The notes: generated by a model not told the origin, from the letters alone. DNA of 44,613 nucleotides from an archaeon (GCA_037442745.1 JBBIPP010000013.1:1-44613); one strand, 5' to 3'; counted from the stretch's first letter, positions 1 to 44,613 are shown. Numbers and translations: made by a program.

Positions 1-181
1 ATTCCTTCGTTAAAGCGGTCATTGCGGCAAACGAACGGGGTTTTGTTGTCGGGGCAACGTTCGTCAAGCTACTTGCTTTCAACTTCGAGAAGGTCAGGAT
101 TGCGGATTTTTCGCTAATCTTTGTCAAGGGTTTCAACAGTCCATAAACTATTTTCCATCCGTCCGGCCGGGATGGTGCTAG

Positions 182-730
182 CTATTTCTTGTCGAATTTC
201 TTTTTGTAGAGCTTGATGCTCTCCTCAATCACTTTTTTGGCTTCAGACGCACCTTTCCAACCGGCAATCTCGACTTTTTTGTTCTGGAGGTTCTTGTATG
301 TTCTGAAGAACTCGGATATTTCCTTAAGAGTGTGCTCCGGGACATCCTCCAAATCAAAAACCTTTGCGAACCGTGGGTCTTCTGTTGGAACGAAAAGTAT
401 CTTGTCATCAGGGTCGCCCCCGTCAATCATTTTCAGGACGCCAATTGGCCTTGCCTCTATCAGCACTCCCGGGAATGTCGGGTTTGTCACTAGCACAAGG
501 CCGTCTGCAGGGTCCCCGTCTTCCGCCAATGTCTGGGGAATTATTCCATAGTCCCCCGGATAGAAAACTGACGAAAATAGAACTCTGTCAAGCTTGACTA
601 AACCCGTCTTCTTGTCAAGCTCATACTTGTTGTTCGAGCCCTTCGGTATCTCGACAATAACGTTCATTTTCTCAGCTATTTCCTCTCCTGGCTTAATTCC
701 GTGCCACAAATCAACTGACATTTTGCTCAA
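182..730 (-). CDS. ppa: Soluble inorganic pyrophosphatase (family I)
   Basis: EIPKGSNNKYE, DRVL, YPGDYGIIPQT, DGDPAD and DDK motifs. The start may be the ATG at 721. Confidence 0.97.
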   Translation of the reverse strand: MSKMSVDLWHGIKPGEEIAEKMNVIVEIPKGSNNKYELDKKTGLVKLDRVLFSSVFYPGDYGIIPQTLAEDGDPADGLVLVTNPTFPGVLIEARPIGVLKMIDGGDPDDKILFVPTEDPRFAKVFDLEDVPEHTLKEISEFFRTYKNLQNKKVEIAGWKGASEAKKVIEESIKLYKKKFDKK

Positions 731-815
731 TCACTTGCCCGAATGACTGGGCGAGCATATTAAATGCTTTTTCCCGGAAAAACTCTTTTAACTTTGCCGG
801 AAATGTCAGTTTAAA

Positions 816-1403
816 ATGGCTCGCGGAAAGAAAGTCACATTCCCAACCCCTGTTGGATTGAAGAACCCGAAAATAGTTTCCGACCTCTTCGAGACAACGA
901 ACTTTTCACTTCTCTGGCTGGCACTCCGCATTTGGCTCGGATACACTTGGCTTTCGTCCGGCCTTGAAAAACTGTTCAATCCGGGTTGGGTCTCAACAGG
1001 GGATGCTGTCCGTGCTTTTTGGGAGATGGCAATAATTGTCCCGGCACCTCCGGCAAAGCCACCAATAGCTTTCGATTGGTACCGGGAATTTTTGTCATTT
1101 CTCCTGAAAGAGGGACACTATTCTTGGTTCGGGAAGCTTATTGTTCTTGGGGAAATTGCAGTCGGAATTGGGCTGATTTTCGGGCTTTTCACAGGTCTCT
1201 CCGCATTCTTCGGGGCGTTCCTCAATTGGAATTTCATGATGGCCGGAACCGCAAGCATAAACCCAGTAATGTTTCCCCTCTCAATTCTCCTGGTTGTTGC
1301 CTGGAAGGTCTCTGGTTCAATTGGCCTTGACAGTTTCATTCTCCCATTTTTCGGGACTCCTTGGCAGCCCGGCCAAGCATTCAAGAAAAAAGGAATATCC
1401 TAG
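816..1403 (+). CDS. DoxX/DoxD-family membrane protein (TQO small-subunit-like)
   Basis: LRIWLGYTWLSSGLEK, GEIAVGIGLIFG, NFMMAGTASINP and GLD pattern typical of bacterial DoxX proteins. TTTTAA lies about 27 nt upstream. Confidence 0.85.
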   Translation: MARGKKVTFPTPVGLKNPKIVSDLFETTNFSLLWLALRIWLGYTWLSSGLEKLFNPGWVSTGDAVRAFWEMAIIVPAPPAKPPIAFDWYREFLSFLLKEGHYSWFGKLIVLGEIAVGIGLIFGLFTGLSAFFGAFLNWNFMMAGTASINPVMFPLSILLVVAWKVSGSIGLDSFILPFFGTPWQPGQAFKKKGIS

Positions 1404-1424
1404 GAACAGGAGAGAGGAAATCCA

Positions 1425-2110
1425 TCATAAATTGAGGAAGCTTGAAGAGGAATAGTTTCCCCCGGCAATTCCGAGGAGATAATGGAACGGCGTCACGGAG
1501 AAGCTGAAATATGCGCCTGAGAGAAATGTCGCGGATTTTTTCCTTTCCCAGAAAGCGCCTGAAGGAATAACGAACAGCGTTGCAAGGGAGAAAGTGGTTG
1601 ACAGAAGGAAAGCAAAAGTTCCCCCAGTTATTAGAGCAAACGGGACGTTTTCCGCCAATTCTTTCATTAAAAAGCTCCAGAAAACGAATCCGAGCGCAAG
1701 TGAGGGAATTCCCATTCCGATTATTTTCTAGAGTGCTTCGTTGTTCCTCTTTTGCCAGCTTTTCTCCGGTTCAAATGCGAATAACAGGGCGGTTGCAATA
1801 TGCCCAGCGGAAAAAAGGAAGGTGGCTGAGAATATTGGCAGAATTCTTGTTGAATAGGCGAGTTAATACGCCCCCTAACTATGTTGCCTGCAAGAAATGT
1901 CCCGGCGCTGAGGACCAATAGAACCGCCCTTTCCTTTCCTGAAAATAATAGGACTAGGGCCGGACAGAGGCAGAACTATGCAGAAGCAAGGTGGACAATG
2001 TTCCTTGCGTTGAGAGGATTTGTCAAGTGGAAAACTGAAAGAAATTGGACCGAGAAGGAAAATTGCCCAGAAAAAGTGCTTGTATGCAATCTTGCTGAAA
2101 AGCAGTTTTC
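1425..2110 (-). pseudogene. Decayed multi-pass membrane protein gene
   Basis: Hydrophobic segments continue across frames (KHFFWAIFLLG / ALVLLFSGKERAVLLVLSAG / RILPIFSATFLFSAGHIATALLFAF). An in-frame TAG at 1728-1730 lies just upstream of the 1425-1715 ORF. Family not recognised. Confidence 0.55.
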
Positions 2111-2153
2111 ACATTTAAGGGAATTTTTCCGTCGGCCGTCCTATTTAGAGTTT

Positions 2154-2621
2154 TCAGTAATTGACCTTGACTCTCTTTACGTGCCACTCTTTCATTATTG
2201 GGAGTATTTCCCCTCTGCCAATCTGCTCGGTAGGAACCCCTCTTCGTTTCCCAGTGAGAATGTCATAGAAGAATTCGTCGTCAAAGCCAATTCTCGCGGC
2301 ATCCTTCCTAGTTGCCCCGAAATGAATCCTCTCAATTCGCGCCCAGTGTATTGCGGCAAGGCACATCGGGCAGGGCTCGCAGGTAGAATAAATTTCGCAT
2401 CCAGAGAGGTTGAAACTTCCGAGTTTCCGCGCAGCCCCTCTTATTGCAACAATTTCAGCGTGCGCTGTCGGGTCTTTTGAAGAGGGGACTCTGTTTCGCC
2501 CCTTTGAGACAACCATCCCTTTTCGGACAATTACTGCGCCAAATGGCCCGCCAGAACCTTTCCGCACCCCGAGTTCAGCCTCCTTCAATGCAATCTTCAT
2601 GAATTTCTCTTTCATTTCCAT
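2154..2621 (-). CDS. guaD: Guanine deaminase, cytidine-deaminase fold (Bacillus GuaD type)
   Basis: GGPFGAVIV, DPTAHAE, TCEPCPMC zinc motif, WARI and GFDDEFFY. Confidence 0.88.
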   Translation of the reverse strand: MEMKEKFMKIALKEAELGVRKGSGGPFGAVIVRKGMVVSKGRNRVPSSKDPTAHAEIVAIRGAARKLGSFNLSGCEIYSTCEPCPMCLAAIHWARIERIHFGATRKDAARIGFDDEFFYDILTGKRRGVPTEQIGRGEILPIMKEWHVKRVKVNY

Positions 2622-2719
2622 TCGGCACTAGGCGGAACGGCAACCCTTTTATCTAGTTTTCCCAGCGTTTCCGGTCAATACCAAAAATTGTCCCTGTTTC
2701 GGGCTCGAAATACGCGCAA

Positions 2720-3005
2720 TTCCCGATAGCAGCGAACCCTTTCCAAATTTTTTGACTATTCTTCATTGACTGGTGGCTTGCGCCAATCCTTTTCCTCTAT
2801 TGGCTGGAATCTGGAATTATTGGATTTTTCAACATTCTGAAAATGGCGGTCTCCTCATCTCCCACCATCCCTCCAGCTCCCTCACAACCTTCCAACGCCC
2901 GGATGTTTTGGAGGATTTTTGCGGGCTTTTCAACCCCTTCTTCATTATTCACTATTCAATTTTTCTATCAGCTCACCTTATTTTCTTGCTGATTTTCTTC
3001 GGCCT
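2720..3005 (+). pseudogene. DUF6498-like membrane protein remnant
   Basis: Reads AANPFQIF*LFFIDWWLAPILFLYWLESGIIGFFNILKMA with TGA at 2753-2755, then frameshifts to PFFIIHYSIFLSAHLIFL. This matches the LYW.E..IG.FN.LKM and FF..HY pattern I recall for DUF6498. Confidence 0.65.
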
Positions 3006-3009
3006 GTCA

Positions 3010-3510
3010 ATCGACTTGAAGAATTGCCGAAATACTACTCGGCACAGCCCTCCAATTCTCAAGCAATTTTCCTCCTTTTCGTCGAATTTCTGGGAGGGGA
3101 CTGTCGGCTCAATTGCTTTTTTCAGGAACAGCCGGCCAGAAAAACCCTCCCCTCGGCGTTTCATGATACGCTCAATTGAGGGAAAAATCGACGACTTTGC
3201 CTCAATCAGGAGGTTGTTCTTAGGCGGTACTCGCGCATTGTATCGGAAAATTCCACCTTCCGGACCTGATTGTAATTGACAGATTGGCCGGACAGCTCTC
3301 CTCCGCCAAAAAATCCCTTGAAAAATTTGGAATTGAACTCCAGATGGTTCCTTCGCCAAAAGAGAGGAGGAGATGCATTTTCCCGGAGGCGGACTCTCCC
3401 CCTTCCAAAGAATTCTCCGGCCATTCAGCTCCCCCGTAGGGTGCAAGGCTAGGCCAAAAGGTTCGCAATCTCCTACAACGGCAGGTTATCTGGAAGAAAA
3501 GGAAAAATAG
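3010..3510 (+). pseudogene. uvrC: Excinuclease UvrC remnant (RNase H-like endonuclease region)
   Basis: Colinear motifs across several frames: TVGSIAFF..RPEK..RRFMIRSIEGKIDDFASI, EVVLRRY, LPDLIVIDRLAGQLSSA, AKREEEMHFPG and RVQG*AKRFAISYN (TAG at 3450-3452 replaces the E of DEAHRFA). Confidence 0.85.
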
Positions 3511-3537
3511 ATAATACCTTGCCAATTTGTCAATTGA

Positions 3538-4731
3538 ATGGTTTTGGTCGCTTCAGAAGGATTTGCTCTCTCTCTGATATTCGCCTTCCTTGGGATAATT
3601 GCAATAGGAATTATCCTTCGTCTCCTCCGTCAGCCCCATGTCATAACATACATACTGGCGGGAGTTCTCCTCGGGCCTTTTTCCCTTGGCCTTGTGAAAG
3701 ATTATGAAATGATAGCTTCCTTCGGAGAAATAGGGATAATTCTTCTTCTCTTTTTCGCTGGAAGCGAGATATCTGTGAGGAAGCTTGCGCGAAACCTAAA
3801 AATTCCTCTTTTCGGCACCCTTCTTCAAGTGGGGGTGAGCGTGATATTCGCGACGCTCTTGGGAATTTTCCTAAAATGGTCTCCCGCGAAAATAGTCCTC
3901 TTCGGATTCATAATATCCCTGTCAAGCACCGCAGTTGTCCTCCGTCTCCTCGACGAATGGGGAGAGCTTGACACAAAGGTTGGGCAGACTGTCCTTGGGG
4001 TTCTTCTTGTCCAAGATGTTATAATTGTCCCGATGATTGTTATAATAGGGCTTTTTGCGGGGAATTTCGAGACAGGAACATTGGCACTCCAGGCAGCGGG
4101 CTCTGTGCTGGTCGCCCTATTCGTCTACTGGCTTTTCAGGGCGGAAAAAATAGCTTTCCCATTCCGCGATCTGATAAAGCGAGACGACGAGCTCCAGGTG
4201 TTCGTGGCAATTGTCCTCTGCCTCGGGTTCTCCCAATTGACTGCGTTCTTCAAGCTGTCCTCCGCTCTCGGAGCCTTCCTTGCAGGCTTATTTGTTGCAT
4301 CAATTGAGGAGACGTCCATTGTCCACAAAATAATGCACCCTTTCCGCGTGATTTTTGTCGGAGCCTTCTTCGTTTCAGTTGGGTTAATCATAAACCCATT
4401 CTTTGTTCTTGAAAATCTCGGCAAGATTGTCCCTGTTGTTCTGTTCGTTTTCCTGATAAACACTGCAATAAATTCGGGAATCCTCCTTTACCTCGGAAAC
4501 CGCTTCAAGGAATCTGTATATGCGGGCGCTCTCCTCTCTCAAATAGGGGAATTCAGCTTCGTCCTTGCCGGAACCGGGCTTTCTTTAGCAATAATAGATT
4601 CGGAGAGCCATGACTTTTTGATGTCAGTTATTGCGCTTACGCTCCTTGCGACGCCGTTTTTCATATATGCAATAAAGAGGATTTTCGGGATAACGGGGCA
4701 AAACTACAATTTCGAGGCAAGCCATCCCTGA
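3538..4731 (+). CDS. CPA2/Kef-type cation:proton antiporter (membrane domain only)
   Basis: YILAGVLLGP, LSSTAVV, LLVQD, ALGAFLAG, FFVSVG and SQIGEFSFVL. No KTN domain. Confidence 0.93.
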   Translation: MVLVASEGFALSLIFAFLGIIAIGIILRLLRQPHVITYILAGVLLGPFSLGLVKDYEMIASFGEIGIILLLFFAGSEISVRKLARNLKIPLFGTLLQVGVSVIFATLLGIFLKWSPAKIVLFGFIISLSSTAVVLRLLDEWGELDTKVGQTVLGVLLVQDVIIVPMIVIIGLFAGNFETGTLALQAAGSVLVALFVYWLFRAEKIAFPFRDLIKRDDELQVFVAIVLCLGFSQLTAFFKLSSALGAFLAGLFVASIEETSIVHKIMHPFRVIFVGAFFVSVGLIINPFFVLENLGKIVPVVLFVFLINTAINSGILLYLGNRFKESVYAGALLSQIGEFSFVLAGTGLSLAIIDSESHDFLMSVIALTLLATPFFIYAIKRIFGITGQNYNFEASHP

Positions 4732-4775
4732 GCCCACAAGGGAAGAGAATATTGGCGGAGTTTTCGCCCAAAGTG

Positions 4776-4783
4776 TTTTAAAA
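4776..4783 (+). promoter_or_regulatory. TATA box of the uvrB remnant
   Basis: TTTTAAAA ends 24 nt upstream of the ATG at 4807, the same spacing as at intact genes in this window. Confidence 0.5.
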
Positions 4784-4806
4784 CTGGTTTAGGGAGTTCC
4801 CGGAAA

Positions 4807-5260
4807 ATGGCTTCTCCCGAAAAAGTCAGGCAGGAAAATTGACCTGAGGCAATTGAGGCAGTTCGTCCCAGATGCTAATGGACGAATCCTCCTCCGGGAC
4901 GAGCGGAGCCTAATACAGACAATCTGGCCTGACGCTCGGAACATAAATTCCCCGGTAGTTCTCTGTGCCGACCGGGAAACGGCGTCAATTAACTAGGCTC
5001 TTTCGGAGACTGAATGGAGAAGGAGGATGCAGGCGAACTACAACGCTCTCCACAAAATAAGGCCAAGGATAATTGTCAAGCCAATAAAGGATTCGGATGT
5101 GCGGAGAATCAAGGATGTAAAGCACATTCCCAAGGCGGAAATACCGGGGATTATCCTCGCCCTTGAAAGTGAGATGAACCTTGTGGCAGAAAGGCTAGAG
5201 TTTGAGGAGGCGATTTCCCTCCGCGACAGGATTCTCAATCCCAGGAAACTCATTGGCTAA
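4807..5260 (+). pseudogene. uvrB: Excinuclease UvrB remnant (apparent internal deletion)
   Basis: From 4871: DANGRILLRDERSLIQTIWPDARNINSPVVLCADRETASIN*ALSETEWRRRMQANYN...LESEMNLVAERLEFEEAISLRDRI, i.e. the UvrB motif VI region and UVR domain. TAG at 4994-4996. An N-terminal-like PEAIEA follows ATG 4807. Confidence 0.9.
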
Positions 5261-5273
5261 AGACTCGGCCGGC

Positions 5274-6815
5274 TCAAATTTTCCCGGGAAGGGTGAACCG
5301 CTCGCCTATGAAAACGTTGAATTTAGTCCCATCCCCCTCTTCATAGATTAGGCGCGCCCTCCTTTCCAGCAATTCAGATATTTGGGCAATCTCTTTTGCG
5401 TTTATTTCCCCGGAGTAATGCCCTTTGGGGAGGATGAAGATTTCATCGGAATACGAAAAATCGTCTTCTTCCGGGACAAGAAGGCCGTACTCGGGAGCGT
5501 TCATTCCGATGGTTTTTGAGAAAATTTCCCTAGACCATTTCCGCTCAAAGCAGAACGCATAATCTGGGTCGAAGAGGACAAACGACCTTCCTGAGTTTTT
5601 GAGGTTCTCCGAAAGATAGCTCTCCACTGGATGGCTTCCATAAGAGAATTCCGAGAGCCCTACATATCTCTTGTCCTCCTTCAAGAAAGCGCTCACTGCG
5701 AGGAGGATTGCGATTCCGGAGAGCGCTGCCAAGAACAACTGGTTCTTCCTGAAAATCGAGAAAAGAACGACTGAAAAGAGGGGCGCAGTCGGTATCATGT
5801 GGCCGGGAACAACCCATGCGACCGGCGCGAAAAGGAAAAGGATGCTTGCGAGCCATGACAGGAAAAGGCCCCTTATTTCGCCCTTTGAAGAAAGACCCCC
5901 GAGAAGAACTGCCCCGAAAAGAATGTAATAAACCGGCAGAAAACTTCCCTTGTAGGGGTATCCGTCGAAAGCGTGCAGGAAATATCCCCCAGAAACTATT
6001 GTGTAGAGCCTCTCAAGGAAATATGCGCGCATTGAGCCAAAGTCTACAATTCCTGAAAGGCCCTCGAATGAAATGTTCCCGAACGCCGTCTGCATTCCGA
6101 CTGCAATTGCCGAAACAGCCGAAACCAGCATAAATCCCTTGAAGGAAACCTTTCCTTGCCTGACTCCATAGAAAATCACGAACGGGATAAGGAAATAGAG
6201 GAAAATTAGCTTTGAGCATATTCCGACCCCAGCCACAATCCCTAGCAGGAGGGCGTTTTTGGTTATTGAAAATGCGAAAAGGAACATGCAGGCGAAAAAG
6301 GCCACAATTAATTCCGGCCAGACTCCGAATGTCGCGTAATTGGAAACAAGTGGGAGGAAGTACATTAGCAGGGAGGAGAAGAAAGCCCACTTTCTAGGGA
6401 GAAGTTTCTCCCTGGTCGTGAAAATATAGAGGAATATTGGGGCAAGGGAAAAGAGCGCCGCAGTGACAATTCTTGCGTTTATTATCATCCCGAGATTTCC
6501 CGGGGAGAGGATTTCAGAGAAGACCGCATATATGAAAATTGAGGTATACCAGGTGTGGTGGATTGCCGGAGCTTTTGGCATATCCCTGGCAAGCTCTCCG
6601 TTTATAGCAATCCACGCCTCCTCAGACCAGTGGCCTGACGGGAGGAGGATTTCCCTTGAAACGAACGCTATTGCAAGGAGGAAGAGAGCGAGGAAATGGA
6701 TGTTTTTCGAGCCGGATGCTTTCCAAATAGCCTTCATTGTGTTTTCGATAAATGCGCCAGGCTTTCTTCCCAGAGATGTGCGAGAAAAGTTCGCGCGCAC
6801 GTCAAGGATTCTCAT
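5274..6815 (-). CDS. GT-C/ArnT-PMT-like membrane glycosyltransferase
   Basis: About 11-12 TM segments, an acidic WSEE in the first loop, conserved R/E/K positions (NARIV, WPE, CSK) and a soluble C-terminus. ATGA overlap with the upstream permease. Alternative start at 6737. Confidence 0.6.
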   Translation of the reverse strand: MRILDVRANFSRTSLGRKPGAFIENTMKAIWKASGSKNIHFLALFLLAIAFVSREILLPSGHWSEEAWIAINGELARDMPKAPAIHHTWYTSIFIYAVFSEILSPGNLGMIINARIVTAALFSLAPIFLYIFTTREKLLPRKWAFFSSLLMYFLPLVSNYATFGVWPELIVAFFACMFLFAFSITKNALLLGIVAGVGICSKLIFLYFLIPFVIFYGVRQGKVSFKGFMLVSAVSAIAVGMQTAFGNISFEGLSGIVDFGSMRAYFLERLYTIVSGGYFLHAFDGYPYKGSFLPVYYILFGAVLLGGLSSKGEIRGLFLSWLASILFLFAPVAWVVPGHMIPTAPLFSVVLFSIFRKNQLFLAALSGIAILLAVSAFLKEDKRYVGLSEFSYGSHPVESYLSENLKNSGRSFVLFDPDYAFCFERKWSREIFSKTIGMNAPEYGLLVPEEDDFSYSDEIFILPKGHYSGEINAKEIAQISELLERRARLIYEEGDGTKFNVFIGERFTLPGKI

Positions 6816-8683
6816 AGTTCGACGCGTCTCCCGAATAGAAAAATTACAGCCGTCCCGAGAATTGCCGCAAAAAGCAGAATTTCTGGGGGCGTTGGGAACG
6901 CCCCATACACTCCCGCTGTCCGAAGGGCGCCTGAGAAAACGGCGAGAGGAAGCCTTGTCGAAACCGCTTTCAAGCCCTCTGGAAGGAATTCAAACGAGGT
7001 CAGTCCTCCAGAGAGGAACAGGGAAGGAATTGAGAATCCGACAACTGAGAGGAGCGCGCTCGACTCGTCGTTCGAGAGGAAGCCTATTGCAATCCCGAAA
7101 AGGGAGAACACAAAAGAGCAGGAGAGCGCAATTGCCAGGAATGCGGGGAGATTCTGTATCTCGAGCGAGAAGAACAGCTCCCCGAAAACTGCCATAATGA
7201 CTGTCTGCACAAGTCCGAGGAAACCAAAGACTGCCAATTTCGGAGCCAAAAGGCCAAGCGCCCCCTTTCCGGAAAGGGTTGCCCGGAGAAGCGTTCCAGC
7301 CTTTCTCTCAAAGAGAATTGAATTGGCCGATATCAGCATAATGTTGAACATTAGGACAAGAGCAACAATTGCAGGGAAGACGTAGGAGAATCCCCTAGAG
7401 CCGAAAACCGCGCTTTTTTCAAGTCCGAGCGGGCTTATAACAGTCTCAGGCTCCCTTTCAGAAATCCTCCATATTGTCTCTTTAGCACTGGAGAGTTTCG
7501 GGAAAATCTTCTCAATCTCTCCTTGCGTGTTTCTGAAGAGAATTTCCGCTTCCGAGAGTTCAGTCAGCGCGTTATCCCGCTCCTCCGAAAAGAGGGAAAG
7601 CGCCATCTTCATTTCCAAGAGAGCTTCCTTTGCGCGAGAGAGCTTTTTCAAGGAGTCCTCTATTCCCTCCTGCGCGTCCGCCCCTTTGGCTGATGCGTTA
7701 GCGAGGTCGTCCCCGAGAACAGTCAGGTTATCAGAAATCCTCGATATTTTGCCCCGCATCTCCTCTTCCCGCTCGATTCGCTCCTCGAGGGGGGAGACTA
7801 TCTCATCCCAGAATGAAACATTCGGACAGGGAACTGCAAGGCAGGCAGGGTTCTTTGGGGAGAAAAATTCCTTGAACGGCAAAATTGCTCTTAGGATTTC
7901 CTTCGAACCGTTTATGTCCTCCTCGAGAAGGAGGTCGGCTTCCTCAAGGAGAGCCAGCGATTCCCCAAGAGTCCTGTTTGCGGAAGATATTTTTTCGGAA
8001 ATTCCCTTGGAAGTGGAATTCGCGGCAATTAGGCTAAGCCTCTGGGAATCGAGAAAGCCCTCCATTTCAGCGACTTTCCCCTGCATTTCCCCGACAGTTG
8101 CGTTTCCGAGCTTTCGCTTGGCTTCGGAGATCTTCTCCAAAAGACCCGAGAGGCGACTCCTTGCCTGGATTAGCTCAAGGTCTGCGATTTCAAGCTCAAT
8201 TCCGATTTTTCCGAGGCCTTCCCAGGCGCCAGATATGAATGACTCGGAAATGTTTTCGGATATTTCCCTAGTTATCCCGGAGGAATACGCAAGGACAATT
8301 CCGGAGACGTCCTCCTTTGAGTTGTCGTGCAGTATTCTGACTTTCTCCCCTATGCCCTCCGAAATCCGTTCCTCAATTCCCTCAGGGACAACTATTACGG
8401 CGGAAAGCAGTCCTGAGGAGAGGCCTTTCGCGCCATCGTCAGGGCAAGCTGGGGCGCCAGAATACTTTACAATGAAAGGGCCTTCTGAGAGCGAACTGTA
8501 ATACGCCTTGCCGATTTGCGAATTCTCCTCAGCGCAGATCCAAATGGAGATTCCGGAGGCCGACTTGTCGTTGAAAACGTTCCCGAGTATTGCAACAGTT
8601 AGTAAGGGGACTAGGAAAATCAGAAGGAGGGCGTTTCTCGAACGGAGGAAATACAGGAGCTCCTTTCTAATTCCTGCGAGCAA
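6812..8683 (-). CDS. ABC-2 type permease with long coiled-coil ectodomain (YhgE/Pip-like)
   Basis: KELLYFLR plus TM1, a long heptad-rich ectodomain, ERKAGTL and FLSGG...LP C-terminal TM block. Confidence 0.88.
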   Translation of the reverse strand: MLAGIRKELLYFLRSRNALLLIFLVPLLTVAILGNVFNDKSASGISIWICAEENSQIGKAYYSSLSEGPFIVKYSGAPACPDDGAKGLSSGLLSAVIVVPEGIEERISEGIGEKVRILHDNSKEDVSGIVLAYSSGITREISENISESFISGAWEGLGKIGIELEIADLELIQARSRLSGLLEKISEAKRKLGNATVGEMQGKVAEMEGFLDSQRLSLIAANSTSKGISEKISSANRTLGESLALLEEADLLLEEDINGSKEILRAILPFKEFFSPKNPACLAVPCPNVSFWDEIVSPLEERIEREEEMRGKISRISDNLTVLGDDLANASAKGADAQEGIEDSLKKLSRAKEALLEMKMALSLFSEERDNALTELSEAEILFRNTQGEIEKIFPKLSSAKETIWRISEREPETVISPLGLEKSAVFGSRGFSYVFPAIVALVLMFNIMLISANSILFERKAGTLLRATLSGKGALGLLAPKLAVFGFLGLVQTVIMAVFGELFFSLEIQNLPAFLAIALSCSFVFSLFGIAIGFLSNDESSALLSVVGFSIPSLFLSGGLTSFEFLPEGLKAVSTRLPLAVFSGALRTAGVYGAFPTPPEILLFAAILGTAVIFLFGRRVEL

Positions 8684-9350
8684 TTTTCAGGAACACCCCC
8701 TCCAAGTTCTTCTCATTGTGCCTGTTCATCAGCTTCTTCGGGCTCTCTGGAAGAGTCAGTTTTCCATTCAGAAGAATTGACACCTTGTCGAAATCCTCTG
8801 CCTCGTTCAGGTGATGGGTTACAATCAAAAGGGACTTTTTCCGTTTCCGGAGGGAGCGAAAAAGGTCAAGTATTTCCATTTTGCTTATTGGGTCTAGGCC
8901 AACTGTTGGCTCGTCAAGAATGAGGAGGTTTTCCTCTCCAGAGAGCCCGACAAGTATTGAGAGCTTTTTCTTCTGGCCCCCGGACATTTTCCCGGAGATT
9001 TTTTCCGGGTCCAGTCCGAAGAGCTCCTTGTCCGGCTCTTTTCCGTAGAGAGCTGAGAAATATTCGAGGTTCTCTCTCACAGTCATGTACGGGTAGAATG
9101 AATCCGCCTGCGGGATATAGCCAATTTTTCCCTCCCTCTCAACAGTTCCTGAATCGGGGGAAGTTATTCCGAGAAGAACCCTGACAAGGGTTGATTTCCC
9201 CCCGCCGGATGGCCCTATTATTCCGACAATTTCGCCGGAATTAATTGAGAGGGAGAGGTCTGAGAGTATTTTCCTTTTTCCAAAGGACTTGGAAATCCCC
9301 CGGGCATATAGAAAAACCCCCTTTTCAGCCAAGATTCCGGATTTTCGCAA
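8667..9350 (-). CDS. ABC transporter ATP-binding protein
   Basis: Walker A GPSGGGKST, signature MSGGQ, LILDEPTVGLDP and H-loop. The TATA box near 9360 favours a TTG start at 9332. Confidence 0.95.
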   Translation of the reverse strand: MRKSGILAEKGVFLYARGISKSFGKRKILSDLSLSINSGEIVGIIGPSGGGKSTLVRVLLGITSPDSGTVEREGKIGYIPQADSFYPYMTVRENLEYFSALYGKEPDKELFGLDPEKISGKMSGGQKKKLSILVGLSGEENLLILDEPTVGLDPISKMEILDLFRSLRKRKKSLLIVTHHLNEAEDFDKVSILLNGKLTLPESPKKLMNRHNEKNLEGVFLKIARRN

Positions 9351-9385
9351 TCAACACTTTTAAATTGCTCGTTCTGACAGACGGC

Positions 9386-9879
9386 TCAGCCAAGGCGTCC
9401 GTTATTGTGGTGCTTGAGCAGGTGCTTTGCGAATTGCCACGCGACCTCTTGCCCGACAAAAGTCACCAGTACGGCGGCAAGGGTTGCTTCATTGACTTGT
9501 CCGCTTTTTGAGACTTGCTCAAGAGCAATCGCGGCAGGGCCGACTAGTCTTGGAGATATTTTTCCAGCTCCGGCAAGGATATTTAGGTGGGATGCGTAAT
9601 CCCCCTTCCTCCAGGATTCTACCTTCCCCCGCTTTTTTTCCCGAAATAGAGAACATTTTGCGAATATCCGGGAGCTTTTGCCATATCTACATAATCGACT
9701 TGGGCGGACGCATATGCCGGGTCGGAATAAGGGCCTCCGAACAGCTTCTGCCCAGTTATTCTGGCGCCTTCCTTGAAAGTTCCAAATTCTTCTTTCGCAT
9801 ATGTCTTGAAGTTGGAAATGCCGGAGCCCACATTTCCAATCAAATCAAGATACCTTTCGGAAATACGTTCGGTTTTCAT
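9386..9879 (-). pseudogene. Frameshifted orphan gene (about 165 aa if joined)
   Basis: ORF 9879-9619 ends just after an A7/G5 run. The -1 frame stays open to a TGA at 9386-9388. TATA box at 9909-9919. Confidence 0.5.
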
Positions 9880-10020
9880 AATTTACTTCCAACAGTCCCC
9901 TGCTTCTCTTTTATAAAAATTACTATTGTCTAATTGGTATATAATTGAAAAATCAACTTTTTCCTCCATTTTCCAATAAACCAAACCCCTTTTACTCCAA
10001 GATTCCCCCAAAATTCGGAA

Positions 10021-10980
10021 ATGTCAAAATCCCAAATCCCGATATACTCCAATATTGACAGGCCAAAGACTTCCCACAAAATTCTCGGAAGAGCCCTCCC
10101 CACTATTTTCAGCCTTGCATATGACCTTGACACATATTCGGCGTCAGAGGTTCCGGCAGGCTCCCTTGTTGTCGCAACAGGCCCCCACGAGACTGCAATT
10201 GATGTCGGATACGCCCTTTTCAACCCCGCGCTTTCCGGTAGAACGAACGATTCGGCAATTGTTGTGAAGGAAACTCTCCAGATGCATCCAGTCCTCCGGC
10301 TCTTCCAGCAGATTCCGGCATACCGGGAAAAGGCGGAGGAAGGGGTTGCAAAGGAAGATGATTTATACTATTTGAATCCTCAGGAATGCGAGATTTTGGG
10401 AATTCCCTTCACAGGAAAGGAGACTCTAAACTCCCAAAACAGGCCAGCTCTCCTGAGATCGAACACGTTCAAGCCGGTAAAGGACTGGCTTTCCGCAGGA
10501 AAAACCGTTTTGGTTTCAGTCGAAGGGACAAGATTTCCGAAATATCTGGAGGGCGCGCTCGAAAACGCGGATTTGGCAGAATACCAAAGAATTGGAATAC
10601 CTGACCCTCGCTTGGACATTTCCCAGTTCTTTGAGGGACCTATTGTCTTTGCCCGCTCGGGAAAGGCACGGATTTTGCCGGTATATACAAAAGCCCTTCA
10701 GGAAAAGGGAAGTTTCAGGCGAAAAAAGCTCGCAGTTTATTCGGGGCATCCGTTTGAGCCGGGAAATGACAAGGAGAAAGACATTGCACAAGTCCGCTAC
10801 CAGCTCCTCTCCCTCGAAGCAGGGCTTTTTCAGAACGGGACTTTTCCCGATTACTTTTCGTTCAGCGATTTTTTCAATTCCGCATGGGAGAAAAGGAAGG
10901 GCAGGAGTTCCTCCGGCTCGCTCCTCCCAATTCTCCCGGCTTTCCCAGAAGCTCTCGCCTCCTACAAGGGGTTTGGATAG
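10021..10980 (+). CDS. PlsC/LPLAT-family (lysophospholipid) acyltransferase
   Basis: HxxxxD (HETAID), VKETL, IPAYR, VEGTR, FFEG....RILPV and YSGHPF, all in the canonical order. Confidence 0.75.
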   Translation: MSKSQIPIYSNIDRPKTSHKILGRALPTIFSLAYDLDTYSASEVPAGSLVVATGPHETAIDVGYALFNPALSGRTNDSAIVVKETLQMHPVLRLFQQIPAYREKAEEGVAKEDDLYYLNPQECEILGIPFTGKETLNSQNRPALLRSNTFKPVKDWLSAGKTVLVSVEGTRFPKYLEGALENADLAEYQRIGIPDPRLDISQFFEGPIVFARSGKARILPVYTKALQEKGSFRRKKLAVYSGHPFEPGNDKEKDIAQVRYQLLSLEAGLFQNGTFPDYFSFSDFFNSAWEKRKGRSSSGSLLPILPAFPEALASYKGFG

Positions 10981-11025
10981 AATGCGAACAATTTTATAAT
11001 TGAACGCCATCCTGTTTTTCCGACA

Positions 11026-12102
11026 ATGTCTTTCGTTGCCGATTTGGCTTTTCTCGTTCTTGCCTTGGTTGCCCTAGCTTTTTTCAGCGAATGGGTTGTC
11101 AGGAGCGGGATAAGGATTTCAAGGCTCCTTGGAATCGGGGAGCTGACAATAGGATTCATCCTAATATCTGTCCTAACAAGCCTTCCTGAGCTAATGGTTG
11201 CCGTGACTTCAGCCGCGAGCGGGACGCTCGCTCTCTCGGTCGGAAACGTTTTCGGCGCAAACGTAGTTGATATCGCCCTTGTCCTCGGGCTCTCATTCTA
11301 TCTCTACCCGAAAAGTTTCAGGAACAGGGGGGCTGTAAAAAAGCTATCGACAGCACTCCTAATGTCCTCCGCAATAACAATAATATTCCTCCTTTTCGGT
11401 TCAGTCGGCCGCATTGCCGGATTCTTCCTGATGGGCGCGTTTTTCGCCTTTTGTTACTTCCTTTTCAAGGAAAAGGTGAAAGTCAACGAAACTGAAGCTG
11501 TGTATTCATCAGACAAGCGAACAGTAATATCGAGAATATCCCGCCTGCACATTGGGGAAGGGGCGATTTTCTCAGGGGGCCATGTGCGAAAGAAGGAGCG
11601 AACAATTGCGCTCTCCTTCCTGAGCCTCCTTGCCGGAGTTTTTCTGGTTGTCCTCTCCTCAAGCATTGTTGTCCGGTCGGCTTCCTCCCTTGGGGCAAAG
11701 GCAGGAATCTCTCCGGCAATAATAGGAGCAATTATCCTGGCTCTTGGGACAACCCTTCCAGAGTTTTCGATCGGGCTATCAGCTTTTCGGCATGGACATA
11801 TCGGCCTCGCCCTCGGGGATGCTCTCGGAAGCACTGTCACTAACCTGACATTGGTTCTTGGAAGCGGACTTTTGGTTTCAAGCGCAGTCCTGAACATGAC
11901 TTTCTTCTCTACTCTTGCCCTCTTCTCGCTTTTGACAAACGTCCTGTTCTGGTACATAATAACCTCCCGTAGCGAGCTTGGGAAATCCGAAGGAAAGCTC
12001 CTTCTCCTTGTTTACGGGGCTTTTGTCGCAGTCCTAGTGGGCGGGCAAATCTATCTTTTGAAGGAAGAAATTCTCTCCCATTTCCTTGGGTTTTTCGGGT
12101 GA
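11026..12102 (+). CDS. Na+/Ca2+ exchanger (CaCA, YrbG/NCX_Mj type)
   Basis: Alpha-repeats TSLPE...GNVFGAN and GTTLPE...GDALGS. TTTTATAA lies about 27 nt upstream. Confidence 0.93.
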   Translation: MSFVADLAFLVLALVALAFFSEWVVRSGIRISRLLGIGELTIGFILISVLTSLPELMVAVTSAASGTLALSVGNVFGANVVDIALVLGLSFYLYPKSFRNRGAVKKLSTALLMSSAITIIFLLFGSVGRIAGFFLMGAFFAFCYFLFKEKVKVNETEAVYSSDKRTVISRISRLHIGEGAIFSGGHVRKKERTIALSFLSLLAGVFLVVLSSSIVVRSASSLGAKAGISPAIIGAIILALGTTLPEFSIGLSAFRHGHIGLALGDALGSTVTNLTLVLGSGLLVSSAVLNMTFFSTLALFSLLTNVLFWYIITSRSELGKSEGKLLLLVYGAFVAVLVGGQIYLLKEEILSHFLGFFG

Positions 12103-12509
12103 TTGGATTTGGAAATACCGAAATTCAGGAAAACTGAATTGGAGCAGGCGGTCAGGATAACGGGAATACCGGAAAAAATAGTTGCCAAATAGGGGCTTTC
12201 AGAGGGCATTCTCGTTGTCTACTGCCCTCACACTACCGTCGCAATTGCGATAAACGAGGGGACTGCCGAGACATTCGTTTTTTATTCGTTCTCTTTTCTG
12301 GAAGCGCAAGAATCGGAAATTCCCTTTACCAACAATTCTAACAACAAAGCTCACCTGAAGGAGGCGATTATTGGAAATTCGAAAACAATCCCAATATCTT
12401 GGGAAAACTCCCTCCCAACTCTCTGAACCCGGGAATCAGTTTCCTCCTTGATTTCGACTGGCCAAAGGAAAGGAATGTGTTCGTCCAGATTATCGGGAAA
12501 ATCGGATAA
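12103..12509 (+). pseudogene. yjbQ: YjbQ/UPF0047 family pseudogene
   Basis: K*GLSEGILVVYCPHTTVAIAINE...AHLKEAIIGNSKTIPI...L*, then frameshifted DFDWPKERNVFVQIIG. Stops at 12190 (TAG) and 12424 (TGA). Confidence 0.88.
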
Positions 12510-12510
12510 A

Positions 12511-12987
12511 TCAATTCCTGAATTTTTCAACAAGTATTCTCTCCCGTATCCCTGCCCGTTTGGCTCCCCAAAGGTCGACTCCTAGCTTGTCCCCTATCAT
12601 TGCGGTCTTTTCCGTGCTAGCCCCAATCTGGCTTGCCAGTTCGAGAAAGCCCTCCGGATTGGGTTTCGTGTTCTTCTTCCCTACAATTATCCCGGTTCCC
12701 GAGAAAAAGCCCTCGAGCTCCTTCCGCCTCCAATATGTGCAGTTGGAGAGAATTCCTATCTTGAACTTTCCCTTGTTCTTCAGATTCAGGAGGAATTTTT
12801 TCATTTCCAAGGAAAGGAGTCTCCCGTCCCTCGCAAGAGTGTCGTCGAAATCGAAAATCAGCGCATTAACCCCTTTCCTTCTAAGGGCGGAATAGTCAAC
12901 TGAGCGAACGGAGTTTACCCTTCCAGTTGCAATCCACCCTTTTATAGGAAGGATGGCGAACTTGAGATATTCGACAATGTCTATCAT
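12511..12987 (-). CDS. YqeG-type HAD IIIA phosphatase (PGP-phosphatase/GEP4-like family)
   Basis: IFDFDDTL, ILSN, KP and IGDKLGVDLWGAKRAG. Confidence 0.85.
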   Translation of the reverse strand: MIDIVEYLKFAILPIKGWIATGRVNSVRSVDYSALRRKGVNALIFDFDDTLARDGRLLSLEMKKFLLNLKNKGKFKIGILSNCTYWRRKELEGFFSGTGIIVGKKNTKPNPEGFLELASQIGASTEKTAMIGDKLGVDLWGAKRAGIRERILVEKFRN

Positions 12988-13832
12988 TTCTTGGTGGAAG
13001 AAGCTTTCCCTTGCATATTATCCTTTGCATTGTTGCTGAGAAGAAGTTCAATTGCCCTTTTCTGCATCTCGGAATTGTTGACTGCGAGGAGGTTCTTTTC
13101 CTCAATTGTCCACTCTTTTCCGGAAAAGTCCGTAACAAGCCCCCCGGCTTCCCTGACAATTGCAACCCCCGCAGTAATGTCCCAGAGGCCCCCGAATCCT
13201 ATTGTGAAGAACAGGTCGTTTCGCCCGGAGGCAACCCAGGCCAAGTCAAGAGCCCCGCTCCCGAGCCTCCTGAAATCCCGCCCGGTTGTCTTCGCCAGTT
13301 CATATATCCCGGCAAGCTGTTCAATCTCTTTCAGCCCCTGCCTGTGGCAATAATTAATCAGAGTCTTGGAAATTTCCGTATTTTCAGAAACCGAAATCCT
13401 TTTCCCGTTCAAATACGCCCCCTTGCCCGAAAGGGCGCTGAAAAGTTCTCCCGTTGCTGGGTTGAGAATTGCTCCTCCAATGGGCTTTCTGTCCTTGAGA
13501 ATTCCTATTGAGACTGAAAAGAAGGGGAATTTCATTGAATAATTGACCGTTCCGTCAAGGGGGTCTACTGCGAAGCAAAAGCCATTTTCAGGTATTTCCG
13601 TCGAGTTTCTCGTCTCTTCCGAGAGTATCGGAACCCCTTTCGCCCTCGAGAGGATTTTCAGTATCGCCCTCTCGGAGGCAAGGTCGGCTTCAGTGACGAC
13701 TTCATAAGTTGAGAGGCTCCCCTTCTCCGCGATTATTCTGGCTTTTTCGTATTTATTGAGGAGGATTTTTCCCGAAGACCTTGCTGCAAGAACAGACAGC
13801 TTCAGGAGAGCTTCCTCGATTTTTCCGGGCAT
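12984..13832 (-). CDS. suhB: Inositol monophosphatase family protein
   Basis: VTEAD, SEE, DPLDGTVNY, RRLGSGALDLAWVA and WDITAG. Confidence 0.95.
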   Translation of the reverse strand: MPGKIEEALLKLSVLAARSSGKILLNKYEKARIIAEKGSLSTYEVVTEADLASERAILKILSRAKGVPILSEETRNSTEIPENGFCFAVDPLDGTVNYSMKFPFFSVSIGILKDRKPIGGAILNPATGELFSALSGKGAYLNGKRISVSENTEISKTLINYCHRQGLKEIEQLAGIYELAKTTGRDFRRLGSGALDLAWVASGRNDLFFTIGFGGLWDITAGVAIVREAGGLVTDFSGKEWTIEEKNLLAVNNSEMQKRAIELLLSNNAKDNMQGKASSTKK

Positions 13833-13970
13833 TTTCAGGCAGATTTTCAGGGAATTTAAAGAGGTTGCCTGTTTTCATGCCTTGTGGAGCGAGTAGAGCC
13901 AGAGGTTCAGTTCGCGGTAGAATTCGCTCCTCTTTCCGTCCCTGTTTCTGCTCTCAGACAGGTACTTGAT

Positions 13971-14498
13971 TCATTTTCGCTGGCTCTCAAAAAACCTTTT
14001 GTCGAGATGGTTCACCCTGCAAGGCGTTCCTTCGAGAAAAACTCCAGTGCCGTCTTCTCGGCAATAAGGCTCGGACGAAACGAATCCCACCTTGCCGAGG
14101 GCGGGGTCCCAAGTGGCATCGAGTGTGGCTACTTTTCCCGGAAGAATTTTTCCGTTGCCGGAGTACTCTAGGTACAGGTGCATTGTCTGGCCGAGGCATT
14201 CGGCGAGGGACCTTAGGCTCTTCGGATAATCCACCTCCAAATCAGACCACAGGAACCTTGACGCAACGTAGACTGCTGAATCCCCCAAGGCAGCCCAAAG
14301 GGAAATGTGCTTGGGCGTGCAGGAGCCCTGTTGCGATGATGCGAACCGGCTTATGAGCGCCTCGTAGTCGTCCGGCTGGCGGACTGCCACAAAATGGACG
14401 CCTTGGACTGCCCGGAAAGTCTCAATTATTTGCGCGCCAGGATCAGTTATGCCGAATTTTCCTGCGAGCCAGCCTTTCAATTCTGAAACCGCGCTCAT
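13971..14498 (-). CDS. Hypothetical protein
   Basis: 175-aa ORF whose ATG overlaps the HAD gene's stop (ATGA). No motif recognised. Confidence 0.6.
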   Translation of the reverse strand: MSAVSELKGWLAGKFGITDPGAQIIETFRAVQGVHFVAVRQPDDYEALISRFASSQQGSCTPKHISLWAALGDSAVYVASRFLWSDLEVDYPKSLRSLAECLGQTMHLYLEYSGNGKILPGKVATLDATWDPALGKVGFVSSEPYCREDGTGVFLEGTPCRVNHLDKRFFESQRK

Positions 14499-15166
14499 GC
14501 GGGCGCCCTCTTCGGCCCAAAAACAAGCTCAGAGAGGGAAGATATTTCTATCGTGTCCGGGAACGGGTTATCGGTTTTTCCGTACCGGTCTATCAGGTAG
14601 GTAGAGAGCCCCGCCCGCCTCGCCGGGGCGATGTCGTTCTCCGGGCTGTTTCCAACGACCGCGCAGTATTCGCATCCGCGGGCAAGCTCCTCCAAGGGAT
14701 AGTTCTCCTTCTCCTCGGCCAGTATCTCAATGTCGAAGAGGCCGTTGAATTCCACCCCCAGGGAATCCAATTTAGCCCTTTTAGGGCCGACTTCCCCTTG
14801 TGTCCAGAGAACCAGGGAATATCCGTTTTCCTTGAGCGACTTGAGGACATCGAGGGTTTCTTGGTAGAAATCCGGCCTCCTGAATGCCGACTTGCCAATC
14901 TCAAGAAGCCTTTTTTCAATTCCCGCTGAATACTCCCTCCTCGCTTCTCCGCACAGCAAGGCATAGGTTGCAACGAAGCTTCCGGGGAGGCGGGTTCCGT
15001 AGGGAACGGGCAGGCTTTTCCGTTCGGAGTAGATTTTTCCGAAAGCTTCCAAGGGGTCTGGCAGGCCTTCTGAGAGAAGGAGCCTTCTGAATTCTTCCTT
15101 CGCCTCGTTTTGGTATTCCTAGAACTTCCAGAGGGTGTCGTCCCCGTCGAAGATTATCCTTCTCAC
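14495..15166 (-). pseudogene. HAD-superfamily hydrolase interrupted by a single in-frame TAG
   Basis: GTG at 15166 gives RRIIFDGDDTLWKF*EYQ... with TAG at 15119-15121, in frame with the 14495-15052 ORF (WTQG, K, VVGNSPENDIAPA). TTTTAAAA at 15192-15199. Confidence 0.85.
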
Positions 15167-15245
15167 TGCAAGGGGGCATTCGAAGCCTTCCTTTTAAAAG
15201 ATTGCGCAGTTTTACCCCTCTTTTGTGGTTTAATCAAGGTTAAAA

Positions 15246-15911
15246 ATGGGCAAGTCCTCCTTTCTCCAAAAAGCCAATGGGCCAATGGGATGCCATATAC
15301 GAGAGGGGGTGGGCTATTCGTATTACGACGTGGAAAAGCCCCATGAAGACTTGGGAAAATTCGCGAAAGAGTGCGCAAAATCGAAGGCACGGCGCATTCT
15401 CGATCTTGGTAGCGGGCTCGGGCGCAACGCCTTTCCCCTGATTGCCGCCGGATGCTCCGTGGCCTGCATTGATTCTTCGCCCAAGGCAATTTCAGCCTTG
15501 AGGAAAAACGGCGTGAAGGGGGCCGTCCTCGGGGACATTTTCGCGCGCCTTCCTTTCAAGGATTCCTCTTTCGACGCAGTAATTGCCGTTCAAAGCCTCC
15601 AGCACGCGCGGGATGGGAGAATACTCCGAGCCCTCTCGGAAGTTAGGCGGGTTCTCAGGAAAGGCGGGCTGTTTTTCCTCACCGTATGCGGGCGCCATTC
15701 GGGAGGGAAAGTGAGATATTGCCTTGTGAAGACGGCTCGCAAGGTCGCCGAGAGGACATATGTCCCGACAATAGGGGATGAAAAAGGTCTTGTCCATTTC
15801 ATTTACGACAAGAGGACGCTTTCCCGCCACCTATCTGGATTCAGGACTTTGGCGTCTTGGAAGGATTCCAAGGACTATTACTGCGTCATTGCCCGGAAAC
15901 ATACTCCCTGA
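15246..15911 (+). CDS. Class I SAM-dependent methyltransferase
   Basis: ILDLGSGLGR, CIDSS, LPFKDSSFDAVI and RVLRKGG. Confidence 0.92.
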   Translation: MGKSSFLQKANGPMGCHIREGVGYSYYDVEKPHEDLGKFAKECAKSKARRILDLGSGLGRNAFPLIAAGCSVACIDSSPKAISALRKNGVKGAVLGDIFARLPFKDSSFDAVIAVQSLQHARDGRILRALSEVRRVLRKGGLFFLTVCGRHSGGKVRYCLVKTARKVAERTYVPTIGDEKGLVHFIYDKRTLSRHLSGFRTLASWKDSKDYYCVIARKHTP

Positions 15912-17004
15912 AAGTCCGCGCGGTTTCCTTCAGGTCGTTCGGCCTCGCCGGGTCCCTCGGGCCCCCAAGGGCAATCCTTGCGTGCACGAAATTCGGGCCC
16001 GGGAGGCTTGCCGATTTCTCGATTGCATGCCCAAGGGCCTCGGGCGAGTCGACGTCGAAGCAGTTCCGGTAGCCGTGGGCTCTGGCAAGCTCCGCCCAGT
16101 CTAGTTTTCCTCCGGGAGTGGGCTCCTCGCTGCATGAGCCGTACGCCTGGTTGTTGACGACAATATGGGTGAGCTTTCTGTCGGGGAGGCTTCCTGCGGT
16201 TATCATCCCGCCTTCCATCATCGATATCGAGGCGTCCCCGTCAACTACCACAACCCCGTTGTCCGGCTTGGCAATTGTCGTTCCCATGCCTATCGGGAGG
16301 GCGAGGCTCATTGAGCCAGTCATGTAAAAGTGCCTTCCGTCATATCCGTTCCTTTCGTAAAGCGTCCTGCTCATTATCCCCGTGTTCGAGACTATTGGAA
16401 GGCCGTATCCGCGAGTGACCTCGTCAATTACGCCGAGGGCCTCGTCCCGAAGCATTGGTCTTCCCCTGATGTCCCTTTCGACCGGCCCGCTTTGCGAATG
16501 CGCATTCCCCTGCCCCGGAACCTTGTAGTCCCATTCGGCTCCGCTGTCGGGGCTCTTCATCTGCCCCCTCTTTATGAGCATTGCAACAGGCCCCCGGATT
16601 TCATCCATTTTCCCGAGGAGCTCAGTCGCAGTCCCCTCGTCCTTGTAGACCCTGTTCGGTATGCCTGCGATGCTCAAGAAAGGCCTTGTGGCCTTGCCCG
16701 TCGCGAAATGCTGGCTCGCGTCCTCCCCGGGACAGCCCCTCCACGTGACTGCCATGAAGACAGGCATTCCGTAGGCCTGCTGGAGGGACAGGGCGTCGTT
16801 GAAACTGTCCATTAACCCCGAGTTCTGCATTGACACAAGGGGCTTTTTCCCCCCTAGCCACATTCCCGCCTCAATTCCCAATGCTTCCGATTCCCTAGTC
16901 GCAAAGACAAACGGCCAATTGGAAGAGTAGAGCCTAAGCGCGTCCTTCTGGACGCCGCAAGGAACCGCCGCTCCGCAGGGATTCGACTTGAGAAAATACG
17001 TCAA
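15886..17004 (-). CDS. Fused ThDP-dependent phosphonopyruvate/sulfopyruvate decarboxylase-like protein (5' end may be eroded)
   Basis: VPC, TRESEA, MQNSGL, WRG..GED..QH, NTGIMSR, FYMTGSMS and the GDA...NN ThDP motif. Confidence 0.85.
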   Translation of the reverse strand: MTYFLKSNPCGAAVPCGVQKDALRLYSSNWPFVFATRESEALGIEAGMWLGGKKPLVSMQNSGLMDSFNDALSLQQAYGMPVFMAVTWRGCPGEDASQHFATGKATRPFLSIAGIPNRVYKDEGTATELLGKMDEIRGPVAMLIKRGQMKSPDSGAEWDYKVPGQGNAHSQSGPVERDIRGRPMLRDEALGVIDEVTRGYGLPIVSNTGIMSRTLYERNGYDGRHFYMTGSMSLALPIGMGTTIAKPDNGVVVVDGDASISMMEGGMITAGSLPDRKLTHIVVNNQAYGSCSEEPTPGGKLDWAELARAHGYRNCFDVDSPEALGHAIEKSASLPGPNFVHARIALGGPRDPARPNDLKETARTFREYVSGQ

Positions 17005-17305
17005 GGGGCAATTCGGGTCGATGGATTTGGGGGTTAGAAAGCCAAACCCACTGTGCTACTCCGAGTCTGCGTCGAGAATGGGCATTTCCCCGTCTCAAAT
17101 ACTGTTCATAAGCCACGAGCTGGATGAGCTAGAGGGCACGCTCGAAACGGGGATGGGCGCTCTAGCCCTTGTCGGAGGGCGGAGCGATTTTTCATCTGAG
17201 ACTGACCCTGCCCTAGCGGAGTTGGCGTTGAGGTATCCGGGAAAGGTCCTGACATACTCCGACTTTTCTCAGATTCCCTCTTTTTTCGGGAATTATTCCA
17301 AGTAA
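16988..17305 (+). pseudogene. 5'-truncated HAD hydrolase (C-terminal half)
   Basis: SMDLGVRKPNPLCY...MGISPSQILFISHELDELEG..GM corresponds to HAD motifs III/IV. Motif I is absent, and the ORF overlaps head-to-head with the decarboxylase. Confidence 0.65.
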
Positions 17306-18201
17306 ATTCTCTTCCCGTCTGTCCTGATTGTTATTGTCCCGTTCTCGTCCGTCCTGAGAACCTTGCTCCCAAATTTCTCGAGCCTTCCGATTGTCTCGTT
17401 CGCAGGATGGCCGTAGGAATTCTTGCCGACAGATATTACTGATAGTTCCGGCCGGGCCCTGCCCAAAAATTCCTCTCCAGTAGCATATTTGCTCCCGTGG
17501 TGCGCCACTTTCAGTATGTCGATGTCTGGGACCTGTCCAGTTATCGCCCTCTCGCACCCCCCCTCACAGTCGCCGGTAAGGAGGATTTCAATTTCCCCGT
17601 AAGAAACTAGGACAACAATCGAGTTCTCGTTCTTCTCCCCCAAATTACCTTCCCTCGAAGGATTGAGAATTGTGAGGATAATCCAGGAATAATTGAAGCG
17701 ATCTCCAGCTTTAGGATAGGAAATCTTCCCTTGCTTTGAGATGTTGGAATATGCCAGATATGATTTTGTGTCTTCGCTTACCTCCGAATCCCAGACATCA
17801 GAGAAATTCAGAGCTTTCATTACCTCAGGCAAGCCCCCAATATGGTCGGAATCCGGATGAGTTGCGACAATCAGTTCGAGAGAATTGTCTCCAGTTGCCC
17901 TAATCTCTTCAAGAACAATTCCGCCTGACCCGGGCTTTCCCCCGTCAATTAATACCGAAAAATTCCCTCTGTTCAGGAGTATTGCGTCCCCCTGCCCGAC
18001 AGAGATGAAGAGGATTGTCAGGTTTTCCCCTTGCAACCCCCCGCCAGTTTTCGGCAAGTCCTTTCCGTTGGGCGGGCCAGCCAGTTCTTCGTCAGTCCCG
18101 TCCTCAACGAACGAGAACTCCTTTGAAACGCATCCGGAAAGGAGAATCAAGGAAAGCAGAAGAATGGGAAAAACCGCTGGTTTTTCACTTTTTCCGGGCA
18201 T
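17293..18201 (-). CDS. ComEC/Rec2-type metallo-beta-lactamase-fold hydrolase, lipoprotein
   Basis: ATG 18201 followed by the lipobox-like LILLSGC. Motifs VGQGD, HPDSDHIGG, TGD, KVAHHGS, SYGHP and RTD..G. The longer ORF start overlaps smc. Confidence 0.9.
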   Translation of the reverse strand: MPGKSEKPAVFPILLLSLILLSGCVSKEFSFVEDGTDEELAGPPNGKDLPKTGGGLQGENLTILFISVGQGDAILLNRGNFSVLIDGGKPGSGGIVLEEIRATGDNSLELIVATHPDSDHIGGLPEVMKALNFSDVWDSEVSEDTKSYLAYSNISKQGKISYPKAGDRFNYSWIILTILNPSREGNLGEKNENSIVVLVSYGEIEILLTGDCEGGCERAITGQVPDIDILKVAHHGSKYATGEEFLGRARPELSVISVGKNSYGHPANETIGRLEKFGSKVLRTDENGTITIRTDGKRIYLE

Positions 18202-18227
18202 ATCCTTCGGAATCCAACCAAATAACA

Positions 18228-18236
18228 TATAAAAAA
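18228..18236. promoter_or_regulatory. Shared bidirectional TATA box (smc / MBL hydrolase)
   Basis: TATAAAAAA sits centrally in the 58-nt gap, about 25-30 nt from both ATGs (18201 and 18260). Confidence 0.55.
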
Positions 18237-18259
18237 CCCGCGCGCGTCCCCCTTCCCAG

Positions 18260-21200
18260 ATGGCACGCCTTCTCTCCCTCTCAATGAAGGGCTTCAAGTC
18301 CTTTGGGCGCCAGACTACGATAAATTTCGAAAAGGGATTGAACGGAATAGTTGGAGCTAACGGAAGCGGAAAGAGCAACATTATGGACGCAATTTTCTTC
18401 GTAATTGGTTCAAGCAGGCTTTCGGCAATGCGGGCAAAGCGGGGCGGGGAACTGATATTCAATTCAAAGACAGTCAAGCCGGAATACGCCGAGGTCCGGC
18501 TCGCACTTGACAATTCCTCTCGGGAATTCGGGGAGGATTGGGGTGATGTAATGACAATTTCCCGGCGCGTCCGGGCGGACGGAATGTCCGCTTACCGGAT
18601 AAACGGCAGGAGAATGACAAGGTTCCAGATTGTCGACGTTCTTGCGAGAGCCCGGATTTTCCCGGACGGCCATAACATTGTCCAGCAAGGAGAACTTATT
18701 GCGCTTGTCAAGAAGAACGCTTATGAAAGGCGCCAGATGATAGAGGAGCTAGCGGGCATAAAGGAATATGACGAGAAAAAGCACAAGGCATTCATTGAGC
18801 TCGGAATTGTCGAGCAGAAAGTCAACGAAATAAACAGCATTCTCAGGGAGCGCCAAAGGAACCTCGAGCGCCTGAAAAAGGAGCGGGAGCAGGCGGAGCG
18901 CTACGAGAAACTGAAGGAAGTCAAGGGGCTCTTTGAGGATTCCATTGTGAAGAGGAAGCTTGAGGAAAAGGAGGATGAGAAAAGAAAGCTTTCAAATGAG
19001 AGGGAGGTTGAGGAGAAAAGCCTCGCTTCAGTTGAGACTGAACTTGCCGAATATTCGGAGAGAATCGATTCTCTGAGGAAGGAAATAGCTTCCCTCGATA
19101 AGGAGCTCTCGAAAATGCAGTCCGGGGAGAATCTCGAGCTTGCAAAGGAGGTGGAGCGTCTCTCTTCAGCCCTCTCTGGCAGGCGCGCAAGGAAAACCCA
19201 GATTGCCGAGCAGATTGCCTCCGGCGCAAAAAGAAGAGATGCAATAATCTCAAGGGAAATTCCTGATCTCTCAGAACAGGCGAAAAAGCGCCTAGCGAGA
19301 ATTGGGATTGCCCAAATGGAGTTGGGGGATGTTGAAAGGGCAATCTCGGAACTCGAGAAGAAACGGCTCGATTTTCTCTCGATTTTCTCAAGGGAAAGCG
19401 AGATTGAAAAGGAGTTTGAGGCAAGAAAAAATAGCGCCCAAAAAGCACTTGACGAGCTGGCAACCCTCGAGCGGAACGCGACTTTCGAGCTTGAGAAGGC
19501 GTCTTCAATTGCCCGCCGCGCGGAGGAGGACAGGGAGTACTTCGAGAAAGCGCTCTCAGACCTTAAGAAGAAAATGTCCCTAGGCCTCTCAAAGGCCAAG
19601 TCTCTTGAGGACAAGGAGCGCGTTCTTCTTGAGAAGGAGAAGTCGCTTTCAACTGAGCTATCTGAGAAGAGGGCAGAGCTGGAATTTCTGGAAGCTGGGA
19701 TTTCTGAGGGAATCTCCAGAGTTTCCTTCATTTCGGGAAAATTGGGAGAACTTTCCTCCGGAGGAACTTTTCAGAATGCATCCGCGTTGGAATCAGTTCC
19801 CGGATATCTTGGAAGGCTCTCCAAATTTGTCGGAAAATCCGGGGTTCCGGAAATACTTGGAGCTTCCCTCCTTCAGAATTCAATTGTAGTTGGCTCTAGA
19901 GAATCGGCAATTGCCTGCGCGAAAATAATACGCGATCTATCCCTTGCGCGAATGACAATCCTGATTGCTGATGAAATTTCCTGGAAAAAGAATTCTTCGG
20001 ATGACAAGACTGTCTCCCAATTCTCAAAGCTCCTTACAATATCGGGAGGAACGCCTTCCTTAGAATCCTCGATTTTCTCCTCACTTGACAGGTTTTCAGT
20101 TGAACCTGACCTTGAGACAGCACTTGCAAAGGGAAAGGATGCGGTGACTGAGGAGGGGGACATTGTCTCCGGAAACGGCCTGATAATCGAGACTGGAAAA
20201 ATCGTCCTCCGGGAGAAGCTGGAGGAAGATCTTGAAAAGGAAAAGCGCCTCCTTGAGACTGAAAAGGAGAAAAAAGTCCGCCTTGCGGAAGAGACCAAAA
20301 AAATTGTTTCGGAGGTCTCTGACGTTTCCCAAGCGCTCCGCACCCTCTCAATTGAGCTTGCGTCAATCGTCCCCTCCAAAGCTGATTTGGCGGAGGAAAA
20401 AAGGCTCTCTGAGCGGATTCTCGCTTCAGAAGCTCTCAGGAACAAGTCTCTCCTTGAAAAGGAACGCATTTCCAAGGAACTTTCAGGGATTTCCGCGAGA
20501 AGGGCGGATGCTGAAGGGGCTTTTGCCAAAATTGTCCCAAAGGAACCCTTCTCTTCGGATGAAAAAAAGATAAATTTCTCGGAAATTAAGGAGCTAGAAG
20601 AGCAGGCGTCCTCTCTGAGGAAGAGACATTCTTCCCTGGCAATTGAGATTTCCGAAGCAAAAATGCGGGTGAAAAACTACATTGAGCCCGAAATTGAGAG
20701 CCTCTCTCGCCTCGTAAAATCCCTGGAAAAGGAGGAGGAAAAGCTGAAGAAAGAAGGCAGTTCAATAGATTCGGAAATTTCGTCCCTCGAAAGACAAGTC
20801 AAAGAGGCTGAGGGAATTGTTGCCTCGAAAATGGCTCTCCTGAAGGAGACCTCATTAAAAAAGTCTGAGCTTGCGAAATCACTCGAGAAGGAGGAGAGGA
20901 AGCGCTACGAATTCCTTGCGAAGAAGACTGCAATTGACGGAAAAATAGCGCTACTTTCAATGAAGCTCGACGGAATTTCCGTCGAGATTTCCTCTCTCTC
21001 CCTCAGGATAGAGGGCAAATCAAAGTTCATTCCCGGGACAATAAAGAGGCTAATGTCCCAGCTTGCGACAATAACTGACAGGATTTCCAGACTGGGCGCA
21101 ATAAACCAGCGCGCTCTTCTAGAGTTCGAGGAGGCTGAAGTCGAGTTCAAGGATGTTGAGGTGAAAAAAGTGAAGCTGGAAGAGGAGAAGCAGTCAATTG

Positions 21201-21829
21201 TCTCCTTCATGGAAACAGTCGAGAGGAGGAAGAAGGACACTTTCCTCGAGCACTATAATTCAATTTCCGCGAACTTTTCAAGGATTTATTCAAAGCTCTC
21301 GGGAGGGGAAGGTGAGCTTTCCCTCGAGAACCCTGAGACGATTTTTGACGGGGGGCTGATAATAAAGGCCAAACCACTGGGAAAGGAGGTTTCCCGGATA
21401 GACCTTCTCTCAGGAGGAGAGCAGTCAATGGCTGCCCTTGCGTTCATTTTCTCAATACAGGAACACACGCCGGCTCCCTTCTACATACTAGACGAGGTTG
21501 ATGCGGCTCTTGACAAGACGAATTCGGAGAAACTCGGGGTTCTTATAAGGGGATATTCGGAGAATTCACAGATAGTGATAATAACACACAAGGACGCGGT
21601 AATGCGGTTCTGCGACCAGCTAGTTGGAGTCTATCTGTCCCCTGAGAAAATATCCAAAATAATTTCCCAGCCAACGGAGGACTTTTTGAGGAAAGCGACA
21701 AGCAGGCAAGTTGACCGGGGCGATGTTGACGGCGGGGGCCCGTTCTTTGAAAAGCCCGGCCAAAAGGAAAGTGTGTATGGGGAGGAAGAAGAGCCCTCTT
21801 CAGAGGAAGAATTCAATTCTGAAGAATAG
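18260..21829 (+). CDS. smc: Chromosome segregation protein SMC
   Basis: GFKSF, Walker A GANGSGKSN, Q-loop VQQG, coiled coils, hinge, LSGGEQS and ILDEVDAALD. Acidic C-terminal extension. Confidence 0.97.
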   Translation: MARLLSLSMKGFKSFGRQTTINFEKGLNGIVGANGSGKSNIMDAIFFVIGSSRLSAMRAKRGGELIFNSKTVKPEYAEVRLALDNSSREFGEDWGDVMTISRRVRADGMSAYRINGRRMTRFQIVDVLARARIFPDGHNIVQQGELIALVKKNAYERRQMIEELAGIKEYDEKKHKAFIELGIVEQKVNEINSILRERQRNLERLKKEREQAERYEKLKEVKGLFEDSIVKRKLEEKEDEKRKLSNEREVEEKSLASVETELAEYSERIDSLRKEIASLDKELSKMQSGENLELAKEVERLSSALSGRRARKTQIAEQIASGAKRRDAIISREIPDLSEQAKKRLARIGIAQMELGDVERAISELEKKRLDFLSIFSRESEIEKEFEARKNSAQKALDELATLERNATFELEKASSIARRAEEDREYFEKALSDLKKKMSLGLSKAKSLEDKERVLLEKEKSLSTELSEKRAELEFLEAGISEGISRVSFISGKLGELSSGGTFQNASALESVPGYLGRLSKFVGKSGVPEILGASLLQNSIVVGSRESAIACAKIIRDLSLARMTILIADEISWKKNSSDDKTVSQFSKLLTISGGTPSLESSIFSSLDRFSVEPDLETALAKGKDAVTEEGDIVSGNGLIIETGKIVLREKLEEDLEKEKRLLETEKEKKVRLAEETKKIVSEVSDVSQALRTLSIELASIVPSKADLAEEKRLSERILASEALRNKSLLEKERISKELSGISARRADAEGAFAKIVPKEPFSSDEKKINFSEIKELEEQASSLRKRHSSLAIEISEAKMRVKNYIEPEIESLSRLVKSLEKEEEKLKKEGSSIDSEISSLERQVKEAEGIVASKMALLKETSLKKSELAKSLEKEERKRYEFLAKKTAIDGKIALLSMKLDGISVEISSLSLRIEGKSKFIPGTIKRLMSQLATITDRISRLGAINQRALLEFEEAEVEFKDVEVKKVKLEEEKQSIVSFMETVERRKKDTFLEHYNSISANFSRIYSKLSGGEGELSLENPETIFDGGLIIKAKPLGKEVSRIDLLSGGEQSMAALAFIFSIQEHTPAPFYILDEVDAALDKTNSEKLGVLIRGYSENSQIVIITHKDAVMRFCDQLVGVYLSPEKISKIISQPTEDFLRKATSRQVDRGDVDGGGPFFEKPGQKESVYGEEEEPSSEEEFNSEE

Positions 21830-21871
21830 GGCAAGGCCCCCAAAATTCGGGCCAAAAACAAGCCGGACTAA

Positions 21872-22027
21872 TTATTCGCTTTCAGGCTCTTCCCCGAAAT
21901 CGTCCGATTCCTCGTCTTCCTCGGCTTCATCGAACTTGTCGCCGTCGTCTTCCTCGAATTCGCCCTCTTCCCAGTCGTCGTCCTTTTCGTTTTCCCAACT
22001 TGTTCCAGAATCTTTGTCTTTCGCCAT
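21872..22027 (-). CDS. Small very acidic protein (51 aa), absent from the ORF track
   Basis: MAKDKDSGTSWENEKDDDWEEGEFEEDDGDKFDEAEEDEESDDFGEEPESE*, with 28/51 D/E. GGAG upstream. It fills the smc-HTH gap. Confidence 0.7.
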   Translation of the reverse strand: MAKDKDSGTSWENEKDDDWEEGEFEEDDGDKFDEAEEDEESDDFGEEPESE

Positions 22028-22199
22028 TTTCCGAGTCCATCTCCGTAGGATTTGTGTTGCTTGTTGATTTTTCCTCAGCCAAAAATACCCCCTTTTTAAG
22101 GGTTTCCACCAAATTCCTGCCTCCCTTTCGCCTCACGCCCCGCTAATGGAAAAACATTTATTTCCTTCTTGTGCATATGTGTTGAACAGGGCTGTCGAG

Positions 22200-22565
22200 A
22201 TGTTGAGAATAGAAATAATCAGACGAATATCCCTTTCATCCAAGTCCCTGGCAGAAGAGGATCTCCTCAAGCTAGTTTTCGGCCTTCGGGAAATAGAGGT
22301 CCAGGCATTCAGGGCGCTCTCTGAAGCAAGACGCTCATTGGACATTGGTTCAATTGCCGAGAAAATAGAGCGGGACCGGACAACTGCCCAGAGATCGCTA
22401 TGCAACCTCGTGTCAGCCGGGCTTGTAATACGCCAGATAAAGCCGCACAGACGCCTCTACTACACATATGAGGCTGTCTCTGAGGAGGAAATAAGGCAGG
22501 CAGTCAGAGAATATGTCAGAAGGCTAAACGAGTCTCTTGAGAGGACAATAGAGCGCTCTTTCTGA
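22200..22565 (+). CDS. Archaeal winged-HTH transcriptional regulator (TrmB-like/COG3355 type)
   Basis: FGLREIE, IAEKIERDRTTAQRSL..LVSAGLV, YYTYEA. Alternative start at 22146. Confidence 0.8.
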   Translation: MLRIEIIRRISLSSKSLAEEDLLKLVFGLREIEVQAFRALSEARRSLDIGSIAEKIERDRTTAQRSLCNLVSAGLVIRQIKPHRRLYYTYEAVSEEEIRQAVREYVRRLNESLERTIERSF

Positions 22566-22567
22566 CC

Positions 22568-24289
22568 CTAGTATTTCTCGTCAATTGATTCCGGGGCTGT
22601 AGTCTCAATTTTTTTCCTTATTCTTACTCCTCTTCCTTCTCCCTTCCGGTTAGCTTCCTCGTTACCTATCGCCTCGTTCTTCACTAGTTCAAGGACGGCT
22701 TTCCTCTCATTTGAGAAAAGGTCGAAGAATATTATCCCTATTGAGGCGAGGGCGGCGAGAACAGAGACTGCCGCAATCAAAGTCTCAATCTTGAACTGGG
22801 CAATCCTGTATTTCGCAGCCCCTATTGAGAGCTCAAGCCGGGCGTTTGAAACGCGTATTAGCGCAAGGTTGACCTCCTTTCTGACCTTGCTGTGTGTTGT
22901 CGCATTCTCCGCAGCCCAGATATTTCCCTGCGCCTTGTCAAGGAGCGCCCGCGCCCTCCTAATATTGTCGAAAATACTGGAAAAATCCTTCTTATTGACC
23001 CCTTCAACGGAGGCGGACTCTTTTACGAACTTTTCGAAATTGTCCGCCGACTGGGACCCTTGGGAATGGGAAACTGTTGCTATTTTCAGGAGCTCTGTGT
23101 AGACGCGCTCGAAGGTTTTTTCAATTGATTCCTTTATTTTAAGGAGAATTTTCTGCGCATCTTTCAGGAGAGCTAGCGCCTCAGAATCTTTCCCTTCCCT
23201 TGCGAGAGCCTCCGCATCGGCAACCATTTCCTTTGCCTTGAGGAGATCCCCTTGCCAGGCGGCAATGCTTCCTCCAAGTATTTCAGGAGCCGCATCCGCA
23301 CTCGGCTCGAGCGAATTGATTAGCTCCTCAATTTCATATATCATTATCCCAGTTGCGTTGACATACCATCCGAGATATTCCCTGACACTGGACGCTCCAG
23401 AATAGACAAGGCTTGAATATGCCTCGTTCGCAAGAGCCCTCGCGCTGTTCGCAAGAGCCTTCGCTTTCGCAGAATATGAGAAAGCGTCCTGGAAAAAGGC
23501 CTGGTCGAACGAATAGGACGCGCCCCCGTATTCAATCATTGCCTCGTCAAGGAGTGCGTTCGCCTGGATGAGCCGGTATTCGGCAAAGGCAGTTTCAACC
23601 CCGCTTCCGGCGGAGAGTACCAGTGCCTCCGCCTTTTCAATGAGTTTTCTCGCCTCGCTCACAGCAAGTATTGCCTCCGAAAGGGCGCTTGACGCCGAAA
23701 GCTTTTCTTGCTGATAAGAATATAGCTCCTCATTCGTCGGATATTTGTATATTGCCGAGAATTCCTGGCAGGATGCCCCGCACCAGAGATGGTCCGCTTC
23801 AGGGGGCGCGCTTGCGTTCACTATCCTTGCCGAGCACCTGACTTGGTACGAAATAGGGATTATCTGCTGATAGCCGGGATTTTCCTGTGGCGCCGAGAAG
23901 GATTCGTTCGCAATAAGCGCCCTCTCCCCTGAAAGAACGGGGAAAGGGCCCAAATTGTCCGCTCCAAAAGAGGTGTATGCGCAGTAAAGTGTAAGGTTGC
24001 TTTCCAGATTCTCGATGAACAGTTCAGAATGCGCCCCCTCTCCCGCGAAGAGAAGCCTTTTAGAGAGATTTGCCGAAGAGACAAATGAAACCGGCTCGCA
24101 TATCGGGGTGCCGTTCGCTTTCGGGCACTTTTGGTCGCATCCGTAGGAACACACTTCCGAATAGCCTGATATAACAAGGACGAGCGCGAGAAAAATTCCA
24201 AGGAAAATCTTCCTCAGTGTGTCAGACTGGAGCGGCCAAGTCATTGCCAGTTTGCCGGCTCCTCTACCCTGAAGGGGATCATCATTCAC
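22568..24289 (-). CDS. Membrane-anchored surface protein: Cys-rich N-domain plus Ala-rich helical stalk
   Basis: N-terminal hydrophobic signal, multiple Cys, long amphipathic helices, C-terminal TM and charged tail. The start may be 24244. Confidence 0.75.
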   Translation of the reverse strand: MNDDPLQGRGAGKLAMTWPLQSDTLRKIFLGIFLALVLVISGYSEVCSYGCDQKCPKANGTPICEPVSFVSSANLSKRLLFAGEGAHSELFIENLESNLTLYCAYTSFGADNLGPFPVLSGERALIANESFSAPQENPGYQQIIPISYQVRCSARIVNASAPPEADHLWCGASCQEFSAIYKYPTNEELYSYQQEKLSASSALSEAILAVSEARKLIEKAEALVLSAGSGVETAFAEYRLIQANALLDEAMIEYGGASYSFDQAFFQDAFSYSAKAKALANSARALANEAYSSLVYSGASSVREYLGWYVNATGIMIYEIEELINSLEPSADAAPEILGGSIAAWQGDLLKAKEMVADAEALAREGKDSEALALLKDAQKILLKIKESIEKTFERVYTELLKIATVSHSQGSQSADNFEKFVKESASVEGVNKKDFSSIFDNIRRARALLDKAQGNIWAAENATTHSKVRKEVNLALIRVSNARLELSIGAAKYRIAQFKIETLIAAVSVLAALASIGIIFFDLFSNERKAVLELVKNEAIGNEEANRKGEGRGVRIRKKIETTAPESIDEKY

Positions 24290-24310
24290 TTGCGAATGGA
24301 ATTGCCCCTG

Positions 24311-24814
24311 CTAATTAAAACTTTCTAGTTCCTTGAGAAACTCCCTTTCGGTCAGGGAATAGAGCGTCTTGTTCCGGCCGAGCGCGCCCGATGTTATTTC
24401 GGGGCCCATCCAGGCAGGTTTTCTGAATTTTTTGGCTTCAGTCTCGCTCCGGAAATTCGCCTCTGCCCTGACAAGCCCGCTCAGCTTTCCCGAGTATTCC
24501 CTAACCGTTATTGCCGGAGATCTTCCGGGAAGATAGTGGAGACTTCGCCAAATTGCCTTCTTTTCGCCCCCAACGAGTTCGAGGAGGGCCCCGAAAGTTT
24601 CAGTTGAAATTTCCGCCCTTGTCCTCTCCCGCGATAGGCGCGAGCTCTTCCGCTTCACCTCAATTATGCATGCGCCCTCCCTGTTTTGCACTCTTATTTC
24701 CTCCCCTCTTCCCGAGGGAAGGTAGAACAATACTTCCTTGACGGTTCTCACGGGCTTTGGGAAGGCCCCATTTACAAGGAATTTTCTCTCAATTTCAACA
24801 TCGGTTTCTCCCAT
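24311..24814 (-). CDS. CYTH / triphosphate tunnel metalloenzyme family protein
   Basis: EIERKFLV, EIRV, GLVRAE and PAWMGPEIT. Confidence 0.8.
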   Translation of the reverse strand: MGETDVEIERKFLVNGAFPKPVRTVKEVLFYLPSGRGEEIRVQNREGACIIEVKRKSSRLSRERTRAEISTETFGALLELVGGEKKAIWRSLHYLPGRSPAITVREYSGKLSGLVRAEANFRSETEAKKFRKPAWMGPEITSGALGRNKTLYSLTEREFLKELESFN

Positions 24815-24834
24815 TCTTCTCTCGCCCCAAGGAA

Positions 24835-25842
24835 TTATTCAAAAACAAAAGTCGCAATCCGCCTTATTCCCTTTAAGATGATGCTCTCGGGGACTGCCCC
24901 GACATTCAGTATTGCTAGGTCCTTCCCCGCGCCCGGATTTTCCGGGAAAAAGGCTGCGCCTGTCAGGAAGTTGACTCCCTCCTTCCTAGCAAGGGCGAGA
25001 GCTTCCCCGGAATCCTTTATTTTCAGAGGGAGCTTGAAGCCTCCCGTGGGCCTTGTTGAGAGGGCTCCTTGCGGAAATTCGCTCTCAACCAGCTCAGTTG
25101 TGAGCTCAATTCTTCTCTTGTATTCTGGAACCGCCTCGTTTCGGAAGCTCTCAATTCCCTTGGAAATAACCCATTCCTGGCAGAGATGGCGCGCGAGAAC
25201 GGAAGGCGCGGAGAGCGCCCGCACTCTTGACGCGACCGATTCCGGCCCCGAGAATATGCCAAGCGAAATTCCGGGAAGCAGCGTCTCTGAGAAATCCGAG
25301 ACATAGATTGTCGACTCCCCTTCCTCGTCAAAGGATTTTATCGGAGGGAGGGGGTTCTTCAGGAAAGACAGCTCTCTCCCCGACCCGTCCTCGAAAATAA
25401 TAAACCTGTGCTTCTTTGCGAGTTCTACTAGCCATCCCCTCTCGTTAACTGTCATGGACTCTCCCAATGGCTCGCTCACATCCGGCCTGACAATGAGCGC
25501 CCCTAGATCGGGAGCTCCGCTAGAGAGATATTTCTCAATTTCAGCCAGGCCTGAAAATCCAAGAGCTCCCTCGACTGAGACGGGAGACGGCCTAATTACT
25601 CCGACTTTTCCCGGGAGAAACGGCAGAATTTTCGATACTGGGTCAAAGAGGCTGGAAGTGAGTGCGAACTCCGCTTTCCTCGCCCTGAAAGGGAGAGTTG
25701 AGAAAATTTCGCTTGGGAACCTTTCTCTCTCGGACATCTCCTTTTCAAGGGAGAATCTCAAGAACGCCTCCTTCACGAACCCCTCCGGGAAAAACCTAGG
25801 ATTCCCTCCACTTCTCCCGAAATCAAACTCGTATTTTTCCAT
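24835..25842 (-). CDS. Degenerate class I/II PLP aminotransferase-like protein (ARO8/MocR type)
   Basis: PDVSEPLGESM, IIFED and IYVSDFSETLLPGISLG. The canonical FSK..PGLR.G lysine and arginine are replaced. Confidence 0.7.
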   Translation of the reverse strand: MEKYEFDFGRSGGNPRFFPEGFVKEAFLRFSLEKEMSERERFPSEIFSTLPFRARKAEFALTSSLFDPVSKILPFLPGKVGVIRPSPVSVEGALGFSGLAEIEKYLSSGAPDLGALIVRPDVSEPLGESMTVNERGWLVELAKKHRFIIFEDGSGRELSFLKNPLPPIKSFDEEGESTIYVSDFSETLLPGISLGIFSGPESVASRVRALSAPSVLARHLCQEWVISKGIESFRNEAVPEYKRRIELTTELVESEFPQGALSTRPTGGFKLPLKIKDSGEALALARKEGVNFLTGAAFFPENPGAGKDLAILNVGAVPESIILKGIRRIATFVFE

Positions 25843-25844
25843 TT

Positions 25845-27608
25845 CTATTTCGCCCCTTTCCTTGTCCTCTCCTGCAGTTCATATAAAGAACGTATCTCGG
25901 AGACTGTTGTTGCGTCCATTGCTCCCTTGTCCTCACGCACGAATCCCTTGATTCTCGGGAATCTCAGGGCAAGACCGTTCCCCCCTTCTCCGGAAGCGCC
26001 TGCCGAGTGTATAGGGCTTTCAGTTATCTCGTCTGCAGATATTGAAACAACGTATTTTGGCTCCGTCCAAAAGTCAGGAACAAGCCGGCTTTCAACCAAT
26101 TTGGGTCTCTCCTTCGAAGAGCTTTCCTCAAGAAGCTTCCCGAACCTCTCCATTGCGTCCTCAGAGAACCCGGTCCCGACCTTCGCAATGCTCTTGAATT
26201 TCCCGTCTTCCTCGTCAATGACAGCGACAAGAAGGCCTCCGAACCCGAATTCCGTCCTCTGGCCCTTGCCCCTGAAATACCCGATTATTGCGCAGTCGAC
26301 GCTGTCCGCAAGGCCAGCCTCCGTATATGACTTTTTGAGTTTTACCCATGCGAACTTCCTTGCCCCTGCCACATAGCGCTCGTCCAATTTCTTGGCAATT
26401 ATTCCCTCGAGGCCTGAAGAGAGAGCTCCCGAGAAAAAGTCGTCTATCTCCTCTCCGGTGCTCGCGAATATTCCGTTGCTCGGCCGAATTCCGACGTTTC
26501 CACGGACAAGCTCCTCTAGTTTTTTTCTCCTCTCCTTGAAAGGGAGTTTTGTGCAATCAACCCCTTCGAGATAAAGTATGTCGAATGCAAAGAGGACCAA
26601 TGGAAGGGCTTCTCTTGCCTTCTCAATCCCGTGCTTCCTCTTCCTCTTTATTGTGTCTTGGAACGGCAGGAATTTTCCCGTCTTCTGGTCAATCCCTATT
26701 GCCTCGCCCTCAATTATCAGCTCCCTCTCAGGAAGGCGCCTCACTGCTTCGGAAATTTCCGGAAACATGTCAGTTGTCCGCTCAAGGGACCTTGAGAATA
26801 TTTCCACCACAGAATCCTTCTTGTGAACCTGTGCCCGGAACCCGTCGTATTTGGCGTCAACAAAACAGGGGCCTATTTTCCCAATTATCGCTTCCCCGCT
26901 CTCAAGCCTCTCTGCAAGGGCAGGCCTTATCGGGTTCCCCGGAGTTATTTCTATTTCCAAGAGGCCTTCCTTTCCTTTCAGAAGGAACGTCTCCGCTACA
27001 AGCCCCAAGTCCGAGCAGAGGTTGTAAGCGCTTTCAATTTCAGTCCGCAGGGTCTTGTCCTTTGCTTTAGAGACCGAGAGCGCGTCAAGAATGCTATGGT
27101 CGCCAATCCCTAGCCGGAGCTTCGAGAGAGGGATTCTGACAAGGTGCTTTGCTTCTCCCGGCTCCTTGCACCTTCCCACAAGGGCGGCCAAAGACCTAAC
27201 CTTGTCCTCCTGGCTTCCCGCTCCTGAAAGGGAAGCTAGCCTTCTTAGCTCGGAATAGACTTCCGAGAGTTCGAGGGGTTTGCTTTCAAATAGCTTGCCT
27301 TGCTTGCCAGCTTTCGAGAAATTCTCGGATACAATTCCCAAGTCCCCGGTTTTCTGGTATTCAGCGACAATTGTCCTTTCTGGCCGGCCCGACGATATTG
27401 AAAGTGCGCGCATCAGGAGCTTCTCCCCTATTCCGAATTCAACTCCTTTGAAAGGTGGCTCAACAACCCCCTGGAGAAGGTAAGTTGTCCCGCGTATTTC
27501 CTCAGGTGAGAGGGCTGAATAGAGGCTGGCGAGACTCCCGACAATCGAATTCCGCGAAGGCTCCTTTTCAATTGCCTCAAGAATGTCTGAAAACTCTGAA
27601 AATCTCAT
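25845..27608 (-). CDS. lig: ATP-dependent DNA ligase
   Basis: KYDGFRAQVH, IIEGE, FAFDILY, EGIIAK, WVKLKK and LRFPR. Confidence 0.98.
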   Translation of the reverse strand: MRFSEFSDILEAIEKEPSRNSIVGSLASLYSALSPEEIRGTTYLLQGVVEPPFKGVEFGIGEKLLMRALSISSGRPERTIVAEYQKTGDLGIVSENFSKAGKQGKLFESKPLELSEVYSELRRLASLSGAGSQEDKVRSLAALVGRCKEPGEAKHLVRIPLSKLRLGIGDHSILDALSVSKAKDKTLRTEIESAYNLCSDLGLVAETFLLKGKEGLLEIEITPGNPIRPALAERLESGEAIIGKIGPCFVDAKYDGFRAQVHKKDSVVEIFSRSLERTTDMFPEISEAVRRLPERELIIEGEAIGIDQKTGKFLPFQDTIKRKRKHGIEKAREALPLVLFAFDILYLEGVDCTKLPFKERRKKLEELVRGNVGIRPSNGIFASTGEEIDDFFSGALSSGLEGIIAKKLDERYVAGARKFAWVKLKKSYTEAGLADSVDCAIIGYFRGKGQRTEFGFGGLLVAVIDEEDGKFKSIAKVGTGFSEDAMERFGKLLEESSSKERPKLVESRLVPDFWTEPKYVVSISADEITESPIHSAGASGEGGNGLALRFPRIKGFVREDKGAMDATTVSEIRSLYELQERTRKGAK

Positions 27609-27665
27609 TGAAACGGGTGATTATAACAGCCCTTATTAGTTTTTCCGAGAATTTCCCCGCCTTTG

Positions 27666-27926
27666 CTAAAAGACAACTCCGGATTTGCCCTCGTCCCCCA
27701 TTGAAATGACGAGCTCCCGCGCTCCGTCCTCTCCCGAACCTTCCCTGGCTTTTGCCCTCGGGGGCACGCGTATTCTGACTGATTTGTGGTGCCGGAGAAC
27801 GTCTTCCAAGTCAATAGTGACCTCTTCTTCGGAATCCTCCGGGAAAACCTCCTCGTCCTCGCCGGAATCATCCTCAAGCATTGGCTGGAATTCAAAGTTT
27901 TTCTGGAATCTGGAGCTGTCTAGCAT
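27666..27926 (-). CDS. Small acidic hypothetical protein (86 aa)
   Basis: ATG start with TTAAAAA about 27 nt upstream and an acidic N-terminal half. Same strand as, and upstream of, lig. Confidence 0.6.
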   Translation of the reverse strand: MLDSSRFQKNFEFQPMLEDDSGEDEEVFPEDSEEEVTIDLEDVLRHHKSVRIRVPPRAKAREGSGEDGARELVISMGDEGKSGVVF

Positions 27927-28117
27927 TTGTTTTTTGAAAAAAGTCCTGCCCTTTTTAAGCCTGTTTAAAGAGCCGATTTCAAAAAAGAATATATCCTGAC
28001 AATTTCCACTTCTCTGGTATGGGAAAGAAGAAGAAAAAACGCCACTAATTCGGGCTGTCTGAGAAGCAAGAGTGTTCCCAGCACCCCCTTATTTTGAATT
28101 CAGGGGCGAGAGTAGGC

Positions 28118-28285
28118 TCACTTTTTTTTCGGGGAAATTTCCGGGCAGGCCGGGTCCGATTCAATTGACGGGAACTTGACCTTGAACTTTTGGTTTTCGC
28201 AAAAAGAGTTCCTAAATGAACCGCAGTCTCCGCAGACCATTATTCCAATTGAGCGGTTCATGTCAGCGAACTTGTTTTTCGCCAT
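28118..28285 (-). CDS. Small four-Cys (putative metal-binding) protein, 55 aa, absent from the ORF track
   Basis: MAKNKFADMNRSIGIMVCGDCGSFRNSFCENQKFKVKFPSIESDPACPEISPKKK*. It starts 8 nt after the TrmB gene's stop. Confidence 0.65.
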   Translation of the reverse strand: MAKNKFADMNRSIGIMVCGDCGSFRNSFCENQKFKVKFPSIESDPACPEISPKKK

Positions 28286-28292
28286 CCGTTCA

Positions 28293-29087
28293 TCACTTGG
28301 CAGTCCATACGTGGTGGAAGAGTTCTTTCATTGCCTTTACGAAATACGGGGAATGAACCCATACCGCAGTGTCATAGATTGTGTGGACATCTTTATTTGG
28401 AAAAAGCGAAAAAACCGCCTCCTCAGAGTCCTTCAGGATTATTCTCGCGTTTATTGTCTTTACTATCTTCATGTCAGCAAGTTTCGAGAGCTCCTTGTAG
28501 TATGTCTCGCTTTCCTTCAACGGTCCGGCAATCCTTATTTTGACCCCTTTTCCTGATGCGAAAAGGAGCCTCTCGGAATGGAATTTCGCCAAATGCTCCG
28601 CTTCCTCAGGGGTCGCGAGTATCTCGATTGTCCTCTTTGCTGTCCCAAGGAGGCTGTCTATCTGGTGGCTTATTCCGCGTCTGGACCTTATTATCCCCGC
28701 CTTTTCGTGCTTTTCAACAAGGGGTTCGCCCTTTTTGTGGGCGTCCGAGAGCTTGCCAGCAACTTCAGAGCTCTTGAGCTTGTCAATTAGTTTTGCCTGG
28801 TCCTCCATTTTCTTGTCATAATTGATTTTGACCTGTGAGAGGATTTCGCTCGGTGGGAGCGCAATGTATTTTACCGGCCTTTGCTCCCTTTTTGCGCTGA
28901 TTAGCTTCTTTTGGAGCAGCGCTTCCAGGACATCATATGCCCTGGATCTTGGGACTGCGGAGATTTCAGAGAGCTCGCCCGCAGTTGAAATTCCCCTTGA
29001 AAGGAGGGCTAGCCAGATCTTTGCCTCGTACATGTTAAGGTCGAAAATCCGCTTGACGTCCTCAATAATCTTCTCGTTATGTATCAT
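28293..29087 (-). CDS. TrmB-family transcriptional regulator/chromatin protein
   Basis: FDLNMYEAKIWLALL, TAGELSEISAVPRSRAYDVLEAL, RPVKY and a C-terminal PLD-like effector domain. GGAG precedes ATG 29087. Confidence 0.93.
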   Translation of the reverse strand: MIHNEKIIEDVKRIFDLNMYEAKIWLALLSRGISTAGELSEISAVPRSRAYDVLEALLQKKLISAKREQRPVKYIALPPSEILSQVKINYDKKMEDQAKLIDKLKSSEVAGKLSDAHKKGEPLVEKHEKAGIIRSRRGISHQIDSLLGTAKRTIEILATPEEAEHLAKFHSERLLFASGKGVKIRIAGPLKESETYYKELSKLADMKIVKTINARIILKDSEEAVFSLFPNKDVHTIYDTAVWVHSPYFVKAMKELFHHVWTAK

Positions 29088-29219
29088 TTTTCCATATCTT
29101 CTCCTTTTTCCGGGGCAATGGCCTCTGCCAATCTGCCCTGTTGTCACTGGAATTAGTTACTATTTATAACCTTTCCCAAAAGGAGAGGTTTAAATCCAAA
29201 GTCCGCTTTTCCCAAGGCA

Positions 29220-29462
29220 ATGGCAAAGACTCGGGCTAAAACAAGGGAAATAAAAGAGCCAAATGACCGAAAGGCGTCCCCCAAATCAACCGCAAAAGCA
29301 AACCTCCTGACAGGGCTATTCATGCTAGTAGCAGGAGCCGCGTTCACAATAACCGGCATTGGGGCAATAATAGGGATTCCCCTCTTTCTCGTTGGTCTAG
29401 TATTCACAGGCTTCTTCCTGATGAAATTGAGGCGGAATTCCCGGGCCAAGGATTCCTTTTAA
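29220..29462 (+). CDS. Small membrane protein (2 TM hairpin)
   Basis: Basic N-terminus and the hydrophobic TITGIGAIIGIPL stretch. TTTAAAT lies about 25-30 nt upstream. Confidence 0.7.
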   Translation: MAKTRAKTREIKEPNDRKASPKSTAKANLLTGLFMLVAGAAFTITGIGAIIGIPLFLVGLVFTGFFLMKLRRNSRAKDSF

Positions 29463-29486
29463 AACAGGGAAAGCTATCCTCCTTCA

Positions 29487-30896
29487 ATGCCTGAAAAAAG
29501 AATTTTCAAAAGGACAAAGATAATTTGCACAATAGGCCCCTCGTCAATAGAGGTTCCGATACTTTCAAAGCTCTATTTTTCCGGAATGGACTGTGTGAGG
29601 ATAAACACTGCGCACGGTGATTTCGCCCAATATGAGAAGATTGTCGCTAACGCCCGGGCGGTTTCGTCAGGTCTTCCGATAATGGTCGACATCAAAGGGC
29701 CAGAAATAAGGACGCGCCTTGCAACCGAAGAACTAAAAGTTTTCGAAGGGAATGTGGTGGACTTTTCATTCTCTGACGGGTCCCCCTTCTTCTTTTCCTA
29801 CAATTTCCTGGAAGAGGTCCCGAAAGGCGCGAGAATCCTAATTGAGGACGGCAACCTCTCGGCAGTGCTCTCAGAGACTGACGGAAAGAAAAGAGGGAAG
29901 CTTACATTCGAGGTCTCCGGGACAATAAAGCCCAACAAGAACGTGAACATTCCCGGATTTGAGATAAAAGCCCCCCTCCTCTCAAAAAATGACAGGGAGG
30001 CGATTTCCTGGGCAGTAACAAAGGGACTGGATTTCATTGCACTATCATTTGTCCGCTCGGCATCAGACGTGGAGAATGTGAGGAGGCTCATTCCGAAGGG
30101 ATCCCGGATAAAAATAATTTCAAAAATCGAGGACAATTCCGGAGTCTCAAGAATTGACGAGATAATACGGGCGTCAGACGGGGTGATGATTGCCCGGGGG
30201 GATTTGGGGGTCGAAGTCCCATCCGAACGGATACCGATAATACAGAAAGACATTATACGCAAGTGCAACCGGGCCGGAAAAATTGCAATAACCGCTACCC
30301 AGATGCTCGACTCGATGGTTTCGCGTCCGAGACCAACCCGGGCGGAAACGAGCGATGTTGCGAACGCAGTCCTTGACGGAACGGACGTTGTGATGCTTTC
30401 AGGCGAGACTTCGACAGGAAAATATCCGGTTGAATCCGTCCGGGAAATGGCAAAAATCGTAAGGGAAGTCGAGGGAAAAGTCGAGCACTGGATAGAGAAC
30501 TGCCCGGCTGAAAGCGTCTCGGTCGCAGTTAGCGCCGCAATAAATTCAATGCTCTCCCAGCTCCCGATAACGAAAATTGTCACAATAACCAGTAGCGGGC
30601 ACACTGCCCAGTCGATTTCAAGATACCGGCCTAGCCAGGAAATACTCGGGGTGACGAGAAACGAGACAACCGCCCGCCAGCTAGCCCTTTCATGGGGGGT
30701 TTTGCCAGTTCTTTTCGCCGGCCTTGACCGGGAGCACAGGATTTCCTCGACAATCGACTTTCTCCTTGAAAACAAGCTCATTGTTAAAAGCGACCTTGTT
30801 GTGTTCGCTGCCGGAACAAGGACAAAGCGCCAGCATTCAAGCAACCTGATAGAGCTCCATTATGTCGACGACCTGATAGATTTCCTGAAAAGCTAA
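29487..30896 (+). CDS. pyk: Pyruvate kinase
   Basis: TKIICTIGP, DIKGPEIR, SKIE, MIARGDLGVE, TATQML.SM, PTRAE and MLSGET. Confidence 0.98.
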   Translation: MPEKRIFKRTKIICTIGPSSIEVPILSKLYFSGMDCVRINTAHGDFAQYEKIVANARAVSSGLPIMVDIKGPEIRTRLATEELKVFEGNVVDFSFSDGSPFFFSYNFLEEVPKGARILIEDGNLSAVLSETDGKKRGKLTFEVSGTIKPNKNVNIPGFEIKAPLLSKNDREAISWAVTKGLDFIALSFVRSASDVENVRRLIPKGSRIKIISKIEDNSGVSRIDEIIRASDGVMIARGDLGVEVPSERIPIIQKDIIRKCNRAGKIAITATQMLDSMVSRPRPTRAETSDVANAVLDGTDVVMLSGETSTGKYPVESVREMAKIVREVEGKVEHWIENCPAESVSVAVSAAINSMLSQLPITKIVTITSSGHTAQSISRYRPSQEILGVTRNETTARQLALSWGVLPVLFAGLDREHRISSTIDFLLENKLIVKSDLVVFAAGTRTKRQHSSNLIELHYVDDLIDFLKS

Positions 30897-30922
30897 AAAA
30901 GGGCAGGGGGTCTAAGGGGAAA

Positions 30923-31858
30923 ATGGAAGAAAAAATCAGGGACGTTGCGATAATTGGTTCTGGCTCCGCCGGCCTAACTGCCGCAATCTACTCCGCTCGG
31001 GCAGACCTCGCCCCAATAATAATCACCGGATATGAGGAAGGGGGCCAGTTGACCATGACAACCATTGTCGAGAATTTTCCCGGCTTTTCCAAAGGGGTTC
31101 TCGGACCTGAACTGATGAGGGAGATGCGCACCCAGGCCGAGATATTTGGAGCGGAATTCGTTTTCGGAAAAGCGGAATCGTTCTCCAAGGAAGGAAGTTT
31201 TTTCAAAATTGGCCTTGACACGGGAGCCGAGATTCTTGCGCGGACAGTGATAATTGCTTCAGGCGCCTCGGCGAGGTTCCTCAATGTTCCCGGAGAAAAG
31301 GAGCTTGTTGGAAACGGGGTCTCGACCTGCGCAACATGCGACGGCCATTTCTACAAGGGAAAGGAGGTTGCAGTTGTCGGGGGCGGGGATTCCGCCTGCG
31401 AAGAAGCCCTTCACCTGGCCAAGTTCGCGTCAAAAGTGACCCTAATACACCGGAGAAACACTCTTAGAGCGAGCAAAATAATGCAGGAGAGGGTTCTTTC
31501 AAACCCAAAGATTGTCCCAATCTGGGAAGCTGTTGTCGAAAAAGTCGAGGGAAAAGATGGAAGGTTCAACAATCTTGTTCTGAAAAACGTCAGGACAGGG
31601 GCAGTCTCCGAATTCAAGGCAGACGGCGTCTTCATTGCAATTGGCCATATCCCCAACACCGATATTTTCAAGGGGTTCCTTGAAATGGACGAAGCCGGCT
31701 ATCTTGTGACTGACAAGTTCGCCCGGACGAAAATCCCCGGAGTCTTCGCTGCAGGGGACGTCTCAGACAAAAGGTACCGCCAAGCAATTGTGGCGGCAGG
31801 CGAGGGCTGCAAGGCGGCACTCGAAGCCGAGCGCTATCTTTCCGAAAGAAAAATCTAG
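30923..31858 (+). CDS. trxB: Thioredoxin-disulfide reductase
   Basis: IIGSGSAG, GGQL, CATCDG, VGGGDSA, HRR and FAAGDV. Confidence 0.97.
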   Translation: MEEKIRDVAIIGSGSAGLTAAIYSARADLAPIIITGYEEGGQLTMTTIVENFPGFSKGVLGPELMREMRTQAEIFGAEFVFGKAESFSKEGSFFKIGLDTGAEILARTVIIASGASARFLNVPGEKELVGNGVSTCATCDGHFYKGKEVAVVGGGDSACEEALHLAKFASKVTLIHRRNTLRASKIMQERVLSNPKIVPIWEAVVEKVEGKDGRFNNLVLKNVRTGAVSEFKADGVFIAIGHIPNTDIFKGFLEMDEAGYLVTDKFARTKIPGVFAAGDVSDKRYRQAIVAAGEGCKAALEAERYLSERKI

Positions 31859-32008
31859 GCGAGGTCCGTGCAAAGGGGGCAATCGGCACGGGCAAGAGCG
31901 CTATCTTTCCGAAAGAAAAATCTAGGCGAGGTCCGTGCAAAGGGGGCAATCGGCACGGGCAAGAGCGCTATCTTTCCGAAAGAAAAATCTAGGCGAGGTC
32001 CGTGCAAA
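31829..32008 (+). repeat. 67-bp perfect tandem repeat, about 2.7 copies, containing the trxB 3' end
   Basis: The unit gagcgctatctttccgaaagaaaaatctaggcgaggtccgtgcaaagggggcaatcggcacgggcaa starts at 31829, 31896 and 31963 (the last copy is 46 nt). Confidence 0.97.
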
Positions 32009-32009
32009 T

Positions 32010-32521
32010 ATGTTACTTTTGCAATTACCGGACTCTTTTCCGCAATCTCGACATATTCGGCACGGCAGTTTTCTTCCTTTCGGACGAAAACCTCGACCTC
32101 TTGAAGAGAGTCCGGAGAAACGCAGTTCTTCTCAATTGCAGTTCTGATATGTCTGTTGTGGTATTTGAAAAATCCTTCTTCAAGCGCGCCTCCACTCTCC
32201 TGTCTCGAGAACTTTCCTCGCCTATTAGGGGCTTGTTGACTGCTGGGGAATAGTTTCCTTCTTCCCTTGAATGCCTGCCAATACTGGCGGAGGATGCAAA
32301 AAACTGTCCGGTTGTTGCCGGGCTGTCGGCAAACGCATTTCCAAAGCCATCTCCCGGTTTCTCAACCAATTGCTCCCTTGAGGGACTTTTCTCATACGTT
32401 GTCAGAACATATCCGACACATTTTTTCCCCTCTAGAGAAAAGTCTCAACAATCCCAGTTTCTTCGAACCTGTTAGATGTCAAAATAACTGTTCCGTCCGA
32501 AAAGCGCAATACTATTTTCAG
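32010..32521 (-). pseudogene. Possible decayed gene of unknown family
   Basis: TTTTTATAAA near 32547-32556 is followed at start-codon distance by CTG-KIVLRFSDGTVIL...FL*, then ORF fragments in several frames. Confidence 0.35.
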
Positions 32522-32560
32522 TTCAGTTTTGAAGAAAGATGACAACTTTATAAAAAGGCA

Positions 32561-32803
32561 CTATTCCTTTCTATTGTGGCTTGTGTGGCCAGCCGAATGG
32601 CTGATGGAATGCCCGCCATATGCGAAATTCGCCTCATCCATCTCAACCATTCTATGTCCAGCAACATGCCTGCGGTCAATGTGGAGCTTTGTGCTATCAA
32701 CCGCCTTTTTAGCGAAGAATGCGACAACCGAAATCCCGACAACGAAAATTCCAACATATATGGCAGTCTCTAGGAAAACGAACGACACTCCTTCTGCAAC
32801 CAT
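32561..32803 (-). CDS. Small single-TM protein with His-rich tail
   Basis: One hydrophobic helix, then ...HSISHSAGHTSHN. Same strand as, and just downstream of, the metallopeptidase. Confidence 0.6.
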   Translation of the reverse strand: MVAEGVSFVFLETAIYVGIFVVGISVVAFFAKKAVDSTKLHIDRRHVAGHRMVEMDEANFAYGGHSISHSAGHTSHNRKE

Positions 32804-32825
32804 CCCTAGTAATCCAGTTTCCCGG

Positions 32826-33224
32826 TTAATAATCTTTCTTTCCCCGTTCGGCGAAAGCTAGCTTCCTGTGAAGGCTTTCGACGTTCCCTTCAGTAACGTG
32901 GTTTCCGTGGTGTCTAAAGCCCCCTCCAAAGCTCGCGGGGATGTGCATTAGCTCGTGGACCAGTACCTTGTCCTTCTCATCTTTTGATAGCCTGTCGAAT
33001 CTCTCGCTAATTACCTCAATCAGATAGACTGCCTTTCTTTCGAGAGCAGTCTGCCAGATTCTCGGAAGCGCATAACAGCGGGCAATTGTCCTTCTTGATT
33101 GGGACCCAATTGAGCGCACAGCGACAACCCTCTCCAAATCAATATGCCTGAGATCCAGGGCTCTGACAATTTCAGAGAGCCTTCGCTTGATTGTCTCGTC
33201 CCTGTAGAACTTGATTGTCGGCAC
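32826..33224 (-). CDS. Predicted zinc metallopeptidase (archaeal COG4900-like)
   Basis: HIDLERV, RS.GS, IARC, IWQ.AL, YLIEVISERF and HELMHIP..FGGG.R.H. Confidence 0.88.
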   Translation of the reverse strand: MPTIKFYRDETIKRRLSEIVRALDLRHIDLERVVAVRSIGSQSRRTIARCYALPRIWQTALERKAVYLIEVISERFDRLSKDEKDKVLVHELMHIPASFGGGFRHHGNHVTEGNVESLHRKLAFAERGKKDY

Positions 33225-33289
33225 AATGCCCTCCCACGAACCCCGGATATTAATGCGTTTTTAAATACCGAAACATCACTATTTTCAGA

Positions 33290-34045
33290 ATGGCAAGACT
33301 CATTTTGGATGTCACTTGGGGAACCGGTCTTGCCGAGGACGGGACTCGCTCAGGGAAAATAACAATCCTTCTTCTCACAAAAACCGTTCCAAAAACTTCC
33401 GCACATTTCCTGAATCTGGCGAAATCCGGAGCATATTCCCAGAATGCTGGATTCTACAGAATTGGAAGAGAGTTCATGATTCAGGGGGGCTTGGGGAAGG
33501 GGGCGGAAAAAATTGCGCCAATTGAGGACGAATTCACAACGCCTCTTATTGAGAACAGGGCCGGAACAGTCTCTGTTGCTAACAGGGGGCCGAATACCGG
33601 GTCAAGCGAGTTCTTCATCAACATCCGGGGATGGGGAAAATCTCCCGAGAGCGGTTCTCCCGAACCTCCTGCCTTTTCAGAGGAATCGGAATCCCTGAAT
33701 TTCCTCAAATCCCCGAAAATTGAAAAGAACTGGAACAATTGGCTCGACGGCAAGCATCCTGTGTTCGGGGTTGTCTCTGACGAAGAAGAGCTGGATTTCG
33801 TAAAAGAGCTATCCGAAATCTCCCTTCGGACTACCGGGCCTGCGGGGGCTCCTCTCGGAACAATCTCAATGCGAGTCTCCTTTTCAGAAGGGAACGACGA
33901 TGTTGATGAGAAAAAGGCGCTCGAATTTCTCGGGCTTTCTTTCGACGCCGACGCCGGAAAAACCCTCCAAACAAATACTGGAAAAAAAGAGGCGGGAACT
34001 GGAACTAGAAAGGAAAATGAGCCCGCCTGGAGAAAATTCTTCTAG
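33290..34045 (+). CDS. Cyclophilin-type peptidyl-prolyl isomerase (with insertion)
   Basis: PKT..HF, FYRI..FMIQGG, GTVSVAN.GPNT.SS.FFIN and WLDGKHPVFG. Confidence 0.9.
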   Translation: MARLILDVTWGTGLAEDGTRSGKITILLLTKTVPKTSAHFLNLAKSGAYSQNAGFYRIGREFMIQGGLGKGAEKIAPIEDEFTTPLIENRAGTVSVANRGPNTGSSEFFINIRGWGKSPESGSPEPPAFSEESESLNFLKSPKIEKNWNNWLDGKHPVFGVVSDEEELDFVKELSEISLRTTGPAGAPLGTISMRVSFSEGNDDVDEKKALEFLGLSFDADAGKTLQTNTGKKEAGTGTRKENEPAWRKFF

Positions 34046-34623
34046 ATTGACTCGACGAATTCCTCGGGAGTTATCGAGAGGTCAAGGCCCGACTGGAGCT
34101 CGCCCCTTTCCCTTAGCATATATGTCGCAAGAGCCCAGTAGAGCATTCCGATTGATTTCTTTCCCTTGTTGTTCCCGGGAACTACCAAATCAACGTTCTC
34201 TTTCGTGTTGTTAGTGTCGCAGAATGCTACAATCGGGATTCCTAGCTTCTTCGCCTCGTTCACAGCCTGCCTGTCGACAAGGGGGTCTGCAACGACAATT
34301 ATGTCAGCCTCCGTAAAGTCGGGGCTCTCTGGATTCGTGAATGTCCCAGGCATGAACCTTCCGACAATTGCCTTTGCTCCTGTAACCTCTGCGAACTTTT
34401 TTGCAACTCCCTGCGCATAGTCCCTTGCGGCAACTACGAGAATCCTGTCAGGAGAGTATTTGGCTAGGAATTTTCCAGCAACCTTTATCCGTTCGTCGAC
34501 TTTTTGGATGTTTAGGACCGCAAGGCCGTCCGCCCTTATCTTGTAGACGAACTCTTCCATGTCCTTTCTTCTTTTTTGAGTGCCGATATGGACTCCGAAT
34601 GCGAGGAATTTGTCCTGTTTCAT
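34042..34623 (-). CDS. rps2: 30S ribosomal protein S2 (uS2)
   Basis: GVHIGT, RADGL, GRFMPGTFTNP, DP..D.QA..EA, CDTNN and PGNNKG. Confidence 0.97.
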   Translation of the reverse strand: MKQDKFLAFGVHIGTQKRRKDMEEFVYKIRADGLAVLNIQKVDERIKVAGKFLAKYSPDRILVVAARDYAQGVAKKFAEVTGAKAIVGRFMPGTFTNPESPDFTEADIIVVADPLVDRQAVNEAKKLGIPIVAFCDTNNTKENVDLVVPGNNKGKKSIGMLYWALATYMLRERGELQSGLDLSITPEEFVESI

Positions 34624-34789
34624 TTTTCTTCCAAATCGACGCGTTTGCACGGCTTTTTAACCTTTTTGAAACACCTCGGAAACCATCATAGAAGCGCAAG
34701 AACAGCTGATTTTATTTGGCCGGATTTCTCTCTTGGAAGAAAATGCACAATGTGCTGTTTTCCAATGTTCGGAAAAACAGTTAAGAAAT

Positions 34790-34827
34790 TTCCAAAAGGA
34801 GCCCCCTCTTGGAGGCCCCCTCTGGAA
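34790..34827 (-). terminator. Long hairpin just after rrp42
   Basis: On the minus strand, ttccagagggggcctcc-aaga-gggggctccttttggaa forms a stem of about 17 bp (with G-U pairs) 13 nt after the stop codon. Confidence 0.45.
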
Positions 34828-34840
34828 GCTTGAGCTCACC

Positions 34841-35647
34841 CTAGCCTTTCGGCGCTGGAAGCAATGTTCTCAGCTCACTTGCAAGGCGGACTCCTTCCCC
34901 GACAACTTGCATTATCTCCTCGGGCGAGAATCCAGCAACCCCCCCTTTCTGTATTGCGCAGATTTCCCCGTCGTCGTTTATCCCGACAGTGAACCGCCCG
35001 GACATTACCTCCTCCTCGCTCTCGGTCGGGTCGCAGACGAGTTTCGTCCCGATTTTTCCGAAAGTTATCCCAATTGGCCTCCCGTTTATCGGAAGGGCGC
35101 CCTCAGAGTTCTCGAAATCAATCTTGTCCTTTTCAATGTCGTATTTGGGAAGCTTTGCCGTGAGAAGCGCAGCCATTCCAGCGAGGACTCCCGCGTCAAT
35201 CAGGTTCCCGTCCATGTCAAGAGCATAAAAGTCGAGGTTGACAATCCAGACCTTCTCCCCAGTCTTTATGCAGAGTTTTTTCGTGTCAATTGCCTCGGAC
35301 TCCCTTATTACCCGGTCGACAACGCGCGCGAGCTCGACGCTCTGGGCGGAGGGAGGTCCCCTCTCGAAATTGGGGCTCGCAATCGGTGCCATTTCTGCGC
35401 CGGTAGAAAGAACGCCCTCATCCATCTTGTCTGGATACGGAGTCCCGACAGAGAGCTTCACTCCAGCCAGGACCTTTGTTTTCCCGAGTTCAATCAGGGC
35501 AGACCCTTGGGCGTTCGGAATTATCCCGGTCTCAATTCTGAATTTCCTGAACTCGTTCAGTTTCCGTCCGTCAAATCTGGTCCCGTTTTCAGCCAAATCA
35601 ATTATTGTCTTCCTGTTTATTTCGCTTACAAGCCTTTCAGTTATCAT
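34841..35647 (-). CDS. rrp42: Exosome complex component Rrp42
   Basis: RFDGR, AQGSA...G.TKV, PYPD, GPP...ELARVVDR and DGNLIDA. Confidence 0.97.
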   Translation of the reverse strand: MITERLVSEINRKTIIDLAENGTRFDGRKLNEFRKFRIETGIIPNAQGSALIELGKTKVLAGVKLSVGTPYPDKMDEGVLSTGAEMAPIASPNFERGPPSAQSVELARVVDRVIRESEAIDTKKLCIKTGEKVWIVNLDFYALDMDGNLIDAGVLAGMAALLTAKLPKYDIEKDKIDFENSEGALPINGRPIGITFGKIGTKLVCDPTESEEEVMSGRFTVGINDDGEICAIQKGGVAGFSPEEIMQVVGEGVRLASELRTLLPAPKG

Positions 35648-36375
35648 TGTTCAAACCTCCTTTTGAGAGCAGCTTTCTGCATCTCGTAAATCTCCTTGCA
35701 CGCCCTCCTTGCCATCTCGAGCCCTGAGCGCATCTCGGAGACAGTCAGGTTCCCGTCCATTTGCATCAGGGTGAATTTGTCGAAATTCGGCATATATGCG
35801 ACCGCGCAGTCGGCCAAGCCGAAATTGTCCTCAGGCTTGTCCATATCAACCGCAATTACTTCCTCCCCGTCCGCGCCATAGAGCTTTCCAAAAGAGCAGG
35901 CGGAAACTAGGTCTTTCATCGGAATGCCTGCGTCAGCAAGCGCGACCGATGCCGCAGTCAGGGCAGTTACCCTTGTGCTTGCATCGGCCTGTATTACTTC
36001 CATGAAAATGTCTATAGCTGTCTTTGGAAAACGCTCAACAACTATAGCTGCTTCGAGGGCGTCTGAGGAAACTTTCGATATTTCTATTGCCCTCCTGTCC
36101 TGCCCGGGCCTTTTCCTCTCTCCGTCGACCGAAAATGACGCCATGTCATATGTGCACCTGACAATTGCCTTCTCAGCGTTCTCCTGGTGCTTTGGATGGA
36201 CTTCCCTCGGCCCGTGGACTCCGACAACCACTTTTGTCTTTCCGCATTCAATGTAGCAGCTTCCGTCCGCCTTTTCAAGAAAGCCGGCAACGATTTTCAT
36301 CGGCCTAACCTGCTCAATTGTCCGTCCGTCAAGGCGGATTCCGTTCTTTATCAGATATTCAGGCTTTTCTCCCAT
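35644..36375 (-). CDS. rrp41: Exosome complex exonuclease Rrp41
   Basis: RLDGR, ADGS, GPRE, RR..EIS, QADASTR and ED....D catalytic region. Confidence 0.97.
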   Translation of the reverse strand: MGEKPEYLIKNGIRLDGRTIEQVRPMKIVAGFLEKADGSCYIECGKTKVVVGVHGPREVHPKHQENAEKAIVRCTYDMASFSVDGERKRPGQDRRAIEISKVSSDALEAAIVVERFPKTAIDIFMEVIQADASTRVTALTAASVALADAGIPMKDLVSACSFGKLYGADGEEVIAVDMDKPEDNFGLADCAVAYMPNFDKFTLMQMDGNLTVSEMRSGLEMARRACKEIYEMQKAALKRRFEQ

Positions 36376-36377
36376 TA

Positions 36378-37133
36378 TTATTCAACCTCCATTTCAGGGT
36401 CGGACTGGGAAGTCCCGTCAAAAGAACTTCCGCTTTCCTCTTCTTCAGGGGGAAGCCCTAGCTCGGAGCGTATTCTTTCAGTGAGCCCGCTCGTGTGCGC
36501 CTCCTCCTCAATTTTCTTTATTGTCCTTATTGCGAGCGCTTCCTTTTCCCTGCTCGGGCCTTTCAGCCAAACCCTTCCGTTCTGCCCGACGAAAATGCTG
36601 CATCCTGTCGCCTCCTTCAATGTCCTGACCATGCTTCCGCCCTTGCCAATTACTCTCGGGACTTTTGCTGGCGCAATCTCGAAAACCCGTCCGCCCATAA
36701 GCTTCTGGAGACCCTGGCCCCGCATTGAGACATTCACGTTCATCTGGTTGTCCACAAGAGAGACTTTGCAGAGTATTGTGTCCCCTATTGCGAAAAAGTC
36801 AGTCATGTCGTTCCTCCGTGTGTCAATGTATGACTCGGACGCCTCCGCAATCGGGAGGGTTGCCCCGTAGGGGGAGTTCACCTCAATTGACCAGTTGGAG
36901 AACCTGACGCCGTCAACAACACCTATTATTATGTCGTCCGGGTTCGGGATGTATCTGCCCGCAAGGGGGATTACTTTCATCATCCGGGCCCTGCTGTCAA
37001 GAAGGCCGAGTACTGATGCCCGTATCTCATCGTTTATCCTATAAGTTCCGTCTCCCGGAAGGCTGTCTAAGCCCTTTGCGAGAGTCTCTCCCGGAACAAC
37101 AACAGTTCTTCCGGAATTGTTCGTCTTTTCCAT
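36378..37133 (-). CDS. rrp4: Exosome RNA-binding cap protein Rrp4
   Basis: VVPGE, YIP...D.IIG, S1 domain, KH motif VPRVIGKGGSM, GQNGRVW and AHTSGLT. Confidence 0.97.
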   Translation of the reverse strand: MEKTNNSGRTVVVPGETLAKGLDSLPGDGTYRINDEIRASVLGLLDSRARMMKVIPLAGRYIPNPDDIIIGVVDGVRFSNWSIEVNSPYGATLPIAEASESYIDTRRNDMTDFFAIGDTILCKVSLVDNQMNVNVSMRGQGLQKLMGGRVFEIAPAKVPRVIGKGGSMVRTLKEATGCSIFVGQNGRVWLKGPSREKEALAIRTIKKIEEEAHTSGLTERIRSELGLPPEEEESGSSFDGTSQSDPEMEVE

Positions 37134-37183
37134 TTTTCATTCATCTTTCCTTCGTTTTTTCGTTTCATTGAAACAATTGCTTC

Positions 37184-37888
37184 CTAGACCGGGTTCTCAA
37201 GAACCTTCGTCTCAACTTCCCCCCTGCTTTCCCTGTTTATTGCGTCAACGAACTCATGCATCAGTCCAGCAGGCATTTCTACTTCGCAGACCCAAGAACC
37301 GTCATTGAGCCAGCTGTCCCGTTTGACTTCGGCGAACCGCTTGACAAGCCCTATTGCCCTCGGGGCGTGCACCGGAGGGAATCTGCAGGCAAGCCTCCTT
37401 TTCTCAAAGCGTATGGGAATTATTGGCCGGAGGAGCTTTAGGATGTCCCCCACCTGCTCGTCTGCCGATTTGTTCGGGTCAATGTGGACTCTCGCTTCCT
37501 CCATTGCAGCCTCTATTCTTGCGGGAGGATGGGGAAGGCCACTTTGGGGATTGACTGCGTTCCGTGCAATTGTGGAAATTACCTGCTTCCGCTTGTCTTC
37601 CACAATCTTCCTCTTCTGCTCGACAGTAAGGGAAAGCTCTCCTTTTGCGAGGATTTCCTCTGCCACCATGAAAATGTCCTCAGTCCCGAAAGCGGACTTT
37701 ATGTCTGACGTTCCCGCTTTTTCAGCGGCTTTTGCGTCCTTGAAAATCTCGTTCACTGCAAGCATTGTTTCCATTCCCCATTTTTGGCCCTGCTTGAACG
37801 AGAGTGCCTTGTCCGGGTCTACCAGAATCTCGAATTTTTTGCCGTTCCTTTCCAGGCGAACTGTTGTTGCCCTGTCAACGCTTACCAT
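37184..37888 (-). CDS. sdo1: Ribosome maturation factor SBDS/Sdo1
   Basis: FEILVDPD, IFKDA, FGT.D, NP..PHPPARIE.AM and IPIRFE. Confidence 0.96.
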   Translation of the reverse strand: MVSVDRATTVRLERNGKKFEILVDPDKALSFKQGQKWGMETMLAVNEIFKDAKAAEKAGTSDIKSAFGTEDIFMVAEEILAKGELSLTVEQKRKIVEDKRKQVISTIARNAVNPQSGLPHPPARIEAAMEEARVHIDPNKSADEQVGDILKLLRPIIPIRFEKRRLACRFPPVHAPRAIGLVKRFAEVKRDSWLNDGSWVCEVEMPAGLMHEFVDAINRESRGEVETKVLENPV

Positions 37889-37903
37889 TTCCAGGCAAAA
37901 TGG

Positions 37904-38683
37904 TTACTTTTGTCCCTTGTCTTTTCCTGAGAGTTTGTCCGCTGACTTGTCCGCTGACTTGTCTCCAGGCCTGTCAGAAAGTGCCTTTATTTTGCTCTCT
38001 GCCAGTTTCTCAAAACCAGTCTCCTTTGTGACATAAACCAGTTCTATTTTCTCGGAATCAATTTTCTTTTTTGTTGTCTTTGAGAGTGCGCGAAGAGCTA
38101 GAGCCGCCGCATCGTCAATTGACATTTCTTCGGAATACTCCTTTTCAAGGATCTCCATTATCTCCGCACGGCCCTCCCCAAGAGCTGCTGCCTTCCATTC
38201 AGTTGGCGTTCCTGATGGGTCTGTCTCAAAAAGCCGGGGCTTGCCGTTGTTAACTCCTCCAATTAGTATGGAAACTCCGAAAGGCCGGAGGCCCCCGTAT
38301 TGGGTGAAAAGCTGGCTCATGTCGCAGACATATCTCACGACGCTTGTGACATCAATCGGCTCGCCATAGACAATTTTGTTCCGCTGGCTCTCTACTCTTG
38401 CCTCGTCGACAATTTTTCTTCCATCAGCGACGAGTCCGGAGGTCGCAATTGCAATGTGCGCGTCTATTTTGTAGATTTTCTCAATTGATGTCGGGACCAT
38501 CATAGGGTTCGTCACCCGCTTGTCGGCGACAATAACAACTCCTTTCTTTGCGACAATCCCTATTACTGTCGCGCCCCGTTTCACCGCCTCCATTGCATAC
38601 TGCACTTGGAAAAGCCGTCCGTCCGGGGAGAAAACCGTTGCAACTCGGTCATAACCCATTGTTTCAGGGCTCATTATCTGCAT
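37904..38683 (-). CDS. psmA: Proteasome alpha subunit
   Basis: GYDR..TVFSPDGRLFQVQYA, SGLVAD, RPFGVS and TDPSG. A 12-bp duplication encodes a DKSADKSA tail. Confidence 0.98.
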   Translation of the reverse strand: MQIMSPETMGYDRVATVFSPDGRLFQVQYAMEAVKRGATVIGIVAKKGVVIVADKRVTNPMMVPTSIEKIYKIDAHIAIATSGLVADGRKIVDEARVESQRNKIVYGEPIDVTSVVRYVCDMSQLFTQYGGLRPFGVSILIGGVNNGKPRLFETDPSGTPTEWKAAALGEGRAEIMEILEKEYSEEMSIDDAAALALRALSKTTKKKIDSEKIELVYVTKETGFEKLAESKIKALSDRPGDKSADKSADKLSGKDKGQK

Positions 38684-38771
38684 TTTTCTTTTCAGCCTCT
38701 TTTATTTTTCTTTTCTGTTCAGGACGGAGGAATGATTGCCTGTTTATAAGTTTATTTTCTGTACTAATTCC

Positions 38772-39116
38772 CTAGCTTTTCGGGCCAAGTATGCCCTTTA
38801 ACGTCCCAGATTTGCCTAGAACAACGAGCCGTGCGGGAACTCCTGAGATGGCAGTTACAATTGCCAGAGCGCCCCTGAAAACTCCCTGCCCGGAGACGCT
38901 TGTCCTTATTACTGAGCAATTCTCCGGGATTTTGGCGCTTCCAAGCCTTCCCCCGGAAAGGCCTTTCCCTTCCCTGACAAAAGAGGCCTCAGTTGCCCCG
39001 AGCCCGACGGAGCCCAACAGCTTTTCTAGCTCAATTAGGAGTCCCTTCTGCCAATTTGCTGGAGCCGTTCCCGCGAAAATTGCCTCAATTAGGAAATATC
39101 TCTGGCCCCTCTTCAT
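38772..39116 (-). CDS. rnp2: RNase P protein component Pop5/Rpp14 (divergent)
   Basis: QRYFLIE, LLGSVG and GKSGTLK. It occupies the expected position in the exosome superoperon. Confidence 0.75.
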   Translation of the reverse strand: MKRGQRYFLIEAIFAGTAPANWQKGLLIELEKLLGSVGLGATEASFVREGKGLSGGRLGSAKIPENCSVIRTSVSGQGVFRGALAIVTAISGVPARLVVLGKSGTLKGILGPKS

Positions 39117-39709
39117 TTACGGGATTCCTCCACTCCTTCCCCCTCCAACTCCCCATCCCCCCAATCAACAATCCTGATTCCGGGAAAAATCTCGCCCCTT
39201 TTGCCTTTAATTAGTTTGGAAGATAGCGAGAGCATTTTTCCCGGGTTTTTTGCTCCGAGAATCTCAAGAACGCCCGCCAAATCTCCCTTGTCCCGGGAAA
39301 GGATTTCCTTCTCTGCGAACGTTGCGAAAATTGATGGGGCGTTGTAGTAGTCAAGGATTTCCACTGCCTGCTTCGCCCGCCCAATCTCCTTCCTTATCTC
39401 CAGCGGGTTTGAGACAATTTGCGAGAAAGATATTGCTACTGGAAAGCCGTTCTTTTTTGCAAGGGAGGCAATTGATTTGTCAATCCATACTCTTGATAGG
39501 TCAGGAAGAAGAAAGTCGGCAGAGTTCCCGGAAGAAATTGCCTTCAGTGCCCGCATCCTGTCGGCAGTCTTTATTCCAACAAGCGACACCCTCCCCAATT
39601 TTGCCAGGGCCGCGCCCTTTTCAAGCGAGCCGTCCGAGTCTAGAACCAAAGCAACCTTTTCCTGAAAGCTTTCCTTCGGCTCGAAGAGAACGAGGTCCTT
39701 GAAAGTCAT
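39113..39709 (-). CDS. rnp3: RNase P protein component Rpp30 (divergent)
   Basis: DKSIASLAKKNGFPVAISFS and AP.IFATFA.....RD..DL. ATGA coupling to trm56 and conserved synteny. Confidence 0.65.
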   Translation of the reverse strand: MTFKDLVLFEPKESFQEKVALVLDSDGSLEKGAALAKLGRVSLVGIKTADRMRALKAISSGNSADFLLPDLSRVWIDKSIASLAKKNGFPVAISFSQIVSNPLEIRKEIGRAKQAVEILDYYNAPSIFATFAEKEILSRDKGDLAGVLEILGAKNPGKMLSLSSKLIKGKRGEIFPGIRIVDWGDGELEGEGVEESRK

Positions 39710-40236
39710 TTTTTCCTTCTCCCTGCCTTCTTTATTATTTCCTTTCCGCTTCCCGAAGGGACTATTTTCCTTTCCCAACCGGGGAATTCGTCCGGAATTT
39801 TCCCGCAATTAAGTTTGTAGAGAAATAGCGCGAGAGCGGATACTTCGCTATGCGGCTGGCTCGTTACTGCAATGTTTTTTCCAATTGAGTAGTATTCCCT
39901 TTGGACTTTTGGCCCCCCGACAATTGCGAGCAGTTTTGTCGACCTACCGCCCTTTTCCGCCCCGAATTCCTGGAACGGGAGGCCGTAAAAAGTAAGGTGA
40001 ATTTTTTCCCCCCTGAAATTCTTCGCGAACGCAAGGGGCTTTTCAACATACCTTATCCTGAATTTTCCGCCCCAGGTTTTTGCAACATTCCTGACGCTCT
40101 CTTCCAATTTATTGTCTTGTTCCCCGGAATATGCAAATTCCACAGCCCCTAGAGCCCTTCCTGCAAGTGCTACATGGGTAGTTATCCGTTTGTCCCTAAC
40201 TTTCCTGTGGTCTAGTCGGAGTATTGTTACTTTCAT
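39706..40236 (-). CDS. trm56: tRNA (cytidine56-2'-O)-methyltransferase
   Basis: LRLDHRKVRDKRITTHVAL, WGG.F, HLT.YG, VGGPKV and NIAVTSQPHSEVSALA. Confidence 0.96.
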   Translation of the reverse strand: MKVTILRLDHRKVRDKRITTHVALAGRALGAVEFAYSGEQDNKLEESVRNVAKTWGGKFRIRYVEKPLAFAKNFRGEKIHLTFYGLPFQEFGAEKGGRSTKLLAIVGGPKVQREYYSIGKNIAVTSQPHSEVSALALFLYKLNCGKIPDEFPGWERKIVPSGSGKEIIKKAGRRKK

Positions 40237-40241
40237 TTGGA

Positions 40242-40646
40242 TCAATCCATTATTCCTCGCAGATATTCGGAGACATCCCCACCAGAAAAGACGCAAAAGG
40301 ACGCCTCAATATTTACCGTCTGATTTTCTGAAATGACTGGCTCCTCAGTTCTCCCTTCAAAGAGGGCGCTTTTAGAAAGCCGGAAGAAAGCCCTTTTGTT
40401 ACCCTCAATTTCAACTGGCAGGCCAGAGAGATTTCTGATTAGCCCGACAATCTCCTTTTTGTTCTCAGTTCTGTAGCTGAATTTTATTATTGGGTTCTTG
40501 TAATGGCCGAAAAGCTTCTCTTCAGTTATTTCCGCCCCTTCCCTGAAAATTCGTAGGAATAGCGCCCTTACGCTTTCCGGGTCTTCAGTAGAATGGCAAA
40601 AGACCTCGGCCTTGAGCGTTGCCGGCTCTACGCTATTTCCTTGCAT
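40242..40646 (-). CDS. RNA-binding protein, predicted exosome-associated (COG1325 type)
   Basis: VFCHSTEDPESV, GHYKNPI and FFRLSK. It lies next to rpl15e. Confidence 0.82.
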   Translation of the reverse strand: MQGNSVEPATLKAEVFCHSTEDPESVRALFLRIFREGAEITEEKLFGHYKNPIIKFSYRTENKKEIVGLIRNLSGLPVEIEGNKRAFFRLSKSALFEGRTEEPVISENQTVNIEASFCVFSGGDVSEYLRGIMD

Positions 40647-40714
40647 TTCCCCGGCAATACTCCGGACCCTCTGTTTAAAAAAAGCGGTGTTTTCGGGGCG
40701 CGCCCACTATTCTG

Positions 40715-41251
40715 CTACTTGCCCTTTCTCCCGTGCGCCGAAATTGACGGCCTGACTTTCTCTGCCCCGGTCCCCTTGTTCAAAAGGCCCCTTCCCCGCT
40801 TTCCTGCGGAAGTGAGTCCCCGGTAAGCCCTTCCGGAAGCTTCTGTTGCTCGCGAGAGCCGTTTGTCCGAGATAACTGAGGGGCTCGAAGAGTCAACCAT
40901 TATTACCTCATACCATGTGCTGACAGAATCGTCCCCAACCCAGTAGGAATTGAGAACTTCCAAGTTCCTGAATTTCCTCGATGCCCTCTGCTCGGCAATC
41001 CTTTGGCGAGAAACTTTCGCAGAATACCTGACCTGCCCGGATTTGGAAGGCTTTCTTCCGCGGTTGGGCCTCTCCCTCTTGCTACCCCCTTTTCCGATTC
41101 TTACCCGGACAAGCACAACGCCCTGCTTTGCCAAATATCCGGCTTGCCTTGCCCTGTCGAGCCTTGTCGGACGCTCTATTCTCTCAATAGAATCCTGACT
41201 TCTCCATTCAATCATCCTGACTTTCTGGGCAGATTCAGCATACATTGCCAT
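40715..41251 (-). CDS. rpl15e: 50S ribosomal protein L15e
   Basis: [28 protein letters not shown] and RGLTSAGK. Confidence 0.98.
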
Positions 41252-41276
41252 TGCGCAAGAGAGCCCCTTACGGGGC

Positions 41277-41284
41277 TTTAAAAA
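41277..41284. promoter_or_regulatory. TATA box between rpl15e and the isochorismatase pseudogene
   Basis: TTTAAAAA lies 26 nt from ATG 41251 (-) and about 20 nt from ATG 41304 (+). Confidence 0.5.
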
Positions 41285-41303
41285 CGTTGCCCTAGCGGAC
41301 CGG

Positions 41304-41962
41304 ATGCGCCCTCAAGAAGAGGTATTTGGCACTTGCAATCCATTCGGGTTCAGAGAAAGCGCAGAATCGAAATGCGTTAAAAGCATTGTGTGCGCAGGAG
41401 ACTTTGCCTGAGAAGGAAGCCTCCTGATAATTGACACAATCAATTCATGCTGTTCCCGTGAGTTTGAGCAGACAAAGAGGAGAATAACTTTCTCAAAGAT
41501 ACTGAAAATCGTTCCCGGACTGGAAAAATACTTCTCCTCCTATAGGAAACTGGGCGGACGCGTAATATTCTTTGCATGCGCCCAGCGGACAAGGGAGTTC
41601 CTGCCTTGAAACATAAGGGCGCTCTATGAAACTTTCCCTCCTTCAGATATTATTCCAAGGACAAGACAGGAAAAATGGGAGAGGGTTTTCAGGAAATCAA
41701 ACTATGAAGCCTTCACGAACCAAGCTCTCGGAAAATTCCTGCGGAAAGCGTGGATTGAAACTCTCCAAATTTCCGGAGTGTTCCCAGATTCATACGTTAA
41801 AGTCACCATAAACAGGGATTTCTCAAGGTGATATTCGATAAGGATTCTGGGGATTTGGCTGAAACGACAGACTTCCGGACAAGGCAGCGCCTCCAAAAGC
41901 TCCTGAATGAATATTTCTGGCCAATTTTCCACTGCCAAGTCATTTCTTCGAAAGTTTTCTGA
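41304..41962 (+). pseudogene. Isochorismatase/cysteine hydrolase family pseudogene
   Basis: LLIIDTIN...GGRVIF...VFRKSNYEAFTNQAL..FLR...IETLQISGVFPDSYV..TI..DFSR*YSIRIL. TGA at 41409, 41607 and 41829, a late frameshift, and Y in place of the catalytic Cys. Confidence 0.82.
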
Positions 41963-42523
41963 GAATTTCTTTCAGCGTTTCCTCAGCCTTTTTCGGGTTC
42001 CCCCTTCCGACAGGAAAGTAGCACGGATAGATTGGATACTTTTTCCCGGAAATGTCCACTGAAAACAGTTTCCCTGAGCTCTCTTTCAGTTTTATTTTTT
42101 TGCCGGCAATTGCCTCAAAGGGAATAAGACCTATTGCAATAATTGCCCTTGAGCGCATTCTTTCTATTTCGTGGAAGAGCTTTTTTCACCCCCTCCTAAT
42201 TTCATCCTTTCCGGGATTCCTCCCATAAGGTTTTGTCTCCTTGCAGAGGTTTGTCAGGGCGATTTTTCCTTTTTTGAGGGTTCTCTCAAGGCCCCTTGCG
42301 AATCCTACAGTCCAGTCATCCTCTCTTATACGGGAAAACTCCCCTGAAACAAGCCCTGCATTCGAAAGGACTTTCCATACCGGCTCGTCCCGACGAACGG
42401 AAATCTTGGCCCCTTCTAGGATTTTTTCGAGGAAATGTTCCTTGCAGTAGGGTTGATGAAAACCAAGACAATGTCCGGACGTTTCAGGCACCCTCCGGCG
42501 GGTATTGGAAGTAGCCGGCCCAT
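41940..42523 (-). pseudogene. Uracil-DNA glycosylase-like family pseudogene
   Basis: GGCLKRPDIVLVFINPTARNISS..*KG..PFVGT (TAG 42416-42418), frameshift, then TNLCK...EI...*..LFHEI...IIAIG...YPCYFPVGRG (TGA 42186-42188). Confidence 0.75.
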
Positions 42524-43309
42524 TCAGATTCTCCTGCCAATTCCTACTAGAACCGGAACTGTCGAGTTCTCATATATTACGAAATTGGCCTTCTTTTCAT
42601 AATATCCTTCAGCATTTATTGTGGCGAAATATCCCCCTACAGGGAGGTTGAAGAGAGCGGTTCCGTTCTCAATAGTATCCTTTGTCAAAACAGGCCTGCC
42701 AATTGAATCTGTGATGTGGACTGTTGCTCCGGCAATCGGGGACCTGCTTGAAGCATCAATTACCCTGACTTCAGAGAAGCCCGAATTTGGAAGTGGTTCT
42801 GCTTCTGGAGCAACTGGCTCAGGAGCGCTCTTACGAAGGTGAATTGCCAGTTCGGTTTCCCTTTCGGGGGAAACTTCTGCGGAAACCTCTTGCCCGAAGA
42901 AGCCGTTTGCGCTAACCCTGACAAAATAGGTCCCTTCAGTTATTCTGTAGAACTCGACTTCGCCAAGAGTCCCTGTCACAAGCTCGAGGTTCTCGACTCC
43001 CAATATTGCGACAGTTGCCCCGGAGACTGCTTCTTCAGTTCCTTCCGAGAGAATTTTGATTGAGAGTTTGCCTTTTCCTAGCTCAGTTGTTGTTGGTTGG
43101 GTTGTGGCCGGAACCGAACCAGTTCCGGAGGAAGTTGTTGTTTTCTCTTGGTTGGCTCCCTGAGAATTTCCGGAATCTCTGCTTCCAAAGAAAGGAACTG
43201 CCAGCACAAGAACCGCAAGAATTAGAACAACTGCCCAGAAGAATGCTGGGATTTTGTTCGGGGATTGGGTTTCCCTTGTTTTTGTCATTTTCAGGAATAT
43301 CCTCTGCAT
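42524..43309 (-). CDS. Membrane-anchored protein with two carboxypeptidase-regulatory-like beta-sandwich repeats
   Basis: N-terminal TM, a Thr/Ser-rich linker, and two repeats of V.GATV...T..G...F....G.Y...V.A.G. The start may be 43288. Confidence 0.8.
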   Translation of the reverse strand: MQRIFLKMTKTRETQSPNKIPAFFWAVVLILAVLVLAVPFFGSRDSGNSQGANQEKTTTSSGTGSVPATTQPTTTELGKGKLSIKILSEGTEEAVSGATVAILGVENLELVTGTLGEVEFYRITEGTYFVRVSANGFFGQEVSAEVSPERETELAIHLRKSAPEPVAPEAEPLPNSGFSEVRVIDASSRSPIAGATVHITDSIGRPVLTKDTIENGTALFNLPVGGYFATINAEGYYEKKANFVIYENSTVPVLVGIGRRI

Positions 43310-43406
43310 TCTTTTTAACTTTTCCAGAAAATACGGGATTTGGCCTATTTGGGAACTGCTTTGGGAAAAAATTTAAACAAAAGTCAAGATGTAACTGCGA
43401 CATAAA

Positions 43407-44360
43407 ATGAAAAGCCTCACAATTTCAGTTGTTTCTGATTCAAAAGATTTGCGGGAGAGAATATGCCGGGAGCTCGGGAAAAAGAGCCCGGGCGAGGATG
43501 ACTTGAATTTTTACAATTCCAAGTACTCTGAGCTAATACTAACTGCAATTGAGGCGGCCAGGTTCCCCGAAAAGGTCCAAAGCATCCTATATTCTCTCGC
43601 AATATCTGATTTTGTTGTACTTGCCGTCGAAAAAATCACCTCGGCAATTGGCGAAGCAATTGTTGCAACAGCTCTTTCGCGAAAGCAGGGCCTGATATTC
43701 ACTTCCCTTCAGCCGGAAGAGCTCATTCCCCTGACAAAAGACACCCCTCTTGCACATTTCCCGGTCTTTTCGGAAATTCTTCCAATGAGGACTGCTGTTC
43801 TCTCATTTTCGCCCGGGAGAATTGATGGCGCGCTCAAGGGGATAATTGACAATTCCTTTGACGTCAAGGGAGTCGGTGCGGTTGCCCTAGGATTCGTTTC
43901 AAGGGGAACTTTGAAAGTGCACGACAAGCTTTCGGTTTTTCCGTCCGGAAAATCGCTCCAAGTCCGCTCAATACAGATGCACGACGACAACTATTCCTCT
44001 GCCTCCGCAGGGGACCGCTTTGGGATATCCTTCAGGGGCGTCCCGGCTGACGAGCTCTCAAAGGGGGATATACTGTCCTTTCCGGGGAGAATTCAGGTGT
44101 CAAAGGGATTCTCCGCCAGAGGGACTCTCTCCAAATTTTCGAAAAAAGCGCTCTCCGGAGGGGAGAAAATACACGTCTCAATCGGCCTCCAGTTCGTTCC
44201 CGCGAAAATAGTCTCTGGCTCAATTGAGCCTGGAAAGGAGGGGTCAATTGACTTGGCTTTCGAGGCGCCCGTTGCATATGATTCGGACGACACTATCTAC
44301 TTTGTCCGGATGAACGAAAAGCTCCTCCGGGTTGTCGGAGCGGGGAAAGCGTCCGCCTAA
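43407..44360 (+). CDS. Archaeal SelB-like protein (aSelBL; degenerate G domain plus EF-Tu domains II/III)
   Basis: FPEKVQS, IGE.IVA, IDNSFDVKGVGAVALG, VRSIQMHD and GDRFG. No P-loop. Confidence 0.85.
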   Translation: MKSLTISVVSDSKDLRERICRELGKKSPGEDDLNFYNSKYSELILTAIEAARFPEKVQSILYSLAISDFVVLAVEKITSAIGEAIVATALSRKQGLIFTSLQPEELIPLTKDTPLAHFPVFSEILPMRTAVLSFSPGRIDGALKGIIDNSFDVKGVGAVALGFVSRGTLKVHDKLSVFPSGKSLQVRSIQMHDDNYSSASAGDRFGISFRGVPADELSKGDILSFPGRIQVSKGFSARGTLSKFSKKALSGGEKIHVSIGLQFVPAKIVSGSIEPGKEGSIDLAFEAPVAYDSDDTIYFVRMNEKLLRVVGAGKASA

Positions 44361-44613
44361 TTGAGCTTTTTCCTGTAGATCAGCCGGAAAACGCCGAACT
44401 TTTCGCTTTCATATTGCGCCCCTGCCAAGGAATTGTCCTCTTTTACCTTCATTGAAATGTAGGAGAATCCGGATTTTTTGGCTTCCGAAATCTCTCTTTC
44501 AAGAAGGCGCCTTCCGAAGTTTTCATTCTCTCTTTAGAACCTCTTTGAAGATTATTGGGTTTTCTTTACGCCAGTCAACGGATTTTTCTTTTTTGAAAAG
44601 AAAAATTGGCGAG
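44357..44613 (-). pseudogene. GNAT acetyltransferase remnant (runs off the window edge)
   Basis: SKRF*RENENFGRRLLEREISEAKKSGFSYISMKVKEDNSLAGAQYESEKF...YRKKLN*, with an in-frame TAA at 44534-44536. Confidence 0.6.

Follow-up and report, generated by a model that had tools for sequence, protein, structure and literature searches.

The window analysed here, the full 44,613 nucleotides of the stretch, is the whole of contig C13 of G000, an archaeal genome of 1.14 Mb assembled from a subsurface metagenome. From an ORF map, full-length Pfam matches and full-length matches in the sister species G001 and the relative G003, we count 46 intact-looking genes, in line with the roughly 44 of the initial annotation; the 46 include a handful of small or family-less candidates (1425–1715, 13971–14498 and 32025–32369). 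The long core genes are free of lesions, as had been reported: smc (1189 aa), the ligase (587 aa), pyruvate kinase and Rrp41/42/4 are all full length relative to G001, and the core genes keep both their order and their full length in comparison with G001 and G003. Alongside them are eight homology-supported remnants, those of DUF6498, uvrC, uvrB, UPF0047, two HAD hydrolases, an isochorismatase and a UDG-like glycosylase (Table 1). Broken genes thus make up 8 of 54 loci (15%), and at most 12 of 58 (21%) if four unexplained gaps are added. About 12 broken genes filling nearly every gap had originally been proposed; homology supports eight, but the remaining gaps (1716–2153, 9351–10020, 27927–28117 and 31859–32560) find no such support.

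Table 1 Remnants, gaps and other features of the window
Feature	Positions	Strand	Details
Right-hand end of ≈460-bp dispersed repeat	1–147		G000-specific; terminates many contigs
Gap	1716–2153		Weak DUF3054 match (E 0.0019) only; left out of the pseudogene count
DUF6498 membrane-protein remnant	2726–2989	+	In-frame TGA at 2753 and 2990
uvrC RNase-H endonuclease domain remnant (sub-threshold match)	3094–3361	+	Two frames; PF08459, pieces 3094–3216 and 3248–3361
uvrB C-terminal remnant (UvrB domain and UVR motif)	4871–5257	+	About 520 first codons gone; TAG at 4994
Gap, 670 bp	9351–10020		About 100 bp at the same place in G001
UPF0047/YjbQ pseudogene	12109–12488	+	TAG at 12190, TGA at 12424
3.4 kb stretch, 55% GC	13833–17292		Missing from the corresponding place in G001 and G003
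HAD hydrolase, single nonsense codon	14495–15163	−	GTG start near 15163; DGDDT motif; TAG at 15119–15121, about codon 15
Candidate HAD-like C-terminal remnant (weak)	16988–17305	+	PF00702 E 0.022; PF13242 E 0.03
Gap	31859–32560		Perfect 67-bp × 2.7 tandem repeat at 31829–32008; unsupported 114-aa ORF
Isochorismatase-family remnant	41421–41846	+	Four in-frame TGA: 41409, 41607, 41829, 41904
UDG-like glycosylase gene	41943–42500	−	One TGA, 42186–42188

Among these gaps, the first has no match in G001 or G003 and could represent a broken 5′ portion of the membrane ORF at 1425–1715, because the same frame runs on beyond a TAG at 1730. The second has no match in Pfam or in the relatives, and nothing in either matched the gaps at 27927–28117 and 31859–32560.

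The remnants differ in how much of the gene survives. The DUF6498 remnant matches PF20108 with E 2.5e-12 in the read-through frame, and its stop-free piece (2756–2989) does so with E 3.6e-11 over model positions 27–80 of 207 only. The uvrB remnant retains matches to PF12344 (E 7.6e-12) and PF02151 (E 3e-6), with one TAG within the match, and shares 56% identity over 129 aa with the C-terminal half of the G003 uvrB product (residues 227–354 of that half). The UPF0047 pseudogene (PF01894, E 2e-11; phmmer match to 1xbf and 1vmh, YjbQ proteins of solved structure, E 3e-9) is collinear with a copy in G001 whose open frame stops elsewhere. In the HAD hydrolase gene on the minus strand, the nonsense codon lies exactly where the initial annotation had placed it; the ORF downstream of it (14495–15052) covers PF00702 model positions 99–191 only, and the sequence of the gene is the same in contigs from two sequencing runs, X1 and X2. 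The isochorismatase remnant matches PF00857 with E 3.3e-7 in the read-through frame and 1.8e-5 in one stop-free piece, and in alignment with the solved protein 3hb7 (E 9e-4) it has a tyrosine opposite the cysteine of GVWTNVCV, which we take to be the catalytic residue. The UDG-like gene (PF03167, E 2e-6), whose single TGA falls inside the match, is 36% identical over 185 aa to an intact G003 gene and is the only UDG-family match in G000.

Two assignments are more tentative, both being sub-threshold matches. The uvrC pieces score 19.7 bits (3094–3216, model positions 24–63) and 17.9 bits (3248–3361, model positions 75–113), under the 22.3-bit PF08459 cut-off, yet they are collinear in the model; a profile search finds no uvrC domain above the cut-off in G000–G004. 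The second HAD locus is a candidate remnant only, with a tblastx match to a paralogous stretch of the same genome (C15, 10610–10801; E 3.6e-5), and the TPP-enzyme gene on the opposite strand would cover its N-terminal half. TGA, TAG and TAA are all represented among the lesions. The graded decay described initially is seen, from a single TAG in the HAD gene to the multi-stop isochorismatase and the two-frame uvrC, the last step being drawn from sub-threshold scores.

All eight remnants are non-core, and each falls at a break in synteny or within the 55% GC stretch missing from the relatives. That stretch (GC 0.55/0.54 versus ≈0.49 elsewhere) contains, by Pfam, both HAD remnants, a methyltransferase, a TPP-dependent decarboxylase-like gene and a 175-aa ORF. 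Synteny with G001 breaks off at 13796 and resumes at 17311; with G003 the jump runs from 9317 to 17273. For none of the eight does G001 hold an intact counterpart, so the evidence from the window and the genome-wide comparison with G001 do not overlap.

We made that comparison with one pipeline in both directions, placing G001 ORFs on G000 and G000 ORFs on G001. At 499 loci of G000, 450 were intact, 29 were called broken (24 with lesions), 15 were fragments (10 with lesions) and 5 fell at contig edges; the corresponding figures at 512 loci of G001 were 457, 12 (4 with lesions), 7 (4 with lesions) and 36. Stops or frameshifts thus mark 34 of 499 loci (≈7%) in G000 and 8 of 512 in G001 on lenient counting, the 34 including at least two artefacts (a fused L21e query and an ORF that is probably antisense to a DUF167 gene), and 18 versus 2 loci under a strict filter, the 18 being 12 broken genes and 6 fragments (2.4–3.6% of the 499). 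Lesion-bearing homologs are accordingly ≈4–9 times more common in G000 than in its sister species (Fisher p 1.4e-5 on 35 lesion loci, including one overlapping an intact locus that was later dropped; strict p 1.7e-4), with the possible bias that the GC-richer G001 yields longer spurious ORFs and inflates the broken calls in G000. With G003 as reference, fused ORFs gave false positives. A Pfam scan of stop-free pieces finds about 5 broken families in a systematic 200 kb sample of G000 against 5 in the 44.6 kb window, and control scans find 0–1 in G004 and 0 in G019 per 100-kb sample, 2 in 70.6 kb of G001 and 1–2 in 49.7 kb of G003. The window, at 15–20%, is a local maximum, and the genome-wide load is nearer 3–7% of loci; the one-in-five share first suggested does not extend beyond this contig.

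Coverage by ORFs of at least 100 aa is only 3 points lower in G000 (80.7%) than in G001 (84.0%). In the syntenic stretch it is 86%, versus 93% and 89% in the relatives, and the ORF-free fraction is confounded by GC. The relatives carry broken genes too (uvrB, a glutamate dehydrogenase and a metallopeptidase in G003; UPF0047 and a GT4 fragment in G001), which indicates that some of the decay is family-wide, and genomes across the family and order are already 0.9–1.2 Mb, which indicates that small size is old.

A second feature of G000 is the completed or ongoing loss of DNA-repair genes: those for Ogg, the UDG-like glycosylase and a NUDIX protein are broken, the NUDIX gene down to a fragment, and uvrB and uvrC are present as remnants only. 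The gene for Ogg, the 8-oxoguanine glycosylase, is intact in G001, G003 and G004 (162–207 bits), that is, in all three relatives with a match over the cut-off; G000, where it is the sole Ogg-type gene, retains fragments only (46.8 and 26.5 bits), and 7 stops interrupt the alignment. An HhH-GPD (Nth-type) gene is still intact in G000. In the relatives, uvrB is split in G003 and was not found in G001; uvrA was not found in any of five genomes.

The GC content of G000 is 48.9%, against 53.9% in G001, 63.2% in G003 and 59.0% in G004. Of 70 internal stops, 46 can be reached in a single step from the aligned G001 residue, and G>T accounts for 24 of these 46 (uniform expectation 28.5%, p 6e-4), in a tally possibly biased by the readier recognition of conserved Gly and Glu in alignments. 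The excess is weaker when exact one-step G001 codons are used (9 of 22, p 0.15). The coding-strand mirror, C>A, is rare, and the two together make 27 of 46 (44% expected, p 0.03).

The genome also has its own repeat, of ≈460 bp, in at least 12 copies, found by blastn at 21 of 40 contig ends and internally in C14, C2 and C7; it was not found in G001 or in 255 kb of G003. Depth is 104.8 at positions 1–667 of the window and 13.6 elsewhere. The repeat encodes a 158-aa ORF for which no Pfam family matched. The overlap between contig ends is exactly 55 nt, which we take to point to a short-read k-mer assembly.

Could the lesions be mistakes of sequencing or assembly, this being a metagenome-assembled genome of low coverage? 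Depth is just ≈14× and ≈8× in the two runs, and the assembly contains a duplicated contig (C1 is part of C6) and 1,220 N. Reads mapped across each lesion had been proposed as the check; what we compared were consensus Logan contigs over positions 1–20000, which hold the first six of the eight remnants, and both runs may be the assembly's own source. Within this scope, a single X1 contig of 38,911 bases spans 113–20000 with 0 differences to the window, and eight X2 contigs span 1376–20000 with short breaks, 0–1 differences and no indels, the sole variant being at position 3092, at the start of the uvrC remnant. This agreement between two samples, with the clean long core genes, upholds the earlier argument against indel error. 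Moreover, frame changes do not dominate as expected of artefacts: the alignments of the 35 G000 lesion loci hold 77 stops and 10 frame changes. Most of the lesions are substitutions, and one gene often has several of them (7 stops in Ogg and 7 in Pirin); the affected loci are more diverged than intact ones (median identity 48% versus 64%), so that error is a very improbable source of the lesions. Still more improbable is that the stops are read as sense codons, leaving many of the broken genes intact. Such a reading would fit the 15 of 32 in-frame TGA codons of broken loci that stand opposite Gly in the sister protein, the isochorismatase remnant with its four stops all TGA and the single TGA of the UDG-like gene. 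Under uniform mutation, however, 36% of the single-step routes to TGA already start from Gly, and TAG and TAA stops and frameshifts occur in the same loci. Reassignment of TGA to Gly or Trp is rejected, because TGA ends 144 of 385 ORFs whose C-terminus coincides with that of the G001 ortholog (TAA 107, TAG 134) and ARAGORN, with and without intron search, finds no tRNA with anticodon UCA.

A more serious contender, which we nonetheless consider unlikely, is that the flexible genome is turning over in the ordinary way: accessory or horizontally acquired genes would decay as quickly as they usually do in prokaryotes, pseudogenes would make up a normal few percent of the genome, and there would be no phase of erosion. 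The positions of the eight window remnants, the strict genome-wide count, long-ORF coverage near that of the sister and the broken genes of G001 and G003 all accord with it. It accounts poorly for a four- to nine-fold asymmetry obtained with one pipeline both ways, for conserved single-copy repair genes among the dead (Ogg being intact in all three matched relatives) and for two outgroup samples with 0–1 broken families per 100 kb. The active genome erosion originally proposed fares better in kind than in degree, since the lesions, the excess over the sister, the repair loss, the lower GC and perhaps the private repeat agree with it, whereas the genome-wide load is modest and the small size old.

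Relative to the pseudogene-accumulating type of recently host-restricted symbionts, G000 has a load above that of close relatives (34/499 versus 8/512, with the possible GC-related ORF-calling bias) and loss of repair and recombination genes (Ogg, UDG-like, uvrB, uvrC, NUDIX), but not tens of percent of broken genes (8/54 in the window; genome-wide 34/499 lenient, 12–18 strict). The sequence of steps in early reductive evolution of host-restricted bacteria is described in PMC5339279; recently host-restricted bacteria such as Serratia symbiotica SAp and Sodalis have in common with G000 inactivation before deletion, repair loss, AT drift, perhaps a multiplied repeat and a spared core. The scale is far smaller in G000, where lesion loci number in the tens and ORFs of at least 100 aa cover ≈81%, against the 550 pseudogenes and 60.9% coding density that the same source gives for S. 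symbiotica SAp. G000 differs further in that its family already had genomes of only about 1.1–1.2 Mb, in that nonsense substitutions outnumber frameshifts and in having no known host, the habitat information on the runs being the label "subsurface metagenome" only. In size and content it resembles the DPANN or nanoarchaeal small-genome archaea (≈1.1 Mb, subsurface metagenome, relatives of 0.6–1.2 Mb, informational core kept). Those genomes, as described in PMC7289037 and PMC5339279, are densely coding, carry very few pseudogenes and keep their DNA repair, and G000 departs from that account on all three points. Archaeal gene decay is also reported, in 10.64898/2026.05.13.724943 and PMC13135261, as genome erosion in host-associated methanogens (Methanocorpusculum endosymbionts and intestinal Methanobacteriota). 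There it is tied to lifestyle change, in organisms that are larger and host-associated, unlike this small-genome subsurface archaeon.

Overall, we favor, with a probability of about 0.68, real lineage-specific gene decay in an already small genome, with the window a local concentration of it and the remnants at different stages of decay. We infer that loss of base-excision repair would raise the rate of G:C-to-T:A and G:C-to-A:T changes, which would in turn place nonsense codons in genes under weak selection; these would be accessory genes, duplicates and genes gained horizontally, sitting at variable loci like the ones on this contig. Slow deletion may then keep the remnants visible.

The gene decay seen along the window is real, specific to this lineage, and concentrated on this contig. 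An ORF map was combined with Pfam searches of the ORFs and of 16 gaps translated in all six frames with X at stops, and with tblastx and tblastn comparisons with the syntenic contigs of a sister species of the same genus (G001) and of a member of the same family (G003). This inventory yields 46 intact-looking genes and eight remnants supported by homology (DUF6498, uvrC, uvrB, UPF0047, two HAD, isochorismatase, and UDG-like). The broken share is locally 8/54, with an upper limit of 12/58 when four gaps lacking detectable homology are included. Four gap intervals of the genome under study (G000), listed in the table, were compared with G001, a portion of G003, and the rest of G000 and gave no match. 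The initial annotation had reported widespread pseudogenes, about 12 broken genes among 44 intact ones, an observation that is largely right and of the correct order but somewhat high in its counts. The individual lesions it described are borne out: the HAD frame has a GTG start and a DGDDT motif before meeting a TAG codon, the isochorismatase remnant carries four in-frame TGA codons and a tyrosine opposite the cysteine of the solved homolog 3hb7, and the uvrC domain is split across two frames. The smc, lig, pyk, and exosome genes, described there as free of lesions, are indeed full length relative to G001. Assignment of the uvrC and second HAD remnants is weakly supported. Codon score as a guide to the coding strand of a gap was wrong on known remnants and was rejected. 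Automatic callers would list many such fragments as short "hypothetical proteins."

The lesions in the first 20 kb are real at the level of consensus contigs. Logan contigs, assembled independently of G000 and possibly from the same reads, were aligned to window positions 1 to 20,000, which hold all of the remnants but two, the isochorismatase and UDG-like ones at 41 to 42.5 kb, and thus six of eight. In sequencing run X1 a single 38,911-base contig showed 0 differences, and run X2, a second sample from the same study, gave eight contigs with 0 to 1 differences and no insertions or deletions, the single variant being a G>T at 3092. The sequence is present in two public runs labeled subsurface metagenome; run X3 contains next to none of the window stretch. 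Contig ends in G000 overlap by exactly 55 nt, which we read as the mark of short-read k-mer assembly, and from one such identical overlap the window contig and contig C9 are probably neighbors. Contig C1, a redundant duplicate, was excluded from the genome-wide counts.

G000 comprises 1,136,343 bases in 20 contigs, with a listed completeness of 94.5% and contamination of 0.6%. Pfam marks the window as archaeal through a gene block with exosome, proteasome-alpha, SBDS, and RNase P genes, and the window also encodes ribosomal proteins S2 and L15e, aTrm56, SMC, and an ATP-dependent DNA ligase that is 69% identical to its G001 counterpart. The genomes of the listed relatives (G001, G002 and G003 of the same family, and G004 of the same order) all measure 0.9 to 1.2 Mb. 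Rfam searches of the window and two other loci at gathering thresholds gave 0 matches. The window is collinear with G001 contig C2 and G003 contig C36, and the remnants sit at breaks in this synteny. In the interval from the deaminase to the ABC-2 permease, G001 carries a nitroreductase and a NUDIX gene, and G003 carries a NUDIX gene and uvrB. Both G000 and G001 carry a broken UPF0047, and because the breaks fall at different places and the remains are still 57 to 64% identical, we read this as inactivation that was parallel and recent. Both HAD remnants fall in a 3.4-kb stretch of 55% GC that G001 and G003 lack at this position; its contents resemble what a decayed phosphonate or sulfonate pathway cluster might leave.

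Coordinates of features in the window, in G000, and in G003 (plain positions are window positions; C, contig; L005 and L007, stretches of G003; L021, stretch of G000)
Feature	Position	Observation
Dispersed repeat, ~460 bp	1-147; G000:C14:16086-16548 and 20692-21275	At 21 of 40 contig ends plus internal copies; copies 87-98% alike; lacking in G001 and in 255 kb of G003; its 158-aa ORF has no Pfam family
Raised depth	1-667	~8 times the remainder
Gaps without a match	1404-2160; 9345-10025; 13830-14500; 31855-32560	
ORFs without a Pfam family	5274-6815; 10021-10980; 13971-14498; 22568-24289; 24835-25842	
55% GC stretch	13833-17292	TPP-dependent decarboxylase-like gene (372 aa), SAM methyltransferase, two decayed HAD genes
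HAD nonsense codon	15119-15121	TAG
Thioredoxin-reductase-like gene	30923-31858	
Perfect tandem repeat, 67 bp x 2.7	31829-32008	Starts within the last codons of the preceding gene and extends downstream
Cyclophilin gene	33290-34045	G000 only, at an otherwise collinear position
Gene with carboxypeptidase-regulatory-like domains	42524-43309	G000 only, at an otherwise collinear position
317-aa protein	43407-44360	Kept in G003; only EF-Tu domain 2 detectable, GTPase domain not found
Contig-end overlap	44559-44613; G000:C9:1-55 (reverse strand)	55 identical bases
Contig C1 (13.8 kb)	G000:C6:73921-87788	99.8-100% identity; assembly redundancy
SBDS and Rrp4	G003:C36:31245-32792	Single 515-aa open frame; separate genes in G000 and G001
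G003 uvrB	L005:478-2564 (C36)	Two overlapping ORFs: N-terminal helicase half, C-terminal half
G003 glutamate dehydrogenase	L007:6124-6906	In two pieces
G003 metallopeptidase		Also split
Island, 5.6 kb	L021:13548-19160 = G000:C10:46208-51820	38% GC (genome 49%); ORFs with atypical codon use; one broken gene has an intact homolog on G001:C41; probably foreign DNA
Deoxyhypusine-synthase, three copies	G000:C9:7333-8181; C3:82464-83375; C2:147424-148341	Intact (304 bits); open divergent paralog (139 bits; ~249 in G001 and G003); remnant with 8 stops
tRNA call, anticodon UUA with intron	G000 121347-121458 (only C2 exceeds 121 kb)	ARAGORN intron mode

Beyond the window, decay continues at lower density. 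A Pfam scan of gaps (stop-free pieces of at least 35 aa with a codon score >3), which regains five of the seven Pfam-supported window remnants and misses the UDG-like and first HAD ones, found five broken families in the window (61 pieces, 13 gaps). Ten evenly spaced 20-kb blocks of G000 (178 pieces, 43 gaps, leaving out one 5.6-kb gap of 38% GC) gave about five: fragments of a deoxyhypusine synthase and of a helicase N-terminus, a UvrD C-terminal tail, a hydrolase with weak support, and a glycosyltransferase of ambiguous status. The same scan returned two broken families for G001 (70.6 kb), one or two for G003 (49.7 kb), none or one for G004 (100 kb), and none for the further control G019 (100 kb). 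The window is thus ≈4 to 5 times richer than the remaining genome: five of the 10 events fall within 18% of the length (p = 0.02).

Reciprocal tblastn between G000 and the whole of G001 (1,231,150 bases) shows the asymmetry between the two species. Queries from G001 placed 499 loci on G000 (450 intact, 29 broken, 15 fragmentary, and 5 at contig edges), and the reverse search placed 512 (457 intact, 12 broken, 7 fragmentary, and 36 at edges). Stops or frameshifts are actually present at 34 loci of G000 versus 8 in the reverse direction. The 34 include at least two artifacts and may be inflated by the higher GC of G001; under a strict filter (query ≥150 aa, ≥80 bits), the counts are 12 + 6 versus 2. 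None of the 34 lies within the window, because the window remnants lack an intact G001 counterpart. G003 proved unreliable as a reference for such counts, as the same seven queries were flagged in G000 and G001 by its long and partly fused ORFs. Long ORFs, called with each genome's own codon model, cover 80.7% of G000 versus 84.0% of G001, and the difference widens in the syntenic stretch (86% versus 93% and 89%). The ORF-free fraction (9.9% versus 3.5–5%) was set aside as a measure of erosion because it is confounded by GC content, which is 48.9% in G000, 53.9% in G001, and 63.2% in G003.

The identities of the lost genes were taken from Pfam matches to the intact G001 counterparts of the lesion loci. 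Among these genes are an Ogg-type 8-oxoguanine glycosylase, a two-domain NUDIX protein, two DNA methyltransferases, DJ-1/PfpI, a DegT aminotransferase, a PP-loop ATPase, a YbaK-type editing domain, BacA/UppP, Pirin, and the transporters ZIP, CNNM, and EamA. The Ogg gene is intact in G001, G003, and G004; in G000 it is reduced to two fragments with seven stops and a scrambled center in the alignment. A gene of the HhH-GPD (Nth) type is intact in all five genomes, and the sole UDG-family match in G000 is the broken UDG-like gene in the window. No uvrA was found in any of the five genomes, and uvrB exceeds the cut-off solely in G003, where it is split, and in G000, where it is a remnant. A search for AGOG (PF09171) gave no match anywhere, controls included, and so carries no information.

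Nonsense mutations dominate the lesions: across 35 loci, 77 stops fall inside alignments versus 10 frame changes. Recoding of TGA to glycine was considered because 15 of 32 in-frame TGA codons in broken loci lie opposite a glycine of the sister protein; glycine already accounts for 36% of one-step routes to TGA. Terminal-stop usage and the tRNA set lead us to reject recoding. Among 385 ORFs whose C-termini coincide with those of a G001 orthologue, TGA terminates 144 and TAA 107, and no tRNA-UCA was found in G000; the in-frame stops of the window remnants are themselves a mixture of TAG, TGA, and TAA. The one tRNA called with anticodon UUA probably reflects a misplaced intron, as tRNA-Lys(UUU) does not otherwise appear in the list.

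With the stops read as mutations, their spectrum can be considered. Of 70 internal stops, 46 lie opposite a residue that is a single step away from the stop concerned; 24 of these are of the G>T kind (Gly to TGA, Glu to TAG/TAA) against a uniform-rate expectation of 28.5% (p = 6e-4), a tally in which conserved Gly and Glu are the more readily recognized residues. An alternative tally over 43 stops gives p = 1.6e-4, and in the reverse direction 0/7 stops are of this kind. Unrepaired 8-oxoguanine leads to G:C-to-T:A changes and unrepaired uracil to G:C-to-A:T changes, an expectation that fits the dead Ogg gene, the broken UDG-like gene, and a GC content 5 points under that of the sister. The mutation-bias step is suggestive only, because the excess falls to 9/22 (p = 0.15) when exact one-step codons are used, C>A, the mirror class, is scarce, and the easier recognition of Gly and Glu may bias the tally. 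The order of events would be loss of repair, mutation bias, nonsense decay, and then deletion. The decay itself probably follows from lost base-excision repair. The full reading, to which we give a probability of roughly one in three, is that G000 turned into a base-substitution mutator after the loss of its sole 8-oxoguanine glycosylase and of the UDG-like, NUDIX, and UvrBC functions and is now eroding by nonsense mutations while its sister stays compact. Reductive erosion, as first proposed for this contig, is right in kind but overstated in degree, and its cause is unproven.

The pattern in G000 resembles early reductive evolution in insect symbionts, as that process is described in PMC5339279, at much lower intensity. 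It runs counter to the picture of small archaeal genomes, which two sources (PMC7289037, PMC5339279) describe as dense, pseudogene-poor, and DNA-repair-proficient; because of that description, the route to such genomes has been inferred rather than observed. Genome erosion in host-associated methanogens has already been published (10.64898/2026.05.13.724943, PMC13135261). Our literature search turned up no case like G000, although one may exist. Here, two species of one genus show a several-fold difference in broken genes and carry an oxidative-damage repair gene that is alive in one and dead in the other. If this difference holds, the order of events becomes testable in an archaeon with existing data. 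If the mutator reading is true, the species pair would provide a natural "before and after" for the onset of genome erosion in Archaea.
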